Shown here: piece after piece, positions 1 through 64,000 of the stretch
How positions within the stretch are numbered: the stretch's first letter is position 1
Layout: each line of letters begins with the position of its first letter
The notes under the pieces: model-generated
The model's database searches: none
Seen by the model: the letters and a program-made list of their open reading frames with translations, nothing else
Told to the model about the DNA's origin: nothing
Assembly: GCA_964651965.1 (NCBI GenBank)
Contig: CAZYZS010000002.1
Location: 17,164 to 81,163 of the forward strand
From: Candidatus Woesearchaeota archaeon
Lineage (GTDB): Archaea; Nanobdellota; Nanobdellia; Pacearchaeales; GW2011-AR1
Reading direction: 5' to 3'
Length of the DNA stretch: 64,000 nucleotides
Program-made: the position numbers and the translations under genes

Positions 1-393
1 TGAATCAGTAGGAAGCCCGGTAGCAGGAACTTTTCCTCCAAGCTTTTTGATAAATTCTGCCAAAATCCTATATTCAGTGTCAGAAACTTTCCTAAGCTTG
101 CAATTCAGATACTCTATCTTTAAACTAACTCCGCTGTTTTGCACTCTTTTCAAAAGTTCCTCTCTAACGTACTGCACCGATAGTGTTTTGCCGCAGCCAG
201 TTTTCCCATAAACAAACAGGTTGCTTGGCCTTTCTCCTTTTAACGCAGGTGCTAGAATTGCTGCTATCTGCTCTATCTCCTTATCTCTATGGGGTATTGT
301 TTGAGGAGTATAATTGGACTGGAGCATGGACTTGTCCTTGAAAATCGTATTCTTAGTTGCAGAATCAAAAATCTTGTCTAACTTTACTACCAT
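1..393 (-). CDS. cdc6: Orc1/Cdc6 replication initiator, N-terminal part only; the gene continues beyond the window start
   Basis: Reverse translation from the ATG at 393 reads MVVKLDKIFDSATKNTIFKDKSMLQSNYTPQTIPHRDKEIEQIAAILAPALKGERPSNLFVYGKTGCGKT.... This is the classic Orc1/Cdc6 N-terminus with a Walker A motif. It is absent from the ORF track because it runs off the window edge. Confidence 0.8.
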   Translation of the reverse strand, partial: MVVKLDKIFDSATKNTIFKDKSMLQSNYTPQTIPHRDKEIEQIAAILAPALKGERPSNLFVYGKTGCGKTLSVQYVREELLKRVQNSGVSLKIEYLNCKLRKVSDTEYRILAEFIKKLGGKVPATGLPTDS

Positions 394-969
394 CTTTTTG
401 CCACCTCTGTGAAAACAGAATTTTTAGAACACCTTCTTTTATAAACTTTCTTGTTCTCTATTATATACACACAACTTAAATTTTCTCTCGCCACACCTGA
501 CACGTATATTTCCTGTGCAACCAAAAAACTAAAAAAACGGGATATCATCGAGTTAGTAAAGAATATTGCCTTAAAAACAAGTGTAATCACCTAAAAATTA
601 GAACACCTTTATTTCCTATGCAAATTAGATTATTATTTATTATATTCTCTGTAAAAGCTGTTTTATATAATATCTTTCTTATTATTATATATTATATAAA
701 TATTAATATAATATATATAATATAATATAGAAAACTTTATAAATAAAAAATAGAAAAAAAGAAGCCGCTTTTGCCTTTTTAAACTTTTCTAATCTTTTCC
801 ATAAGAAACCTTAGGGTGAGGGTCTTTCTTTCCTCTTTTCCAGTCTTTCTTTTAAAAAAGGTTCGCACAAATATGTTATTCTGTAGTAGGTAAAAATCTT
901 AACAAAACCACATTTCAAAAAAGTTATAAAGTCGAATTAATTATAGAATTAACGGGCAAAATTAATCAG
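394..969. other. Candidate replication origin region next to orc1/cdc6, with an AT-rich unwinding element at about 640-760
   Basis: Long non-coding stretch beside orc1/cdc6. It contains a nearly pure A/T run (tattattatatattatataaatattaatataatatatataatataatatag) and a direct repeat TTAGAACACCTT at 424-435 and 598-609. Confidence 0.35.
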
Positions 970-1332
970 TTGTTAGGTATTGCGAATAATTTAGCTGATA
1001 GTTTTGTTAGTGTAACTAATCTTCGCTTCCTTAAGTACCTAGAACTTTTGCCCACTGAAAAAACAAAGTCATTTGAAATCGATCTATTAAAAGAAACTAT
1101 CCGACCCGAAGACTTGATGGATAAGACATTCAAGGACACTATAGATAAATATAGAGAGTGGTTTCTTTCCGAAATCGCTAGGCTAAAAATTGATTTAAAA
1201 GATATAGAAAAAGTAATTATCAAAATTTCGCACAAATCCGGAAAATCTTTTGGCAGCCATTATACTTGCGATGTAACTGTTACTGCGAGGGGCAAAGATT
1301 ATATCAAAAAAGTATTTTCTTCTTACTCTTAG
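970..1332 (+). CDS. hypothetical protein
   Basis: 120-aa ORF with no confident family match. Confidence 0.4.
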   Translation: MLGIANNLADSFVSVTNLRFLKYLELLPTEKTKSFEIDLLKETIRPEDLMDKTFKDTIDKYREWFLSEIARLKIDLKDIEKVIIKISHKSGKSFGSHYTCDVTVTARGKDYIKKVFSSYS

Positions 1333-1396
1333 CCCCCTTTTTCAATATCCTTTTCATCACAGAAAACTTTATAAATGAATTCCTTATACTTACTAT

Positions 1397-1657
1397 ATGG
1401 CGATAGACAAAAAACCGCTCAAAGATATAATTGCAAAATTGGTTGTGACAAAAGAGGGCAAGAGATTGGGCTTAGTGAAAGATATAACCTTCGAAACGCG
1501 AACTGGAGAGCTTATTCAAATAGCTCTTAAAGACCCTACTGCTTACACAAGAAACCTGAATTTGGAAAAGACAAAGCAAGGAGAGGTTCTTATTCCATAT
1601 TCGGCAATCGTTGCTATAGGGGACTTTGTTGTAGTAAGTGAAGAAGACTTGGTTTAA
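1397..1657 (+). CDS. PRC-barrel domain protein
   Basis: 86 aa with GxRLGxVxDITFETRTGEL, the typical archaeal PRC-barrel signature. Confidence 0.55.
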   Translation: MAIDKKPLKDIIAKLVVTKEGKRLGLVKDITFETRTGELIQIALKDPTAYTRNLNLEKTKQGEVLIPYSAIVAIGDFVVVSEEDLV

Positions 1658-1719
1658 ATCTTATTAAAAACTAATTCCTATATAATTTAAACAAACTACT
1701 TAAACAAAGCATTTTAAAA

Positions 1720-2145
1720 ATGAGAATAATTGGCTTTAATTTTAAAAAAATCAGTGCAGAGAGAAAAAGCGATTTAAAAGGAAAACTGCAAATAAAAACC
1801 CACATGGACCTAGAGAAAGTAGAAAAAGAAGATTTAGATATTGCAGGTGAAATCTTAAGATTTTCTTTTGTTTACACAATAAATTACGAGCCAAACCATG
1901 CAATAATCGCATTCGAAGGAAGCGTTTTGATAAAGCCAGACAAAGGTTACGATACCAAGCAGCTGCTCAAGGACTGGAAGAAAAAGAAGCTCCCAGAGGA
2001 AGTTCGTTTTTTGGTTTTTAACTTTGTTATGACCAAATGCAATTTAAGAGCTCTGCAGTTAGAAGAAGAATTTTCTCTTCCTCCGCACATTCCGCTCCCG
2101 AGAATCACCAAAGAGCAAGAAGGAAAAGTCAATTATACAGGATAA
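1720..2145 (+). CDS. hypothetical protein
   Basis: 141-aa ORF, not recognised. Confidence 0.4.
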   Translation: MRIIGFNFKKISAERKSDLKGKLQIKTHMDLEKVEKEDLDIAGEILRFSFVYTINYEPNHAIIAFEGSVLIKPDKGYDTKQLLKDWKKKKLPEEVRFLVFNFVMTKCNLRALQLEEEFSLPPHIPLPRITKEQEGKVNYTG

Positions 2146-2195
2146 AAGCATTCTTTATAAAACACATTCTCCATCGCAATAATAATTAAAAATAA

Positions 2196-2456
2196 TTGCG
2201 CGTGCTACACCTCATGCCAGAAAGCAGATATTCCTCAAAATTATGCGAATACATAGGAAAAGTCGAGCTAGAAGCCTTTCAGTCCAGAGATCAATTTAGG
2301 CGTTACACTCATTTTTGTGATGCTCCAAAGAGTTTGCCTAGCAGACTATCACCAGGAGAAATAGAATTAGCAAGAAAGTATTTCGCTTCAAGAGCAAGAG
2401 AAACACGCCCAGCAAATATTGGTAGTGCATCAAGCGACTCCAGCGAGGGAGACTAG
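2196..2456 (+). CDS. hypothetical protein in a GC-richer islet
   Basis: 86-aa ORF whose GC content is noticeably higher than its surroundings. Confidence 0.3.
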   Translation: MRVLHLMPESRYSSKLCEYIGKVELEAFQSRDQFRRYTHFCDAPKSLPSRLSPGEIELARKYFASRARETRPANIGSASSDSSEGD

Positions 2457-2518
2457 CACAAATTTTTCAACTTACAAATCCTATAATTTTATTAACCCTC
2501 TTATCTAAACTATTTTAT

Positions 2519-2614
2519 GCCCAGATGCGACAATGGTTTACTCGAGCGGTCTCGAATTGAAAACACGATAACCGCGTCCTTCGGGACTTCCAGGTTCGAA
2601 TCCTGGTCTGGGCG
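2519..2614 (+). tRNA. tRNA-Ser(CGA) with a putative 13-nt intron 3' of the anticodon
   Basis: Manual fold: acceptor GCCCAGA/TCTGGGC; anticodon stem GCGGT/ACCGC with loop CTCGAA[intron]A; class II variable hairpin GTCCTTCGGGAC; T-arm CCAGG-TTCGAAT-CCTGG. Confidence 0.6.
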
Positions 2615-2728
2615 TGCACTTCTTAGTTTCTTTATTATCTTATTAAGAGAAGCGCAGGCACAGCGGGCGTTACTATAACAACATCTATTTTAGAGGACAT
2701 AAATTCTTATAAGTCTCAGTTCTATTAT

Positions 2729-3160
2729 ATGGATATGTTAGTTTTGAGCAGGCAGAGAGACGAGTCTATAATGATTGGAGATGAAGTAGAAATAACTATT
2801 GTTGATGTTAGAGGAGATAAAGTCCGTCTTGGGATAACTTACCCTAAACGCATACCAGTTCATCGCAGAGAAATATACGATGCAATTCAGAGGGAAAAAG
2901 CCCAACAAGTTCAAGGAGATGCCCAAGTGCATGTTGAAGGTGCGCCTAGAGAGGCCGGGCTAGAAGAAAGAAATAAAGGAGGCTACTTTAATTGTTGTGG
3001 GGCTTATGGAGGAATGACAGCTACACAAGGAGCCCGCAGGAGAGTTTCTTCGACTGGAGTAGAAATATATTGTCAGAAAAGAGACAGCCAAGGTTATTGT
3101 GGATTTGAGCATACCGGCGATCCAAGCTTATGCCCTTTTAGTTTAGAAGGAGTGGTATAG
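2729..3160 (+). CDS. csrA: CsrA-family RNA-binding regulator homolog with a roughly 80-aa Cys-rich C-terminal extension; the likely start is the second Met at 2735
   Basis: MLVLSRQRDESIMIGDEVEITIVDVRGDKVRLGITYPKRIPVHRREIYDAIQREKAQQ aligns nearly position-for-position with E. coli CsrA ([58 protein letters not shown]). The extension contains CC...C...C...C. Confidence 0.75.
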   Translation: MDMLVLSRQRDESIMIGDEVEITIVDVRGDKVRLGITYPKRIPVHRREIYDAIQREKAQQVQGDAQVHVEGAPREAGLEERNKGGYFNCCGAYGGMTATQGARRRVSSTGVEIYCQKRDSQGYCGFEHTGDPSLCPFSLEGVV

Positions 3161-3173
3161 TCCTCCTAATAAT

Positions 3174-3929
3174 TTATACAAGCTCCCCAACTTTCCCAAA
3201 CTTATAGACTTCATCTCCAACAACATAAGCCTCAAACTCTCGTAGCTCTCTCTCAGGGATAAACATCCTGTTATCTTCAAGGTTTGCTACCTCGCTGCCC
3301 TCGACAAACGGGAAAAATGAAGGAAGGATTATTACTTTTTTATCTTTCCATTTCCCAACTAAGAAACATTTGTATTTTTCTTTTTTATAATCATCAGAGA
3401 GCACAACAGCAGGATGCCTGTGCCCCAACACCAACATTTTTATCCCTTTATCCAGGCATTCTGGAAATATTTTATCACCATGAACGAAACAAACCCCCTC
3501 TTCTACATAGTAGTCCACTACGCTCAGCTCTTTTCTCTCTGCAATTGGGCCCAAAACAGTATCATGATTTCCCTTAACAAGCACAACTTTTTCAGCTTTT
3601 TCTTTGAAAATATCCAAAATTCCTTTCACCTCTCTCCATTCCTGCTCAGAAATATCTCCAAATTCATGTTTTAAATCTCCAACAACAACTATTTCTTTTA
3701 TTTTTCCTTCATTTTCTTTTTTTATTTCTTCAAAAACCTTGTTCAAATCTTTTACAGTTTCTTCAAACTGATTTCTTGGAACAAAAATTCCCTGCTCATT
3801 CAGACTTTCTTCCCATCCCAGATGCAAATCTCCTAAAACCAGGATTTTCTGCACAGGAAAATACAGGGTTTTGCCTATAAACTTAAAATCATCCATAATA
3901 AACATGTAGCTTAAGAACTTTAAAAACAA
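3174..3929 (-). CDS. calcineurin-like metallophosphoesterase
   Basis: Motifs GDLHLG, VGDLKHEFG, GNHD, GHRH. Confidence 0.7.
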   Translation of the reverse strand: MFLKFLSYMFIMDDFKFIGKTLYFPVQKILVLGDLHLGWEESLNEQGIFVPRNQFEETVKDLNKVFEEIKKENEGKIKEIVVVGDLKHEFGDISEQEWREVKGILDIFKEKAEKVVLVKGNHDTVLGPIAERKELSVVDYYVEEGVCFVHGDKIFPECLDKGIKMLVLGHRHPAVVLSDDYKKEKYKCFLVGKWKDKKVIILPSFFPFVEGSEVANLEDNRMFIPERELREFEAYVVGDEVYKFGKVGELV

Positions 3930-3931
3930 TT

Positions 3932-4945
3932 CTAAATATCATAATTTCCTAAAGAATGCTGCCCGTGCTCGTGCACATTGTCAAACAAAACACTCAAAGA
4001 CTGCCCTGTTGCTGTCCTGTAAATAGCCTCTCCAAATAATTTTATCATGCTTACTACCTCTATGTTCTCTGCCTTTGGCGGATTTAAAGTATCAGAAACA
4101 AAAACCTTGTCAAAAATCTTGAATTTTTCAACACCTTCTGTAAATAATCCATGAGTCCCATAGGTAAAAATCTTCTTGGCCCCATTCTCTTTGAGCTTCT
4201 CCGCTGTTTTTATCATTGTATTTCCAGTATCAATAATATCATCCACAATCAAGCAGTTTTTTCCAGCAACGTCTCCAATGATTACTATTTTAGCCACCTC
4301 ATTGTCTTTTTCCCGTGTTTTATGCCCAAATGCAACTCCAGATTCTATACCCCTTTCTTTAAGCTTTTTGACAAAATAATCTGCTCTCTTTCCTCCTCCA
4401 AGGTCAGGCGAGACAATAATCAAGTCCTTTAGAAAATCCGAGTGATTTTTTTGAAGGTAATTAAGGAGGCTTGTTAAAGAATAAAGATTATCAAAGGGAA
4501 TCTTAAAATACTCCTGTATCTGCGGCGCATGCAAATCTACAGTCATTCCCCTGTCTGCGTAAAGCGAAACAGTATCTGCCAATGCCTTGGCATTAACACT
4601 TACTCTCGACTCATCTTTTCTGTCCTGTCTAGCAAACCGTGTGTAAGGCAAAACAATATTTACCTCTTTAGGAGAAGAAAAAGTAGTTGCTTCTAGCACA
4701 AAAATTAGTTCTGTGAACCATTCTGAAGGGTTTTTATTTGAATCATGGATTAAAAAGCATCTCTTCCCTCTTATGTTTTCAGCTATTTTTATCTTAAACT
4801 CTCCGTCTTTAAAGGTGCTTTTGTTCATATTAATAATGCTCACAGAAAAATCTTTGCTTTCTTTCATCTTTAAATAATCATAAATCCCCTTCGCGAAATC
4901 GTATCCTTTACTTTTAGGATCAACTATAAGGGCAACCTCTTCCAT
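3932..4945 (-). CDS. prs: ribose-phosphate pyrophosphokinase (PRPP synthetase)
   Basis: YTRFARQDRK, VDLHAPQIQEYF and the PRPP-binding loop VDDIIDTGNT. Confidence 0.85.
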   Translation of the reverse strand: MEEVALIVDPKSKGYDFAKGIYDYLKMKESKDFSVSIINMNKSTFKDGEFKIKIAENIRGKRCFLIHDSNKNPSEWFTELIFVLEATTFSSPKEVNIVLPYTRFARQDRKDESRVSVNAKALADTVSLYADRGMTVDLHAPQIQEYFKIPFDNLYSLTSLLNYLQKNHSDFLKDLIIVSPDLGGGKRADYFVKKLKERGIESGVAFGHKTREKDNEVAKIVIIGDVAGKNCLIVDDIIDTGNTMIKTAEKLKENGAKKIFTYGTHGLFTEGVEKFKIFDKVFVSDTLNPPKAENIEVVSMIKLFGEAIYRTATGQSLSVLFDNVHEHGQHSLGNYDI

Positions 4946-4999
4946 AATTTAACAGAAATTTCTGCCTTTATAACCTTTATCAATATGCAGGATATATAT

Positions 5000-7573
5000 T
5001 TATCTCTCACTAATCTCTTTCAAATGCTCTTGGTGCATTCTTTTCAAGAACTCTATCTTATCTTCCATTTTTAATAAATCAGTGTATCCTTCTAGAACAA
5101 TAGAAAGTGCAAAGGGTGAAGGCAATTTTACATTTATTTGCTCTATTTTTACTTTTCCTTCTTTAATCCAGTCTAAAACCACTCTTGTATTATTAATATC
5201 CATTAGATCTTCCATAACTTCTCTTCTCGCCTCTCTTAAGATAGGAAAATTATGCGAAATCCTTTTTACAGAAGCAAGTAAAAAATGGCTCTTCATCTGC
5301 TGCTTTCCAACGGTCTTCCTTCTTCCTTTATAGCTCCTTAGTATCATTAACGCCCTTGTTGCGCAGTGCCTGAATCTCCTGTTTAATACTTCTGTCTTGC
5401 TGATTGCCTCTTCCAGTATTTCTTCCACATTTTTGCTGTCTAAGAATTTAAGTGCTTTCTCTATCTCTAGCTTTTCTCCAACCAGATAAAATCCATTATC
5501 TCTTATCCCCACTTCAATATCTCTCCCTCCTGCTCTACCGACCAAAAATGCCATTGCTCTTGACAGTGCATCGTTCACTCTCCTTCCATAAAGCGAGTGA
5601 AATATAGCATAGTTCTTTTCTCCCTTGTAGCGTTCAATAACTATCTTTTTTTCGTGAGGTATTAAAGCATATTTGAATTGCTCGTAAAAATAATTGTAAA
5701 TAGCCTCGCTAGCCTCTTTTTCGCAACATAGATATTCTTGAACGAACCCCCTGATTTCCTCAGGAGAACTTTTTTGTCTGAACCTTTCTTCCACTAACTT
5801 TCTAAATCTATTGATTTCATTTGCAGAGTCAAAGCTTAACGGCAGCATCTCTGAAAACCAGGAAGGTATTGTCGGAGGTCTCCTAACAGAGGAATTGACA
5901 TAAACATTCATCCCTCGAGTATACATGTATTGGTATTTGTGCCCCCCCAAAACAAAAACATCCCCTTTTTTCATTCTTTCAAGAAAGGCCTCATCTATGA
6001 CCCCTATTTTTTCTCCCATTCCATCTCCAGCAGCCACTATCACGCTGACAAAACTCTCTTCAGGTATTGTCCCTATGTTAGTCATATAAATCATTCTAGC
6101 TAATTTTCCTTTTTTCCCTATTTGTTTGGTTTCCTTATCGTACCATATTTTTGCATAGACGTTTCTTGCTTCTAATTCGTATTCCCCAGAAAGATAACTT
6201 AGAACATTAAGAAAATCTTCTCTGCTTAAACTCCTGTAACAATAGCTTTTCCTTATAAGAGAAAACATTTCTTCTTCTTCCCATACCTTATAGATAGCCA
6301 TTCCAAATATCTGCTGGCTTAAAACATCCAGGCAGTTTTGAGGTATCTGAATTTTGTCTATTTTTCTCTCCATTGCTTCTTTCGCTAAAACGCAGCATTC
6401 CACTAAATCATCCCTGTCCATTGCAATGAATCTTCCCTTGGCAACATCATGCAGCTTATGTCCTGCCCTCCCAATTCGCTGCAAGCTTCTTGCCACGCTT
6501 TTCGGGCTTCCCAAAAGTATCACAAGGTCAATGTATCCAATATCAATTCCAAGCTCTAAAGAAGTGCTTGTAACAACTACTTTTAATTTTCCTTCTCTTA
6601 ATCTCTGTTCTACATTAAATCGATGCTCTTTGCTTAAAGAAGAGTGGTGCGCCCCTATATTTTCCATATATCTATCAGGGAACTTCTCCTTTAAATGATG
6701 AATAACTCTTTCTGTAGCACTTCTTGTATTTGTGAATATTACTGTTGTTTTATGTTCCTGAATTAATTTATCCAAAAGTTCATAAAGAGAAGAATGAAGG
6801 AATTGCCCTTCTACATCTATCAAATCGCGGACAGGGGTTATTACTTTTATGTCTGTTTTTTTGACAAACTGAACATCTGCAATAAGACAATCTCTTTTCT
6901 GTCCTACTAAAAAATTAGCAATTTCTTCCAAGGGAGCAACTGTAGCAGAAAGCCCGATTCTTACAGGAGTTATCTTGCTTATCTCTTCCAGCCTTTCCAG
7001 GCTTAAACTTAGATAAACCCCTCTTTTGTTAGCTAAAGAATGTATCTCATCCACTATAACAAACTCTGTGCCTTTTAGCAGCTCCACGAAGTTTCTTGTA
7101 GTCAGGACAATTGCCAAAGTTTCCGGAGTGGTAATAAGTATGTGCGGCGCTTTTTTAAGCATCTTGCTTCTCTCACTGGTAGAAGTGTCCCCTGTCCTTA
7201 ATCCTACCCTTATATCTAATTTCCTGCCCCTAATTTTTTCCATCTCTTTTAATGGGTTATTTAAATTGACTTCAATATCTCTTGATAGCGCTTTGAGGGG
7301 GCTGACATAAATACAATAAGTCTTATTTTCTAGCTCGCCTTTTTCTTCTAAGCTCATCAGGTAGTCTAGAATAGACGCAAAAGCGCATAAAGTTTTGCCG
7401 CTTCCAGTAGGCGAGCTTACAAGTATGTTCTTCCTGCCCTTTATTGGAATGACAGCATATTTCTGAGACTCTGTGAATCCCCCAAATTTCTCTTTAAACC
7501 ATCTTCCTACCAAAGGGGTGAGGGAATTGAGTATCTCCTTATCTGAATTAGGCTTATTTATACGCTCTATCAT
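5000..7573 (-). CDS. lhr: Lhr-family ATP-dependent helicase (DEAD/DEAH superfamily 2)
   Basis: 857 aa with SSPTGSGKT, VIVDEIHS, SAT, an arginine finger GRAGH and the length and architecture of Lhr-core. Confidence 0.85.
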   Translation of the reverse strand: MIERINKPNSDKEILNSLTPLVGRWFKEKFGGFTESQKYAVIPIKGRKNILVSSPTGSGKTLCAFASILDYLMSLEEKGELENKTYCIYVSPLKALSRDIEVNLNNPLKEMEKIRGRKLDIRVGLRTGDTSTSERSKMLKKAPHILITTPETLAIVLTTRNFVELLKGTEFVIVDEIHSLANKRGVYLSLSLERLEEISKITPVRIGLSATVAPLEEIANFLVGQKRDCLIADVQFVKKTDIKVITPVRDLIDVEGQFLHSSLYELLDKLIQEHKTTVIFTNTRSATERVIHHLKEKFPDRYMENIGAHHSSLSKEHRFNVEQRLREGKLKVVVTSTSLELGIDIGYIDLVILLGSPKSVARSLQRIGRAGHKLHDVAKGRFIAMDRDDLVECCVLAKEAMERKIDKIQIPQNCLDVLSQQIFGMAIYKVWEEEEMFSLIRKSYCYRSLSREDFLNVLSYLSGEYELEARNVYAKIWYDKETKQIGKKGKLARMIYMTNIGTIPEESFVSVIVAAGDGMGEKIGVIDEAFLERMKKGDVFVLGGHKYQYMYTRGMNVYVNSSVRRPPTIPSWFSEMLPLSFDSANEINRFRKLVEERFRQKSSPEEIRGFVQEYLCCEKEASEAIYNYFYEQFKYALIPHEKKIVIERYKGEKNYAIFHSLYGRRVNDALSRAMAFLVGRAGGRDIEVGIRDNGFYLVGEKLEIEKALKFLDSKNVEEILEEAISKTEVLNRRFRHCATRALMILRSYKGRRKTVGKQQMKSHFLLASVKRISHNFPILREARREVMEDLMDINNTRVVLDWIKEGKVKIEQINVKLPSPFALSIVLEGYTDLLKMEDKIEFLKRMHQEHLKEISER

Positions 7574-7680
7574 CTTTAAATCTCCTTTAATTTATTTCCC
7601 TAGAACACCATTAATTCTTATCCAAGTAGAATCTCTTTTATCTATTGAGTATTAACCTTTAAAAACCTATTCAATTTTAA

Positions 7681-8040
7681 TTAATTCTCTGGCCAACCCA
7701 TTCTTACTTTTCCTTGGAATTGTTCAATCAATTCAGAAAGAGGGCTGTCACTTAAAAAAGCTCTATAAAATTCACTGTTAATTAACCAAGAAGAAGGTTT
7801 ATCATAGGCCTTACTAACATCTAACATTCTAGGATTCAAAAAAGCATTGCTTTTGGGATTATTATAAGCACTTTCAGGTAAGTTCCCCTCCCCGTTTCTT
7901 AAATCTCTAATCCAAACTTTACTTGGATGGGGTGTAAAGGAGATTTGCATAAATCTATCTAATCCTAGCTCGGGTATTTCTTTAGTCAAAGATAAATAAT
8001 TTCGACAAATTACTAAAGCCTGTTGTCCGGGATAATACAT
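7681..8040 (-). CDS. hypothetical protein
   Basis: 119-aa ORF with no match. Confidence 0.3.
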   Translation of the reverse strand: MYYPGQQALVICRNYLSLTKEIPELGLDRFMQISFTPHPSKVWIRDLRNGEGNLPESAYNNPKSNAFLNPRMLDVSKAYDKPSSWLINSEFYRAFLSDSPLSELIEQFQGKVRMGWPEN

Positions 8041-8388
8041 CCCAAAATACCCTAATGTTTCAATCTTCCCCGCACCCCCCTTCTTTGTTGGAATGTTGCG
8101 CAGATTACTTCTCTTTTTAATAAAACAGCTCCTCCTTCTCCAGGGATATAGGATTTATCTGTTTGTCTGGTTATTTCCAATCCTTGTTCCAAATTCTTTT
8201 TTCTCTTAAGTAATCCGCTCAGCATAGTCTTTTTAGTTATTAGGATTTTATAAAGATTGTTTCATTTCAAAACATATATGAATACTTCCCTGTTATTTAC
8301 AGCAGAAATGGCAAGAAATGTGGCTTGATATTCTGTTAAACGAATAACAAAAATATTTATAAAGTGGAGACTCTTTGATTTATCTACA

Positions 8389-9330
8389 ATGAAAAAAGTA
8401 ATCCCAAAAGAGGTTAGAGAAAAGCTTTCTAAAATAATGAAGGAGAGGTGGAGTAATCCTCTTCTAAAACAAAGGATGTCTGAGTTGCATAAGGGAAAGA
8501 AACTTTCTGAAGAGCATAAACAAAAAATTCGTGAGTCTTGTTTAAGATGGAATAAAGAGGTGGGAATGCCCTCTGAAATAAGAAAAAGAATCGCCGAAAA
8601 ACAAAGAGGAAGAAGAGTTTCAGAAGAAACTAGGAGAAAAATTTCAAAAGCAAACAAAGGGCATAAAGCTTGGAACACAGGGCTTACAAAAGCGGACCCC
8701 CGAGTAAGAAAATACACCGAAAAGAAAGCAGAAACACAAAGAAGATTGTACAAAGAGGGCAAATTAGAGCCGGGGATGTTAGGAAAGTATCATACAGAAG
8801 AGACTAAGAGGAAACTTGCTACAAGATTAAAAGGCAAAACTTATGAAGAGATATTTGGGAAAGAAAAAGCTCTGAAATGCAAGAAAAAACTTTCAGAGCT
8901 AATGAAAAACAAGGTTCAAGGAGAAAAGAATCCTATGTATGGGAGATTTGGAGAAGAAAACCCCCATTTTGGAAAACTAGCAAGGCATGGGAAACACTCT
9001 TTCAGAAAAGACCTCGGGCACCATTGTCGTTCAAAATGGGAAGCCAACTATTGCAGGTTTCTTTTGTGGCTCAATAGGAAATATCAATATGAGCCAAAAA
9101 CATTCATTATAACTTTGCCCTCAGGGATCAAAGCCACTTATACTCCCGATTTTTTAGTTGATGGGAAAGAGTGGCACGAACTTAAGGGATGGGAAAACCG
9201 CTCAGAACTAAAAAAATGGAAATTTTTTCAAGAGCAATATCCTAATGAAAAATTTGTTTTTATAAACAAAGATAAATATAAAAACCTCAAAAATTTGTAC
9301 CAATATATCATCCCGAACTGGGAATTTTAA
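8389..9330 (+). CDS. Homing-endonuclease-like protein: NUMOD3 DNA-binding repeats plus a C-terminal PD-(D/E)XK nuclease-like domain
   Basis: Repeated (S/T)EE(H/T)(K/R)xKI motifs: LSEEHKQKIRES, VSEETRRKISKANKGHKAWNTG, HTEETKRKLATRLKGK. The C-terminus reads YTPDFLVDGKEWHELKGW, a PD...ELK pattern. Confidence 0.55.
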   Translation: MKKVIPKEVREKLSKIMKERWSNPLLKQRMSELHKGKKLSEEHKQKIRESCLRWNKEVGMPSEIRKRIAEKQRGRRVSEETRRKISKANKGHKAWNTGLTKADPRVRKYTEKKAETQRRLYKEGKLEPGMLGKYHTEETKRKLATRLKGKTYEEIFGKEKALKCKKKLSELMKNKVQGEKNPMYGRFGEENPHFGKLARHGKHSFRKDLGHHCRSKWEANYCRFLLWLNRKYQYEPKTFIITLPSGIKATYTPDFLVDGKEWHELKGWENRSELKKWKFFQEQYPNEKFVFINKDKYKNLKNLYQYIIPNWEF

Positions 9331-9332
9331 AA

Positions 9333-9602
9333 ATGGTGCGAATCTCTGAAGAAAAAAAGAATAGAATTAAATCTAACATTCTAGCACATCTCTACGGATG
9401 CTTTCCAAAAGCTCTATTTACTAGCGAAATCAGTAAATTAGAAGCCAGAGACGAAGAATTTACAAAAAACCTTCTCAAGGAATTATGGAAGAATAATCTG
9501 GTTGTAGCAATTAAGAAGAATTCTAATGGTGTCACTTTCAGCAGAAGGATTAAGTGGAGAATTGGCAATAAGGCCTATGAAGCCTACAAATCTCACCAGT
9601 AA
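9333..9602 (+). CDS. hypothetical protein
   Basis: 89-aa ORF tightly spaced after the nuclease gene. Confidence 0.35.
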   Translation: MVRISEEKKNRIKSNILAHLYGCFPKALFTSEISKLEARDEEFTKNLLKELWKNNLVVAIKKNSNGVTFSRRIKWRIGNKAYEAYKSHQ

Positions 9603-9655
9603 TATATGCTTTCTAATAAGTTAATATTTAAATAAACAGTGCCCCTTTGTAGGTT

Positions 9656-10549
9656 ATGGACGAAGTAAAGATAAAAGAAGCGTTTTTTAAGGTAAAAGAA
9701 GAGATCTTTAATCTAGGAAGCGAGTTATCTGAGATAAAAAAAGAGATGCAAGAAACAGCAAGATTGATAAGGCGGATGGATGAAGAGCTCACTCGGATAA
9801 AGATAGACCTTATGCTTAGGGAAGCTGAAAAATCCCCTAGTCAACTAACAGACAAACCAACAGTCAAACAGACAAGCACTCCAACACGCAGTCCAACAGA
9901 TAGCTTTCAAAATACGTCAAATTCTGTGACTCCAACATATAATCCGACACATGGACAGGAAATAGGGGGGTGGAATACCCAAAATTGGCAGACTTCCACA
10001 GGAAATGAAGGGGTTCCAACAGACAGACAGACAAACCAACAGACAGTCCAACAGACACATCTTTTACCTGAAATACCCCATTTAGCCACTACAAAATCAT
10101 CCACTTTAGATTCTTCCGCCTTAAATGTAGTTACTAATAAAAGTAGAGAAAATGCCCAGGAAAATACCCTTGTTTTTCCTCAAAAAATCTTCCAAGATTC
10201 CAAACCAATAAAGCAACAGATTTCAGAAGCCTCTGAAATCCTCGCATCCCTCGATAATATTAAGAGAGAAATAAGGAGGAAGTTTAAGTCCATAACTAAG
10301 CAGGAAATGCTCGTTTTTTCGACAATTTACACCCTAGAAGAGCAGAGCCCAGATGCAGACTATCAAAAAATAGCCTCTAAGCTTAGTTTAAGTGAATCTT
10401 CCATAAGAGACTATGTTCAAAGAATAGTAAAAAAAGGCATACCCATAGAGAAAGAAAAGCTAAATAATAAGAAAATTATCCTTCATATTTCTCCCGAACT
10501 CAAGAAAATTGCCACTTTAGACACTATAATTAGGCTTAGAAGCCTTTAA
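9656..10549 (+). CDS. coiled-coil protein with a Thr/Gln-rich low-complexity linker and a C-terminal winged-HTH-like domain
   Basis: N-terminal heptad-like region, a TSTPTRSPTDS...QQTVQQT low-complexity tract, and a C-terminal ...SESSIRDYVQRIVKKGIPIEK HTH-like segment. Confidence 0.45.
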   Translation: MDEVKIKEAFFKVKEEIFNLGSELSEIKKEMQETARLIRRMDEELTRIKIDLMLREAEKSPSQLTDKPTVKQTSTPTRSPTDSFQNTSNSVTPTYNPTHGQEIGGWNTQNWQTSTGNEGVPTDRQTNQQTVQQTHLLPEIPHLATTKSSTLDSSALNVVTNKSRENAQENTLVFPQKIFQDSKPIKQQISEASEILASLDNIKREIRRKFKSITKQEMLVFSTIYTLEEQSPDADYQKIASKLSLSESSIRDYVQRIVKKGIPIEKEKLNNKKIILHISPELKKIATLDTIIRLRSL

Positions 10550-11147
10550 ATTCTTCGCCAGCAGATAAATTTAACAAAGACCAATATTTTCGGTGTAACG
10601 AAATTAAAATGCGCTGCTAACTAAGATAAACCCCCTGCCTTCTCTGTTTTTTAGGGGTTTTAAGCCTTGTTGAGTTATTTTCTTTGCTTAAACAAGGCTC
10701 TCCTTATTTGAATATGCTATTTTTTGAATTCTCACTTTGTTATTATCAATAATTATTTCCTTTCCTTTTTTCCTCACTTTCGTCCCTTTGTTCTCCTTTT
10801 CCTGATTTTACTGGTTTTAAGCCGCAATTTCTCTTTATTTCAGCTTAAATTCTAAAGTTCCTCGGGCCAGTAAAACCCTCACTTTGGTCTATTTTTGCCC
10901 TTTTTCTTGGTTTTTATACTCCCTTTTCCCCTGTCCGTCCTTCTTTCTAAGTCCTTATTTCTCTCTTTTTCTGCAATACTTCTGTTTTCCCCAAAAGAGA
11001 CTTGTTTTTCCCTGTTTTTTAACTCTCACTTTTACCTTTTTTTCATAAAAAAGGTTCGTATAAGCTATAAAATAGTTCGGTTAAGGTTAATTCCCTATTC
11101 AAAACCTCCCTTTTCCCATTTTTAGCTTATTTTAACCCTATTTTAGC

Positions 11148-11858
11148 TTAGTTTAAGCTTTCTTCAGCCATTTCTGCTCTTTTTTCACTAAAACCCACAT
11201 CATTTCCCTTTCCATTCCTTTTTATCCTCACTTTGGCCTTTTTTAGCATCATTCCCTTTATCTGATCCGGTATGAAGAATCTTTTTTTGTTGTTTTTCCC
11301 CATTATCTCTTCTACCAAACCATCACTTTTCTGTTTTATGCTGTTTACTTGCCCCCTTATTGTTGCCCTTTCTTTTCCTAACATTGCGGCTAGGTCATCA
11401 TAGCTCAATTTCATTTCCGAATTTAACATGACCCACACTATTGCCCTTTCAGTCACAGACAAATTATCTAAAAAATTGTCCAAAAACGATGTTTGAACAG
11501 CTGTTTGAACAGGTGTTTGAACAGCTTCAACAGCTGTTTGTTTGTTAAACACTGTTTGTTGCTGTTTAAACAGCTTTTTGTTGCCGAGTATATCTATCAT
11601 ATTTTTTAGGTTTTCTATCTCAGATCTTATCGAGGACAATTCATCGTATATCTCAGAAATCTCTTCTTTTTGCTGGTCTCCCTTCTGGTTTAGGTGTTTA
11701 ATCCAGGTAGAGGTGTTTGAAAAATCCTGTTTAACATTGTTGAAGCCTGTTTGAACAGCATACCTTAATCTTTCAACATCATCAACATCTGCCTTTTTCT
11801 TAAACCAACCAAACATGAAATACCTAGAAAGACCCCCTTTAAATACCTTTCTGTCCAT
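11148..11858 (-). CDS. coiled-coil plus winged-HTH DNA-binding protein, a paralog-like partner of 9656..10549
   Basis: QTAVQT repeats and a C-terminal LSVTERAIVWVMLNSEMKLSYDDLAAMLGKERATIRGQV wHTH. Confidence 0.45.
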   Translation of the reverse strand: MDRKVFKGGLSRYFMFGWFKKKADVDDVERLRYAVQTGFNNVKQDFSNTSTWIKHLNQKGDQQKEEISEIYDELSSIRSEIENLKNMIDILGNKKLFKQQQTVFNKQTAVEAVQTPVQTAVQTSFLDNFLDNLSVTERAIVWVMLNSEMKLSYDDLAAMLGKERATIRGQVNSIKQKSDGLVEEIMGKNNKKRFFIPDQIKGMMLKKAKVRIKRNGKGNDVGFSEKRAEMAEESLN

Positions 11859-12782
11859 ACCTCTTAATTTTCTTGTTTTTATTTTTTATTTTTTGATTTT
11901 TTTTGTAAACAAACACTCTTAAACAGCTATAAACAGCTGTTTAAAGCATAAACAGCCCATATTTTTTCCGACGATAAAACAAAAAACAGCTGTTTAAACG
12001 GGGTTTTCCGCAAAATCCAACACATAATCCAACAGATCTCGACAAAATTTTAAGGGGTTAGCAGGATAGGGGCAAATTTTTTTACACTTTTTATAAAATC
12101 TCTTCAATTTTTTATATTTTTCGCATAAATTTTTTTCATCTTTTTTAAGTCTTTTAATATTTTTAACAAACAACTTGCAACTGCTTTTTTTATTGAATCA
12201 TTTGCAATTTTTTCTTTCATTTTTTGAATATCTGTTTTTTAATTTGCAAATTTTTTGCATTGCTCAATAATTTTTTGTTTTTTTTATGTCAAAAATTGCA
12301 AAAAAGCTTATCTTTTTTTCAATTTTCTGCGATTAAAAGTTTTTATCATTGCTTAAATGTTTAAATTGGAGAATAACCTGCATAAATTTGTTAAATTTTT
12401 AAAAAATAATAAAAAAATCGGATTAATTTTGTTAAAAGTCTGTTCAATTTTTATAAAAATTTTTAGTGAGTGCCCAAAAAGAACAAAAATTCTATCCAGC
12501 ACCCAAATTAATCAGTCTTGCTAGTAGAACCGGTCCGAAGTTTCTATTTTTATCCTTTTTGCCTTCTTTTTAGGCAAGCTTTGTTGTTTTAATCTTTAAT
12601 CAAGTCACTTTCTTGATAGTTTCTTTTTAGTCTAGCCCTAACCCGAGCTTATTTACCCTAAATAAAACCTCTTATCAAAGCTTAAAACTTCCTGCATGCC
12701 TAAAAATTTCAAAAACCCATAAATAGCTAAAATATATATTCAAAAACAGCAAACCTTAAATATTTGTGAGATATTTTTTCCT

Positions 12783-13052
12783 ATGGAGCAAAATCGCCAA
12801 AATAGTGTAAGTTTAGTTCATGAACTTAGAGAAAAGCTGTATGTTCTTCAAGTAGTAGAATATTATCCGGGCGAAAAGGATCCAAGGACCATGAACACTT
12901 TTTTTAAGTATGACTCTTCAAACCAGGAGTTTAATCCAGACCAGGTGCTTAATAAGGCCTATCAACATGGGCTTGCAAGAGCAAAAGCTTTAGGGGTAGA
13001 ATTGGTATTGGAGGACGAATTAGCCCAAAGAGCAAAAAAAAGAGAGAGTTAA
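12783..13052 (+). CDS. hypothetical small protein (cassette gene A)
   Basis: 89-aa ORF preceded by a conserved upstream module. Confidence 0.4.
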   Translation: MEQNRQNSVSLVHELREKLYVLQVVEYYPGEKDPRTMNTFFKYDSSNQEFNPDQVLNKAYQHGLARAKALGVELVLEDELAQRAKKRES

Positions 13053-13195
13053 ATATTTCAATCAATGCTTAAAACTTCTTGCAAGCCTAAATTTCCTAAA
13101 AACCATTGCTTTTTTGCAGTTTTCAACAGCTGTTTATTAAAAAACATTGTTTAAACAACATAAATGTTTAAAAACAAGAAGATTTTTAATGGGCT

Positions 13196-13585
13196 ATGAG
13201 AAAAGAGAAATACTTGGATGGGGAGGGTCATCCTCTTAAAGAAGGATGGTACATAGGCGTTTTTCCTGGAAGTTCAACAAGTGCTGCTGCAAATGCGGTG
13301 AGAAATCTGCATTTTATTAGGCGAGAAGGTGGCGGCTTTTTAGCCTATTACGAGAAGGTTCCAACTCGCTTAAATCCTGATTTCGCAAAGAACTTTTACC
13401 CATTAGATGTTAAGACCTACCTTGGGATGTTAAGAGATAGAATGGGTCGTGTTTTAGGGGTTGTTGAGAAAATGGTAGGAGAAGGAGTCTTGTCTGAAGA
13501 TTTGAAAGAGAGCCTTCGTCAAACCCTCGGCGCTTCTCCTTATATTTCAGGAAGAGGTTCTTGGAAGCGCCGCCCTTCCCGATAA
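13196..13585 (+). CDS. hypothetical small protein (cassette gene B)
   Basis: 129-aa ORF preceded by a conserved upstream module. Confidence 0.4.
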   Translation: MRKEKYLDGEGHPLKEGWYIGVFPGSSTSAAANAVRNLHFIRREGGGFLAYYEKVPTRLNPDFAKNFYPLDVKTYLGMLRDRMGRVLGVVEKMVGEGVLSEDLKESLRQTLGASPYISGRGSWKRRPSR

Positions 13586-13761
13586 ATCCTTGTTAATTCT
13601 TTTAATCATTGCTTAAAACTTTTAGCATAGTCAAAATTCATAAAAACCACTGCTTTTTTCGCATTTTTTTATGGTGTTTTTGTTGTTTTTCCAGTTGTTT
13701 ATACAAAAACATTGTTTAAACAACATAAATGCTTAAATAATTTGAATTTTTTAAACGAGTT

Positions 13762-14151
13762 ATGAGTAAAGCGAATTATGAAGTTTTTTTAATTCATCCA
13801 GGAGCGGAGTTCCACCTGAATGGTTACGAGAGGGATTCAAATCACCATTCAAATTGGGGTACAGTAATTAGAAAAAATAAGGGGGTATTTGATTCTATCT
13901 ATTCATTTGTATCTATTCCCTTTCATGAGCCCGAAGAATCGGGGAAACCCCCCAAGCATTATATCGTGATGCAGTATTCTCAATCGAATGGGAAAGCAGA
14001 AAAATCAAAATTAGTTTCTATAATCGATAATCCTGCTGAAGATACTGGAGAAGCTTTGGCAAGAGAGCGAGCAGAAAAACTCGCTAGAATGTATGCTCAA
14101 AAGAGAGCGGCTAAATACGGTGTAGAAACACAAGAGATTCTACCTATTTAA
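13762..14151 (+). CDS. hypothetical small protein (cassette gene C)
   Basis: 129-aa ORF preceded by a conserved upstream module. Confidence 0.4.
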   Translation: MSKANYEVFLIHPGAEFHLNGYERDSNHHSNWGTVIRKNKGVFDSIYSFVSIPFHEPEESGKPPKHYIVMQYSQSNGKAEKSKLVSIIDNPAEDTGEALARERAEKLARMYAQKRAAKYGVETQEILPI

Positions 14152-14320
14152 GCCTGTCAAATCTTCTTATCAAAGCTTAAAACTTCCTGCAAGCATGTTT
14201 TTTAGCATAAAATAGTGACTAAAACACCGTAAGATTTATATACTTAGGGCACCCTAAGTAATCGTGAACCGGCTTTTAAATACCCTAAGTTCACACCTAA
14301 ATCCACAAAAGAGGTAAAAA

Positions 14321-15091
14321 ATGACTGAAAATTTCGCAAAACCCTTAGCTGCAATCTATGTTCGAGTTTCCACCCAAGATCAAGCACAGCATGGATTTTC
14401 TCTTGATGCACAACAAGATTCTTTGATTAACTATTCAAAAGCATTAGGTTATGAGGTTTATAAAATTTATAGAGATGAGGGAAAATCTGCCAAGGACCTG
14501 AAACGGCCTGAAATGAGCCATTTACTTAGGGATGCAGAAGAAAGGAAGTTTCAGGCAATCTTTATTTATAAATTAGACCGGTTTTCAAGAAGCTTAAAAG
14601 ATTTAATCTTAACAATCGACAAACTAAAGGAATGGGGTATAGACTTTATTTCCTTGCAAGATAAAATAGAAACCGCTTCTGCTTCTGGAAAGCTTATGTT
14701 CCATATTATCTCGGCTTTTGCGGAATTTGAAAGAAATATAATAGGGGATAGGACTAAATTCGGTATGGAGAGAAAAGCCAAGGAAGGGGGTTTTATAACA
14801 AAGGCCCCCTGTGGATATAAGCTTGTTAATAAAGAACTAATAATAGACCGTGAAACAGCAGAGCAGGTTAAACAGATATACCAAGAATTTGCTGAAAAGG
14901 AGATTTCTTTAACAAGCCTAGCCAAAGCCCATGGATTTACTACCTCCGGAATTAAGAAGCTTCTTAAAAATACTACTTACCTTGGCAAGGTTAAATTTGC
15001 AGAGCAAGAGAGTGCAGGGAAACATGAGGCCTTACTCAGCGAAGATCTATTCCAGAAGGTTCAAGAGAAACTCGGCTCTTTAAAAAAATGA
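14321..15091 (+). mobile_element. small serine recombinase (resolvase/invertase family) with a C-terminal HTH
   Basis: N-terminal AAIYVRVSTQDQ with the catalytic Ser, then DRFSRS and a resolvase-like core of 256 aa. Confidence 0.8.
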
Positions 15092-15648
15092 AAATTCTTC
15101 CAAAAACAGAAAGAGAAGCACTAGATATAGTATATAGCGTACTAAATCAGGGTGATTCAAGGTATAATGATCCTCAAAGTGAAATAATTTTATCGAAGTT
15201 TTTGTTAAATGGGGCAATTTCTTTGGAAGAAAGGCACTTTCCAGAGATTAATAGCCCAGAAAAAAGTGAACTTGAAAGCATCAAAGGAGTACAAAGAGCA
15301 GATAAATATCTAGCAAAAATACTCTTGGAAAAAGAAGGGTTTAAAGATTCAGAAATCTTTTTTGAGAGAGCTTTTTTAGGCTCTCGCCCAGATGTTCTTG
15401 CAGAGTCTGAAAGTAAGATTATTGCAGTGGAATGTTGTTCATGCAGAATAGACAAGATAGTAAATTATCTTCCAGAAGTAGAGGCAGTCTGGATATTAAC
15501 GCTAGGAGAGTCGCCATGGGGAAATATCCATTACCTAAAGGAGAAAATGCATTGGTACATTTTCAGAAAAGGAGTAAATTGGAACAGAGTTCTAGACTTT
15601 CAAAAAAAGAAAATTGAAGAATTAAAGAAAGTTCCAAGTTTGTTATAA
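15088..15648 (+). CDS. hypothetical protein, start overlapping the recombinase stop; possible PD-(D/E)XK-like core
   Basis: 186-aa ORF containing RPDVLAESESKIIAVEC. Confidence 0.35.
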   Translation: MKILPKTEREALDIVYSVLNQGDSRYNDPQSEIILSKFLLNGAISLEERHFPEINSPEKSELESIKGVQRADKYLAKILLEKEGFKDSEIFFERAFLGSRPDVLAESESKIIAVECCSCRIDKIVNYLPEVEAVWILTLGESPWGNIHYLKEKMHWYIFRKGVNWNRVLDFQKKKIEELKKVPSLL

Positions 15649-15688
15649 CATCGATTAAAACTTTTAATCGCAGAAAAATCCAAAAAAT

Positions 15689-15841
15689 TTACCAAAGAAT
15701 AAAAGCAACCAAGATAAAAACGATCAGTATTGTAATCAAAATCGCCAGGAGTTTTTTAGTGATTGTGTAAGTAAAAGTTCCAGCAGCTACAACAACTACG
15801 CAAGCAATTATCAACCAGACTTTTTGTGATAGTTCATCCAT
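15689..15841 (-). CDS. 50-aa single-TM protein not in the ORF track; paralog of 16368..16520
   Basis: MDELSQKVWLIIACVVVVAAGTFTYTITKKLLAILITILIVFILVAFILW, flanked by ATTAAAACTTTTAAT inverted repeats. Confidence 0.4.
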   Translation of the reverse strand: MDELSQKVWLIIACVVVVAAGTFTYTITKKLLAILITILIVFILVAFILW

Positions 15842-15866
15842 TTTGATTAAAACTTTTAATTAGTTA

Positions 15867-16328
15867 TTACTCACATCCCCTACATTCACATCTGCATTTA
15901 TCCTCAACACAATATGGCTTAAATCCTTCTAATAACCCTGGTTGTTCATAATCTGAACAATTAATTACCTCACAATCAGAATTAAGGTTACAGGAGTCAT
16001 ATTCTCCAAAATACTCGCACCTGTTGTTTTTGCATATAACTTCCTTATTGCAAATCATCGAGCACATTTTTCCTGTATAGCCCAAGCATAGTAACCCTGC
16101 TTTATTTTCATATATCTTTAAATATTTTTTGTTTACAGCATCTCCACAATGGCAAGAACAATGGGTAGCTACATGAACGCAGTCTTCATCTGTCTCGCAT
16201 ATTTTATGTTCGGGCTCTATTTTAATAGAGTCAGGGATTAAAGCAAAAAATAAGATTACAGCCACAATTAATATAACAACTATAATCAAAACAATTTTCC
16301 ACTTCTTTTTCATTTGAACAGTAAACAA
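15867..16328 (-). CDS. secreted or anchored cysteine-rich protein
   Basis: N-terminal TM/signal anchor followed by about 24 Cys in 120 residues. Confidence 0.5.
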   Translation of the reverse strand: MFTVQMKKKWKIVLIIVVILIVAVILFFALIPDSIKIEPEHKICETDEDCVHVATHCSCHCGDAVNKKYLKIYENKAGLLCLGYTGKMCSMICNKEVICKNNRCEYFGEYDSCNLNSDCEVINCSDYEQPGLLEGFKPYCVEDKCRCECRGCE

Positions 16329-16367
16329 AAAGACTTAATAAAACTTCCCATTAAAACTTTTAATCGC

Positions 16368-16520
16368 CTAAACAAAAAACAAAATTATTGCAATTATCAA
16401 GACTATTGCTGCTAAAATCCAAAATAACTTTTTAGCAATCTTAAGTCCTATTATGAACAACAAAACAGCTACTACCAAGGTTACAATCGGATATGTTCTG
16501 GCTAATGCATATAAATCCAT
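16368..16520 (-). CDS. 50-aa single-TM protein not in the ORF track
   Basis: MDLYALARTYPIVTLVVAVLLFIIGLKIAKKLFWILAAIVLIIAIILFFV, the same 153-nt length as 15689..15841. Confidence 0.35.
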   Translation of the reverse strand: MDLYALARTYPIVTLVVAVLLFIIGLKIAKKLFWILAAIVLIIAIILFFV

Positions 16521-16541
16521 AGAAAACAATAGTCAACGTTC

Positions 16542-16970
16542 TTAATAAATTCTTCTATCTTTCCCTCTTTCGTCCAATGCTTTATTCACTAGTTTATCAG
16601 CCTCTTGCATATGTTCGTTTTCTCTTGGAACATTCTGATAAGAAACTTCTTCAAACTCTTTTTCTGCTTTTTCAACCTGTTCAAACAGCTCCTTCAGCTC
16701 TTTTTTCTTTATTTTATACTCCCCATTCAGTTGCCTGACAACAAGCTCAGAATCCGAATAAATATGCACTTTTTTAGCATATTTTTTGCACAGTTCTAAG
16801 GCCCTAATTATTGCCCTGTATTCAGCTTCATTGTTGGTTTTTATGCCAACAAACTCTTTATATTCTTCAATCATCTGGTCATTTTCATCTAAAATTATTA
16901 TGCCAATAGCGGCTTTTCCAGGATTTCCTCTTGCCCCACCATCTGTATAAACAAACAATCTTTTTTCCAT
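16542..16970 (-). CDS. rnhA: ribonuclease HI (type 1 RNase H)
   Basis: YTDGGARGNPG, NNEAEY, YSDSELVV and the C-terminal H...D motif. Confidence 0.75.
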   Translation of the reverse strand: MEKRLFVYTDGGARGNPGKAAIGIIILDENDQMIEEYKEFVGIKTNNEAEYRAIIRALELCKKYAKKVHIYSDSELVVRQLNGEYKIKKKELKELFEQVEKAEKEFEEVSYQNVPRENEHMQEADKLVNKALDERGKDRRIY

Positions 16971-17046
16971 GTAAAAATTTACTCGCTGTCTGTTAATAAA
17001 CCTGTTGTTTAAATAAGATTTATAAAGATATACTCTCTTTCATAAC

Positions 17047-17313
17047 ATGCAAATCCTAGGTTTAATCGCTTCTATCTTAACAATATTGCTAGTGTTTATC
17101 GGATTAGTTTCGCAAGTAATAATAAATTTTAAAAGAAAATCTTGCAGAGGGTTATCTCTAATCTATTTTATTATAATCTTTTTTGCATATTCTGCTTGGT
17201 CCATGTATGGGGTTTCGATATCTGACTGGTATTTGATAATTCCTCAAATCGCAGGAGCAATAATTTCTTTAATCCTTCTTTTCCAATTTTATCTTTATAG
17301 AAAAAGTATCTAA
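17047..17313 (+). CDS. small membrane protein
   Basis: 88 aa, mostly hydrophobic helices. Confidence 0.4.
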   Translation: MQILGLIASILTILLVFIGLVSQVIINFKRKSCRGLSLIYFIIIFFAYSAWSMYGVSISDWYLIIPQIAGAIISLILLFQFYLYRKSI

Positions 17314-17428
17314 AGTTACCCCCTTTCCTTTTTGTTTAACTTTTTGGCTGTTTAAACAGCTGTTTAAACGCCACAAACACTTTCAAAAAACAAATATTTT
17401 TATACTTTCCACCTTTAGATTTCCTATC

Positions 17429-18121
17429 ATGAAAACAATAGGGCTTCTTGGGGGCATGAGCTGGAAATCATCTCTAGAGTATTATAGGATAATAAACGAA
17501 ACCATCCAAAAGAGATTGGGCGGTTGGAATTCAGCAAAGATAATTCTTTATTCTGTAAACTTTGATGAAATAGACCTAGAACATCAAACAAAAGATTGGC
17601 AAAAATCCGACGGCATCTTAATAAATGCTGCAAAATCTCTAGAAAAAGGAGGAGCCGATCTTATCGTTATTTGCTGTAATACCGCGCATGTGCTTTATGA
17701 AGAGCTCCAAAAAAATGTTAAAATACCTATTTTGCATATTGCAGATGCAACAGCAGAAAAGATTAAAGCTGAAAAAATTAAGAAAGTAGGGCTTTTAGGA
17801 ACAAAACTTACCATGGATGAAGAATTTTATAAAGGGAGATTAGAGAAAAAGTACGGGCTTACTGTTATTGTTCCAACAGAAAAGGAAAAAGAGGCAGTTC
17901 ATACGGGGATAAACAGCATAATTCAAGGAAAAACAAACTTAGACATGAAAAGGCAATTTATTCAAATTATTAAAAATTTGGTTAAAAATGGTGCAGAGGC
18001 AGTAATCCTCGGCTGCACAGAAATCCCGCTGGTAGTCTCTCAAAAAGACGTAAACACGCGATTATTTGATACTGCGAGGATTCATGCCGAGAGTGCTGCA
18101 GAACATTCTTTAGAAAATTAA
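17429..18121 (+). CDS. aspartate/glutamate racemase family protein
   Basis: IGLLGGMSW, VICCNTAH and AVILGCTEIP with the two catalytic Cys. Confidence 0.75.
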   Translation: MKTIGLLGGMSWKSSLEYYRIINETIQKRLGGWNSAKIILYSVNFDEIDLEHQTKDWQKSDGILINAAKSLEKGGADLIVICCNTAHVLYEELQKNVKIPILHIADATAEKIKAEKIKKVGLLGTKLTMDEEFYKGRLEKKYGLTVIVPTEKEKEAVHTGINSIIQGKTNLDMKRQFIQIIKNLVKNGAEAVILGCTEIPLVVSQKDVNTRLFDTARIHAESAAEHSLEN

Positions 18122-18163
18122 ACAAACAGCAACACTTTTAAACCCCCAATTTCTAATTTAGCC

Positions 18164-18313
18164 ATGGTCATAAAAGTATGTAGAGACTGCAAAAAAGAAT
18201 TCGATGCCCCTAAGTCAAGGTATCCTCGCAAGTACTGTGATAAATGCTCGGCTCAGAGAAAAAAAGACTACGAGAATATTCACTTAGTGACTATTGACGA
18301 ATGTGAAGACTAA
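18164..18313 (+). CDS. 49-aa zinc-ribbon protein not in the ORF track
   Basis: MVIKVCRDCKKEF...KYCDKCSAQRKK, i.e. CxxC...CxxC. Confidence 0.35.
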   Translation: MVIKVCRDCKKEFDAPKSRYPRKYCDKCSAQRKKDYENIHLVTIDECED

Positions 18314-18323
18314 AACCTATTTC

Positions 18324-18788
18324 TTATAGAGAAAGGTAATTTAAAACAGAAGCAAATCCTACCCACAACAAGTAAGGAACTAAAAGATACGCCGCTTTTT
18401 TGCTTATTTTATGTGCAATTAAAATCATCGCAACAATAGAGGCTTCTAAAAGAATTATATCTGCAAATGCGAGCGCAGGATTCTTCAAGAAAAAATAAAA
18501 GTAACTCCAGGCAATATTAAGAATGAAATTTATTACAAAAACAAGTGCGACTTTCTTTTTACTCTTCCCCTCTGCGCTGTTCCACGCAAAATATAAGGAT
18601 AGTGCAATTAAGAAAAATAAAATGTTCCAGACAATTGGAAAGACCCGCCCAGGAGGGGTTATCGAAGGCTTTATAGATTCATACCATTCTCCGCTCGTAT
18701 TTCCGGCAGTAAAAATGCTTCCTGCTGCTGCAACAAGATAAACAATAATCAAACTTGCAATAAGAACCTTCCAATTTATTTTAGCCAT
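18324..18788 (-). CDS. tspO: TspO/MBR family tryptophan-rich sensory protein
   Basis: Five-TM protein of 154 aa with PPGRVFPIVWNILFFL and W/Y-rich helices. Confidence 0.7.
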   Translation of the reverse strand: MAKINWKVLIASLIIVYLVAAAGSIFTAGNTSGEWYESIKPSITPPGRVFPIVWNILFFLIALSLYFAWNSAEGKSKKKVALVFVINFILNIAWSYFYFFLKNPALAFADIILLEASIVAMILIAHKISKKAAYLLVPYLLWVGFASVLNYLSL

Positions 18789-18789
18789 T

Positions 18790-19062
18790 TTATTTTTTCC
18801 ATCTTTTTAAGTTAGGCAGAGTTGTTTCTGCCAAAGTTCTTGCCTGATTTTCAGTCATGCCCAGCTGCTCTACACTTATTTTAACTAATTTTTCAATCTT
18901 CTCGTTGAGAGTTATACCTTTGTCTGTGAATTCCCCTTGCCTGTAGCAGAAACAACAATAATTTTCACTTGGTTCCCCATTTTTCTCTCTGCCAAAATCC
19001 TCTTCTTTTTTCATCGGCATCCCACAACTCTGGCAAATAATTTTTCTATTTAATACTTCCAT
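18790..19062 (-). CDS. zinc-ribbon domain protein
   Basis: CQSCGMP...YCCFCY. Confidence 0.5.
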   Translation of the reverse strand: MEVLNRKIICQSCGMPMKKEEDFGREKNGEPSENYCCFCYRQGEFTDKGITLNEKIEKLVKISVEQLGMTENQARTLAETTLPNLKRWKK

Positions 19063-19063
19063 C

Positions 19064-19423
19064 TTAACCCAATTCCTTTATCTCATTTACTTCAATTACT
19101 ATCGCCCCTTTTGCAGGATAGCCTTTGTTTTCTTCTAACTCTTTAACAAATTCTACCCATTTTCCAGAATCAAAATATTCTGCTTTCCCATTAATCCTAT
19201 AACCTTTCTCTTCTCCTTCTTTTCCGTACCAGAAAACTAGAGAAACATTCGGATTTTTCTTTATATTCTCGACTGTTGACTTCATGTAGTTATCTGTTAA
19301 GATTATCTTATCGTCTTTTATTTTTACGCAAGCAACACTTATATTATGAGGTTGATTTTTTTCATCGACTGTTGCTACTGCAACTATTGCCTTTTCAATT
19401 TTTTTTATCTTCTGAATATCCAT
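19064..19423 (-). CDS. pyridoxamine 5'-phosphate oxidase-like FMN-binding split-barrel protein
   Basis: [24 protein letters not shown]...VSLVFWY pattern. Confidence 0.55.
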
Positions 19424-19632
19424 TTTCTCTTTTCCTTTTTTTCTTCGAATATAAACAATTCATCAATCGTTGTTTTTAAAACTTTTGCAACTTCATGCGC
19501 CAACTGTAAAGAAGGATTGTATTTCCCTTGCTCAAGAAAGACAATTGTCTCTCTTCTTACTCCTGCTTTTTTAGCTAGCTCTTCTTGAGTAAGGTTATAT
19601 TTCGCTCTAAATTCTTTAATTCGCGTTTTCAT
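19405..19632 (-). CDS. XRE-family HTH transcriptional regulator
   Basis: [34 protein letters not shown]. Confidence 0.7.
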
Positions 19633-19654
19633 CTTTTCCCTTAATCTTTTGGAT

Positions 19655-20089
19655 TTAAATCTCTTTTCTGTTATAATACAGCCAGAATATCAAAAATAAG
19701 AGAGCCATTCCTCCAACTCCAACGCCCGCTGCCTGACTTACATCTCTGAATCTTATTAGCCCATGTGAAAAGTAACCTATTGCCAGAAACAGATAAAGCG
19801 AAACGTAAAATGCAGTAGAGCTTGCTTTTTCAATTACTCTCCTGCTTCTCTCGTCCTTTATGGGATACCCTTCTCTTAAGTCTCTGTTTCCTCTAACAAA
19901 AACAAAGATGGCAAACACAAGTATAGTTATTGCAATAATTGCTCCCAGCACTGCCCCAGTAAAATCTCCATCCATAGAAGAGGTTATCACCCACAAAATT
20001 CCTGTTGCGATTACAAACAAGCTTACGATCATTATAGCTATCAGCCTTATCTTGTCTCTCCTTGCTGTTTTATTTGATTTTTGTTTCAT
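19655..20089 (-). CDS. membrane protein (four TM), probably co-transcribed with the XRE regulator
   Basis: Hydrophobic helices and adjacency to the HTH gene. Confidence 0.45.
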
Positions 20090-20183
20090 TTTTCTAACTT
20101 TATGTTATATTTAATTAACAATATGTTAGAAATAAATAACACTAGTATTTAAATCTTCCGTTTTTCCTTTTAAAACTTGTTTT

Positions 20184-22106
20184 TTACCTTTTCTGAAAAA
20201 CTCGTGAATCCGGAGAAAGAAGATAAACGTGGTCGTCTTTGCTTCTTAATCCTCGATATATTTTTTGAAGGAACTCTCTTCTCGCCTTGTCGATATAAAA
20301 GCTGTTGTAATGTTCTGGATTGGTTTTCTTTAAAACCCTCCAGAATAGAGAGCTTACATTTGGATAAGGATACTTTGTAAGTATTGTGCTGTTGCACATC
20401 TCTCCTGGAAAATCCGCCCCCCTACCACATTTGGTTGTGTAAAGTAGGTCTATTTCCCCCCTCTTGAACTTTTCTACCTCTTTTTCTGCATTTTTCTGCT
20501 CTTCAATTAATCTTTCTTGGGTCATTAGGTTTAGACTATACTTCCTCGCCTCTTCTTCAGTCGGTAAATCCTTAAACGCATTTACATGCACCAGAACTGG
20601 CCTTTTTGCCTGTGCGACGCATCTGGATAGTGCAAACAAGTATTGCCCCCTATTTACCCTTCCCCTTTTAAAATTCTCATAACTGCAGTCTCTTTCATAT
20701 CCTGTTTTGAACTCGCTTACTTTCCCAGGCATCTTGGTTTCTGCTTCAATGACCTTGAAGTTCGTTATACCGAATATATCTTTTAAAACTTCTTCGGAAT
20801 GCAATGTTCCTGACATTAGCACTAAAGCCTTGTTTTTTTCCTGCAGTTCGCGAAATCTTTTCTCCAAGTTAGTTGTAACTAATCTGACAAGAATATCTTT
20901 TTCCTCCTTGTAAAAAGAAACGTAAGTTTCATTAAAAAATCCAAAAAAAGTCTTAGCCACTTTATCGCAATGATAACAATAGTTCTCTTCATCGCACTCC
21001 ACTGAATTCATCAATCCTGAATCCAAAAACTGTTTTAATATAAGGTAAATTTTTGTCTCTTTTAGGGGAATTATTTTATCCTCGCGAATATATCTTGTTA
21101 TTTCCTCATCTTTCAGCGCTAGGCTCACTAGCCTTGTTACCTCGCTTATAGCTTCGCCTATCTCTGCGCCTTCAGGATAGAGTGAGCCCAGTGCAAAAAT
21201 TAGCCTGTTAAGATTAAGCTTTTCTTGATTTGACAAGCTGTCTAAAAATTCATCGCATTCGTCTATTATTTCCACGTCTGTTGCAGGCTTTCGGTCCATC
21301 AGGCTCTCTAGCTTGTATTTTTCGCTGTTAAATATTATAACATCAGAATCAGCATACGACTCAAACTGGTCGTAATATCCACATCCTTTTTTTCTTTTGT
21401 AGATAGTATACTCTTTGTTCTGCAGCCCTTTATAGTTTAGTTTGAAAGAATCTTCCAGCAGGCTTGTAACTATCTCGCTCGGCATTATTGGACTCCAATA
21501 AGGACATATAGGCGCTATTGATAGCCTTCTTACCATGTTGACGTTGTTGAAATTATAGAGCCTAACTTTAGGATTCTTGCTTAAATAGCCGGATATTTTT
21601 TTAAAGTTTTTTTCTTTGATTTCTATTGTGCAAGGAAGAAGGGGATTATCGCAAGATTCCTCTTTCTTGCTTTTAAATTCTGTAACAATAGAATTCTCAA
21701 AAATGCCCAATTCGCTCAGCTTCGCATTTTTTTCAGTCTTCTCTATCTTTAGGTTCTCTTCCTGCAAAAAAGGGCAGGAATAATTCTGTCTGCCAGTTAT
21801 TATTTTTATCTTTAATTTCTGTCCATTTTTCAGTAGATATTTCCTGTTGGTATAATCTTCTTCATATTGCCTCTGCAGAGCTCTTGCCGGAACAACAACG
21901 CTTGCTCTTCCGAGCTCTTTTGCTATGTTAAGTGCAATGCTTGATTTGCCTGTTCCGCATACCCCTCTTATAAATATGACTCTTGCTCCTTTTTTTATCT
22001 CTTCCACGATTTCCTTTACTATATCTTCCTGATTTTTTCCATTGGAAAAAGCCAGAGGCTCAAGAAACTTCTCTTCTTCTCCAGTTTTTTCATATAAGCT
22101 CCACAT
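20184..22106 (-). CDS. P-loop NTPase/helicase-like protein with a Cys-containing insertion between Walker A and Walker B, XPD/Rad3-like architecture
   Basis: GVCGTGKSS (Walker A); four or more Cys between (NYSCPF, SCDNPLLPC, APICPYW, KGCGYY); IIDECDEF (Walker B-like); SGTL; C-terminal TTKCGRGADFPGE. Confidence 0.45.
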   Translation of the reverse strand: MWSLYEKTGEEEKFLEPLAFSNGKNQEDIVKEIVEEIKKGARVIFIRGVCGTGKSSIALNIAKELGRASVVVPARALQRQYEEDYTNRKYLLKNGQKLKIKIITGRQNYSCPFLQEENLKIEKTEKNAKLSELGIFENSIVTEFKSKKEESCDNPLLPCTIEIKEKNFKKISGYLSKNPKVRLYNFNNVNMVRRLSIAPICPYWSPIMPSEIVTSLLEDSFKLNYKGLQNKEYTIYKRKKGCGYYDQFESYADSDVIIFNSEKYKLESLMDRKPATDVEIIDECDEFLDSLSNQEKLNLNRLIFALGSLYPEGAEIGEAISEVTRLVSLALKDEEITRYIREDKIIPLKETKIYLILKQFLDSGLMNSVECDEENYCYHCDKVAKTFFGFFNETYVSFYKEEKDILVRLVTTNLEKRFRELQEKNKALVLMSGTLHSEEVLKDIFGITNFKVIEAETKMPGKVSEFKTGYERDCSYENFKRGRVNRGQYLFALSRCVAQAKRPVLVHVNAFKDLPTEEEARKYSLNLMTQERLIEEQKNAEKEVEKFKRGEIDLLYTTKCGRGADFPGEMCNSTILTKYPYPNVSSLFWRVLKKTNPEHYNSFYIDKARREFLQKIYRGLRSKDDHVYLLSPDSRVFQKR

Positions 22107-22219
22107 TTTAAAAGAGGAATAAATAAGCAGATTAATAAAGATTGCTTTAAACTATATACTCGATTATATTTTTTCTAATATATAAATGGATTTATTATCA
22201 AATTGCCTTTTTTAAGTTT

Positions 22220-22852
22220 ATGGAAGGAGTTTGGACCGCCTTAGCAGTAGATGAGCGTTATAGGGGAAAAGGAAAGCATCAAGAAGTTTTATACTGCGGG
22301 GTAGGCCTTGATGGAGACCCGACTGAAGTGGAGATAGGGCAAGAACGCCTCCCTCAAAGATTAGGAGACAAAGAGGCCTTGGCGGCAAACTTGGAGAAGA
22401 GGGCTCATTCTTTTTGCCTTGTTAGTACAAGGGACTTAAATAGGATACATCCTAAAAAGAGAATCGCAGTTATATTGGCGGGACTCCTGTTCAGAGAACC
22501 CGTAGACCGGATTAATGGTATCAAAATTTATGTTGATGGAGAATTAAACGATCCTTCAAAAGGCATGATAAAAATCGCAGTAAATCGCGTAACGAGAATC
22601 CCTCGGAGATTAGTTCATGTTTATTGTGGGAGACATTTAGATTCTCATCAGCCTTTAACAAATTTAGCTCATAGGGCCGCTTCCTACTTATTAGGATTAC
22701 CAGAAGAGACACTCTACTCACACGAGAGAAGAAAACTTCTGCCTGTTTGGCAATTAGAGGACCCTCTTCATTTAGATCTGTCGGTGGACGAACTCAGAAG
22801 ATATCAAATAAAATCGCCAGTAAGAGCCTTACAAGCCCATCTCGGTTTATAA
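22220..22852 (+). CDS. hypothetical protein with atypically high GC
   Basis: 210-aa ORF whose GC is clearly above neighbouring genes. Confidence 0.35.
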   Translation: MEGVWTALAVDERYRGKGKHQEVLYCGVGLDGDPTEVEIGQERLPQRLGDKEALAANLEKRAHSFCLVSTRDLNRIHPKKRIAVILAGLLFREPVDRINGIKIYVDGELNDPSKGMIKIAVNRVTRIPRRLVHVYCGRHLDSHQPLTNLAHRAASYLLGLPEETLYSHERRKLLPVWQLEDPLHLDLSVDELRRYQIKSPVRALQAHLGL

Positions 22853-23119
22853 TCCGAAATTGTTAATAAAATTTTCAATGACTCTATACTCCTCGAGAAA
22901 ATTATTTCCTTTCGGGGTGAGTGAAAATGTTTTTTTATCATCTTTGTTCACATCCAATTTTATAAAATTTTTTCCAATTAATTCGTTTATGTATTCTTTA
23001 AACATCTGAGGAGAAAGGTTAGAGGCGTATAGCAGCCTTGTTGGTTTGATATTCCTGCTCTCTCTGATTGCCATTAGAATGTCCTTGATTACATCTAAAC
23101 GCTCCCTTTTCTTAGCCAT
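22847..23119 (-). CDS. small winged-helix DNA-binding protein
   Basis: 90 aa with a wHTH-like helix-turn-helix pattern. Confidence 0.4.
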   Translation of the reverse strand: MAKKRERLDVIKDILMAIRESRNIKPTRLLYASNLSPQMFKEYINELIGKNFIKLDVNKDDKKTFSLTPKGNNFLEEYRVIENFINNFGL

Positions 23120-23816
23120 TTTTTATTCTCTTTTGTTTTTTTGTTGCATTCATAACTCCATATAGAAATAAAAAGAAGATGAGGATATTTAAAATATAAA
23201 TTCCCACAACCCCGCCCTTATGCCAATTGAAAAATGTGGCGACTAAGAAATTAGCAAGCCAAGCAATAAGATTTAAGATAATGACTATAAGATATAGTCT
23301 GAGAAACCCGCTCTTCTTAGATTTTTTATAGTTCTCATAGCTTATTATCGAGGCAGAGAGGAATAAAATAATCTGCAATAAAAACATAAACAGATAAGTT
23401 GCCCACAAATAATCTAGTACAACAACAATTAAGGCGAGCAAATAAAATACAGCAAATCTCAAGTTGAATAAAGAGCTATGTATGCCTCTTTCTGGCTCGA
23501 ACTTCTTCCATATCAGGCTATATAAGAGAGAAAATCCAGCCATAATCAAGAAAAACTCAAATACCCCTCTTATAAGAAACTGGTATAACCAGTAGGGCTC
23601 ACCTAAAAAGTAAAAGATACTTAGAACGTATCTCATGATAAATGCCAAGCCGTAAAAAAAGAACGCGTTTCTAAAATACCTTATCCCCTGATGAGAACTT
23701 AGCTTAAATAGTCGGTGGGTTCTTAAGACTATCAAAAAGCAGATTAGGCCTATTATTAAGGTATAAACTAATTTGAATGTCTCTTTGTTTGCCCAAACAA
23801 AGTCGTATAAGTACAT
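23112..23816 (-). CDS. polytopic membrane protein
   Basis: 234 aa with about seven hydrophobic helices. Confidence 0.5.
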   Translation of the reverse strand: MYLYDFVWANKETFKLVYTLIIGLICFLIVLRTHRLFKLSSHQGIRYFRNAFFFYGLAFIMRYVLSIFYFLGEPYWLYQFLIRGVFEFFLIMAGFSLLYSLIWKKFEPERGIHSSLFNLRFAVFYLLALIVVVLDYLWATYLFMFLLQIILFLSASIISYENYKKSKKSGFLRLYLIVIILNLIAWLANFLVATFFNWHKGGVVGIYILNILIFFLFLYGVMNATKKQKRIKNG

Positions 23817-24129
23817 ACCTTTCTGTCACTTTTTATTTATTTAAAGTTTTATATAAGGAAATATAGATTATTGGTATATATCTTATTTATTTACTTTTTC
23901 TTCTGAGGCTTTATAAAGCAGATTTATTTTAAATAAGTATAAAATTCAAAGGGGAGCGGGTTTACACCACTCTTTATCCCGCTCCCTCCTTTCAATCAAG
24001 AAAAAATAACACCTCTGAATCAGGCCTGTGTAATTAAATTTAAGGCACTCCATTCTTTGCATGGGCCTGATAGTTTTCTTTTTATCTCGATAGTTGCCTT
24101 TAAAATAGCAAGTTTTCTGTAAGACTCGT

Positions 24130-24501
24130 TTAGGATTTTTTACCCTCTTTTAAGCGCGGGTCGTATCCTCCTTGTTCTATTTGGAGGGAAGGAGGGTTAT
24201 AGCCCCCTTCTTGAAAACACCTGGTCATTTTTATATGCCAAGCTACCAATGGAATCAATTCTTGGGGGAGCTCTATCATTGCCTGGCCCGCCCCTAAACT
24301 TTCTTCTACCTTCTCCCTATCATTCGGGTCTGCAGATTCTCCTACAACAAAATAACCCGTCCGTGCGCCCCCGTCCCTATTTTTTCCATCATGGTATACA
24401 GATACTCTATGTCCATGAGCTGTATAAGTCACTTTTCCTTTAAGCCCTTCTCTTGGAGAGATTGTTAATTCTCCTCTTATTTCTACCACATCTTCATCCA
24501 T
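24130..24501 (-). CDS. hypothetical protein with atypically high GC
   Basis: 123-aa ORF in a GC-richer patch. Confidence 0.35.
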   Translation of the reverse strand: MDEDVVEIRGELTISPREGLKGKVTYTAHGHRVSVYHDGKNRDGGARTGYFVVGESADPNDREKVEESLGAGQAMIELPQELIPLVAWHIKMTRCFQEGGYNPPSLQIEQGGYDPRLKEGKKS

Positions 24502-24591
24502 CTTTTTTCATGCCCTTTTCAGTTTATAAGCTTTTATGGAGTAAAAAGTATAATTCACAACCTATTTAAAGAGGTTCGCACAACTCTCTTT

Positions 24592-25428
24592 ATGAATAAA
24601 GAGGAATTTTTAAAAAAGATTGAAACCGAGCTAAAAATATCTAAAAATTCTGCTTACACCATTCGCAATTATGTTGCCTACAACGCCGCCCTTCTTGAAT
24701 TTTCTAAAAAAACTCCAGAAGAACTATCTTTAGATGACGTTAAACTTTACATAGCAGAACATTTGACAGAAAAATCTTCTTCTTCAGTTATACTTTTTCT
24801 TGCGGCAATTAAATATGCCCATTCTACAATATTTTCACGAGATATTACAGCAGGAATAAAACGCCCAAAAAAAGAAAAGAAAATACCAACAGTCCTCTCA
24901 AAAGAAGAGATAAAAGCGCTTCTATCTTCAATAACCAATTCAAAAAGTAAGCTGATGATAAGCCTATTGTATGCCTGCGGTTTTAGGGTTTCTGAGTTAG
25001 TTAACCTTAAAATACGAGATTTAGATTTCAACAATAAAGTAGGGCATGCAAGGCAGGCGAAAGGAAAAAAAGATAGGACTTTTAATATCCCAGAATTTCT
25101 TGTTTTGGTCTTGATGCAGCGAGCAGAAAAACAAAAATCACTCAATCAAGAGTATCTTTTCACAGGCCCAAAAGGCCGGTTATCTTCAAGAAACGTACAA
25201 AAAATTGTTAAAAAAGCAGCGAAAAAAGCAGGAATAGAAAAAGAAGTCCATCCCCATACCCTCAGACATTCTTTCGCCACTCACCTTCTTGAAAATGGAA
25301 CAGACATAAGGATGATACAGGAATTACTTGGACACAGCGACCTCAGCACAACACAAATATATACTCATATTTCTAATGAAGAACTAAAGAAAATAAAAAG
25401 CCCAATTGATAGTTTAATGAAAGAATAA
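24592..25428 (+). CDS. xerA: tyrosine recombinase, XerA/XerC/XerD-like
   Basis: C-terminal HTLRHSFATHLLENGTDIRMIQELLGHSDLSTTQIYTHI with R, HxxR and the catalytic Y. Confidence 0.8.
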   Translation: MNKEEFLKKIETELKISKNSAYTIRNYVAYNAALLEFSKKTPEELSLDDVKLYIAEHLTEKSSSSVILFLAAIKYAHSTIFSRDITAGIKRPKKEKKIPTVLSKEEIKALLSSITNSKSKLMISLLYACGFRVSELVNLKIRDLDFNNKVGHARQAKGKKDRTFNIPEFLVLVLMQRAEKQKSLNQEYLFTGPKGRLSSRNVQKIVKKAAKKAGIEKEVHPHTLRHSFATHLLENGTDIRMIQELLGHSDLSTTQIYTHISNEELKKIKSPIDSLMKE

Positions 25429-25430
25429 GC

Positions 25431-25631
25431 TTATTTCTTAAATATCTTAAATCCAACTATTGCGCAATTTACATAAAATAAACCCATTAAAACAGGTTCG
25501 ATAGTAAAAAGGTTTCCTTTTATTATTACCATTTGGAGCGCGTAATAGGCAACAACCAAGAGAAACGCGCTTATGATTATCTTTATAGAATAGTTAATTG
25601 CAATATCTCTGTCTGTATTTTTAGATTCCAT
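25431..25631 (-). CDS. small membrane protein
   Basis: 66 aa with two hydrophobic helices. Confidence 0.3.
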   Translation of the reverse strand: MESKNTDRDIAINYSIKIIISAFLLVVAYYALQMVIIKGNLFTIEPVLMGLFYVNCAIVGFKIFKK

Positions 25632-25665
25632 GTTCTTATTAAGTATTTGCCCATTTTAAATTTTT

Positions 25666-26055
25666 CTATGCTGCATGCGCCCAAAAATACGGAGAGTCCG
25701 CAGCCTTGTCTGTTTGGGTTTCATCATAGGATTTTTGCCATGAATGTATTGTCTCGTGTCTTTTAGTATGGCCTTTTAAGCCCCAAAAAGTATCCCATCC
25801 AACAGTCATTGAGTGTCTCAACCACTCGTATAATCCTAAAACTTGCCATCCATCTCCGTGCGGGAGATAAGATAGCGGTTTTTCATCTTCCAAGACTCCA
25901 TCGTACTCTCCAGAACGAGTATGCAGATAAGGATGAAGATAAATTATTTTAGGTTCTTCTCGCCTATAAGTTCCATCTAATCTCTCTTCTAACTTTTCTC
26001 TTTTTCTTTCTTTCTCCTGCTTTTCTTTTTCTGCTTGAAAATTAATGATCTTCAT
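25666..26055 (-). CDS. hypothetical protein (GC-richer)
   Basis: 129-aa ORF, not recognised. Confidence 0.35.
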   Translation of the reverse strand: MKIINFQAEKEKQEKERKREKLEERLDGTYRREEPKIIYLHPYLHTRSGEYDGVLEDEKPLSYLPHGDGWQVLGLYEWLRHSMTVGWDTFWGLKGHTKRHETIHSWQKSYDETQTDKAADSPYFWAHAA

Positions 26056-26169
26056 GTAGTTAATCTTAAATCTTCATTTATATTCTTTTTGCCAATATAG
26101 ACAAAATGTGGTTTTGGCTTTTTTTGTAGTTGTTTTAGTTCTTGCTAAACCTCTTGGCTAATTAAATAG

Positions 26170-26685
26170 CTAAATATAAACTTCATCCTCATCGACTACT
26201 GCTATATCTGCTAATAAATCTATACATGCCTGTGCGATCTCCTCTGGATTTCCATTTGGGTTAATACTTAAAAAATTTTTATAAGCGCTTTCTTCAGGCG
26301 GCTCGATAACTACGCCATGAAACTCTGGCCCCAATATATCTTCTGCATCTCCAACAACAATAGAAAGACCTTCTGGAATATATGGACCATACTCTTCTCT
26401 TAGTTCCCGTTGTCTTTGTCTTATAAAATTGGGCTTTCTTGAGTGCCCTGCATAGGCGATTACTAAACAGCTGCCCTCTAGATCGTCTCTTAGCCTATCT
26501 AGAAGTTCTCGACGCTCATTCCCAACTTCGTAGAATGCTACTGGTTTTGTAAAATGCGCGAAAAAATCAAAGGTCCTCCCCGCAGGAGTGCAACACGGCA
26601 CCCAAACAGTTTTACCTGTAGCTCTTCTGTCTTGCGGCCCTTGCCTTACTGTCATTTGGTTTATAGGCCTCCTTACGTCTAACAT
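26170..26685 (-). CDS. hypothetical protein (GC-richer); the annotated start overlaps the rps9 3' end, so the true start is probably internal at about 26655
   Basis: 171-aa ORF. MTVRQGPQ... offers an internal Met. Confidence 0.35.
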   Translation of the reverse strand: MLDVRRPINQMTVRQGPQDRRATGKTVWVPCCTPAGRTFDFFAHFTKPVAFYEVGNERRELLDRLRDDLEGSCLVIAYAGHSRKPNFIRQRQRELREEYGPYIPEGLSIVVGDAEDILGPEFHGVVIEPPEESAYKNFLSINPNGNPEEIAQACIDLLADIAVVDEDEVYI

Positions 26686-27055
26686 CTGCTATCAAAAGAT
26701 TCCTATCGTAATTGAGAAATGCTTTTCTTAATTCTACAGACTTTGTGAAATTGGCTATTGCCCTGGCTATTGCAAGCCTTGCAGCCTCTATTTGTCCTTG
26801 CTGTCCTCCGCCTTTAACTTTTACATCTATATCAAAATCAAATTTGCCTCGCGTGTTTTTAGTTATCTCGATAGGCTCCTGTATCATTAGCCTGTGGAAT
26901 TCATCTAAATTTTCGTATGGCCTCTTGTTGATTGTAACTCTCCCGCTTCCTTCTTGGATAAGCGCTTTGGCTACTGCAGTCTTTCTCTTCCCTACTACCA
27001 TAAGTTTTCCTTGTTTCTTTACCATTTTGTTATATTTTCTTTGAAACCTCTTCAA
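26612..27055 (-). CDS. rps9: 30S ribosomal protein S9 (uS9)
   Basis: GKRKTAVA...GGGQQGQIEAARLAIARA...RQKSYR. Confidence 0.85.
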   Translation of the reverse strand: MKRFQRKYNKMVKKQGKLMVVGKRKTAVAKALIQEGSGRVTINKRPYENLDEFHRLMIQEPIEITKNTRGKFDFDIDVKVKGGGQQGQIEAARLAIARAIANFTKSVELRKAFLNYDRNLLIADVRRKEAYKPNDSKARAARQKSYR

Positions 27056-27434
27056 CTGAAATATAAGCTGTATGTTTTTCTTTTCCAGCTTTTATTAGCT
27101 TTTCATTTTTGTACTCTTCTGGAATGCCTTTGTAGCATAATATTCTTCTAAACGCCTCTTTTCCTTTTCCTGTCCGATAATTTGGGAGCATCCCCCTTAT
27201 AGTCCTTTTTACTATTCTTTCAGCTGTCCCTGGAAAATTCGGCCCCCTCAAAGCAGTTCCTCCTTTGGACCTTTTTTCTTTGTATGTTTTGATTATGCCT
27301 ATCTTTTTGCCTGTTATTATCGCTTTTTCTGAATTGAGTACCACTACCTTCTTACCCTGCAATGCCTGTTTAGCTGCATAACTAGATAGCCTTCCCAAGG
27401 TTGCATTAGTAGCATCAATAATTATGGTCTTCAT
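27030..27434 (-). CDS. rpl13: 50S ribosomal protein L13 (uL13)
   Basis: IIIDATNATLGRLSSYAAKQ...MLP.N..G. Confidence 0.85.
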   Translation of the reverse strand: MKTIIIDATNATLGRLSSYAAKQALQGKKVVVLNSEKAIITGKKIGIIKTYKEKRSKGGTALRGPNFPGTAERIVKRTIRGMLPNYRTGKGKEAFRRILCYKGIPEEYKNEKLIKAGKEKHTAYISVEEVSKKI

Positions 27435-27793
27435 CTTAATATCTCTCCATTGACTTTGCTGTTTTTTCCAAGCTCTTCTTTAATAGTAGAGACAGGGATT
27501 TTAGATTTTTTCAATTTTTCCAGAGCAGAAGAAGAAAAGCTAAGAGCGACAATCTTTATTTTCTTGTCTATTTCTCCTTTCCCTAACACTTTTCCTGGAA
27601 CTATAACTGCTTCACCTTTTGCTTCTTTGTTAATTTCATAAAGGTTCTTTTTTATTCTTTTTCGTGTAGGTATAGATAATAAGCTTGCTATTTCCATCTG
27701 CCCTTTGTCTTTGGCTAGCTTTATAGTTTCAACTAATTCGCTGTCTGTTTTCTTCTTTATTCTTTCCTTTATTTTTGTTTTGCTTATTGTCAT
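27431..27793 (-). CDS. rpl18e: 50S ribosomal protein L18e
   Basis: Basic 120-aa protein in the conserved position upstream of L13. Confidence 0.75.
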   Translation of the reverse strand: MTISKTKIKERIKKKTDSELVETIKLAKDKGQMEIASLLSIPTRKRIKKNLYEINKEAKGEAVIVPGKVLGKGEIDKKIKIVALSFSSSALEKLKKSKIPVSTIKEELGKNSKVNGEILR

Positions 27794-27809
27794 GTTGAAA
27801 ATTATGGAG

Positions 27810-27905
27810 TGCGGGGAGAAGGGATCGAACCTTCGCAGGCACTAAGCCACATGGTTTCTACAAGCTGCCTTAGCCATGCCCGTTTGACCGCTCCGGCATC
27901 CCCGC
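27810..27905 (-). tRNA. class II tRNA (Leu-type) with a roughly 12-nt insertion (putative intron) in the anticodon arm; anticodon not resolved
   Basis: The reverse complement reads GCGGGGATGCCGGAGCGGTCAAACGGG-CATGG...CCATG-TGGCTTAGTGCCTGC-GAAGGTTCGATCCCTTC-TCCCCGCA. It shares its acceptor, D arm, variable arm and T arm with the gene at 34711. Confidence 0.6.
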
Positions 27906-27941
27906 GTACTTAAAAACAATACGCGAGGCTTTTAAAAAGCT

Positions 27942-28706
27942 TTACTTTAAGCTTTTAGATAACTCTTTTAAGCTATCGTTGAGCTGGTCAATAGCTTTGG
28001 TAAAGATTTCCTCTGCTTTAATCTGGCCCCATGATTCAATGAAGAACATCAATTCAGGAGCCTTCTCTACCTTTATTGCGTTGCGACTATTCTTTTTGCA
28101 AGCCTCAACACATGCTTCGCATAAATCGCATTTATAAACATCTTTTATTTTGGCCTTGCCTTTTTCTATTTCCAGTATTTTTTGCGGGCATGCTTCTACG
28201 CATTTTTTACATTCATCACACTGGCCATCTACTTCAACTTTAGCAAGGTTTCTGTAGTATACCAACCCAGGAGAGTATTTGCTGTGTTCAATTCCTTTCC
28301 CTAGTCGGGCAGTGGCAACCAATTCCAGTTCCTGGTATTTATTTAAGAGAGTTATCGGAATGTCTTCATAGACTACATCTGCCCCACCTTTTAAGTCTTT
28401 AGAATAAACTGTTGTAGGGCCTTTTATTTGCAGCTTCATATTAACGCTACACTTTCCGCATCCTTTTCCATTGCAGCTGCATTTTTCTTTTTCTTTGATT
28501 GTTTTTTCTGCTACCAATGGTACAAGGCCCAGCCTGTGAGCAAGGACTTCATCGTACAATGCAGAGTCGTTTTTGTAAATTTCTACTTCATCGATTGCTA
28601 GAACGGGTATTTCTAATGCAGATCTCCTTATGGTATTTGCTAGGCTTTCAGACATATCTGTAATCATGCTTACCTTTTCTTTGTTCTTTGATATTATCTT
28701 TATCAT
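27942..28706 (-). CDS. rpoD: DNA-directed RNA polymerase subunit D (Rpo3) with a ferredoxin-like 4Fe-4S domain
   Basis: HRLGLVPL dimerisation motif plus Cys clusters CSCNGKGCGKC and CDECKKCVEACP. Confidence 0.8.
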   Translation of the reverse strand: MIKIISKNKEKVSMITDMSESLANTIRRSALEIPVLAIDEVEIYKNDSALYDEVLAHRLGLVPLVAEKTIKEKEKCSCNGKGCGKCSVNMKLQIKGPTTVYSKDLKGGADVVYEDIPITLLNKYQELELVATARLGKGIEHSKYSPGLVYYRNLAKVEVDGQCDECKKCVEACPQKILEIEKGKAKIKDVYKCDLCEACVEACKKNSRNAIKVEKAPELMFFIESWGQIKAEEIFTKAIDQLNDSLKELSKSLK

Positions 28707-28747
28707 GTTTATTTAATGTCCTTGTTTATTTTTAAACTCTTCTACTT

Positions 28748-29224
28748 CTACACGCGCCTTCCTCTTCGCCCGCCTTTTACTTTTGGCCCTCCTCTTGGCG
28801 TTTTGGTTGTGTCTGCGATGCTGATTATCTTCATTCCTTCTCTAGAAAGACTTTTTACAGCTGCATGAGCTCCTGGACCCGGGGCGGGATTCCCTGTCTG
28901 AGCTTTTATTCTTACATATAAAGAGGTTATTCCTTGTTCCCTTGCTTTTTCTGCAGCTTGTTTTGCTATGAACATGGCGATTGTTGGATTCGCTTTTAGT
29001 CTGTCATGTTTAGTCACCATGCCTCCAGAAACCCTTGAAATGGTGTTACCAGCCATGTCAGTTATGTGAAGAATGGTATTATTAAAAGAAGTATATATGT
29101 GGGCTATTCCAACTCTTTCTTTCTTCTTTTCTTTTATCGATTTTTTCTCTTCTGCCCCCTCTTCTTTATCAACCTTCTTCTCCTCTGCAATTTCTTCTTT
29201 GGCTACGGTAGGTTCACTGCTCAT
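28748..29224 (-). CDS. rps11: 30S ribosomal protein S11 (uS11)
   Basis: GIAHIYTSFNNT...GPGAHAAVKSL. Confidence 0.85.
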   Translation of the reverse strand: MSSEPTVAKEEIAEEKKVDKEEGAEEKKSIKEKKKERVGIAHIYTSFNNTILHITDMAGNTISRVSGGMVTKHDRLKANPTIAMFIAKQAAEKAREQGITSLYVRIKAQTGNPAPGPGAHAAVKSLSREGMKIISIADTTKTPRGGPKVKGGRRGRRV

Positions 29225-29735
29225 TGTTCTTCTCCTCTGGAACAGCTTCTAGGGCTATTTTTGCTTCTTTTTCCTTTTTAATTTTTTTCACCAGTTCTAA
29301 TTTTATTTTGTCTTCTTCATCAACTGGGACGCGGTATGCAGGGACGTTTATTTTCTTCCCATCAATGCTTATGCTTTTATGAACAATGAACTGCCTTGCC
29401 TGGCGAGGAGTTGTAGCAATCTTTTTTTCAACCACGATGCTTTGCAACCTTCTTTTAAGATAATCTTCTTTGTCCAGTGCTAAGACATCTGCAATGCTGG
29501 CAACACTAAAACCCTGTTTCCTTAATCGGTCTACAAACTTGTCCTGTTCTATTTTGCTTTTTGTTAATAGAAGTTTTGCTTGGTTTCTCATTTTCTCTAT
29601 TGCGGAATCTGCTTTCCATATTTCCCTTTTATTTTTAAGGCCATATTTCTTAATAAGAACGTTCTCTTCCCGTATCCTTGTAGCGTCATAAAGCCTTTTT
29701 GGCCTGCTGTAGTTTTTATGTTTTCTTCTTGGCAT
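29214..29735 (-). CDS. rps4: 30S ribosomal protein S4 (uS4)
   Basis: MPRRKHKNYSRPKRLYD... with an S4 RNA-binding domain. Confidence 0.85.
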   Translation of the reverse strand: MPRRKHKNYSRPKRLYDATRIREENVLIKKYGLKNKREIWKADSAIEKMRNQAKLLLTKSKIEQDKFVDRLRKQGFSVASIADVLALDKEDYLKRRLQSIVVEKKIATTPRQARQFIVHKSISIDGKKINVPAYRVPVDEEDKIKLELVKKIKKEKEAKIALEAVPEEKNNEQ

Positions 29736-29736
29736 T

Positions 29737-30231
29737 TTAACTCTTCTTGCCTATCTTGGCTTTTTTAATAACCCCCATTGATTTGCCTTTCTGCCTGAAG
29801 TGGCTTTTTGTTCTCTGTCCTCTTGTAGGCTGCCCTGTCGCATGCCTTAATCCTCTGTAAGACCTTATCTTTTTAAGCCTTTTAATATCAAAGTCTTTTC
29901 TCAAATCAAGGTCGGTAGTAATGAAGTGTTTGTTTTCTCCGCTCTCTAAATCTTTCCTTCTGTTTAACAAAAATGCTGGGAGGGTTGGACTTTTGATGAA
30001 TTCCTCAATTTTTTTAATCTCTTCTGCGTTTAGATCAGAGATTTTCTTTTTTTTATCCATCTCCAGCTTATAGCATAAAGCATTTGCAAAGCTCCACGAC
30101 ACCCCCTTAATTTTTGTTAATCCAACATACACTTGTTTTTCTCCAGGGATGTCTGTTTGCATTATTCTCACTATCTTGGACGTTTCTTTTCCAGGTTTTC
30201 TCTCGACTTCCTTAGATTTCTTTTCTTGCAT
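29737..30231 (-). CDS. rps13: 30S ribosomal protein S13 (uS13)
   Basis: IRIMQTDIPGEK..., YRGLRHATGQPTRGQRTK. Confidence 0.85.
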   Translation of the reverse strand: MQEKKSKEVERKPGKETSKIVRIMQTDIPGEKQVYVGLTKIKGVSWSFANALCYKLEMDKKKKISDLNAEEIKKIEEFIKSPTLPAFLLNRRKDLESGENKHFITTDLDLRKDFDIKRLKKIRSYRGLRHATGQPTRGQRTKSHFRQKGKSMGVIKKAKIGKKS

Positions 30232-30291
30232 TTTTATATTAACTATTAACTTATGGTGAAAATGCCTTTTTTAAAGATTGCGTTTACAGAA

Positions 30292-30843
30292 TTATCCAAT
30301 AAAAAGGTTGTGCCTTTCCATGTTTTCTAATTCTTGCAGTAATCTTTTTTCAACCGCACGTTTAGGGTCTGGCAAGTTCGGGATTCTTTTTTTAATATCT
30401 TCAAAGTTTTCAAATTCTTTCTCCGCTCTTTCTGCCAATACAGCTTTCATGTGCTTTTTTCCGAAACCGGGCAACAGTTCAATTTGGTGCAATCTAGTAT
30501 TTATGGCCTCTGATTTATTGAAAAAATCCACGAATTTCCTTTCCTGTTCTTCTACCACTTTCGAAACAAATTCTTGGAGCTGAAGCTTTGCAGTTTCTGT
30601 AATTTTCTCTCTGGGTAACCTTCCAAGAATGTAATAAACTTTTTCTCGCTTTCCCTCGCCGATATAAACCTTCTCTTTTAGTTCCAGTTTGACTCCCCTC
30701 CTTGGAACCAGTTGTAGAAGTGTGAAATTATTAAGGCCTATGGCTTGGGCTATAGGCATCATCTTTTTTTCCAATGGATAGCCATAAGGCAAATAATCTA
30801 ACACAATCGCATATTCTTCTTTGTCTGTCATTTTTCTCCTCAC
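30292..30843 (-). CDS. DUF655-family OB-fold/HhH nucleic-acid-binding protein
   Basis: ELLPGFGKKHMKAVL helix-hairpin-helix, and the conserved archaeal neighbourhood with rpoF and rpl21e. Confidence 0.5.
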   Translation of the reverse strand: MRRKMTDKEEYAIVLDYLPYGYPLEKKMMPIAQAIGLNNFTLLQLVPRRGVKLELKEKVYIGEGKREKVYYILGRLPREKITETAKLQLQEFVSKVVEEQERKFVDFFNKSEAINTRLHQIELLPGFGKKHMKAVLAERAEKEFENFEDIKKRIPNLPDPKRAVEKRLLQELENMERHNLFIG

Positions 30844-31151
30844 CTGTATTTTTTAACAATGTCCAGTACCTTGTTTGTTTCATCTTCATCTAAGCCGACA
30901 TCAACAAAGATCTTATTTAAATCTGAGGCGTCTTCTGGCAAAATATCGATTATCTTCACAATATGCTCTGATTTTAGTTTTAGCAAATTTAGTTCTTGTA
31001 GCTCTTTTTTCAGCTCTTCAGATTTCTTTATCGGTATCTTTGAGAACTTTTTAATAAATACCTCTAACTGCTTTTTCTTTTCACTTTCTTCCACATCCCC
31101 AAGTGCCTTTTTAACCTCTGCCATATTTAGTGCGGTTGTTTCTTTTATCAT
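30840..31151 (-). CDS. rpoF: putative RNA polymerase subunit F (Rpo4)
   Basis: 103-aa acidic/basic helical protein in the conserved rpl21e-rpoF-DUF655 arrangement. Sequence similarity alone is weak. Confidence 0.45.
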   Translation of the reverse strand: MIKETTALNMAEVKKALGDVEESEKKKQLEVFIKKFSKIPIKKSEELKKELQELNLLKLKSEHIVKIIDILPEDASDLNKIFVDVGLDEDETNKVLDIVKKYR

Positions 31152-31152
31152 T

Positions 31153-31404
31153 TTACTCTAGCTTTTTTAGATGGACTGGGTGTACTATAAACTTTTTTTC
31201 TTTTCCAATCATCCTTAAATTTACTATGTACGAATTGCCTCTTTTGCCTTCTACGATTCCGGTTCTGCCCTGAATTGTCCTTGGAAAGCTGCCCTCTAAT
31301 GAAAGCTCCCTTACTATTGCTACCTTGTCCCCTTCTTTTAAATCTTTAAAGTACCTACTAAAGTTTAGCTTTCCCCGTTCTCGTATTTTCTTTCTTTTAA
31401 GCAT
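31153..31404 (-). CDS. rpl21e: 50S ribosomal protein L21e
   Basis: GRTGIVEGKRGNSYIVNL...HPVHLKKL. Confidence 0.8.
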   Translation of the reverse strand: MLKRKKIRERGKLNFSRYFKDLKEGDKVAIVRELSLEGSFPRTIQGRTGIVEGKRGNSYIVNLRMIGKEKKFIVHPVHLKKLE

Positions 31405-31413
31405 TTTTAATCC

Positions 31414-31767
31414 TCAACTTTTATGTAGAGCTTGATTATAGACTTTTTCCAAGGCATCTGACAGCCCGCTGTAGAGATTCTTATCTTCTGTACTCGAGGT
31501 TAAAATCCCGCCGCCCGTAAAAACATCAACGTCCAATTCATGTAGAAAGGACTTTGTTTTCTTTGATTGTCTTAACCTAACTTTTAACTCGCTGTAAGCT
31601 GTTTGCTCGCTAATCTTTTTTGCGTAGTGTCCAACTATTTTCTTAACAACAATCATCTCAGCCGGATCCAGAGAAAAACCCACAAGCACTATATTCCCAC
31701 CAAGCTTAAGCTCTTCGCCATTATTGTCACGACTATTTGGGTCTTTTCCCTTAGTCTCTACTTCCAT
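31414..31767 (-). CDS. hypothetical protein
   Basis: 117-aa ORF, not recognised. Confidence 0.35.
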   Translation of the reverse strand: MEVETKGKDPNSRDNNGEELKLGGNIVLVGFSLDPAEMIVVKKIVGHYAKKISEQTAYSELKVRLRQSKKTKSFLHELDVDVFTGGGILTSSTEDKNLYSGLSDALEKVYNQALHKS

Positions 31768-31822
31768 AAAATATATACAATTTTCCCTTTTATAAATCTT
31801 TCTCTAAGAAATTAAAAGCAGA

Positions 31823-31993
31823 TTAAAAAGAAACAGAACCTTGGTTCAAATCTCCTTTGTCTCTGGCCTCTTCCATGTTTTTGACTATGGCTTTGAACAT
31901 TTTCTCTCCCCACACACCTCTCCCGCATACCTCGCAGAAGTCTATAACACTGGAATCTTCAATATCGCGCCTGCAGTAGATACACTTTTTCAT
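31823..31993 (-). CDS. 56-aa zinc-ribbon protein not in the ORF track
   Basis: [56 protein letters not shown], with CxxC...CxxC. Confidence 0.35.
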
Positions 31994-32051
31994 TGTAAAC
32001 CTCTTTCTTTAATGAGAACTATTTTTTTAGGTTTTTAAAGATTTGTGTATT

Positions 32052-32933
32052 TCACTCTTCTTTTTCTTTCTTTCTTTTAATAGCTTTTCTGATCCTTCGG
32101 TATATAATGTAGATAACAATTAGAACTATAACAACAATAACATAAATGTAAGTGTTGTTTGTCTTTATTAAACCCAGTTGGATGGCCTGCTCTCGGCTGT
32201 ATACTCTTGCATCTAAATTAAAGGTTTCTTCACTCTTGTTATTCAAGGCATCCATGTACCGAAGAGTTATTGGCACGTTTAATGTGGAAGGAGCATTCAC
32301 TTTAAAATAAACATTAAATTCTGCAGAATCAAAGTCATCACTGTCCAAGTCCCCGATATAAACATTTTCTGGAGAGGTTATAGAATAATACGAGGACTTT
32401 CCAATTTCAATTTCCAAGAATTTCACATTGCTAAGGCCTTTATTTATTATTTTAACTGAAACAGCATTCTCGCTTCCTTTTAATAACAAGCCTTTCTCTA
32501 TGCTGGCATCAAGAATGGGCGGAGAGTTTATAATTAAGCTTATTAAAGAACTTGATTGTTTCACAGTGCCTTCTTCATTATAAGTAATTTTTATAGGGAT
32601 CTTATAAATCCCAGCTTGAGCGTCATTCAGCGCGCGGATTTTAAAAGTAGCGTATTCGATTCTTCCGTCTTTAATCTCATCAAAGTTAAATTCAGAAGAG
32701 GAAAGCTCAGGGGCAAAAGGAACATTCGCAAGATCGAGAGAGACAGAAACATCTGTAATTTTCTCTTCCCCATTATTCTCCAAACTCAGCTCGATTATAG
32801 AAACCCTTCCAGGAGCAATTTGTGAAGGATTTGTTAAAACAGAGTTTATCGTAAGCGCATAAGCCGAAGAAACACCCAATAAAACGCAAAACATCAATGT
32901 AAGAAATTTCAATTTCATGACAATATGCCTCAA
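32052..32933 (-). CDS. secreted surface (S-layer-like) protein with an N-terminal signal peptide and a C-terminal TM anchor
   Basis: Signal peptide MKLKFLTLMFCVLLGVSSAYA, a beta-rich body and a C-terminal IYVIVVIVLIVIYIIYRRIRK anchor. Confidence 0.5.
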   Translation of the reverse strand: MRHIVMKLKFLTLMFCVLLGVSSAYALTINSVLTNPSQIAPGRVSIIELSLENNGEEKITDVSVSLDLANVPFAPELSSSEFNFDEIKDGRIEYATFKIRALNDAQAGIYKIPIKITYNEEGTVKQSSSLISLIINSPPILDASIEKGLLLKGSENAVSVKIINKGLSNVKFLEIEIGKSSYYSITSPENVYIGDLDSDDFDSAEFNVYFKVNAPSTLNVPITLRYMDALNNKSEETFNLDARVYSREQAIQLGLIKTNNTYIYVIVVIVLIVIYIIYRRIRKAIKRKKEKEE

Positions 32934-33021
32934 AACTGGTTTTTAATGTTTTTTATATTAGATTATAGCTGTTGTACCGCTAATAACAAAGGTTTATAAA
33001 CCTCCTCTTTAATAAATATTT

Positions 33022-33219
33022 ATGATAATTCCGGTTAGATGTATGTCATGTGGGAAGCCAATAGCTCATTTATGGGAAGAGTTCAAGAAGAGGGTGGAAT
33101 CTGGGGAAAACGCAAAAAAAGTTTTAGACGCGCTGGGATTGGAAAGATATTGTTGCCGTGCCGTTTTCTTAGGGCATGTTGACCTGCTTCCTTTAACCTC
33201 TAAGTTTAACAAGTTCTAA
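33022..33219 (+). CDS. rpoN: DNA-directed RNA polymerase subunit N (Rpo10)
   Basis: [14 protein letters not shown]...YCCRAV. Confidence 0.8.
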
Positions 33220-33227
33220 AAATCTAT

Positions 33228-34166
33228 TTATCCAAACATAACCCCCAAGTCTTTAACAAGTTCATTCCACATTTTTTCACAATAGCCATGCTCGCATCCC
33301 TCTGCAATGTAAAATGATCTAGGTTCTTTTGCTTTGTTAAAGGTAATTTGCGCGTTTTTTATTGGAACAACCGTATCATTTGTTCCGTGAAGCATTGCTA
33401 AATAGCGGGGCGAAATTCCAGAAACATAGTGATCTGGGTCTATTGATAAGAGGTAATCATTTGCTTCTTGCATTGGATTTAATGGTACATTAAAGCCCGC
33501 TGAACTAATAACTATTGCGCCTTTACTTCTTTTCTCAATCGATGCGGCGATTAGAGCATATCTCCCCCCCATACTCTCGCCTGCAAATCCTATTTTCTTT
33601 TCATCAATCTCTTTAATTTCTCTTAAAACATCAAAACTCCTCAATGCATCATAAACAGCTAAATGTTGCACAGGTTCGTCTCCTTGTTTAAAAATTTGAT
33701 AATCTTGGTCAATCCATAAAAATGTTCCTCCAGTGTCTCCAACTCCTCTTTGGTCAATTGCCAGAGACGCATAGCCTTCTTTTGCCAGCTTTATCAGCAG
33801 TTTTTCCCTTGACTCCTTGGTAGCTTCTCCTGCAGGAAGGAAAACGAACCCAGGAACATTTTCCTTTCCTTTAGGAAGAAACAAGTATCCATAAATATAA
33901 GTTTCTTGGTTTTGAAAAGGCCTGCTTTTGAACTTTATTTCTCTTATCTCTACCGAATCATTTTCCCATTTTTTAATAACCTCATAGTTTGTTTTCCCTC
34001 TTTCTTCTGAATAAGCCAGAGTATTTCCTGTAACTTTGTAAATCTCTTGCTCTTTTGCCCTGAAAAAGAAAACGCCCACTAAAACAACTATCACAATAAA
34101 AATTACAACAGCCCATTTCATTTTCATTTTATCTTCCACCTGTTTATTGTTCCACAGCCCTCGCAC
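33228..34166 (-). CDS. alpha/beta hydrolase with an N-terminal TM anchor (dienelactone hydrolase or S9 peptidase-like)
   Basis: GESMGG nucleophile elbow and a C-terminal His. Confidence 0.55.
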   Translation of the reverse strand: MRGLWNNKQVEDKMKMKWAVVIFIVIVVLVGVFFFRAKEQEIYKVTGNTLAYSEERGKTNYEVIKKWENDSVEIREIKFKSRPFQNQETYIYGYLFLPKGKENVPGFVFLPAGEATKESREKLLIKLAKEGYASLAIDQRGVGDTGGTFLWIDQDYQIFKQGDEPVQHLAVYDALRSFDVLREIKEIDEKKIGFAGESMGGRYALIAASIEKRSKGAIVISSAGFNVPLNPMQEANDYLLSIDPDHYVSGISPRYLAMLHGTNDTVVPIKNAQITFNKAKEPRSFYIAEGCEHGYCEKMWNELVKDLGVMFG

Positions 34167-34378
34167 CTTGTTGTTTTTATCTTGTTTTTCACGCTTTTCA
34201 CCTTTAAATTAACAGAATAGCACCTTTTACAGAACTCTTTTCTTTTGTCTCCTAACTTTATATTGTAATGCATGGCTATTTTCTTGATTTTTCTTACTTC
34301 TTTAGGGCTCTTATTTTTAATATCCTTAAAAAATTCCTCAATTCTCTCTTTTGCTTCATTTTTAGATATCTTTTCCAT
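34124..34378 (-). CDS. rnp4: RNase P protein component 4 (Rpp21/Rpr2)
   Basis: N-terminal AKERIEEFF... and a zinc ribbon CKRCYS...CEGCG. Confidence 0.65.
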   Translation of the reverse strand: MEKISKNEAKERIEEFFKDIKNKSPKEVRKIKKIAMHYNIKLGDKRKEFCKRCYSVNLKVKSVKNKIKTTRCEGCGTINRWKIK

Positions 34379-34430
34379 TTAGGATTTTTAAGATAGTAAG
34401 GTTTAAAAACCTGAATATTCTGTGCTTTTT

Positions 34431-34545
34431 GAAGACGGCCATAGTAATCAGGAAACACCTGTTCCCATCTCGAACACAGCAGTTAAGCTGATTACGTTCA
34501 TGGAATACTCGATTAAGGGGAAACCATGAAGCTGTCCTCGCTATT
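34431..34545 (+). rRNA. rrf: 5S ribosomal RNA; ends approximate
   Basis: GACGGCCATAG...GGAAACACC...CCCATCTCGAACA...CAGTTAAGC, with a terminal helix GACGGC/GCTGTC. Confidence 0.65.
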
Positions 34546-34710
34546 TTTTAGAAACACTTATATACTCCAAATTCCCCAAGGTATAAAAGACAGGGGGAAT
34601 CAGTTTTTTTCAGTTCGACACTTAGGTGTTACCTGTTCGCTGACCTATTCTGTCTTTTTCTATTCTAGAAACAGTTACTTTTTTATACTGTCGTCTCTAA
34701 TTAATTCCAT

Positions 34711-34832
34711 GCGGGGATGCCGGAGCGGTCAAACGGGACAGACCATAAATTTAATATGGGTCCAAACTCAAGAAAACGTTTGAGCAATCTGTTGGCTTAG
34801 TGCCTGCGTAGGTTCAATTCCTACTCCCCGCA
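34711..34832 (+). tRNA. class II tRNA (Leu-type) with an unusually long (about 45-nt) insertion in the anticodon arm; anticodon not resolved (possibly CAA)
   Basis: GCGGGGATGCCGGAGCGGTCAAACGGG-ACAGA[45 nt]TCTGT-TGGCTTAGTGCCTGC-GTAGGTTCAATTCCTAC-TCCCCGCA. The insertion contains CTCAAGA. Confidence 0.5.
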
Positions 34833-34933
34833 CTTACTCTTTTAAATAATACAAAAGGACAGCAAAGCGTAAATGCGGGCCCCCGCATCTCTCTCTAGTA
34901 TAGATTTATAAATGGTAAAAATCAACCTTTAAC

Positions 34934-35503
34934 ATGACAATTAAAAAACCAAGAAAGAACAGGCTATTTCATAATGGGAATTCTCTTTCCAAAACTCAAG
35001 AAATTAAAAGCAAGGCAAGAAGGAACCTTAATGGAAAGGTAGACGGAAAAAAGAAGAATTATGTGGTTGATACTTCTGCAATAATTAATAAGTTTTTGCC
35101 GCGCCTGGCTGAAAAAGGCTTAAAAGGCAAGATTATAGTTCCAAATTCAGTCATGGCAGAGCTGGAAAATCTAGCAAACAAAGGTAACGAAGCAGGATTT
35201 GTAGGCTTGGACCAAGTGGCAAATCTGCATACCTTAAAGAAGAGGTATGGCTTCTCCTTGGAATTTCAAGGCCAAAGGCCCGAAATGAAGCATATAAGGT
35301 TTGCAAAGTCTGGAGAAATTGATGCTTTAATAAGAGATCTCGCTTTCAAGAATAGGGCAACATTAGTAACTGCCGACCTAGTTCAGGCTAAATCTGCGCA
35401 AGCTTATGGCCTAAGCGTCATTTTTATTCGCCCGCCAGTAATTGTTCCCCAGAAAAAGAGCTGGTTTCCTTTCTTAAAGAGAAAATCAAAAAATAGGAAT
35501 TAA
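34934..35503 (+). CDS. PIN-domain protein
   Basis: NYVVDTSAIIN...VTADL acidic PIN residues. Confidence 0.5.
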   Translation: MTIKKPRKNRLFHNGNSLSKTQEIKSKARRNLNGKVDGKKKNYVVDTSAIINKFLPRLAEKGLKGKIIVPNSVMAELENLANKGNEAGFVGLDQVANLHTLKKRYGFSLEFQGQRPEMKHIRFAKSGEIDALIRDLAFKNRATLVTADLVQAKSAQAYGLSVIFIRPPVIVPQKKSWFPFLKRKSKNRN

Positions 35504-35781
35504 GAAAGTAAGCTAAAAAGCCCTTTCTGCACAAGAAATAAAGCTACTAATACAATCATTACCAGTGGCACATTAACAGAAGTCGCAATTATAATAATTA
35601 TCGCGCAGACTATATCGATTATGCTCGCTATACTCAATCCTATTATAAAAATAACTCCCTTAACAAGTAGAATTATTCCTAAGATCATTATAAATTTTTC
35701 AGGCAGTATATGAAAAACCCCGAATATCCAAAAACATACGGCTATAAAAATATCCAAAATACCCAATAATTTGACTAGCAT
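35500..35781 (-). CDS. small membrane protein, start trimmed to an internal Met to avoid the tRNA-Arg overlap
   Basis: Hydrophobic helices. The track ORF's first 22 codons overlap the tRNA. Confidence 0.35.
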   Translation of the reverse strand: MLVKLLGILDIFIAVCFWIFGVFHILPEKFIMILGIILLVKGVIFIIGLSIASIIDIVCAIIIIIATSVNVPLVMIVLVALFLVQKGLFSLLS

Positions 35782-35817
35782 AGATTTTTTAAACAATCTT
35801 TTGCTTAAAAATGTATT

Positions 35818-35891
35818 GCCCGAGTAGCTCAGCTGGATAGAGCACAAGGTTCCTAACCTTGGGGTCGTGGGTTCAAATCCTACCTCGGGCG
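35818..35891 (+). tRNA. tRNA-Arg(CCT)
   Basis: Canonical cloverleaf of 74 nt: GCCCGAG...CAAGG-TTCCTAA-CCTTG...GTGGG-TTCAAAT-CCTAC-CTCGGGC-G. Confidence 0.8.
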
Positions 35892-35942
35892 TTTAATTTG
35901 AGGTGATAGGTTCACCTTAGATTATTTCTAAGGGCATTCAAA

Positions 35943-36749
35943 ATGAGAAACATACCAACAAAAGAAAATTATGATGGATTTGTTATGGAACTAGTTGGAG
36001 GACTGGGAAAGAAACATCCTGATATTTGTTTTTATGCTTATGGTTCATATATTGATGGGAACTGCAATTATGGCAGGAGCGATATTGATGGAGGTTTGAT
36101 ATTAAATTCAGGAATTGTCACACCTAAAGAAGAAGTATTGGATCTTGCAGCAGATCTTGCAAGCGCTTTAGGCAAAAATAGGGTAAAAACCCAGTTTAAT
36201 TTACTAGACAAGGGAACTTGTAGAGACGGAAGATTCTTGGCATATACCAAAGATTACACTGATTGGATTAGGAGAGTAGGCAAGGTACTTTCAGGTCCAA
36301 ATTATCTGGAAGATTTGAATGGATTGGACTTTAAATCAGGGGTTCTTCACAATGCCGCGTTTAATTTAAGGAAAGCAAGGAACAATCTCTTGTACTCTTT
36401 TGATACAATTAACACTGATCCGAACAGATTTCGGGAAAGAACCGAAAAAGTTTTAGAAACTTTAGCTAAACTTCCCAAATTCCTCATATGGCTAAGAAGA
36501 GGGGATATTGTTGTTCCGAGAGTCAGAGGTAGAGAAGAATTAAGAAAAATGCTGGGGGATGTAGACTTAAGCTTTCTTGAAGAATTAGAGGGCTTGCTGA
36601 CTCAACCTTCTAAGTTTTATTCTGAGCTCGAAGACACTGACAGAGCATTAAGCTTAATGGTTAAAGGCGTGGATACAATGGAACAGATGGTTCAAGCTTA
36701 TGTTCGAGAATTTCCAAAGGCTTCTGCAAGAGAGCTAAGGAAATTATGA
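35943..36749 (+). CDS. Pol-beta-superfamily nucleotidyltransferase (minimal NTase motif plus C-terminal helical domain)
   Basis: FYAYGSYIDGNCNYGRSDIDGGLIL, i.e. hG[GS]x9-13Dh[DE]h, followed by a roughly 170-aa alpha-helical region. Confidence 0.6.
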   Translation: MRNIPTKENYDGFVMELVGGLGKKHPDICFYAYGSYIDGNCNYGRSDIDGGLILNSGIVTPKEEVLDLAADLASALGKNRVKTQFNLLDKGTCRDGRFLAYTKDYTDWIRRVGKVLSGPNYLEDLNGLDFKSGVLHNAAFNLRKARNNLLYSFDTINTDPNRFRERTEKVLETLAKLPKFLIWLRRGDIVVPRVRGREELRKMLGDVDLSFLEELEGLLTQPSKFYSELEDTDRALSLMVKGVDTMEQMVQAYVREFPKASARELRKL

Positions 36750-36826
36750 TTTTCAAGAAGAATAATTTTTGAATATCTTCTGCCCTTTATCGTTAGATTT
36801 TTAAAGCGTTAGACATTAAGATACTT

Positions 36827-38002
36827 ATGGTAAAAAGAGGCATAGTAAAGGTAGTTTTTGGTGGATGGTACCAAAGGACGACCCTACATCTTTCAGAAGT
36901 GTTTCATTTTTTTTCTGAAGGAACTTCGCTTGAGAATTTCCCAAAAGACCAACTGCTCGCGTATAGAGATAGCCTTAATCTCGTCTCTGCCCAGAGGGAA
37001 TTTGGTAATCTAGAGAAAATAAAAGCAATAACGAAAGAAGGTATTAAGATAACTTATTATGAGGATGGGCTTTATCTTCTTGAGATAGCTTCTTCGGATG
37101 TGAAGAAATCTAAACAAATATTAAGCGAATATTACGAGAAAAGATTCGCACCGGCTATAAATTATATTTTTTCATTAGGTGCCCCAACTCCGAAAATCCT
37201 TTCAAATATCAGATATCCTCATTCAATAATAGTTGAAGTACTCCAAGAAAACTCCAAGAGTTATTCAGTTGATCCACGATTTGGAAGAGTTTACAGCAAG
37301 ATTTCTTATAGAGATTTTACAGTTTCCAAGACTAAAGATTATATTTTTATAGTTCTGCCTGAAAGAAAACAGGAATTTTTCGAGCCATTGAATGAAATGC
37401 AGATTTTCTTCAGGGAGTTTAAGCAGCAACTCTGGAAATATCTGAGGATACATCGAAAAGTCTGGGAAGAGATTGATAGGGTAATTGAAACTGGCAAGAT
37501 AAGAGGGAAAGAAATAAGCGAGAGATTGGGCAAGCTGCGAAGTTATCGAAGGACAGTAGGCCTGATACGTAATAGGATTAATCAGATGGACACTTATGTT
37601 AATACAAGATCTTCTCTTTCAAAATACCTTAAAGTTGATGAGCCCTTCAGAGTGCTGTTCGAATATCGCTTTGAAGACCTAACAAATACGCTAGGTTACA
37701 TTAAGGAACTATGGTCCGCAACAATAGATTATGTAGACTCTGCAATCTCTACTTTGCAGGATTTAGAAAACAGCGCAAGTGAAAGGAATCTAGAGTCAAT
37801 TAAAATCATCGCAAGCGTAGGTGTCATTTCTTTAGTTTTGGGATATCTCGCAGCAGAAAACTACCCAGCAGTCACTTTAGTGGGAGTTATCTCCCTTCTA
37901 GGATTTGCAGTTGCTGCATGGCTAATCGATTTTATAATAAAACTCTTTGCAGAAAACAGAAATTACGAAATAGTCTTTGACGAATTAGAGACAAGTTTAT
38001 AA
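36827..38002 (+). CDS. protein with a roughly 320-aa soluble N-domain and two C-terminal TM helices (CorA-like or 2TM-effector-like topology); function unknown
   Basis: TM1 SIKIIASVGVISLVLGYLAA and TM2 VTLVGVISLLGFAVAAWLIDFII. No GMN motif. Confidence 0.45.
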   Translation: MVKRGIVKVVFGGWYQRTTLHLSEVFHFFSEGTSLENFPKDQLLAYRDSLNLVSAQREFGNLEKIKAITKEGIKITYYEDGLYLLEIASSDVKKSKQILSEYYEKRFAPAINYIFSLGAPTPKILSNIRYPHSIIVEVLQENSKSYSVDPRFGRVYSKISYRDFTVSKTKDYIFIVLPERKQEFFEPLNEMQIFFREFKQQLWKYLRIHRKVWEEIDRVIETGKIRGKEISERLGKLRSYRRTVGLIRNRINQMDTYVNTRSSLSKYLKVDEPFRVLFEYRFEDLTNTLGYIKELWSATIDYVDSAISTLQDLENSASERNLESIKIIASVGVISLVLGYLAAENYPAVTLVGVISLLGFAVAAWLIDFIIKLFAENRNYEIVFDELETSL

Positions 38003-38056
38003 TTTTTCTAACGAATCCCAAACATTTAAAAAAGTCTAAAATGTACCTTTAATTAT

Positions 38057-38088
38057 GCGCTGGTAGTATAGTGGTTAGTAATAATAGC
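38057..38088 (+). pseudogene. orphan tRNA 5'-half-like fragment, a degenerate copy of tRNA-Gly positions 1-31
   Basis: GCGCTGGTAGTATAGTGGTTAGTAATAATAGC compared with the downstream GCGTGGGTAGTATAACGGCTCAGTACAATAGC. Confidence 0.35.
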
Positions 38089-38120
38089 AAGGTTTATAAA
38101 TAAAAAAGCTCTTAGAGATA

Positions 38121-38963
38121 ATGTCCTATTTTATAAAACTTGACGCTAAAGAGAGAAAAATCCTTATTCAGGAAGCAAAAGCTAACTCTTCTAAAAATTA
38201 TTGCGAATTTGCTAAAATTTTGGGGGTAAGCCGAGATATGGTTTTTAAATATTCCCGAGGAGATTACTTACTACCTAAAGAAATGTTCTATAAACTAATT
38301 GGGTTGTCTAAGCAGCATCCCAAAAGATATAAGATACTTAAAAAAGAGAAATATAATCGGAAGATTTTTACAATACCCAGTTTAAATGAAGACCTGGCAG
38401 AAATTTTTGGCGTTTTAAATGGAGATGGCCATCTAAGCAGGATAAATCACGAAATATCAGTAATCGGAAATGTTAAAACAGATGAGGTTTATTTTAGATA
38501 CCTCCAAAAGAAGTTTAAAAAAGTTTTTGGAATAGCATTTAAGGTAGAAAAATTTGAACGCTGTCTCAAGTTAAGGGCTTACTCTGTAGATTTAGTCAAC
38601 TGGCTTCACGAGGCCCATAATTTACCAAAAGGCAAGAAAAAAGGAAGTCTGACTATCCCCCCCGCTATTTTAGATAGTAACCTCCTTCTAACCTCTTATT
38701 TTAGAGGGCTATTTGATACAGATGGAACATTCTACACAAGGAGAATAAATGAGCCGGTTATTGAAATCTCAAGTGCAGACAAAAATTATCTGATGCAGAT
38801 TAAAGAAGGCCTTTCTTTTTTGGGATTCAACGTAGGTCTTGGAGAACATCGGGCGTTTATATACAACAGGAAAGAAATCAAAAAATTCTTTACTTATATA
38901 GAACCGGCCAATCCCAAACATTTAAAAAAGTTCATATTTTACAATAAAGATATGCGTGGGTAG
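38121..38963 (+). mobile_element. LAGLIDADG homing endonuclease (two-motif, single-chain) with an N-terminal HTH
   Basis: LAEIFGVLNGDGHL and YFRGLFDTDGTF motifs. The stop codon lies inside the tRNA-Gly acceptor stem. Confidence 0.75.
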
Positions 38964-39026
38964 TATAACGGCTCAGTACAATAGCCTTCCAAGCTATTTA
39001 TCCGGGTTCGAATCCCGGCCCGCGCA
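38954..39026 (+). tRNA. tRNA-Gly(TCC)
   Basis: GCGTGGG-TA-GTAT...ATAGC-CTTCCAA-GCTAT-...CCGGG-TTCGAAT-CCCGG-CCCGCGC-A. Confidence 0.8.
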
Positions 39027-39079
39027 TATAAAAAGCCTTATAAACCGATTATTTCTTGTTGAAATAACGAATATCCAAA

Positions 39080-39973
39080 ATGGAAGAAACACAAAAAACA
39101 GAAAAACAATCTTGGTATAATAAATGGTACAAGGTTTTATTTGTAATACCCATAATAATAATGGTTCTTTCTTTAATTTATTTGGGGATGTTTTATTCTA
39201 AACACAAGGATATTATGTATAGGGATGTTTCTCTTTCAGGAGGGACAACTATTACCTTAAAAGGAGATGTAGATTCGGCAGATTTTGAGAGCTCATTGAA
39301 ACAAAATTTTCCAGATGTTAGTTTTAGAAGATTAACTAACTTAAGGACAGGCGAGCCAATAGCTCTTATGATAGAAAGCTCATCTTCCCCAGAGGTGCTG
39401 AAGTCGGCAGTAGAATCTGAACTCGGCTATAATTTGACTTCTGATAATTCAAGCGTAGAGTTTACTGGAGCAACTTTAAGCCAGGGTTTTTATAAGCAGT
39501 TGATTTATGCTCTCATTGCCTCTTTTATACTAATGGCGATAGTTATCTTTATTCTCTTCAGGACTTTTATTCCAGGTGCAGCAGTTCTTTTTGCAGTATT
39601 TTCAGATTTAGTTATAACCCTTGCAGTAGTAGACTATTTTGGAATCAAGCTTTCAGCAGCAGGCATAGCCGCTTTTCTTATGCTAATAGGTTATGCTGTA
39701 GATGATAACATTCTGTTAACAACCCGCGCTCTTAAGAAAAAAGAAGGCCCACTCAACAAAAGACTTTATGGGGCATTTAAAACCGGTATTTTAATGACTG
39801 GAACTGCTTTAGCAGCAATCATTCCTGTTTTGCTCTTGATGGGCACCCTGCCAGACTCTTTCAAACAGATTTTTTTAATCCTCGCTCTTGGCTTGGTTGC
39901 GGACCTATTCAACACTTGGCTCACAAACGTGGGGATAATTAAATGGTATTGTGATAAAAAACACATAGATTAA
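39080..39973 (+). CDS. secF: protein-export membrane protein SecF
   Basis: Six-TM SecDF-family topology and position just upstream of secD. Confidence 0.75.
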   Translation: MEETQKTEKQSWYNKWYKVLFVIPIIIMVLSLIYLGMFYSKHKDIMYRDVSLSGGTTITLKGDVDSADFESSLKQNFPDVSFRRLTNLRTGEPIALMIESSSSPEVLKSAVESELGYNLTSDNSSVEFTGATLSQGFYKQLIYALIASFILMAIVIFILFRTFIPGAAVLFAVFSDLVITLAVVDYFGIKLSAAGIAAFLMLIGYAVDDNILLTTRALKKKEGPLNKRLYGAFKTGILMTGTALAAIIPVLLLMGTLPDSFKQIFLILALGLVADLFNTWLTNVGIIKWYCDKKHID

Positions 39974-39975
39974 AA

Positions 39976-41487
39976 ATGGCTAGATTTACAATAAGAATTT
40001 GGATTTTGATCGTTGCACTAGTCCTGGCCCTTCTAATAATAAAACCTAATTTTGAGTCAGGCCTTATTATAAAATCTGTGGATTCCAATTCAACTGCTTT
40101 TGAATCAGGCCTACGTTCTGGGCAGATAATAAAGTCCATAGATGGCCAGGAAATAAAATCCATGGAAGATTTTTCAAAAGCGCTTGAAAAGTTTCCAACA
40201 GAAGAGAAAACGAAACTGATAATCACCACCAAAGATCAAACTCATACTTTATTTACTAACGAAACCCCTCAAATAACCGTTGATAAAATACCTTCTACAA
40301 GCGTAAAATTTGGGCTGGACATTGCGGGAGGCTCTAGGGCCCTGGTAAAGCCAGAAGCGCAGCTCTCCACTTCCGAGCTCAACGACCTTATCGCAGTAAC
40401 CACTGAGCGCTTGAATGTCTACGGACTGACAGATATAATCATTAGACCTACTTCAGATTTATCAGGCAATAATTATATGTTGATTGAGATAGCTGGAGCA
40501 AATCCTTCAGAACTGGAGGAATTGGTTGCAAAACAGGGCAAGTTTGAAGCAAAGATAGGAAATGAAACAGTCTTTATTGGAGGAGAAAAAGACATAGCTT
40601 CAGTATGCAGAAACGACGCCTCTTGCTCGGGAATAGAAGCTTGTTATGCTGTTGAAGGGGGGCAATTATGCAGATTCCGATTCGTGGTGCACTTAAGTGA
40701 AGAAGCAGCTAAAAAGCATGCAGATATAACTTCTAAACTTGGAGTTAATGCTACAGGAGAAGGAAGATATCTTGATCAAAAGCTGGACCTTTATCTAGAT
40801 GACAAATTAGTAGATTCTCTTTTTATAAGCGAGGACTTAAAAGGCAGGGTCACTACCCAAATACAGATTCAGGGTTCAGGCACTGGTGCATCGCGAGAAG
40901 ATGCATTTAATGCTGCTCAAAAGAGTATGCAGAAACTGCAGACTGTTTTAATAACTGGCAGCTTGCCTTATAAATTAGAGATTGCCAAGTTGGATACAAT
41001 TTCTCCTTCTTTAGGCAAAGAATTCACAGGAAATATTTTAGTTCTAGGGTTAGTGGTTTTTATTGCAGTCTCTGTAGTGCTTTTCGTAAAATATAGAAGA
41101 ATAAAAATAACTTCTGCTGTAATTTTGACCATGTTTTCTGAAGCATTTTTAACCCTTGGCATAGCCGCATTAATAAGGTGGAATCTGGATGCTCCAAGCA
41201 TAGCAGGCATTATTGCGGGCATGGGAACAGGAGTGAATGACCAGATAGTTATAATTGATGAGTCTGTATCCGCAGGTTCTTCTAGCATTAAAGAAAGGAT
41301 AAAAAGAGCTTTGTTCATAATAGTTGGAGCTTTTTTTACAATAATTGCTGCAATGCTCCCATTATTCTGGGCAGGAGCAGGATTATTAAGGGGATTTGCC
41401 TTAACTACTATCATCTCGGTTTCAGTCGGCATCTTAATAACCCGTCCAGCTTTTGCAGATATGATAAAAAAAATACAGCAATCGTAA
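39976..41487 (+). CDS. secD: protein-export membrane protein SecD
   Basis: Large periplasmic-like domain plus a C-terminal six-TM SecD core (LFWAGAGLLRGFALTTII). Confidence 0.75.
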   Translation: MARFTIRIWILIVALVLALLIIKPNFESGLIIKSVDSNSTAFESGLRSGQIIKSIDGQEIKSMEDFSKALEKFPTEEKTKLIITTKDQTHTLFTNETPQITVDKIPSTSVKFGLDIAGGSRALVKPEAQLSTSELNDLIAVTTERLNVYGLTDIIIRPTSDLSGNNYMLIEIAGANPSELEELVAKQGKFEAKIGNETVFIGGEKDIASVCRNDASCSGIEACYAVEGGQLCRFRFVVHLSEEAAKKHADITSKLGVNATGEGRYLDQKLDLYLDDKLVDSLFISEDLKGRVTTQIQIQGSGTGASREDAFNAAQKSMQKLQTVLITGSLPYKLEIAKLDTISPSLGKEFTGNILVLGLVVFIAVSVVLFVKYRRIKITSAVILTMFSEAFLTLGIAALIRWNLDAPSIAGIIAGMGTGVNDQIVIIDESVSAGSSSIKERIKRALFIIVGAFFTIIAAMLPLFWAGAGLLRGFALTTIISVSVGILITRPAFADMIKKIQQS

Positions 41488-41503
41488 AATTTGAAAAAAG
41501 AGA

Positions 41504-41950
41504 ATGCTACCGCAAACCCATATCCTGCTGGGATTCTTATTTTCTGTAATTGTCTTGGCCGTCTTTGATGTGTCTTTGATTTCTGCCTTCTTGATTTTCT
41601 TATCCTCTTTTTTGATAGACCTTGATCACTATGCTTACGGCGTTTACAAGAAAAAAACTCTGAATTTTAGAAAGATATGCTCTTTTTTTATAGAGCATAG
41701 GGTGCAATGGCGAAAATTATCTCTTGCCGAAAAGAAGAAAAGCAAATTCCCTATATTGGTATTTCACGGTTTTGAGTTATTCTTAGTGATTCTTTTGTTA
41801 TCTTTTTGGTTCCATTTTTTTATATTTATCTTTCTGGGATGTCTCTTTCATATGTTTTTAGACTACATAGATATTTTTTTAAATAAAGACCCCCTTTATG
41901 TAAAATTATCTCCTGTTTACGTATATCTGAACAACAAGAATAAAAAATAA
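41504..41950 (+). CDS. membrane protein (DUF457-like putative metal-dependent hydrolase)
   Basis: TM helices with DLDHYAYG and HGFE motifs. Confidence 0.35.
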   Translation: MLPQTHILLGFLFSVIVLAVFDVSLISAFLIFLSSFLIDLDHYAYGVYKKKTLNFRKICSFFIEHRVQWRKLSLAEKKKSKFPILVFHGFELFLVILLLSFWFHFFIFIFLGCLFHMFLDYIDIFLNKDPLYVKLSPVYVYLNNKNKK

Positions 41951-41995
41951 TTAAGCTACGTAAACATTAAAAACAACAAAACAGGCATATTAGCT

Positions 41996-43507
41996 ATGAA
42001 AGCCGCCTTAAAAAAAAGTATAGTCAAAAATTCTTTTTGGAGTTTTTGGACTTCTTTTGTAAACAGAGTTGGAGCGTTAGTATTTACAATAATTCTTACG
42101 CGTTTTCTTTTGCCAGAGGGTTTTGGAATCTATTCTATTGTTCTTTCAATAGCAATGATCTTTTACACTTTTACAGAGCTCGGGACAAACAATGCTCTTA
42201 AACGATATGTTTCTTATGCCTTGTCAAGGGAACGTAAAAAAGTTTATTCTTATTATAGTTATCTATTAAGAATCAAATTAACTTTAGCCTTTATAACTTC
42301 CTGCTTTGTTTTTTTGTTGGCTTATCCCATTTCTTATTATATTTTCAAAAATACAGCCCTCTTTGTCCCTCTTTTAGTATCTTCTTTATACATCTTTATA
42401 ATGGCAATAGAGAGTTTTTATGCGAGTATTTTTTATTCAATAGAAAAAACAGAGTTCACCACCCTAAGATATGCCCTGGAACAGATACTCCGCATAGGCT
42501 TTGCCGTTGGAATTTTTATTTTTGTGGCGTCATCAAGCCAGGTAGCTGGCCTTTTTATCACTTTCACCCTTGTTTCATCAATCCTGCTTTTTATGAATCT
42601 TTTTTACCTGAAAAAACTTAGCCCGATAATTTTCATAAAGAACTCTGCAGAAATAGACAAAAGGAGGATAAGAAAATTCATAAATTTTCTTATAATCGCC
42701 TCGGTATCCGGGGTCTTTTTTACATATGTAGATTCTATCCTTCTGGGATTTTTTCTTGAGCCCCAATATGTAGGGTATTATCGTGCAGCTTATTCCCTTG
42801 TACTAGGAGTTGCAGGGATACTTTCATTTTCAACTCCGGTCTTACTTCCTTTTTTTACAAAAATAAACAAGAAAGGAGTTAAATTTCTATTTAATGAGTC
42901 TTTCAGGCTGCTTTCGATAATCCTAGTGCCTTCTGTGTTTGGCTTAATTATCCTTGGAAGATTTTTTGTACGAATGTTTTTCGGTTATCCATTCCTGCCT
43001 TCTGTTGTATCTTTGCACATCCTTTCTTTTTTGGTCTTCCCAGTTGTTTTCATAAATATGTTCTTATCTCTCTTTTCAGCCAAAGAAAAAACAAATATAT
43101 CGGCAAAGCTGATTATATGCACATCTGTCCTGAATGTTGTCTTAAACCTCGTATTTATCTTACTTTTTTTACGCATCTCCCCAATTTTTGCGACCGTAGG
43201 AGCCGCATTAGCAACCACCATAAGCTGGTTCTTTTATTTTATCGGTTTTGTATATGAGTCTAAGAGAAATATGGGCATAACTGTTCCATTTAAATCCCTG
43301 AGCAAGCCCTTCTTTTCTTCTATTATTATGTCTATATTTTTAATTATAGCGACTAGCCTGATAAAAGATATGAACCTTTTTCTGGGAATTTTCGTGGTCC
43401 TAGCCGCAGCAGCAGTTTATCTTATAGTCTTGATTATGCTTAAAGGAATTACAATAAAAGATTTAAACCTACTAAAAATCCTTGTTAGTAATGAAAAAAC
43501 TCGCTAA
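41996..43507 (+). CDS. polysaccharide biosynthesis protein / Wzx-like flippase (MOP superfamily)
   Basis: 503 aa with about 12-14 TM helices and a characteristic N-terminus. Confidence 0.7.
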   Translation: MKAALKKSIVKNSFWSFWTSFVNRVGALVFTIILTRFLLPEGFGIYSIVLSIAMIFYTFTELGTNNALKRYVSYALSRERKKVYSYYSYLLRIKLTLAFITSCFVFLLAYPISYYIFKNTALFVPLLVSSLYIFIMAIESFYASIFYSIEKTEFTTLRYALEQILRIGFAVGIFIFVASSSQVAGLFITFTLVSSILLFMNLFYLKKLSPIIFIKNSAEIDKRRIRKFINFLIIASVSGVFFTYVDSILLGFFLEPQYVGYYRAAYSLVLGVAGILSFSTPVLLPFFTKINKKGVKFLFNESFRLLSIILVPSVFGLIILGRFFVRMFFGYPFLPSVVSLHILSFLVFPVVFINMFLSLFSAKEKTNISAKLIICTSVLNVVLNLVFILLFLRISPIFATVGAALATTISWFFYFIGFVYESKRNMGITVPFKSLSKPFFSSIIMSIFLIIATSLIKDMNLFLGIFVVLAAAAVYLIVLIMLKGITIKDLNLLKILVSNEKTR

Positions 43508-43985
43508 GCTAAATCTAGGCTGCGGTAGGGACATTAAAAAGGATTTCATAAACGTAGATTACAAAAAATTCGATGGAGTAGACTTGGTTTATGATCTTAA
43601 TAAGATCCCTTATCCATTTAAAGACAATACTTTTGATGAGATACTACTAAGAAATATTTTAGAGCATCTTGAAAATCCATTAAGTATCTTGAAGGAAGTT
43701 CGCAGGATTTCAAAACCGCATGCAAAAATTTTTATTAAAGCGCCTCATTTTTCAAGCAACAATGCTTGGGGCGATATAGAGCATAAACGGCCCTTTTCTA
43801 GTCAGACCTTCAAAAACGAAAATATTTCTGGCTTTTTTCGTTTAATAAACCAGAGGATAACTTTTTCCCATTTTAGATTTTTTATGAGACCCATCGCAAA
43901 AATAAACCCCCTTTTTTATGAGAAACATCTGGCATTTATTTTCCCGGCAGTCGATGTAGAGGCAGAGCTCGAGGTTATAAAATGA
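43482..43985 (+). CDS. class I SAM-dependent methyltransferase
   Basis: LNLGCGRD...ILLRNILEHL. Confidence 0.65.
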   Translation: MLVMKKLAKLNLGCGRDIKKDFINVDYKKFDGVDLVYDLNKIPYPFKDNTFDEILLRNILEHLENPLSILKEVRRISKPHAKIFIKAPHFSSNNAWGDIEHKRPFSSQTFKNENISGFFRLINQRITFSHFRFFMRPIAKINPLFYEKHLAFIFPAVDVEAELEVIK

Positions 43986-45121
43986 AGCTAGGATACGGGT
44001 TAAGAAAAAACTTTATAGTAATAGAAAATCAGATAAAAAGAGCTTTTAGTTTGTGCCTATTTCTCTCTTGGCTTCTTTTCGACCCCAGCAAATTTAAAAA
44101 AATAAAACCAGAAAAAATAAAAAGTCTCCTCGTAGTTAATATGGGAAAAACAGTTGGCGACTTTTATCTGCTTCTTGGAATGTTAAATAAGCTTAATAAG
44201 AATTATCCAAGAGTAAGAATATATATGTTGTGTCTTGACAAAAATAAAAAATTTGTAAAAAATCCAAATATAAAAGTTTTATCCCTGTCAGAAGCAAAAA
44301 ACCTTATAAAAAAGAAAAAGATAGACTCTTTAATAAACTATACGGTTTTCTTGAAAAATATGCATTATACAAAAATTCCTTATAGAATGGGTCTTGATGA
44401 GGTAAACATCAAGGAAGTATTTAGAAAATGGCAGATGCCGGCTACAAGGAGAATATTCCCCTATAACAAAGGGATAATACGAATGTTCCTATCTTTCGAA
44501 AAACTAGGTTTCTACTTGAATAGGGAGCTTTATTTTTATTTCACAAAAGAATCAGAAAAATATGCAGAAGAATTTTATAAAAAATATAAAAAAGGTAAAG
44601 AAAAGATAATCTTTATTCACCCAGGGAGCGGAAAAGGGGCGAGATCTTCCCAAGAAAAGGGTATTTCTTCAGCTAGCTGGCCCTCTGAAAGATGGGCAAA
44701 GGTTGCAGATAGTTTAATAAAAAGATACAATTCAAAAATTGTTTTTACAGGAGTGGAAAATGAGAAACCCATAATTCAAGAGATTATCTCTAAAATAAAG
44801 AATAAGAAAAAGGCCTTAGATGCGCCTTCAAATTTATCAGTAGAGGAGGAAGCCTCTTTGCTTAAAAGAGGCGACTTATTGGTAACCATCGATACTGCAA
44901 CAGCCCATATAGGCGCCCAAGCAGGGATTCCTCTTATAGACCTATTTGGTCCCTACCAACCAATAATTGCCATGCCTTGGACAGATAAAAAGTCAATTCT
45001 TTTTCATTCAGAAGTCTGTAGCGGGTGCAAGAAAAATATATGCCCGGAAGGCTTTCCTCAATGCATGGAATCCATAACTGTAAAAGAGGTTCTAAGAGCG
45101 GCCTCTAATTATTTGAAATAA
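43982..45121 (+). CDS. glycosyltransferase family 9 (heptosyltransferase-like)
   Basis: IIFIHPGSGKGARS...WPSERWAKVADSL...TIDTATAHIGAQAGIPLIDLFGP. Confidence 0.7.
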   Translation: MKLGYGLRKNFIVIENQIKRAFSLCLFLSWLLFDPSKFKKIKPEKIKSLLVVNMGKTVGDFYLLLGMLNKLNKNYPRVRIYMLCLDKNKKFVKNPNIKVLSLSEAKNLIKKKKIDSLINYTVFLKNMHYTKIPYRMGLDEVNIKEVFRKWQMPATRRIFPYNKGIIRMFLSFEKLGFYLNRELYFYFTKESEKYAEEFYKKYKKGKEKIIFIHPGSGKGARSSQEKGISSASWPSERWAKVADSLIKRYNSKIVFTGVENEKPIIQEIISKIKNKKKALDAPSNLSVEEEASLLKRGDLLVTIDTATAHIGAQAGIPLIDLFGPYQPIIAMPWTDKKSILFHSEVCSGCKKNICPEGFPQCMESITVKEVLRAASNYLK

Positions 45122-45169
45122 TAATTTCTTGTACATAATCTTTAAAAATCCTAAAACAAAGAATATCTT

Positions 45170-46669
45170 ATGAGCCTAAAAATGGAGGAATTATCCCCCG
45201 ACTTAGCAGAAAAATATGCCTGTCAAGCAGGGGAAGAATTTGTACTGGCCATGAACGAAGGGAAGTTACTTTTTGATAGAATAGAACTTCTTTCAGAGTT
45301 AGCATTCCATCAAAATAAAAAAGTTTCTGACAAGGTGCTAGAACCTCTGTTTGGGACTCTTATACACGGATTAAGAAATAGCTTTAAAAAAAGAGAGGGA
45401 GACGCATATCTGAGAATTTTCCCTTATTTTGTTTTAGCCGCAAGGGAGCAGTCAGAAATAGTTAAAGATTGGTTTAAAAAAATGGAAATTTCAGAGTCAG
45501 ACCCCTTAGACGATCTCTACAAAAAGAGTCTCGAATTAAGGGCGCAGAAAAAACAGTTAACTCAGAGCGAAATCAACAAAATAAAAAAAATAATCATATT
45601 ATCAAGAGGCACCATCGGAGCAGAAATACTGGCGGCGGGAGTATTATTTCCTCCGCTAATAGAACATTTTAAGGAAGCAGAGCTAATATTTGTAGACTCT
45701 TGTGGGGCAGGTAATCAGATCTTTAACCATCCTAGAATAAAGCTAGTGGATAAATTTGTCAATAAAGATGGCGAGGAGTTAAGCTTGAAGTGGAGTAGAA
45801 AGAGCCTTCCAATTCTAGAGCGACTCGAATATCCTGCAATATTATCTGAGTTTATCTCTATCGAAACAAATAACCTTAGTCCAGAGGAATATATAATTAT
45901 AGATGCAGACACTCGCCTTTCGCAAACAGGCGCCATGCCGCTTTCAAAAAATAATCATTATTTTATAGATACGGTTGCAGAAAGGGATGATTATGAAGAT
46001 AATAGGAGTATCGCCACTATTTGCAGCGATTATATCGGTCAGCTCCTAAATGCTCCAAGTATTCATTATCCGCAAATTTATCTTTCAGAAGGGGATAAAA
46101 AAATTGCACAAGACACCTGGAACTGTTTGGGGTTTAATAGAAGAAAGATAGTACTGGTAAGCTTCACTTCGGGGTTTGAATCAAAGACGCTCTCACCTAA
46201 TTTTGAGAAGAGACTCATTAACAAATTAATCGAATTAGGGATTACACCTTTAATCGAAAGGTCTCCAGATATCAACGAGGACAAGAAAAATGTAGGGCTG
46301 GTTAATTACATGAAGGAAAATGGGAAAGAAGTAATTGAGATTGATTTGAACAAACCTTTAAATCTTTTAGACAACAAAACTGAAGCGGCTATTTATACTT
46401 TTCAATCAAAGGTAGGCCCTCTGGCTGCTCTAATCGAAAAAAGCAATCTGGTCATAAGCTATGACTCAAAAAATCAGCACATTTCAGCTGCACTTTCCAC
46501 CCCATTCATCACCATTTTCACCGGGCATATAAATAACCTTTTTTTAAAGCGCTGGACTCCTATCTCAAAAAATTTCTCCAGGATAGTTGAAGTACAGAAA
46601 AAAGGTAACTACGAAGATGAAGCACTAAAAAATACAGAGGCTTGCTTGAAAGAATTTTTTCGCCCCTAA
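45170..46669 (+). CDS. GT9-like C-terminal domain with a roughly 300-aa N-terminal extension
   Basis: The C-terminal part reads ...LAALIEKSNLVISYDSKNQHISAALSTPFITIFTGH. Confidence 0.45.
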   Translation: MSLKMEELSPDLAEKYACQAGEEFVLAMNEGKLLFDRIELLSELAFHQNKKVSDKVLEPLFGTLIHGLRNSFKKREGDAYLRIFPYFVLAAREQSEIVKDWFKKMEISESDPLDDLYKKSLELRAQKKQLTQSEINKIKKIIILSRGTIGAEILAAGVLFPPLIEHFKEAELIFVDSCGAGNQIFNHPRIKLVDKFVNKDGEELSLKWSRKSLPILERLEYPAILSEFISIETNNLSPEEYIIIDADTRLSQTGAMPLSKNNHYFIDTVAERDDYEDNRSIATICSDYIGQLLNAPSIHYPQIYLSEGDKKIAQDTWNCLGFNRRKIVLVSFTSGFESKTLSPNFEKRLINKLIELGITPLIERSPDINEDKKNVGLVNYMKENGKEVIEIDLNKPLNLLDNKTEAAIYTFQSKVGPLAALIEKSNLVISYDSKNQHISAALSTPFITIFTGHINNLFLKRWTPISKNFSRIVEVQKKGNYEDEALKNTEACLKEFFRP

Positions 46670-46720
46670 GACTGCCTTTTTAGAAAGGTTTTTATATTGT
46701 TTTAGGACTAACATATTAAA

Positions 46721-47431
46721 ATGGGCATTACTCCAATCACCTTTAAATTTGAGAGAGAACTTTTTGAGTCTTTAAATATTAATTATAAAGGTCTAGAGTT
46801 GTGCGAGTTAGGTAATCAGAGATTGGCATTTAAAAAAATGACTGGAAAGCAGTACTACACTTCGTTAGGTGTTAAACATACTTCTATAGATTTAAACAAT
46901 AAAGATGGCGCTTTACCATTAAACTTAGATTTGCCATTGCCTTCAAGTTTTCTTAATAAGTTTAAAGTAGTTACTGATTATGGAACGAGCGAACATGTAA
47001 ATAATCAGCACTCTGTTTTTAAAAATGTCCATGATATATGCAAAGATAAAGGAATTATGATACATGTTCTTCCTTCTATAAATTCGCCGCAAGGCAGAAG
47101 CGAGAGGTATTATTATTCAAAAGAGTTTATGAGAGAGCTGGCTAGAAAATGCAAATATGAAATACTTAACCTAGAAACCTATAAGGAAGCTCCCGAGTCT
47201 CAAAATTCAAGCGAGGCCATTCGCGCGGTTTTTATGAAGACAAGAGGGGGCCCTTTTATTTCCAAAAAGGAGTTTTATAGCATAAAAGGACTTAAAGACA
47301 GCGGCAACATGCTGTATACTGGGAATTACGAGAAGAAGCTCCTTCCATGGGTTATCTGGTATGTTAGAGTATTAAAAAATCCGCGGAACATAAAAAGAAA
47401 ACTTTCGAGTATATTTTTTAAGAATAAATAA
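46721..47431 (+). CDS. hypothetical protein
   Basis: 236-aa ORF inside the glycan locus. Confidence 0.35.
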   Translation: MGITPITFKFERELFESLNINYKGLELCELGNQRLAFKKMTGKQYYTSLGVKHTSIDLNNKDGALPLNLDLPLPSSFLNKFKVVTDYGTSEHVNNQHSVFKNVHDICKDKGIMIHVLPSINSPQGRSERYYYSKEFMRELARKCKYEILNLETYKEAPESQNSSEAIRAVFMKTRGGPFISKKEFYSIKGLKDSGNMLYTGNYEKKLLPWVIWYVRVLKNPRNIKRKLSSIFFKNK

Positions 47432-47434
47432 GCA

Positions 47435-47926
47435 CTATTTAATAACTCTTAATTGGGCGTCTACTTTGGATATAAGCCCCCCTATAAACAAGGATAATTT
47501 TTCCCTCATGCTTTTCGGCAGGAATTTTCCTATCTTGGTAGGTCTAAGAACAATCTTTACAACCTCAAATTTTCTTTTTTTATGTATCAAGTAAGGTTCT
47601 TTAGCAAAATTTATGAAAGCGACTTCTGAAAAATAATGCAAATGAGTCAGGTCATCGTACGCCCCTTTATTATTATAATGCGGAACAACTATCTGAATTA
47701 TTGCGTTTTTCTTGCATGCTTTCCATAATTCAAAAAGGACCCCTTCTGGTTTTTCCAAATGCTCTAGAACATTGTCTATATAAACAAAATCGTAGTAATT
47801 TTCTTTAAGGGGGTATGGGAATTTATTAAAGTCAAAATTTTTATTAATCTTCTCGCTTTTTTGTAGGTCTACATTATCCCATCCTTCCTTTATATCTTCT
47901 CCACATCCAAAATTAAGCTTGTTCAT
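47435..47926 (-). CDS. class I SAM-dependent methyltransferase, paralog of 43482..43985
   Basis: MNKLNFGCGEDIKEGWDNVD...IDNVLEHLEKP. Confidence 0.65.
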   Translation of the reverse strand: MNKLNFGCGEDIKEGWDNVDLQKSEKINKNFDFNKFPYPLKENYYDFVYIDNVLEHLEKPEGVLFELWKACKKNAIIQIVVPHYNNKGAYDDLTHLHYFSEVAFINFAKEPYLIHKKRKFEVVKIVLRPTKIGKFLPKSMREKLSLFIGGLISKVDAQLRVIK

Positions 47927-48068
47927 TAAAGTCCTTAAATTTAATCATTTTATAAAAATAGTTGTTTTAAGAAATAACTTTCATAGTTCCATTTAAAAGC
48001 TTTATGTAACTAAAATCAGTACAAGAATACAGAAATCTTTTTAAACAAATCTTTTTATTACTTTATTA

Positions 48069-48860
48069 ATGGCTCATAAAGTAAAAGTTAGTTTAATCTT
48101 GCCGCTGTATAACAGCGAGATATTCATAGACGAATGTCTAGAAGCAGTAGAAAGTCAGACTTTTAAGGATTTTGAACTTATTATAATTGATGACTGTTCC
48201 AAGGATAAAACCCTAGAAATTTTAGATAAAAAGGGATATAAATATCACAAGCACACAACCAATCAGGGATTCACAAAAACCGTAAATGAGGGGCTTAAAA
48301 TGGCGAAAGGCGAGTATATAGTGCTGGCAGACCATGATTTGATCTTAGAAAAAGACTATCTTGCAAAGTTACTGGAGGTAAATAGAGACATAGTCTCATC
48401 TCGCCTTTATTATTATAAGCAGAAAGACAAAATAAGAGCATTAAATATAAAGATAAATCTACTTACAGGAAAAACTGCAGTTCTTGGAAGAGACGAGATA
48501 GATAAAGGGCAGTTCAGCAATCTTGGGAAACTAGACTCCATGGGGGCTGCTTGTTTACTGGTCAAGAAGACCGTTTATGATAAAATCGGCTTGTTTGATG
48601 AGGGCTTTCTTCATTTTTATGTCGACACAGATTTTTGTTTCAGAGCAAAGAAAGCAGGTTATGAGATTTTCTCTTCTCAGGCAAAATCCTGGCATAAGAA
48701 AGAAGAGCACGAAGTTTTCAGCAAAAAACTATTGGATAAATATTATCACGATAAGAAATTATTCCTAAAAAAACACTCCCCCTATTACCCCATTTCTTTA
48801 ATTCCCACAGCTGCAAAACATTTATTGCAATCGCGTACAATAGGCCAACAAGCTATTTAA
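48069..48860 (+). CDS. glycosyltransferase family 2
   Basis: VSLILPLYNSE...IIIDDCSKDKT and a DxD-type motif. Confidence 0.75.
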   Translation: MAHKVKVSLILPLYNSEIFIDECLEAVESQTFKDFELIIIDDCSKDKTLEILDKKGYKYHKHTTNQGFTKTVNEGLKMAKGEYIVLADHDLILEKDYLAKLLEVNRDIVSSRLYYYKQKDKIRALNIKINLLTGKTAVLGRDEIDKGQFSNLGKLDSMGAACLLVKKTVYDKIGLFDEGFLHFYVDTDFCFRAKKAGYEIFSSQAKSWHKKEEHEVFSKKLLDKYYHDKKLFLKKHSPYYPISLIPTAAKHLLQSRTIGQQAI

Positions 48861-49936
48861 CCTTTCCAATTCTTAATTTTCTCGATGATATAATCGACTT
48901 CTTCATCAGTTAATGCATGATGGAGGGGAAGATTAACAAGAGTTTTGTCTAGCTTTTCTAGATTAACTAAATCTTTTTTAGGGCCGCCAAAAACAGAATA
49001 GGCATCATTTCTTCTGTTATGGACAGCAACCATTATCCCGTTAGCTTTCATATACTCTATAAATTTTTCTCTGTTTAGAACATGAACTGCAAACATCCAG
49101 TTTGAATTTATTCGGTCTTTTGCACTCTCTAAAAGAGTAACATTTTTGGCATTTTGTAAACCTGCACGATATCTTTCCACAATTTTCTTTCTTCTTTCAA
49201 ATACGCTATCAAAATATTTCAATTGTTCAATTCCGATAGTGGCTGCAATATCGTTCATATGGTACTTAAATCCGGCTTCAGTAATGTCTGCATCCCTTTT
49301 TTTTCTGTCTATTCCATACCATCTCCTCCGTATTGCTTCTTCATACTTTTCATTATTCGGTATAGCGAGCATGCCGCCGTCTCCGGTAGTTATATGTTTT
49401 ATAGCCTGGAATGAAAAGCAAGTGTACTCTGATATGTTTCCTATTTGTTTGCCTTTGTATTTAGCGCCCAGAGCTTCACAAGCATCTTCAATTACTGGAA
49501 TATTGTATTTTTCAGCTATTTCATGAATTTCATCCATGTCACAAGGATATCCTCCCCAATGAACACATACAATGCCCTTGGTTTTAGGGGTAATCTTTTT
49601 TTTGATACTTTCAGGGCTTATATTGGCTGTTTCGTATTGCACATCTGCAAATACAGGTTCTGCAAATTGTTCAAGTATGGCCGTATTTGTAGCTACTGCA
49701 GTATATGGAGTAGAGATAACCTCATCTCCAGGCTTCACTCCGCATAAAACCAAAGCTAATCTTAAAGCAGACGTACCTGTATTAAGCGAAACGACATTTT
49801 TTACATTAAATTTTTCAGAAAAATTATTTTCAAATTCATCAACTTTCTTGCCCTGCCCAATATAGCCCGAAAATAGAGTCTTTAATAGCTCATCTTTGAC
49901 AGAAGGGGGCATATGTACTTTAAATGTTTCTATCAT
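48857..49936 (-). CDS. DegT/DnrJ/EryC1/StrS-family PLP-dependent sugar aminotransferase
   Basis: NTGTSALRLAL, TCFSFQAIKHITTGDGGM with the PLP-binding Lys region. Confidence 0.8.
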   Translation of the reverse strand: MIETFKVHMPPSVKDELLKTLFSGYIGQGKKVDEFENNFSEKFNVKNVVSLNTGTSALRLALVLCGVKPGDEVISTPYTAVATNTAILEQFAEPVFADVQYETANISPESIKKKITPKTKGIVCVHWGGYPCDMDEIHEIAEKYNIPVIEDACEALGAKYKGKQIGNISEYTCFSFQAIKHITTGDGGMLAIPNNEKYEEAIRRRWYGIDRKKRDADITEAGFKYHMNDIAATIGIEQLKYFDSVFERRKKIVERYRAGLQNAKNVTLLESAKDRINSNWMFAVHVLNREKFIEYMKANGIMVAVHNRRNDAYSVFGGPKKDLVNLEKLDKTLVNLPLHHALTDEEVDYIIEKIKNWKG

Positions 49937-49939
49937 TCT

Positions 49940-50473
49940 TTATTTTGCCCCCTCTTCAATCCTAGCTTTGCCATACCATTCTTCGCGCAGCACAGACATC
50001 ACAATAGAGCCGATATATTTTCCTTTTTTCAAAACTTCTTCTCTCTTCACTCCTTCTTCTACAAATCCTAATTTTTTATACAGATGCATTGCCCTGGCGT
50101 TTGTTTCAAGGACCTCCAAAGTTATTTTATGCAGTTCGTATCTTTCAAATAGGAATGGGATAAATAATAGATATGCTCCATAGGCAAGCCCCTTTCCTCT
50201 CCAGTTTTTATGCAAGTCAGCTCCAACATAAATATTTCCATTTACCTTTGAATAATTGGAAAGCCTAAAATAGCCAATCATTTGGTCATTTAAGGTAATT
50301 GCCCAGAAATCAGGTTTAGTTGTTCTAAACCATTCTAAGCTTTGTTCAACAGTAAATGTTCTGGAATCATGTAAATACGCTTCTGCGCACTCGTTTCTAA
50401 TTTCATTTAATAAAGGTATATCTGATTCAGTTAAAGGTCTGAACCAAAGTTTTCCTTTTTCTGCATTTTTCAT
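49940..50473 (-). CDS. GNAT-family N-acetyltransferase
   Basis: NWRGKGLAYGAY...HLYKKLGF. Confidence 0.7.
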   Translation of the reverse strand: MKNAEKGKLWFRPLTESDIPLLNEIRNECAEAYLHDSRTFTVEQSLEWFRTTKPDFWAITLNDQMIGYFRLSNYSKVNGNIYVGADLHKNWRGKGLAYGAYLLFIPFLFERYELHKITLEVLETNARAMHLYKKLGFVEEGVKREEVLKKGKYIGSIVMSVLREEWYGKARIEEGAK

Positions 50474-50502
50474 TTTAAGTTAGTAATTAAATAGAGGTTT
50501 AA

Positions 50503-51513
50503 CTATAAAAATTCTTCGTGTTTAATAGCCTTAGAGTGATATTCAAGTTCTCTGTTAAGATCGTCATTCCTGCAGAAATATGGGCAGTCTTTAAAATCTA
50601 TGCTGTTGAATACCTCAATTATTCTTGAAGAATTCATTATCTCTTTTATTGAGTTTTTATTCAAATCTCCTATACAATATTTCGGGTTCTGTCTTTGATT
50701 AGCGCACGGATAAAACTTGAAATCCGCAGTTACGACTGCATTGAAGAACAGCCCCCAGCATTTTGTATAAGGTCTTTTATCCTCGTCTTTAAAATATTGG
50801 TACTTGTGATAAGAAGAAACCACCTTAAAATTTTCATCTTCGTACAATTCCTTGCCTTTCTGAAGTTCTTCACTAACATCTGTCTCATCGTATAAAAATG
50901 GTTTAAGTTGCCCATAGTCCAGTCCGCATTCTTTGCACAGCTTAAAAAAATTTAAAATATCTGGTTTTGTAATTTCGCCAGTAAGAAAACTGGCCCCGTA
51001 AGAAACATCTTTACCAGATTCCTTTTTAAGTCTTGAAAACATTCTCATATTTCCCATAACTTTTTCAAAAGCTTCTTTACTCATCCCATGAGTCTTCTTG
51101 TACCCTTCAGGGCTTCCTGCATCAAGGCTGATTCTAAAAAATGAGCAACAATCAATAATTGCTTTTGCTTTTTCTTCATTAAGGCTAAGACCATTTGAGT
51201 ATACACCTACCCTCAATCCTTTGCTTTTTATGTAGTACAATATCCCTATAAAATCTGGGTGAAGCAAGGGCTCTCCCCCTCCTGCAAGTATTATAGACTT
51301 GCCATCAGCCTCAACAAATTCGTCGATAAATTTTTTTAATTGTTCCATTGTGAGCGAAACAGGGTTTTCTCTCTTTCCAGTACATTTTGGGCAGTTGTTA
51401 TCGCAAACGTTTGTTAAATCAAGTTCAACAGAAACTAAAGTTTTATGCTTATTAAAAAAATAACCCAGTTTATGGTGATATTTCATTATCTTTTTAGAGC
51501 CTCTAAATTCCAT
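50503..51513 (-). CDS. radical SAM protein (possibly with a SPASM-type C-terminal Cys cluster)
   Basis: CDNNCPKC is Cx3Cx2C. Additional Cys near the C-terminus: CWG...CANQ...C. Confidence 0.7.
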   Translation of the reverse strand: MEFRGSKKIMKYHHKLGYFFNKHKTLVSVELDLTNVCDNNCPKCTGKRENPVSLTMEQLKKFIDEFVEADGKSIILAGGGEPLLHPDFIGILYYIKSKGLRVGVYSNGLSLNEEKAKAIIDCCSFFRISLDAGSPEGYKKTHGMSKEAFEKVMGNMRMFSRLKKESGKDVSYGASFLTGEITKPDILNFFKLCKECGLDYGQLKPFLYDETDVSEELQKGKELYEDENFKVVSSYHKYQYFKDEDKRPYTKCWGLFFNAVVTADFKFYPCANQRQNPKYCIGDLNKNSIKEIMNSSRIIEVFNSIDFKDCPYFCRNDDLNRELEYHSKAIKHEEFL

Positions 51514-51828
51514 TTTTTAAAACTTGGGGGTTATATCTCGCAATCTGTAGTTAAAGTCCAGATTCTTTTTAAGCAAGAAGCGACCTTTCCTTTTTTAATT
51601 TATGATTAATAAATAAATTTATTAACATTTTCTTTTCAGAAATATTTGGTATATAAACCTTATCTATCTCAGATATAGATTAATTAAAATATATTCTCAT
51701 AAAATAAGTATCCATCTTACAAAAAGTTTAAATAGGGCTTGCCTGCTCTAATAATATCGACTTAAATTGCGTCTAAAAAAAGATTGTTTGGCTAAAGAAT
51801 CAGTTATGGAGGGTGAATTAAAATCACA

Positions 51829-53511
51829 TATGTACTTGGAATAACGCCTATTTTGGGAGAAAATCCTGGAGCAGCATTGATAAAAGATGGAGTTCTTTTG
51901 GCTGCTGTCGAAGAAGAAAGATTTAATAGGGTTAAACATAGCAAGGGCTTTCCCTTTCCTGAGAAGAGTATAGAATATTGTCTCAGCTGTGCTAAAATAA
52001 CCTTAAATGAGGTCGATAGCATTGGCGTAGGCTGGGCTTCTCCAGCACAGCATTTTAAAAGGGAACTACTTTTAGCATTAAGAAGACCGATACTGTTGCC
52101 GAATTATAAAAATTGGACCAGCTCCTACAAAAAAGAAAAGCAGTGCCCCCTTTTTAAGGATAAGAGGATTTCCTATCATCTCCACCACCTCTCTCATGCG
52201 TCCTCTGCTTTTCATCTTTCCGGGTTTAAAGAAGCAAATATTATTACAATGGATGGAAGAGGAGAATCTAGTTCAACTTTGCTGGGGGCAGGACTAGGCG
52301 CCAAAGACATAACCGTATTTAAGGAATTTAGTTTGTTAAATAGTATCGGGGCGCTGTACGAGAGCTTTACAGATTATCTCGGTTTTACAAGACATTCTCA
52401 TGAAGGAAAGGTAATGGGGCTAGCTTCCTATGGAACCCCCCTCAAGTATAACAATATACTAATTATGAAAAAAAATGGATATTCTTTAGAAACTTTTCAG
52501 AGATATCTAAGCATGCTTAATGGGATAAAAAGAAAATTAATGGGCAAAAAAGTTGATTCTCTTAAAGAGCTTCTAAAGGCGAACTACGGCCCGCCAAGAG
52601 GGAAAGAGGACCAAATTTTAAAGAGACATCAGGATATTGCAGCAACTGTACAATTCATCCAGGAGAAAGTAGTCCAGCACCTTGCAGAAATACTCTATGA
52701 CAAGACAGGAGTAAAGAATTTCTGTTTAGCGGGGGGTTCTTCTTTAAATTGCGTGAGCAATGGAAAATTGCTCGAGAATGATTTTGTCCAGGATATTTTT
52801 GTCCAGCCAGCTTCTTCAGACTCGGGTACTGCTATTGGGGCAGCATATTTGGAATGGATAAAGCTTACAGGCGAGCCAAGCAGTTTTAAGATGGAGCATG
52901 CCTACTGGGGCCCGGAATTTTCTAACGAAGAGATACTGGCTGAGCTGAAGAAGACCAAGTTGAAATATAAGTTCTATAAAGACATTCCGGGGGTTGCTGC
53001 CGAGAAAGTGGCGAAAGGAAAGATAATTGGGTGGTTTCAAGGAAGGATGGAAATTGGTCCTAGGGCGTTAGGGAATCGCAGCATTTTAGCAAATCCTACT
53101 GATAAAAAAATGAAAGATAAGGTAAATCTGCAGGTTAAGCACAGAGAAAATTGGAGACCTTTTTGTCCAAGCTTGTTGAATGAATCAAGAAAAGATTACT
53201 TTGAGATGGACTACCCAAGTCCTTTTATGATTCTTAGCTTCAAAGTAAAAGAAGAAATGTGGGATGAAGTGCCTTCTGTGATACATGTAGATAAAACTGC
53301 TAGGCCGCAAACAGTTGAAAAAAAGCATAATCTAAGATATTACGATTTGATAAAGAACTTGGGTGGTTTGACCGGGCACCCCATAGTTTTAAACACCTCT
53401 TTTAACGATAAAGAAGAACCCTTAGTGTGTTCTCCTAAAGATGCTGTTAGCTGTTTTAAACGGACAAATCTTGATTATCTTGCAATCGGGAATTATTTAG
53501 TTGAAAATTAG
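51829..53511 (+). CDS. carbamoyltransferase (NodU/CmcH family); start extended to the in-frame ATG at 51829
   Basis: N-terminal ILGENPGAALIKDGVLLAAVEEERFNR and the HHLSHASSAF motif. Confidence 0.8.
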   Translation, partial: YVLGITPILGENPGAALIKDGVLLAAVEEERFNRVKHSKGFPFPEKSIEYCLSCAKITLNEVDSIGVGWASPAQHFKRELLLALRRPILLPNYKNWTSSYKKEKQCPLFKDKRISYHLHHLSHASSAFHLSGFKEANIITMDGRGESSSTLLGAGLGAKDITVFKEFSLLNSIGALYESFTDYLGFTRHSHEGKVMGLASYGTPLKYNNILIMKKNGYSLETFQRYLSMLNGIKRKLMGKKVDSLKELLKANYGPPRGKEDQILKRHQDIAATVQFIQEKVVQHLAEILYDKTGVKNFCLAGGSSLNCVSNGKLLENDFVQDIFVQPASSDSGTAIGAAYLEWIKLTGEPSSFKMEHAYWGPEFSNEEILAELKKTKLKYKFYKDIPGVAAEKVAKGKIIGWFQGRMEIGPRALGNRSILANPTDKKMKDKVNLQVKHRENWRPFCPSLLNESRKDYFEMDYPSPFMILSFKVKEEMWDEVPSVIHVDKTARPQTVEKKHNLRYYDLIKNLGGLTGHPIVLNTSFNDKEEPLVCSPKDAVSCFKRTNLDYLAIGNYLVEN

Positions 53512-53525
53512 TTTAGAGTTTAATA

Positions 53526-54164
53526 ATGGAAAAAAAACATGACGATATTGTTATGCGGAACGTAGCTAAAGAAATAAGTAGATTAAAAGGAGAGCTTTCT
53601 TTATTGGATGTTGGCAGCGATGAGGAACACCTAAGAGAATTATTGCCAAAAAATATAAACTATTTTAGTTTAGATTACAAAGGCGATAGGGATTATATAA
53701 GAGATCTTGACAAATTGCCTCTAAAAATAAATAAAAAATTTGATATCATAGTAGCTTTAGAGGTTTTGGAACATACTCTAAGGCCCAATGAAGTTATGAA
53801 GGAGCTTTTGAAACTTTCTAAGCCAAACACTCTTTTTTTCTTGTCTATGCCTAATGAGTATAATTTTTATTGTAGACTCAATTTCTTAATGGGCAGGAAG
53901 ACTTCGGTTCAGGAGCCTTTTAAGCTAGTAGAAAAGCATTTGCATCTGCATCAACCAAGGGCAAAGGACGTGACAATTTTTTTCTCTCAATATATAGATA
54001 TCCAAAAGGTTTTTTACTGTTGGTATTCAAGAAAATCTGAACATGGTAAGGGGATAAAGAAAAGCTTATTTATAAATTTGGACAAGGTTATTAATAAATT
54101 ATCAGAATTAAAGCCGTCTTTATTTACTCGCAATGTAATGGTCATGGGTACAAGGAAACTTTAG
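53526..54164 (+). CDS. SAM-dependent methyltransferase-like protein
   Basis: LLDVGSD...ALEVLEHT. Confidence 0.5.
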   Translation: MEKKHDDIVMRNVAKEISRLKGELSLLDVGSDEEHLRELLPKNINYFSLDYKGDRDYIRDLDKLPLKINKKFDIIVALEVLEHTLRPNEVMKELLKLSKPNTLFFLSMPNEYNFYCRLNFLMGRKTSVQEPFKLVEKHLHLHQPRAKDVTIFFSQYIDIQKVFYCWYSRKSEHGKGIKKSLFINLDKVINKLSELKPSLFTRNVMVMGTRKL

Positions 54165-54171
54165 AACCAAA

Positions 54172-55260
54172 ATGAAAGTGAGTATTGTTAAATGCAGCTC
54201 CTATGAAAATAAGGAATTAAAAGAAGCACTTGAAAAAAGCCTGAAAAATCTTAATTTTATTTTTAAAAAGAATATGAAGGTTTTAATAAAACCGAACATT
54301 TTAGCTCCGTACCCCCCAGAAAAAGCAATAACAACTAATCCTTTAGTAATAGAGGAGTTATGTAAAATATTAAAAAAATATAATGCGGATATTTACATTG
54401 GAGAAAGCTCTAGTTACGAGACCAAAAAAGGTTTTGAAGTTTCTGGTATTGGGAAACTCGAAAAATATGCTAAGATAATAAATTTTGAGACTCAAGACAA
54501 GCGGTTATTCAAGTTTAAAAGTGTCAAGGAAGTGTCTCTTCCGAAAATTATTTTTGAGATGGATTTAATAATTAATGTTTCAAAATTAAAGACCCATGCA
54601 TTTACAGGAGCTACGTTATGTGTAAAAAACTTATACGGTTGCATTCCGGGAATGGCTAAATCTTATTATCATAGAGTCTTTCCTTCTTTAGAATCATTTT
54701 CAAAATTTCTTCTTGAGCTACATGAAAAAATCAAACCCGGGTTGAATATTATAGATGGGGTTATTGGGATGGAGGGGATGGGGCCCGCACTACAAGGAAA
54801 GCCCATCAGAAGCAATATAATTATGGCAGGAGATAATGCAATAGCAACAGATATAATCGGATCAGAGATTATGGGTTTCGAAACAGATAGTATCTACACA
54901 AACAGGTTCTCAGGAATAAAAAGGAATGAGATAAATGTTATAGGTAAAGTCCCTTTACTTAATTTTAAGAAGCCTCCGATGTCTCTATTTTTTAAATCCC
55001 CTATTCTTCACTCTCTAGAAAAATTATTCCCTAAATCAAGAATAATCTTTGACTATAATAAGTGTAAGAAATGTCATTTGTGCGAGAAAAAATGCCCAGT
55101 ACAAGCAATAAAACTCAGCCCATTTCCTAAATGCGACTATAACAGATGCATAAGATGTGCCTGCTGTATCGAAGTATGCCCCCAAAAAGCAATAACTCTT
55201 AAAGAACACTGGACTAAAGCTTGTTCTAGAAAAATATTTAGAAAATTCTTTAAATCATAG
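54172..55260 (+). CDS. DUF362-domain protein with two C-terminal 4Fe-4S ferredoxin motifs
   Basis: CKKCHLCEKKCP and CIRCACCIEVCP. Confidence 0.6.
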   Translation: MKVSIVKCSSYENKELKEALEKSLKNLNFIFKKNMKVLIKPNILAPYPPEKAITTNPLVIEELCKILKKYNADIYIGESSSYETKKGFEVSGIGKLEKYAKIINFETQDKRLFKFKSVKEVSLPKIIFEMDLIINVSKLKTHAFTGATLCVKNLYGCIPGMAKSYYHRVFPSLESFSKFLLELHEKIKPGLNIIDGVIGMEGMGPALQGKPIRSNIIMAGDNAIATDIIGSEIMGFETDSIYTNRFSGIKRNEINVIGKVPLLNFKKPPMSLFFKSPILHSLEKLFPKSRIIFDYNKCKKCHLCEKKCPVQAIKLSPFPKCDYNRCIRCACCIEVCPQKAITLKEHWTKACSRKIFRKFFKS

Positions 55261-56181
55261 ACTGCCTTTTTCTATTAATACTTTCTTTGCATAATCTGCC
55301 TTTTTATTTTGATAGTCTACTTTAAGATTTTTTTTAAAAGTGTGGATTATTCTCTTCTTGAACCCTTTTGGGATTTTCCTGTCTGGATAAGCGTAATTAG
55401 GCGGATAAACATGAAAAAGATGCTTATGGTTTATGAAATATTTGTTTAAGTAAGACTCATCAAATATCTTGGATACTACGTTATTTTTTAAATCACTTTC
55501 TATGTTCCTGTACATCTCCTTAGCCATTTTTATTACGTAATCTGTTTTGCCCCCCCAAAAGCAGCATTGGATGTATTCAGATAAATCTTCTCCAGGGATT
55601 ACTGCCGCTTTCGAATTGGGATTGGTTTCAAAAGAGCCTTGTTTGCTTAAAAAATTAGGGTGCCTGACTCCAAATAATGGTTTATCGTGATAAAAAAAAT
55701 CTTCTGAATTTAGCTGTTGTGGCACAACAATGTCCGCATCTATTTTCATTACATAGTCGAAATTTTTTAAATCTTTTATATTGGGGATATCTTTTAGATA
55801 CTTGAGTAACGCATAGAGCTTCTCATCAGGTATCTTTACCCGTTCAGTATCCTTGCCCAATTTAAATTCCTTATCTGTAAATATAAAGAATTTTTTAGGT
55901 ATCTCTGGAAGAAAGTTCTTTTTTATGTTATTATAGAAGTCTTCAAAATAATTAAAATAAATCCCGGTCCCTACAAAGAGTATCGCTATTGATTTTGGAA
56001 ACTGCACCTGCCTTTTTTTTATTTTTTTATCTTTTTTTAGAATTATTATCATAGCCCTTCGGTTTTCAAGATACTTGATGTGCTGCTTAATCCAGTGAGG
56101 AAAAGGCCGCTTGCTGGTTTTATTAATTGCTTCAATCCTGAGAAGCTTTTCCTTTAACCTTTTAAAAGTCATTTTAATCAA
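55255..56181 (-). CDS. putative GT-A-fold glycosyltransferase
   Basis: YVMKIDADIVV DxD-like motif, in a glycan-locus context. Weak call. Confidence 0.3.
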   Translation of the reverse strand: MIKMTFKRLKEKLLRIEAINKTSKRPFPHWIKQHIKYLENRRAMIIILKKDKKIKKRQVQFPKSIAILFVGTGIYFNYFEDFYNNIKKNFLPEIPKKFFIFTDKEFKLGKDTERVKIPDEKLYALLKYLKDIPNIKDLKNFDYVMKIDADIVVPQQLNSEDFFYHDKPLFGVRHPNFLSKQGSFETNPNSKAAVIPGEDLSEYIQCCFWGGKTDYVIKMAKEMYRNIESDLKNNVVSKIFDESYLNKYFINHKHLFHVYPPNYAYPDRKIPKGFKKRIIHTFKKNLKVDYQNKKADYAKKVLIEKGSL

Positions 56182-56818
56182 TCCTTTTAGCTCTTATAAT
56201 TATCTGTCTCCCAATCCTGTGCTTTAAAAATCTTATTTTTTCTATTTTAAAACCTTCTTGTCCGAGTATTCTTTTTAACTCTCGAAGAGAGTATTGGTAT
56301 ATTTTATATCCAGTAATCCTTGTTATCCTTTGATAAAAATAAGCAACTATCTTCCTTATCAGATTCTTCTCTTCAGCATCAAAAATAAGATAGCCCTGTT
56401 TTTTGAGAACTCTTCTTGCTTGTCTTATCGCTCTTCTTAAGTCTTTTTCCTGAAGATGATTCCATACCCTCATCGTTACAACTTTATCAAAGCTTTCAGG
56501 CTTAGACTTAAGGTTGAACATATCTCCAGGTATGCATTTAGCTTTTGGATTTTTCTTGCTCGCTATTTCAAGCATGCCTTCAGAGGTATCTATTGCAGTA
56601 ACTTCCCCAAGGTACTCTGTTAAAAAGCCGCTGCTGCATCCTAGCTCAAGAACCTTTTCTTTGTCTTTTTTATCAATAAGTTCTAGAAAATACTTTAATT
56701 CCAATACCCTTTTTCTTCTTCTATATTCACTTTTTTGCCTCTGTGCGTCGTAGGTGCCCGTTACTCGCTTTTGTTGATAGTACTCCTTAAATTTATCAGT
56801 ATCGCTTTTAACATTCAT
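56174..56818 (-). CDS. class I SAM-dependent methyltransferase
   Basis: VLELGCSSGF...AIDTSEGML. Confidence 0.65.
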   Translation of the reverse strand: MNVKSDTDKFKEYYQQKRVTGTYDAQRQKSEYRRRKRVLELKYFLELIDKKDKEKVLELGCSSGFLTEYLGEVTAIDTSEGMLEIASKKNPKAKCIPGDMFNLKSKPESFDKVVTMRVWNHLQEKDLRRAIRQARRVLKKQGYLIFDAEEKNLIRKIVAYFYQRITRITGYKIYQYSLRELKRILGQEGFKIEKIRFLKHRIGRQIIIRAKRID

Positions 56819-56919
56819 AATTTCTAGTGTACTAAACTGCTTTTAAAGATTTATGTATTAAGAGTATATAAAAATCCTGAAAATAGAGTATAAAAGTCTT
56901 TATAAACAGCCAAGATATC

Positions 56920-58080
56920 TTGTTTTTTATGAAAATCGTGCATATAAACATGTTTTATTATCCAACCATTGGGGGGGTGGAGCAAGTAATGAAGGAACTC
57001 GCCGAAAGGCAGGTTAGGGCTGGGCATGAGGTGCATGTTTTTTGCTGCGATTCAGATAAAAATTCTAGAATAGAAAAAAAAGAAGAAACTATCAATGGAG
57101 TTCATGTTCACAGGCTGCCATACTGGTTTCGTTTGTCTTTAAACACTTTTGTCTGGCCTTCTTTATTATGGAGATTCGAAGGAAAATTTGACGTAATACA
57201 CAGCCATGTTTCAGGTCACGATTATGTATTATTTGCAGGACATCTTGCCAAAAAAACAGGAGCAAAACATATTCACACAACTCACTGCCCCTGGACAGAT
57301 GCCTCTTTTCGTCCCCTAATCCTAAGGCCTTTTATGTTTCTAAACAACCTGTTTGTTAACAAGATGATTTTTAAAGGAGTAGACAGGGTTGTGGCAATTA
57401 CCCCTTGGGAAGTTTCAATTTTAGAAGAGTTCATAAAAGAACGAGAAAAAATAACTGTTATTCCAAATGGGGCAGATGAAATTTTATACGAGAAAGTGAA
57501 GAAAAATAGCTTTAAGAAAAAATATAAAATTAAGGAAAAGAAAATTGTTTTGTTTTTTGGAAGGTTGAATCCAACTAAAGGACCTGAAAAACTTGCACTG
57601 GCTGCACTTGAGATAAGCAAGAAAAGAAAAGATATTGCTTTTGTATGGGTGGGGCCAGATGAGGGGAAGCTAGAAGAAGTTCAACAGCTGATTAAAGGGC
57701 ACAGAAATATGTATTATATAGAACCAATCAGAGATAAGAAAAAGATAGCTGAAATGTATCAGGCGTCTGATGTTTATGTTCTTCCAAGCTATCGCGAGGG
57801 CCTTCCGCTAACATTATTTGAGGCAATGGCGTCTCATCTTCCGATCGTAGCAAGTCCGGTCAATGGAGTTCCATACGAGATGAAATCTCCAAACAATGGA
57901 TTTTTTGCAGATTATGGAGACATAGAAAAACTAAAAGAAAACATTTTAAAGCTAGTAGACAATAAGAAATTAGCCAAACAAATTGGAGAAACCAATTATA
58001 AAAAATCCCAAAACTATCGATGGGATAATATAGCTAAAAAATACGAAAATGAATATAAAAAATTATTAGGAAAAAAATGA
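56920..58080 (+). CDS. glycosyltransferase family 4
   Basis: YYPTIGGVEQ at the N-terminus and EGLPLTLFEAMASHLPIVAS. Confidence 0.75.
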   Translation: MFFMKIVHINMFYYPTIGGVEQVMKELAERQVRAGHEVHVFCCDSDKNSRIEKKEETINGVHVHRLPYWFRLSLNTFVWPSLLWRFEGKFDVIHSHVSGHDYVLFAGHLAKKTGAKHIHTTHCPWTDASFRPLILRPFMFLNNLFVNKMIFKGVDRVVAITPWEVSILEEFIKEREKITVIPNGADEILYEKVKKNSFKKKYKIKEKKIVLFFGRLNPTKGPEKLALAALEISKKRKDIAFVWVGPDEGKLEEVQQLIKGHRNMYYIEPIRDKKKIAEMYQASDVYVLPSYREGLPLTLFEAMASHLPIVASPVNGVPYEMKSPNNGFFADYGDIEKLKENILKLVDNKKLAKQIGETNYKKSQNYRWDNIAKKYENEYKKLLGKK

Positions 58081-59606
58081 AAATAACTTTAATTTCTACC
58101 TCTACCTTTCCTTCTGATCAAGGAATAAGGACAATTTCAGCTGTTTTAAAAAAAGCAGGGCATAAAGTTAATCTGGTTTTTATGGCCTTGAGTGAAGATT
58201 ACTCCAAAAACTACACAGAATACGAGTTGCAGCAACTTGAGAAAATAGCAGAAGGAAGCAGGCTTATCGGCATAGCTTCTTATGCTTCAACTGCAAAAAG
58301 GGCAGAAAGAATAATAACCTATCTCAAAAGATTAAATGTTCCTATTGTTTATGGAGGGGTACATCCAACAATCTCGCCAGAACAAGCAATAACTATTTCA
58401 GATATAGCTTGTGTCGGAGAGGGAGAAGAAGCAATTATAGAACTGGCTTTTTCAATAGAAAAAAACAAGCCCTTCGATAAAATAAAAAACCTCTGGATCA
58501 AAAAAGGGGATAAAATTATAAAAAATCCTATAAGGAATTTAATAGAGAACGTTGATTCTTTACCTTTTCCTGATTTTGATATTGAAGACCATTACATTCT
58601 TGAAAAAGGGAATCTAAGAAAGTTCAGAGAAGAAGATTTGGGCGGAGGGATTTTCTTTCTTACAGGAAGGGGCTGCCCTTACGGATGCGATTATTGCTCC
58701 AATTCTTTTTTTAATCAGCTTTATAAAGGAAAGTGCAAAAAAATCTTAAGGCTTCATTCTCCAGAATACATCATAAAGGGAATCTTATATATGAAGAATA
58801 AATTTCCTAGCTTAAGTTATTTTGATATCAGAGACGATACTTTTTCAATGAGGCCGTTAGAGGAGATTAAGAAATTCTGTGAAATGTACAAAAAACAGGT
58901 CCATCTCCGATTTAAGTGTTTGGGAGACCCTAAAACAATAACAGATGAAAAAATTAAGCTGCTTGTTGATGCTGGGTGCACAGACATTATTATTGGGATA
59001 CAGGGAAGCGAATCTACTAACCATTTAATTTATCATAGGAATCAGACAGACGAGGGAGTTTTAAACGCTGCCAAAATTCTAAATAAATACAGGCAATTAG
59101 CAGTAATGTACGATGTTATAACTTCTAATCCTTATGAAACTCCAGAACAGATAATAAGCCTTATCCGTTTGCTACAGAAGATTCCAAGGCCCTATTATCT
59201 TTCTGTAAATAATCTTGTCTTCTTTCCAGGAACTCAATTATACAGGAGAGCAATGCAGGACGGAACAATCAAGACAGAAAAAGATACTGCCCAATATCTA
59301 AATTATTGGGACAGAAGCAAGCACATCCTTCTCAAAGGAAAAAACATCTATCTCAATCTTATCCTCAATATTATGAGAGGCCCAGCAACCGATAAAAGAT
59401 TTGGATTAATGCCAAGTTTCTTACTAAACTGGCTTTTAGAAGAAGAAAGAGTTAAAAGAAATCTGAAAAACCAGTTTCCCGCTATAACAGCAACGCGCCT
59501 CCTTTATATTTTTGACTTAATAAGAGAAAGAATTTTAAAACCTGCTTTTAGAAGCATGCCTCTTTCCTTTAAAGTCTGGTATGATAAAGTTAGGTATCAT
59601 GTGTAA
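58077..59606 (+). CDS. B12-binding radical SAM protein (class B)
   Basis: N-terminal B12-binding Rossmann-like domain, then GRGCPYGCDYCS (Cx3Cx2C-like). Confidence 0.75.
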   Translation: MKITLISTSTFPSDQGIRTISAVLKKAGHKVNLVFMALSEDYSKNYTEYELQQLEKIAEGSRLIGIASYASTAKRAERIITYLKRLNVPIVYGGVHPTISPEQAITISDIACVGEGEEAIIELAFSIEKNKPFDKIKNLWIKKGDKIIKNPIRNLIENVDSLPFPDFDIEDHYILEKGNLRKFREEDLGGGIFFLTGRGCPYGCDYCSNSFFNQLYKGKCKKILRLHSPEYIIKGILYMKNKFPSLSYFDIRDDTFSMRPLEEIKKFCEMYKKQVHLRFKCLGDPKTITDEKIKLLVDAGCTDIIIGIQGSESTNHLIYHRNQTDEGVLNAAKILNKYRQLAVMYDVITSNPYETPEQIISLIRLLQKIPRPYYLSVNNLVFFPGTQLYRRAMQDGTIKTEKDTAQYLNYWDRSKHILLKGKNIYLNLILNIMRGPATDKRFGLMPSFLLNWLLEEERVKRNLKNQFPAITATRLLYIFDLIRERILKPAFRSMPLSFKVWYDKVRYHV

Positions 59607-59642
59607 CTAGTTTTATAAATTTCAATATCCTTTAATAATAGA

Positions 59643-60404
59643 ATGGTAAAGTCTTATGAAAAGTTTAATAAACGGCTAGGAGAAGAATATTGGGGGAAGT
59701 TTGTAAAAAGAGATATCCAACTTTATGATTGTATTAAAAAAATATTAAGTAAGTACTTATCCGGCAAAAACAATGTTAAGGGACTGGATATCGGCGCAGG
59801 TCCAGGAATTGGAGCATGGATCCTCGGTCAATTAGGGATTTCTGGAGAATTATACAGTGTAGAGCCTTCTGATAATTATAAGGAAGGAGAAAAACTGGCC
59901 GAGAAATTAAAGCTGTCAGGAAGCAAAACCCTTTACTATCCCAAAAAAGGGGAGATGTCCGATGCAATTGCTTTATTTGATTTAAAAGAAGAAAGCTTAG
60001 ATTATATATTATTTTTGAGATCAGTTCATGAAATTATGCTTTCATATAAGGATTACAAAGATTTCGTTAAAGACTTTAAAATAATTTGTAGTTTAATTAA
60101 GAAAGAGGGTTTTATAGTTATAGCAGACCCCCAATATTCAGAATTTATCTATTCTGCCCCCCATAAATATGCTAAAATTATACAAGCAATAAGAAAATAT
60201 AAAGAAGAAACATTAGGGCACTCTCATGCCCTAGGAGATTATCTTACTCTTAAAAAGCTGAAAAAAATAATGCCCGAAGATTTTATACTCTCTGAAAAAG
60301 TAGAGATAGAGAATAACAAAGATTTCGAATTTATAAAAAGCAAGGGTTTTAATCTAAAAGAGAGCCCAACTGAATTCTATGTTGTTTGTTATAAGAGAAG
60401 ATGA
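59643..60404 (+). CDS. SAM-dependent methyltransferase
   Basis: GLDIGAGPGIGAW. Confidence 0.6.
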   Translation: MVKSYEKFNKRLGEEYWGKFVKRDIQLYDCIKKILSKYLSGKNNVKGLDIGAGPGIGAWILGQLGISGELYSVEPSDNYKEGEKLAEKLKLSGSKTLYYPKKGEMSDAIALFDLKEESLDYILFLRSVHEIMLSYKDYKDFVKDFKIICSLIKKEGFIVIADPQYSEFIYSAPHKYAKIIQAIRKYKEETLGHSHALGDYLTLKKLKKIMPEDFILSEKVEIENNKDFEFIKSKGFNLKESPTEFYVVCYKRR

Positions 60405-60455
60405 TTCTTCAAAAACTTCCCACAAATTTATAAATTTCAATATCCTTTTATTTTC

Positions 60456-60923
60456 ATGAAATGGAAACTTCCTCCAAAAATAAAGATTTATGAGGCTCTT
60501 GGCTGTATTGGGGATAAAAGAATAGAAATTTCAGGAAATGAAGCGAAAGTTTTCTCCTCTTCAAAAGGAAAATTTTATTCTGTAAGGTATAATGAAAGCA
60601 TGAATGCGATTATGTGCAATGATAATGGCTCTTTCTGGCAAGGCTATTTGGGGTATCCTTCAATTGCTTTCTTGATGTTAAAAGGCAGAATAAAGTTCAA
60701 TCAGGAATCTGCAGAGGCATTTAAAGACATAAAATGGAAGGATTTAAACACCAAGTTCAAGAGGGATTATTGGAAAACAGAAGAGTTTGCCCTGGAAAAA
60801 GCCAAGGAAAAAGGTGCTGATATAAGTAAATTATTAGAAGATATAAACAACATTTTTGAACAAATTAAAAAATTAGATATGAATTTATTTGGAGAAAAAA
60901 CCAAGCCGCCAGAAGAATATTAA
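60456..60923 (+). CDS. hypothetical protein
   Basis: 155-aa ORF, not recognised. Confidence 0.35.
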   Translation: MKWKLPPKIKIYEALGCIGDKRIEISGNEAKVFSSSKGKFYSVRYNESMNAIMCNDNGSFWQGYLGYPSIAFLMLKGRIKFNQESAEAFKDIKWKDLNTKFKRDYWKTEEFALEKAKEKGADISKLLEDINNIFEQIKKLDMNLFGEKTKPPEEY

Positions 60924-61645
60924 GCTTTTCTATAATCTTTCATTTTTTCTTTGTATTTTGTTTTGTCTTTTATGTTTGCCCAATAAAATGCCTCTTGCCG
61001 CAGGCGGCATGCAAGGCAAGTTCCGCAATGCTCTCTTTTGTTCTTTGTTCCAATATAACAACTATAAGTATCTTCCATTTTAACTCCTAATTTTTTTCCC
61101 AATACAGCAATATCCTCTTTATCTTTTTTTATCAATGGAGCAATGATTTTTCCTTTAATTCCCGTGGCTGTTTTTTTAAGTTTGTTTATCTCTTTTACAA
61201 ACTCAAGTGTTGTGTCTGGATATGCTTCTCTTCCCTCGCATTTAAATCCAGTAAAAATATCAAAGATTTCTTTGTTTTTTATCTGTAAGGACTCTGCTAA
61301 AGCCAAGGCATAGGTTAAAAAAACAATGTTTCTGCACGGAACATAATACTTTAGAGACTCTTTTTCTGTATCTTTCAGCTCTTTTCTTTTTATTTTTCTC
61401 ACTTTCTCACTTTTATTTATTAAAGAAGTTGAAATTTTTGCAATTTCATTTAGTTTTATTTCTTTAAACTCTGCTCCGAGCTTTTTTGCTATATTTTTGC
61501 TTGCTTTTCTTTCTTGTTTTAGTGTTCTCTGCTTATAATCAAAGAACAAAATAATCATTTTTTTGTACTTCAGCTTTTTTTTAACATAGTAAGCAGTTGC
61601 ACTGCTATCCAATCCCCCAGAGCACAAAACAATTGCATTTTTCAT
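60920..61645 (-). CDS. queC: 7-cyano-7-deazaguanine synthase QueC-family PP-loop ATPase
   Basis: AIVLCSGGLDSS PP-loop, VPCRN, and a C-terminal CYIGTKNKREHCGTCLACRLR zinc motif. Confidence 0.75.
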   Translation of the reverse strand: MKNAIVLCSGGLDSSATAYYVKKKLKYKKMIILFFDYKQRTLKQERKASKNIAKKLGAEFKEIKLNEIAKISTSLINKSEKVRKIKRKELKDTEKESLKYYVPCRNIVFLTYALALAESLQIKNKEIFDIFTGFKCEGREAYPDTTLEFVKEINKLKKTATGIKGKIIAPLIKKDKEDIAVLGKKLGVKMEDTYSCYIGTKNKREHCGTCLACRLRQEAFYWANIKDKTKYKEKMKDYRKA

Positions 61646-61695
61646 AGGTATTTTAATTCAATAATGTTTTTAAACCCCTCCTTGCTCTCTCATCT

Positions 61696-61890
61696 ATGAA
61701 AAAACAAGCAAAAGACCTAACCAAGGGTGAAAAAATTATACTGGCAGGTCAAACGTGTGTAGTCCAGGATATTGAGATTTCTGAGATAGGAAAACAAGGA
61801 AAAAGAAAAGTAAGAATAGAAGCTTTAACAGAAAAGGGAGAGAAGATTGTTATAATAAGGCCGGAAGATTTTCCTTTTGACATTCCATGA
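61696..61890 (+). CDS. small protein resembling the aIF5A N-terminal SH3-like barrel, lacking the hypusination motif
   Basis: LTKGEKIILAGQTCVVQDIEISEIGKQGKRKVRIEA versus the aIF5A pattern ...G.PC.IVD...SKPGKHGHAKARV. Confidence 0.3.
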   Translation: MKKQAKDLTKGEKIILAGQTCVVQDIEISEIGKQGKRKVRIEALTEKGEKIVIIRPEDFPFDIP

Positions 61891-62803
61891 TTCTTTTAAA
61901 ATGATAGACATAATTATAACTTCGTATAACGAGCCAAAGTCAACTTTAAGAGCAGTAAACACGTTTCTTAAGCAAGAAATTCCAGGAGAGTTTAGAATAG
62001 TCGTATGTGACCCATTTCCAGAAGTTAAAACTTTTCTTAAAGAAAACATCAAAGATAAAAGAGTAGGTTTTTTCCTTGACCCTGGAGAAGGAAAGAGTTA
62101 TGCGTTAAATTTGCTTTTCGAAAAGCTTGCTGGAACAACAAATGATTTTTTCATTTTAACTGACGGAGATGTTTATGTTTCTGATAACACAGTTAAAGAA
62201 ATTCTAAAGGTTTTTGAGGATAAGGAAATAGGGTGTGTTACAGGCCATCCAGCCACAATTGATTCTAGAGAAAATAAATTTGGATATTGGAGTCATTTGT
62301 TATTCTCAGGAGTGCACAGAGCAAGGAAAAAGTATGCAGAAAAAAAAGAATTTTTTGAATGTTCTGGATATTTATTTGCAGTGAGAAAAGGAGTAATTAC
62401 TAGTTTCCCCACAGATGCTTCAGAAGACTCTGTAATCCCTTACTTGTTCTGGCAAAAAGGCTATAAAATAGGTTATGCAGAAAATGCAGAAGTTTACGTT
62501 AAAAATCCAGATAATCTAGAGGACTGGAAAAAACAAAAAATAAGGAATATAAAAGGCCATGAGAATCTTTCCAAATTGTATCCAGATATGCCAAGAACAA
62601 AATCTTTTTGGAACGAAGTAAAACATGGAGCATTTTTTGCTTTATTCTACCCAAGAAAACCAAAAGAGTTTGTCTGGACGATGCAGCTATACAAGGCAAG
62701 ATTAGATATTTACAAAGAAGCTTTTAAAGAGCTAAACCAAAAAGAAGTTTATTCAGATGGCTGGAGAGAAACAGAAATAAATTCAACAAAGCCATTAGAC
62801 TAG
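61877..62803 (+). CDS. glycosyltransferase family 2
   Basis: IIITSYNEPKST...LTDGDVYVSDN. Confidence 0.7.
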   Translation: MTFHDSFKMIDIIITSYNEPKSTLRAVNTFLKQEIPGEFRIVVCDPFPEVKTFLKENIKDKRVGFFLDPGEGKSYALNLLFEKLAGTTNDFFILTDGDVYVSDNTVKEILKVFEDKEIGCVTGHPATIDSRENKFGYWSHLLFSGVHRARKKYAEKKEFFECSGYLFAVRKGVITSFPTDASEDSVIPYLFWQKGYKIGYAENAEVYVKNPDNLEDWKKQKIRNIKGHENLSKLYPDMPRTKSFWNEVKHGAFFALFYPRKPKEFVWTMQLYKARLDIYKEAFKELNQKEVYSDGWRETEINSTKPLD

Positions 62804-63286
62804 TTTTTTTAATTCTTTTTCCAGCTCTTCCAAGCTTGTTACAATTTTTGTTGGACAGATAATTATGGCGCTTAAATACTCTAAGGCATCTTTTACTGGC
62901 TCATCTGTTTTTATGCCTATGGCAGGAATCCCTTTTGCATAAGCATATCCGAGCTCCCAGGCAGTTCCTGCTCCAACATGCAAACCATTTAAGTCAGCAA
63001 TAATCAAGTTACAATCTTTAAATCCCTTAGTAATGTCTCCTTCAAATACTCTTTTAACGTCTTTCATTCCTTTGCACGGCCCAACATCTCTATGGGGAAG
63101 AAAAGTTTCTATACCTAATTTTTCACAAATCTTGTCTATTTTCTCCAAAAACTCCACTTCCGATGCAGTGCATAACTTGCCGGCAATATAGGCTTTCATT
63201 TTATTAGTATATCCTTGTTTAATAAAGCTTAAATAATGTTTATTATAAACTTTACTAAAGATAACTATGGAAATTTTAATAATCAA
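62795..63286 (-). CDS. nucleoside 2-deoxyribosyltransferase-like protein
   Basis: AYIAG......DLNG...DVGTAWELGYAYAKGIPAIGI, a family-typical pattern. Confidence 0.5.
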   Translation of the reverse strand: MIIKISIVIFSKVYNKHYLSFIKQGYTNKMKAYIAGKLCTASEVEFLEKIDKICEKLGIETFLPHRDVGPCKGMKDVKRVFEGDITKGFKDCNLIIADLNGLHVGAGTAWELGYAYAKGIPAIGIKTDEPVKDALEYLSAIIICPTKIVTSLEELEKELKKLV

Positions 63287-64000
63287 GTTAGGGGCAAAAG
63301 GCGATATTGTTAGGACTCTTCCTATAGCTTTAGCTTTAAAGAAAAAATATCCCGATGCAAAAATTTCCTGGTTGACAAAGAGTTCTAATAGGGAGTTTGT
63401 TGAAAACAGCCCTTGTGTAGATTCTGTTTTTGTTTTGCCTTATAATGATAATAAAAAATTTGATGTCCTTTATAATTTTGATATTGACGAAGAAGCTACT
63501 TTATTGGCAAATAAAATTCAAGCAGGAAAAAAATACGGCTTCTATTTCGAGGGGGGATTTGCTGCTGCATTTAATTTAGGAGCAGAGTATTATCTTAACA
63601 CTTTATTTGATGACGAAACTAAAAAAACCAACAAAAAAACTTATCAGGAAATGATGTTTATGGCTGCTGAACTGCCTTACAATAAAGAATTTCATCCAAT
63701 TATCTTAAAAGAAAAAGATAAAAAATATGCTTCTGAGTTTATAAAGAGGAATAGTCTAAAGACCGAGAAACTTGTTGGTATTCATATAGGTTCTTCTCCA
63801 AGATGGCCTTCAAAATTCTGGCCAGTAGAGAAAATTAAAGAATTTGTTTTAAAATCAAAGGAAAATGGATATGAAATCCTGCTTTTTGCAGGTCCTGATG
63901 ATATAGATAAACAGAAGAAAATTGTTTATGATTTAGAGAACCAATTTAAAGTTTATTCCAATGATCCGAAAAATACAGATATGGAATTCGCTTCTTTAGT
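63267..64000 (+). CDS. glycosyltransferase family 9 (heptosyltransferase-like), 3'-truncated by the window end
   Basis: ILIIKLGAKGDIVRTLPIALALKKKYPDAKISWLT, the classic GT9 N-terminus. Confidence 0.65.
   Translation, partial: MEILIIKLGAKGDIVRTLPIALALKKKYPDAKISWLTKSSNREFVENSPCVDSVFVLPYNDNKKFDVLYNFDIDEEATLLANKIQAGKKYGFYFEGGFAAAFNLGAEYYLNTLFDDETKKTNKKTYQEMMFMAAELPYNKEFHPIILKEKDKKYASEFIKRNSLKTEKLVGIHIGSSPRWPSKFWPVEKIKEFVLKSKENGYEILLFAGPDDIDKQKKIVYDLENQFKVYSNDPKNTDMEFASL

What the first reader, a model, noticed from the sequence alone, without database searches (positions are those of the whole stretch)
41996..64000. Surface-glycan biosynthesis locus of at least 22 kb with bacterial LPS-type GT9 heptosyltransferase-like genes and heavy tailoring capacity
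Wzx-like flippase; three GT9-like genes (43982, 45170, 63267), a family typical of bacterial LPS-core heptosyltransferases and rare in archaea; GT2 x2; GT4; DegT aminotransferase; GNAT; carbamoyltransferase; DUF362/ferredoxin; at least five SAM methyltransferases; a radical SAM enzyme and a B12-binding radical SAM enzyme. This predicts an aminated, acetylated, carbamoylated and multiply methylated (possibly C-methylated) glycan, potentially a heptose-containing S-layer or lipid-linked glycan in an archaeon. No nucleotide-sugar synthesis genes were seen in the window.
Basis: partly seen in the sequence, partly recalled or inferred. Interest (0 to 1): 0.65.

Follow-up and report, generated by a model that had tools for sequence, protein, structure and literature searches.

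The report
Archaeal protein-glycosylation gene island with heptosyltransferase-like enzymes
The finding is real: it is the first two thirds of a ~32 kb surface-glycan island of a tiny Pacearchaeota (DPANN) archaeon, which ends just outside the window at the N-glycosylation enzyme AglB, and relatives place ADP-heptose synthesis genes right beside one of its three GT9 genes, so the heptose idea is plausible but unproven for this genome.

Summary
All the listed gene types are present, and the three GT9 calls pass Pfam thresholds. Two were modelled, and their best structural matches are GT9 structures. The contig is archaeal (Pacearchaeota) and was assembled identically in several independent datasets.

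It runs about 9.5 kb past the window: GT9c, a PMT_2-type GT-C enzyme, two GT2s, a deacetylase, a second flippase, an AglH-type GlcNAc-1-P transferase and AglB. It is therefore an AglB-anchored glycosylation island of about 31.6 kb, not an LPS-type locus.

Comparison with about 90 related loci shows two conserved arms around a variable tailoring cassette:
- Left arm: SecDF, a 148-aa membrane protein, Wzx and GT9a.
- Right arm: QueC, a 64-aa ORF, GT2, an NDT-like gene, GT9c and PMT_2, continuing to AglB.

No GT9 here reaches NCBIfam's heptosyltransferase I/II/III cutoffs. However, in 8 of 24 evaluable related loci, ADP-heptose genes (HldE, or HldA-GmhA plus HldC-GmhB) lie within the flanks of the GT9c orthologue. 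GT9c's HepI-type donor and catalytic residues are invariant in 81 orthologues. The window plus 14 kb of extension contains no heptose gene.

Verdict: a new variant of known kinds, of moderate interest.

The parts
39080..41487 (+). SecF (39080-39973) and SecD with a PDZ domain (39976-41487). They form the conserved left anchor of the island.
   Evidence: Pfam SecD_SecF_C. The same position is kept in relatives L011, L013, L014, L015 and L019.
41504..41950 (+). 148-aa membrane protein with two hydrophobic segments. It always lies between SecD and, in most relatives, the Wzx gene. Function unknown.
   Evidence: No Pfam hit above cutoff. It is 36-43% identical to syntenic ORFs in L011, L013 and L015. 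Hydropathy.
41996..43507 (+). Wzx1, a Wzx/RfbX-type lipid-linked oligosaccharide flippase candidate (503 aa).
   Evidence: Polysacc_synt 95 bits. About 14 hydrophobic segments. Syntenic orthologues at 28-42% identity.
43491..43985 (+). Small class I SAM methyltransferase (MT1). Its end overlaps the GT9a start.
   Evidence: Methyltransf_11 35.1 bits against a cutoff of 21.2. Called as 164 aa in public assemblies.
43982..45121 (+). GT9a (379 aa): an N-terminal amphipathic helix followed by a full GT-B GT9 domain. It is part of the lineage-conserved left-arm core.
   Evidence: PF01075 59.8 bits. AF2 model pLDDT 87.4. Best PDB matches are 3TOV, WaaF and WaaC. The GD and D..H motifs are kept, but the Lys192 equivalent is Ala. 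NCBIfam Hep I/II/III scores are below cutoff.
45170..46669 (+). GT9b (499 aa): a very divergent GT9 with a helical N-terminal extension of about 135 aa. It belongs to a rare accessory family.
   Evidence: PF01075 30.3 bits over about 50 residues. Only 6 homologues in 5.8 billion proteins. AF2 pLDDT 80.7, and the best PDB matches are GT9. It has 'GAE' in place of GD, while K339, D432 and H437 are invariant.
46721..47926 (.). Weak methyltransferase-like ORF (46721-47431, +) and small methyltransferase MT3 (47435-47926, -).
   Evidence: Methyltransf_23 18.9 bits, below cutoff. Methyltransf_11 23.5 bits against 21.2.
48069..48860 (+). GT2a glycosyltransferase.
   Evidence: Glycos_transf_2 96.6 bits.
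48857..51513 (-). Amino-sugar block: DegT-type aminotransferase (48857-49936), GNAT acetyltransferase (49940-50473) and radical SAM/SPASM enzyme (50503-51513).
   Evidence: DegT 327.6 bits, Acetyltransf_3 64.9 bits, Radical_SAM 74.8 bits plus SPASM 30.3 bits. The best NCBIfam hit for DegT is PseC, 252 bits against a cutoff of 423.
51853..53511 (+). NodU/CmcH-type O-carbamoyltransferase.
   Evidence: Carbam_trans_N 180 bits and Carbam_trans_C 241 bits. NodU model 152 bits, below its cutoff.
53526..55260 (+). Methyltransferase MT4 (53526-54164) and a DUF362 protein with a 2x[4Fe-4S] ferredoxin domain (54172-55260).
   Evidence: Methyltransf_23 42.7 bits, DUF362 164.6 bits, Fer4 38.8 bits.
55255..56181 (-). 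GT6-like retaining glycosyltransferase of the DXD type (relatives of ABO and BoGT6a).
   Evidence: PF03414 49.2 bits against a cutoff of 25. NF041524 136 bits against 250. Human GTA/GTB at E about 1e-11. DAD and DES motifs are aligned. 1546 representative homologues exist, and 111 of the 150 nearest are DXD type.
56174..56818 (-). Methyltransferase MT5, with a NodS-like weak hit.
   Evidence: Methyltransf_11 74 bits. 63% identical to a syntenic gene in L013.
56929..59606 (+). GT4 glycosyltransferase (to 58080), overlapping by 4 bases (58077-58080) a B12-binding radical SAM enzyme (58077-59606).
   Evidence: Glycos_transf_1 112.5 bits, B12-binding 53.9 bits, Radical_SAM 53.3 bits. All NCBIfam B12-rSAM models are below cutoff. 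31% identical to the B12-rSAM in the L015 phosphonate cassette.
59643..60923 (+). 253-aa methyltransferase-like protein (59643-60404) and a 155-aa UCP014422 protein (60456-60923). Roles unknown.
   Evidence: Methyltransf_23 18.1 bits, below cutoff. PF27709 from precomputed hits.
60920..61890 (.). QueC (60920-61645, -) and a 64-aa IF5A-like_N ORF (61696-61890, +). They are conserved markers at the start of the right arm and probably not glycan enzymes.
   Evidence: QueC 174 bits. IF5A-like_N is a weak hit on the L020 orthologue. QueC is present in 32 of 35 evaluable related loci.
61901..62803 (+). GT2b (300 aa), a conserved member of the right arm.
   Evidence: Glycos_transf_2 50.6 bits. Present in 41 of 46 evaluable related loci.
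62795..63199 (-). 134-aa protein resembling nucleoside 2-deoxyribosyltransferase, divergent from GT9c. Role unknown.
   Evidence: PF05014 49.3 bits. Next to GT9c in 63 of 65 evaluable loci.
63267..64000 (+). GT9c, the first 244 of 332 aa (the gene ends near 64265 in the identical contig L005). It is the canonical GT9 and the best heptosyltransferase candidate.
   Evidence: PF01075 27.9 bits on the fragment. In the alignment to E. coli WaaC, D13, K183 (=K192), D212 (=E222), D255 (=D261) and H260 (=H266) are all present. These residues are invariant in 81 orthologues, with the E222 position always acidic. ADP-heptose genes lie within the flanks in 8 of 24 evaluable loci.

Best explanation
The window holds the first 22 kb of an island of about 31.6 kb, spanning window 41996 to a window-equivalent coordinate of about 73558. 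The island belongs to a Pacearchaeota (DPANN) archaeon and builds a lipid-linked surface glycan that AglB transfers to proteins.

Proposed pathway:
- An AglH/Alg7-type GlcNAc-1-P transferase next to AglB starts the glycan on dolichyl phosphate (inferred).
- Soluble GT2, GT4, GT6 and GT9 enzymes extend it on the cytoplasmic face (inferred).
- Aminotransferase plus GNAT, carbamoyltransferase, deacetylase, four to six methyltransferases and two radical SAM enzymes tailor it (inferred).
- Wzx-type proteins flip it (inferred).
- A small GT2 resembling a polyprenyl-phosphate sugar synthase, together with the PMT_2 GT-C enzyme, adds a sugar outside the membrane (inferred).
- AglB transfers the product to Asn (inferred).

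Shown directly:
- The gene content and the AglB motifs.
- The island has two lineage-conserved arms around a strain-variable tailoring cassette.
- GT9a and GT9c belong to the conserved arms, whereas GT9b is accessory.

GT9c is most likely an ADP-heptose-dependent heptosyltransferase acting on a lipid-linked acceptor. Its orthologues have ADP-heptose synthesis genes within their flanks in a third of evaluable related loci, and it keeps all HepI donor residues. Where this particular genome gets ADP-heptose is unknown.
For: Gene content.

AglB is 936 aa and carries DLD, WWDYG at residue 636 and DIGK. The GPT has the DD and AGYNGLEAG motifs.

Taxon: AglB is 81% identical to a protein of Candidatus Pacearchaeota archaeon RBG_13_36_9. 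A GT9a relative belongs to a Pacearchaeota MAG. The ribosomal protein and RpoD-Fer4 operon is of archaeal type.

Boundaries: SecDF lies on the left. Beyond AglB come SpoIIM, IF-2B and other housekeeping genes.

Conserved arms and variable middle. In evaluable loci, NDT is present in 63 of 65, GT2b in 41 of 46, QueC in 32 of 35 and PMT_2 in 36 of 41.

GT9 fold.

Heptose link in related loci:
- L037: HldA-GmhA fusion (349.6 bits against a cutoff of 345; 213.4 against 209.45) and HldC-GmhB fusion (GmhB 179.4 against 178), between GT9c and PMT_2.
- L043, L046 and L089: HldE (domain II 186-200 bits against 181.5). It directly follows GT9c in L043; in L046 and L089 it lies on the NDT side, 0.8 and 4.3 kb from GT9c.
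- L077: HldA and HldC follow GT9c directly.
- Overall, 8 of 24 loci with at least 3 kb on both flanks carry such genes.
- GT9c active-site residues are invariant in 81 orthologues whether or not heptose genes are nearby.

Precedent: a heptose occurs in the Thermoplasma N-glycan (PMC11407970). Functional NDP-heptose enzymes exist in archaea with no known role (PMC11461863).
Against: - No heptose-pathway gene lies in the 64 kb window or in 14 kb of identical extension.
- No NDP-sugar synthase, dehydratase or epimerase lies in the island, so the substrates of DegT and the others are unexplained.
- All three GT9s score far below the NCBIfam heptosyltransferase I/II/III cutoffs.
- GT9a lacks the Lys192 equivalent, and GT9b has Glu in place of the catalytic Asp.
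- AglB was within 10 kb of GT9c in only 8 of 25 loci with a long enough flank. The link between GT9c and N-glycosylation is therefore physical but loose.
- Two thirds of evaluable loci have no heptose gene nearby.
- Nothing here shows an actual glycan, acceptor or donor.
Confidence: 0.68

Rival explanations
1. The GT9 genes are bacterial LPS-core-type heptosyltransferases, and the locus makes a heptose-containing S-layer or lipid-linked glycan, in the manner of a bacterial O-antigen or LPS cluster.
For: - The GT9 Pfam and structural matches are all to WaaC, WaaF and 3TOV.
- GT9c keeps the HepI residues.
- Heptose cassettes sit next to GT9c orthologues.
- Wzx-type flippases are present.
Against: - NCBIfam equivalog cutoffs for Hep I/II/III are missed by a factor of two to five.
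- No Wzy, Wzz or O-antigen ligase family was hit in any island ORF.
- No lipid A or Kdo machinery was seen.
- The locus ends with an archaeal/eukaryal-type GPT and AglB.
- Base composition is uniform with the archaeal flanks, and the genes are vertically conserved in the lineage. This is therefore not a recently imported bacterial cluster.
Confidence: 0.15
2. There are two separate products. The right arm (GPT, Wzx2, AglB and the nearby GT2s) makes the N-glycan. The conserved GT2b, NDT, GT9c and PMT_2 module, and/or the left arm (Wzx1, GT9a and the variable cassette), makes a different glycoconjugate. This could be a heptosylated glycolipid or lipoglycan, analogous to an LPS core on an archaeal lipid, or an O-linked glycan.
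For: - There are two Wzx-type flippases, and only Wzx1 is conserved; Wzx2 is absent from L018.
- GT9c overlaps PMT_2 by 14 bases, so the two are probably co-translated.
- AglB is often more than 10 kb from GT9c, being within 10 kb in only 8 of 25 loci.
- GT2b has GT21-type (glycolipid synthase-like) weak hits.
- Characterised bacterial GT9 enzymes act on glycolipid acceptors (established knowledge of WaaC and WaaF).
Against: - Only one initiating phosphoglycosyltransferase was seen, and it sits next to AglB.
- No second oligosaccharyltransferase or ligase was detected.
- Contiguity of everything between SecDF and AglB is conserved over relatives with 30-87% identity.
Confidence: 0.25
3. The GT9-like proteins do not use heptose. 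They are GT-B enzymes that use another nucleotide sugar, and the heptose cassettes in relatives serve a different enzyme.
For: - There are no heptose genes in 78 kb of this genome, and two thirds of evaluable relatives lack them nearby.
- GT9a lacks Lys192.
- Scores are below the equivalog cutoffs.
- CAZy GT9 also lists a GlcNAc transferase activity (own knowledge, not tested).
Against: - In L037, L043 and L077 the cassette is inserted between GT9c and PMT_2, immediately after GT9c. In the other loci it lies on the NDT side or elsewhere within the flanks.
- No other GT in those loci is as constant a neighbour.
- GT9c's HepI heptose-contacting residues (K192, D261 and H266 equivalents) are invariant. 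Their roles are taken from bioRxiv 10.1101/2021.06.16.448588.
Confidence: 0.25
4. Artefact: a bacterial contig or a chimeric assembly.
For: GT9, GT6, NodU-like and DegT genes are typical of bacterial glycan clusters. The only hit in the species-representative genome collection was a Flavobacteriales GT9 at 23% identity.
Against: - Independent assemblies spanning both the archaeal flank and the island are 99.99-100% identical.
- GC content and tetranucleotide profile are uniform.
- The ribosomal protein and RpoD operon is archaeal, and AglB is present.
- Synteny is conserved in dozens of related archaeal contigs.
Confidence: 0.01

Closest known systems
aglB-linked N-glycosylation (agl) gene clusters of archaea, such as the Haloferax volcanii agl cluster and its variable second cluster
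   Same: - AglB with a WWDYG motif sits next to an initiating transferase, with GT2 and GT4 enzymes, methyltransferases and a Wzx-like (AglR-like) protein.
- A pair resembling a Dol-P-sugar synthase plus a GT-C enzyme is present.
- Content varies between close relatives, as reported for Haloferax clusters (PMC11407970).
   Different: - The host is a DPANN archaeon.
- The cluster contains three GT9 genes and a GT6, families not among the named Agl enzymes I know of (own knowledge).
- It carries a carbamoyltransferase, DUF362-ferredoxin and two radical SAM enzymes.
- It has a fixed bipartite layout between SecDF and AglB.
- Relatives insert ADP-heptose, phosphonate or sulfation cassettes.
Bacterial LPS-core heptosyltransferases WaaC (HepI), WaaF (HepII) and WaaQ, of CAZy family GT9
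   Same: GT-B fold, PF01075 domain, GD catalytic motif and D..H sugar-binding motif. GT9c also keeps the K192 and E222 equivalents. Orthologues are linked to HldE, GmhA and GmhB.
   Different: - Identity to the PDB structures is 13-22%.
- NCBIfam scores are 35-77 bits against cutoffs of 135-185.
- The host has no Kdo-lipid A acceptor.
- GT9a has an extra N-terminal helix and lacks K192. GT9b has a 135-aa extension and Glu in place of the catalytic Asp.
NDP-heptose biosynthetic enzymes found outside bacteria (Tang et al., Science 2024, as summarised in PMC11461863)
   Same: Related Pacearchaeota loci encode HldE, or split and fused HldA-GmhA and HldC-GmhB proteins. This includes an isomerase/kinase fusion type like one of the subgroups described there.
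   Different: That work left the cellular use of archaeal NDP-heptose open. Here the genes sit next to a GT9 transferase inside a glycosylation island, which suggests the use. The window's own genome segment lacks them.
GT6 family: human ABO transferases, bovine alpha-3-GalT and Bacteroides ovatus BoGT6a
   Same: PF03414 above cutoff. The DXD motif (DAD) and the catalytic Glu in DES are aligned.
   Different: - It lies in an archaeal contig.
- It is the DXD (metal-dependent) type. In 2014 only two bacterial DXD examples were known (PMC3961637). Today's metagenomic relatives are mostly DXD, 111 of 150.
- The donor-specificity residues differ from those of GTA and GTB.

Membership tests
CAZy GT9 / Pfam PF01075 (Glyco_transf_9) | Sequence match above the Pfam gathering score | tested here: met
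   GT9a 59.8 bits, GT9b 30.3 bits and the GT9c fragment 27.9 bits, all against a cutoff of 22. Full-length GT9c carries a precomputed PF01075 hit.
CAZy GT9 / Pfam PF01075 (Glyco_transf_9) | Two-domain GT-B fold closest to solved GT9 structures | tested here: met
   The GT9a model (pLDDT 87.4) best matches 3TOV at E 2e-17 with TM 0.65-0.72, then WaaF and WaaC. The GT9b model (pLDDT 80.7) best matches 3TOV at E 5e-10, then WaaC and WaaF. GT9c was not modelled, but it aligns end to end with 3TOV.
CAZy GT9 / Pfam PF01075 (Glyco_transf_9) | N-terminal catalytic Asp (HepI Asp13, the 'GD' motif) | tested here: inconclusive
   Present in GT9c as D13, invariant in 81 orthologues. Present in GT9a as G59-D60; G59 is invariant and Asp follows in 15 of 19 homologues. 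GT9b has an invariant 'GAE', with Glu152 in its place.
LPS heptosyltransferase I/II/III (NCBIfam equivalogs TIGR02193, TIGR02195, TIGR02201; RfaC, RfaF, RfaQ) | Score above the curated equivalog cutoff | tested here: not met
   GT9a scores 35.4, 74.1 and 52.3 bits against cutoffs of 185.3, 134.6 and 170.2. For GT9b the only hits were RfaQ (NF007742) 28.1 bits against 467 and TIGR02201 21.1 bits against 170.2. GT9c scores 77.4, 61.8 and 71.0 bits.
LPS heptosyltransferase I/II/III (NCBIfam equivalogs TIGR02193, TIGR02195, TIGR02201; RfaC, RfaF, RfaQ) | ADP-heptose-binding residues of HepI (Lys192, Glu222, Asp261, His266) | tested here: met
   Met for GT9c: K183, D212 (Glu in most orthologues), D255 and H260, all invariant in 81 orthologues. 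Residue roles come from bioRxiv 10.1101/2021.06.16.448588. GT9a lacks the Lys, having Ala where most relatives have His. GT9b keeps K339, D432 and H437.
LPS heptosyltransferase I/II/III (NCBIfam equivalogs TIGR02193, TIGR02195, TIGR02201; RfaC, RfaF, RfaQ) | Genome encodes ADP-heptose synthesis (GmhA, HldA/HldE, GmhB, HldC) | tested here: inconclusive
   Not found in the window plus 14 kb of extension (tblastn). Found within the flanks of GT9c orthologues in 8 of 24 evaluable related loci, and next to them in several; some scores are above curated cutoffs. The rest of this genome could not be searched.
LPS heptosyltransferase I/II/III (NCBIfam equivalogs TIGR02193, TIGR02195, TIGR02201; RfaC, RfaF, RfaQ) | Acceptor is the Kdo2-lipid A or LPS inner core | not testable with these tools
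   No lipid A or Kdo genes were seen in the 78 kb. Archaea are not known to make lipid A (own knowledge). The acceptor here is unknown.
Archaeal N-glycosylation (agl) cluster | AglB/STT3 oligosaccharyltransferase with catalytic motifs | tested here: met
   A 936-aa STT3 protein lies about 9.5 kb past the window end on an identical contig. It carries D91-L-D93, WWDYG at 636 and DIGK at 697.
Archaeal N-glycosylation (agl) cluster | Initiating polyprenyl-phosphate sugar-1-P transferase and glycosyltransferases clustered with aglB | tested here: met
   A Glycos_transf_4 protein (339 aa) with DD and AGYNGLEAG motifs is directly adjacent to AglB. GT2 x4, GT4, GT6, GT9 x3, PMT_2 GT-C and two Wzx-type proteins lie within 31.6 kb.
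Archaeal N-glycosylation (agl) cluster | The product is an Asn-linked glycan on surface proteins | not testable with these tools
   This needs glycoproteomics. No culture is known.
Bacterial Wzx/Wzy-dependent O-antigen cluster | Wzy polymerase, Wzz chain-length regulator and WaaL-type ligase accompany Wzx | tested here: not met
   No Pfam family of these kinds was hit by any island ORF. The only multi-spanning membrane proteins are Wzx1, Wzx2, GPT, PMT_2, AglB and the 148-aa protein.
CAZy GT6 | PF03414 match, DXD or NXN motif and catalytic Glu | tested here: met
   49.2 bits against a cutoff of 25. DAD at residues 148-150 and Glu in DES are aligned to human GTA D211-V-D213 and E303. The NCBIfam GT6 subfamily score is 136 bits against 250, below cutoff.

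The most novel reading that the evidence does not exclude
Pacearchaeota carry a vertically conserved GT9 heptosyltransferase (GT9c) that depends on ADP-heptose and is co-translated with a GT-C enzyme. Heptose is therefore a core sugar of their AglB-linked surface glycan, or of an LPS-core-like glycolipid. This would give archaeal NDP-heptose enzymes their first cellular role. Genomes such as this one, which have no cassette beside GT9c, would either encode it elsewhere or depend on ADP-heptose from a partner organism.
Probability: 0.4. Interest if true: 0.7.

Novelty: new variant of a known kind. Interest (0 to 1): 0.55.

Why it matters
DPANN archaea live attached to other cells, and their surface glycans are essentially uncharacterised. 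This island gives a concrete parts list and layout: two conserved arms around a hypervariable tailoring cassette, much like O-antigen loci. That layout could explain strain-specific surfaces.

The physical link between a conserved GT9 enzyme and ADP-heptose genes in relatives offers a testable answer to a question left open in 2024, namely what archaea do with NDP-heptose. It also names the enzyme to assay.

Heptose has been seen chemically in one archaeal N-glycan (Thermoplasma), but I know of no archaeal heptosyltransferase that has been identified. Four literature searches that paired GT9 or heptosyltransferase terms with archaeal terms found none.

Tried and rejected
1. An exact 60-mer search of metagenome contigs to extend the contig found nothing. 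The extension came instead from exact-protein look-ups.
2. A genome-contig scan with GT9a did not find the source genome. It returned only a Flavobacteriales GT9 at 23% identity, so the taxon was inferred from named AglB and GT9 relatives.
3. Bacterial contamination or chimera was rejected.
4. Recent horizontal import of the island was rejected. GC is 0.341 against 0.359, and tetranucleotide correlation is 0.97-0.99 throughout.
5. The DXD-type GT6 was considered as a rarity, on the strength of a 2014 statement that only two bacterial DXD examples were known. This was rejected: 111 of the 150 nearest cluster representatives are DXD type.
6. The STTR5 arginine, which marks promiscuity towards CDP- and UDP-heptose, was looked for in the relatives' HldC domains. 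No clear pattern emerged and it was not pursued.
7. The window's B12 radical SAM enzyme was considered as a Fom3-like phosphonate methyltransferase. It is 31% identical to the one in L015's phosphonate cassette. However, the window ORFs scanned have no PEP mutase hit and no BLAST match to the L015 phosphonate-cassette genes, so its substrate stays open.
8. Literature searches for GT9 or heptosyltransferases in DPANN or archaeal N-glycosylation returned nothing relevant.

Full report

Yes.
- Wzx-type flippase (41996-43507).
- Three PF01075 (GT9) proteins above the gathering score of 22 bits: 43982-45121 at 59.8 bits, 45170-46669 at 30.3 bits, and the truncated 63267-64000 at 27.9 bits.
- Two GT2, one GT4, DegT, GNAT, a two-domain carbamoyltransferase and DUF362 plus ferredoxin.
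- A radical SAM/SPASM enzyme and a B12-binding radical SAM enzyme.
- Four methyltransferases pass a Pfam cutoff, and two more ORFs are only weak.

- A GT6-like gene (55255-56181, minus strand; 49 bits against a cutoff of 25).
- QueC, a 64-aa ORF and a gene resembling nucleoside 2-deoxyribosyltransferase (NDT-like), which have no known glycan role but are conserved members of the right arm. A UCP014422 protein also lies here, although it is rarely retained in relatives.

Contigs from four other public assemblies are 99.99-100% identical to window 38944-64000. GC content and tetranucleotide composition are uniform across the window.

**2. Whose genome is it?**

- The upstream half carries an S13-S4-S11-RpoD (with a 4Fe-4S insert)...L13 operon, a 5S rRNA and tRNAs, one of which ARAGORN reads as abnormal.
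- The AglB found just beyond the window is 81% identical to a protein of 'Candidatus Pacearchaeota archaeon RBG_13_36_9'. Other named relatives are Nanoarchaeota or Nanoarchaeia.
- A GT9a relative belongs to a Pacearchaeota MAG.

The organism is a DPANN archaeon of the Pacearchaeota group. The contamination alternative is excluded.

**3. The locus is larger than the finding.**

Exact-protein look-ups returned contigs identical to the window that extend past base 64000. In order they carry:
- the rest of GT9c (332 aa);
- a 556-aa PMT_2-type GT-C enzyme whose start overlaps the GT9c stop by 14 bases;
- two more GT2s, one of which resembles polyprenyl-phosphate sugar synthases such as PgfS, ArnC, PpgS and AglJ;
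- a NodB-type polysaccharide deacetylase;
- a second Wzx-type protein;
- a Glycos_transf_4 enzyme with the Alg7/AglH-like AGYNGLEAG motif;
- a 936-aa AglB with DLD, WWDYG and DIGK motifs.

Beyond AglB lie SpoIIM, a nucleotidyltransferase, a serine hydrolase and IF-2B, which are housekeeping genes. The island therefore spans window 41996 to about 73558 in window-equivalent coordinates, about 31.6 kb. It is anchored by the N-glycosylation oligosaccharyltransferase. No Wzy, Wzz or O-antigen-ligase family was hit.

**4. Comparative anatomy.**

Contexts of GT9a homologues at 30-87% identity were examined, along with one AglB homologue and 80 metagenomic loci found with a GT9c alignment. They show a fixed layout.
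- The left arm is SecF, SecD, a membrane protein of about 150 aa, Wzx and GT9a. The order is the same in each, apart from short insertions such as a small methyltransferase or, in two loci, a three-gene block.
- The right arm is QueC(-), a 64-aa ORF, GT2b(+), NDT-like(-), GT9c(+) and PMT_2(+). It often continues through GT2c, Wzx2 and GPT to AglB and SpoIIM.
- Among loci with enough flank, the NDT-like gene is next to GT9c in 63 of 65. GT2b is present in 41 of 46, QueC in 32 of 35 and PMT_2 in 36 of 41. AglB lies within 10 kb in 8 of 25.

Between and within the arms the content changes from genome to genome:
- sulfation genes (L011, L083);
- a Fom1/Fom3-like phosphonate cassette (L015);
- sulfatases and a phosphonate-type ABC transporter (L019);
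- epimerases and dehydratases, and various radical SAM enzymes.

The window's DegT, GNAT, radical SAM, carbamoyltransferase, DUF362 and GT6 block is one such variable cassette. GT9a and GT9c are core genes. GT9b is accessory, with only six homologues in 5.8 billion proteins.

**5. Are the GT9s GT9s, and are they heptosyltransferases?**

Family membership holds.
- The AlphaFold models of GT9a (pLDDT 87) and GT9b (pLDDT 81) find GT9 structures as their best PDB matches: 3TOV, WaaF and WaaC, followed in GT9a's list by TibC, which ranks well down GT9b's.
- GT9c aligns end to end with 3TOV and shares HepI's residues Asp13, Lys192, Glu222 (as Asp), Asp261 and His266. Their roles are taken from bioRxiv 10.1101/2021.06.16.448588.
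- GT9a adds an N-terminal amphipathic helix and a C-terminal four-Cys motif. It keeps GD and D..H but has Ala where HepI has Lys192; most of its relatives have His there.
- GT9b has 'GAE' in place of GD and a helical extension of about 135 aa.

Membership of the specific LPS heptosyltransferase equivalogs fails. NCBIfam scores are 21-77 bits against cutoffs of 135-185.

**6. The heptose test.**

In the window plus 14 kb of extension there are none (tblastn). In related loci, however, they sit right beside the GT9c orthologue.
- L037 has the order GT9c, a 531-aa HldA-GmhA fusion, a 318-aa unknown, a 659-aa HldC-GmhB-GSU2086 fusion, then PMT_2. The kinase domain scores 349.6 bits against a cutoff of 345. 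GmhA scores 213.4 against 209.45, and GmhB scores 179.4 against 178.
- L043, L046 and L089 carry bifunctional HldE (437-470 bits; domain II 186-200 against 181.5).
- L077 has HldA, HldC and a GSU2086-family protein between GT9c and PMT_2.

Overall, 11 of 80 loci carry such genes, and 8 of 24 among those with at least 3 kb on both sides. The 81 GT9c orthologues are 50-79% identical. They are invariant at K7, D13, K183, D255 and H260, with one Lys-to-Arg exception at K183. The E222 position is always acidic. This holds whether or not heptose genes are nearby.

GT9c is therefore a single orthologous group genomically coupled to ADP-heptose synthesis. I rate 'GT9c is a heptosyltransferase' at about 0.6. 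I rate 'this organism's glycan contains heptose' somewhat lower, because its ADP-heptose source is unseen.

An HldC-like gene (153 bits against 181.5) also lies next to Wzx1 in the relative L013.

**7. Mechanism, and what is shown versus inferred.**

Shown:
- the gene content and motifs;
- the predicted folds;
- the conserved layout;
- the heptose-gene adjacency in relatives.

Inferred from established knowledge of archaeal N-glycosylation and of the enzyme families:
- GPT starts the glycan on dolichyl phosphate.
- Soluble GTs, including the GT9s, extend it on the cytoplasmic face.
- Tailoring enzymes aminate and acetylate, carbamoylate, de-N-acetylate and methylate it.
- Wzx-type proteins flip it.
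- A GT2 resembling a Dol-P-sugar synthase plus PMT_2 add a sugar outside.
- AglB transfers it to Asn.

The deacetylase, NodS-like methyltransferase and NodU-like carbamoyltransferase trio recalls Nod-factor tailoring. This is an analogy only.

The main rival is that the GT2b, NDT, GT9c and PMT_2 module, or the left arm, makes a separate heptosylated glycolipid or other glycoconjugate. Two flippases and the loose GT9c-AglB distance allow this reading.

**8. Comparison with what is known, and novelty.**

- AglB-linked clusters with strain-variable content are known (PMC11407970).
- A heptose is known chemically in the Thermoplasma N-glycan (same review).
- Functional NDP-heptose enzymes were reported in archaea in 2024 with no known role (PMC11461863).
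- Literature searches found no description of GT9 enzymes in archaeal glycosylation clusters or of this Pacearchaeota island.

I therefore file it as a new variant of known kinds. The window itself is a fairly ordinary, if rich, archaeal glycosylation island. The added value lies in the GT9c-heptose link seen across relatives.

**9. Limits.**

- No donor, acceptor or glycan was observed.
- About 31 kb of the source contig and the rest of the genome were out of reach.
- The synteny counts rest on my own ORF calling and BLAST labels, not on curated annotation.

Noticed in passing
window 55255-56181 (-): A GT6-like glycosyltransferase (ABO/BoGT6a family) with a DXD (DAD) motif and the catalytic Glu, on an archaeal contig. 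Its nearest 150 cluster representatives are mostly DXD type (111 against 33 NXN). The 2014 view that prokaryotic GT6 are nearly all NXN no longer holds in metagenomic data.
   Followed up: yes
window 62795-63199 (-); L021-L100: A 134-aa protein resembling nucleoside 2-deoxyribosyltransferase lies divergently next to GT9c in 63 of 65 evaluable related loci. This adjacency is tighter than for any glycan gene. Its role is unexplained; a link to nucleotides or ADP-sugars is a guess.
   Followed up: partly
L037 13899-15878; L077 12451-13512: A GSU2086-family domain (NF052581, above cutoff) is fused to HldC-GmhB in L037 and adjacent to HldC in L077. It is a candidate extra step in archaeal heptose-nucleotide synthesis. 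Pfam gives only a faint deoxyhypusine-synthase-like hit.
   Followed up: partly
L015 11239-17439: A relative's island carries a phosphonate cassette directly after its GT9a. The cassette comprises a cytidylyltransferase-PEP mutase fusion (Fom1-like architecture), a B12 radical SAM enzyme, a TPP decarboxylase, an Fe-ADH and an aminotransferase. This suggests phosphonate-decorated glycans in some Pacearchaeota.
   Followed up: no
window 41504-41950 (+): A 148-aa protein with two hydrophobic segments lies immediately after SecD in every relative examined, and directly before the Wzx flippase in most. In L013 and the P0022 locus a VTC-CotH-DUF4956 block separates it from Wzx. There is no family assignment beyond a sub-threshold YdjM hit.
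   Followed up: partly
window 61696-61890 (+): A 64-aa ORF is conserved between QueC and GT2b. The orthologue in L020 has a weak IF5A-like_N hit. Function unknown.
   Followed up: partly
window 38121-38963 (+): A free-standing LAGLIDADG endonuclease ORF lies just upstream of tRNA-Gly and SecF. It is present at the same place in L019 but absent in the closer relative L014, which suggests a mobile homing-endonuclease gene.
   Followed up: no
window 27809-27905 (-): ARAGORN reports a 97-nt tRNA with an abnormal 4-base anticodon between RpoD and the L13 region, and Rfam does not call it. It may be an intron-containing archaeal tRNA.
   Followed up: no
window 8389-9330, 14321-15091, 24592-25428: A NUMOD3-motif protein, a serine recombinase and a tyrosine integrase lie among many unassigned ORFs in the first 26 kb. 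These may be remnants of integrated mobile elements.
   Followed up: no
L013 2111-6207; locus of P0022: A VTC, CotH-kinase and DUF4956 triad is inserted between the 148-aa membrane protein and Wzx in two relatives. Its role is unknown.
   Followed up: no
L011 1-3524; L083: Some relatives carry an ATP-sulfurylase fusion and a sulfotransferase-like gene in the variable cassette, implying sulfated glycans.
   Followed up: no
L046 5901-9205; L089 2148-5710: In L089 an intact B12-binding radical SAM gene (694 aa) lies directly upstream of HldE. In L046 the corresponding gene appears split into three ORFs. This hints at radical modification, such as C-methylation, of heptose or its precursors.
   Followed up: no
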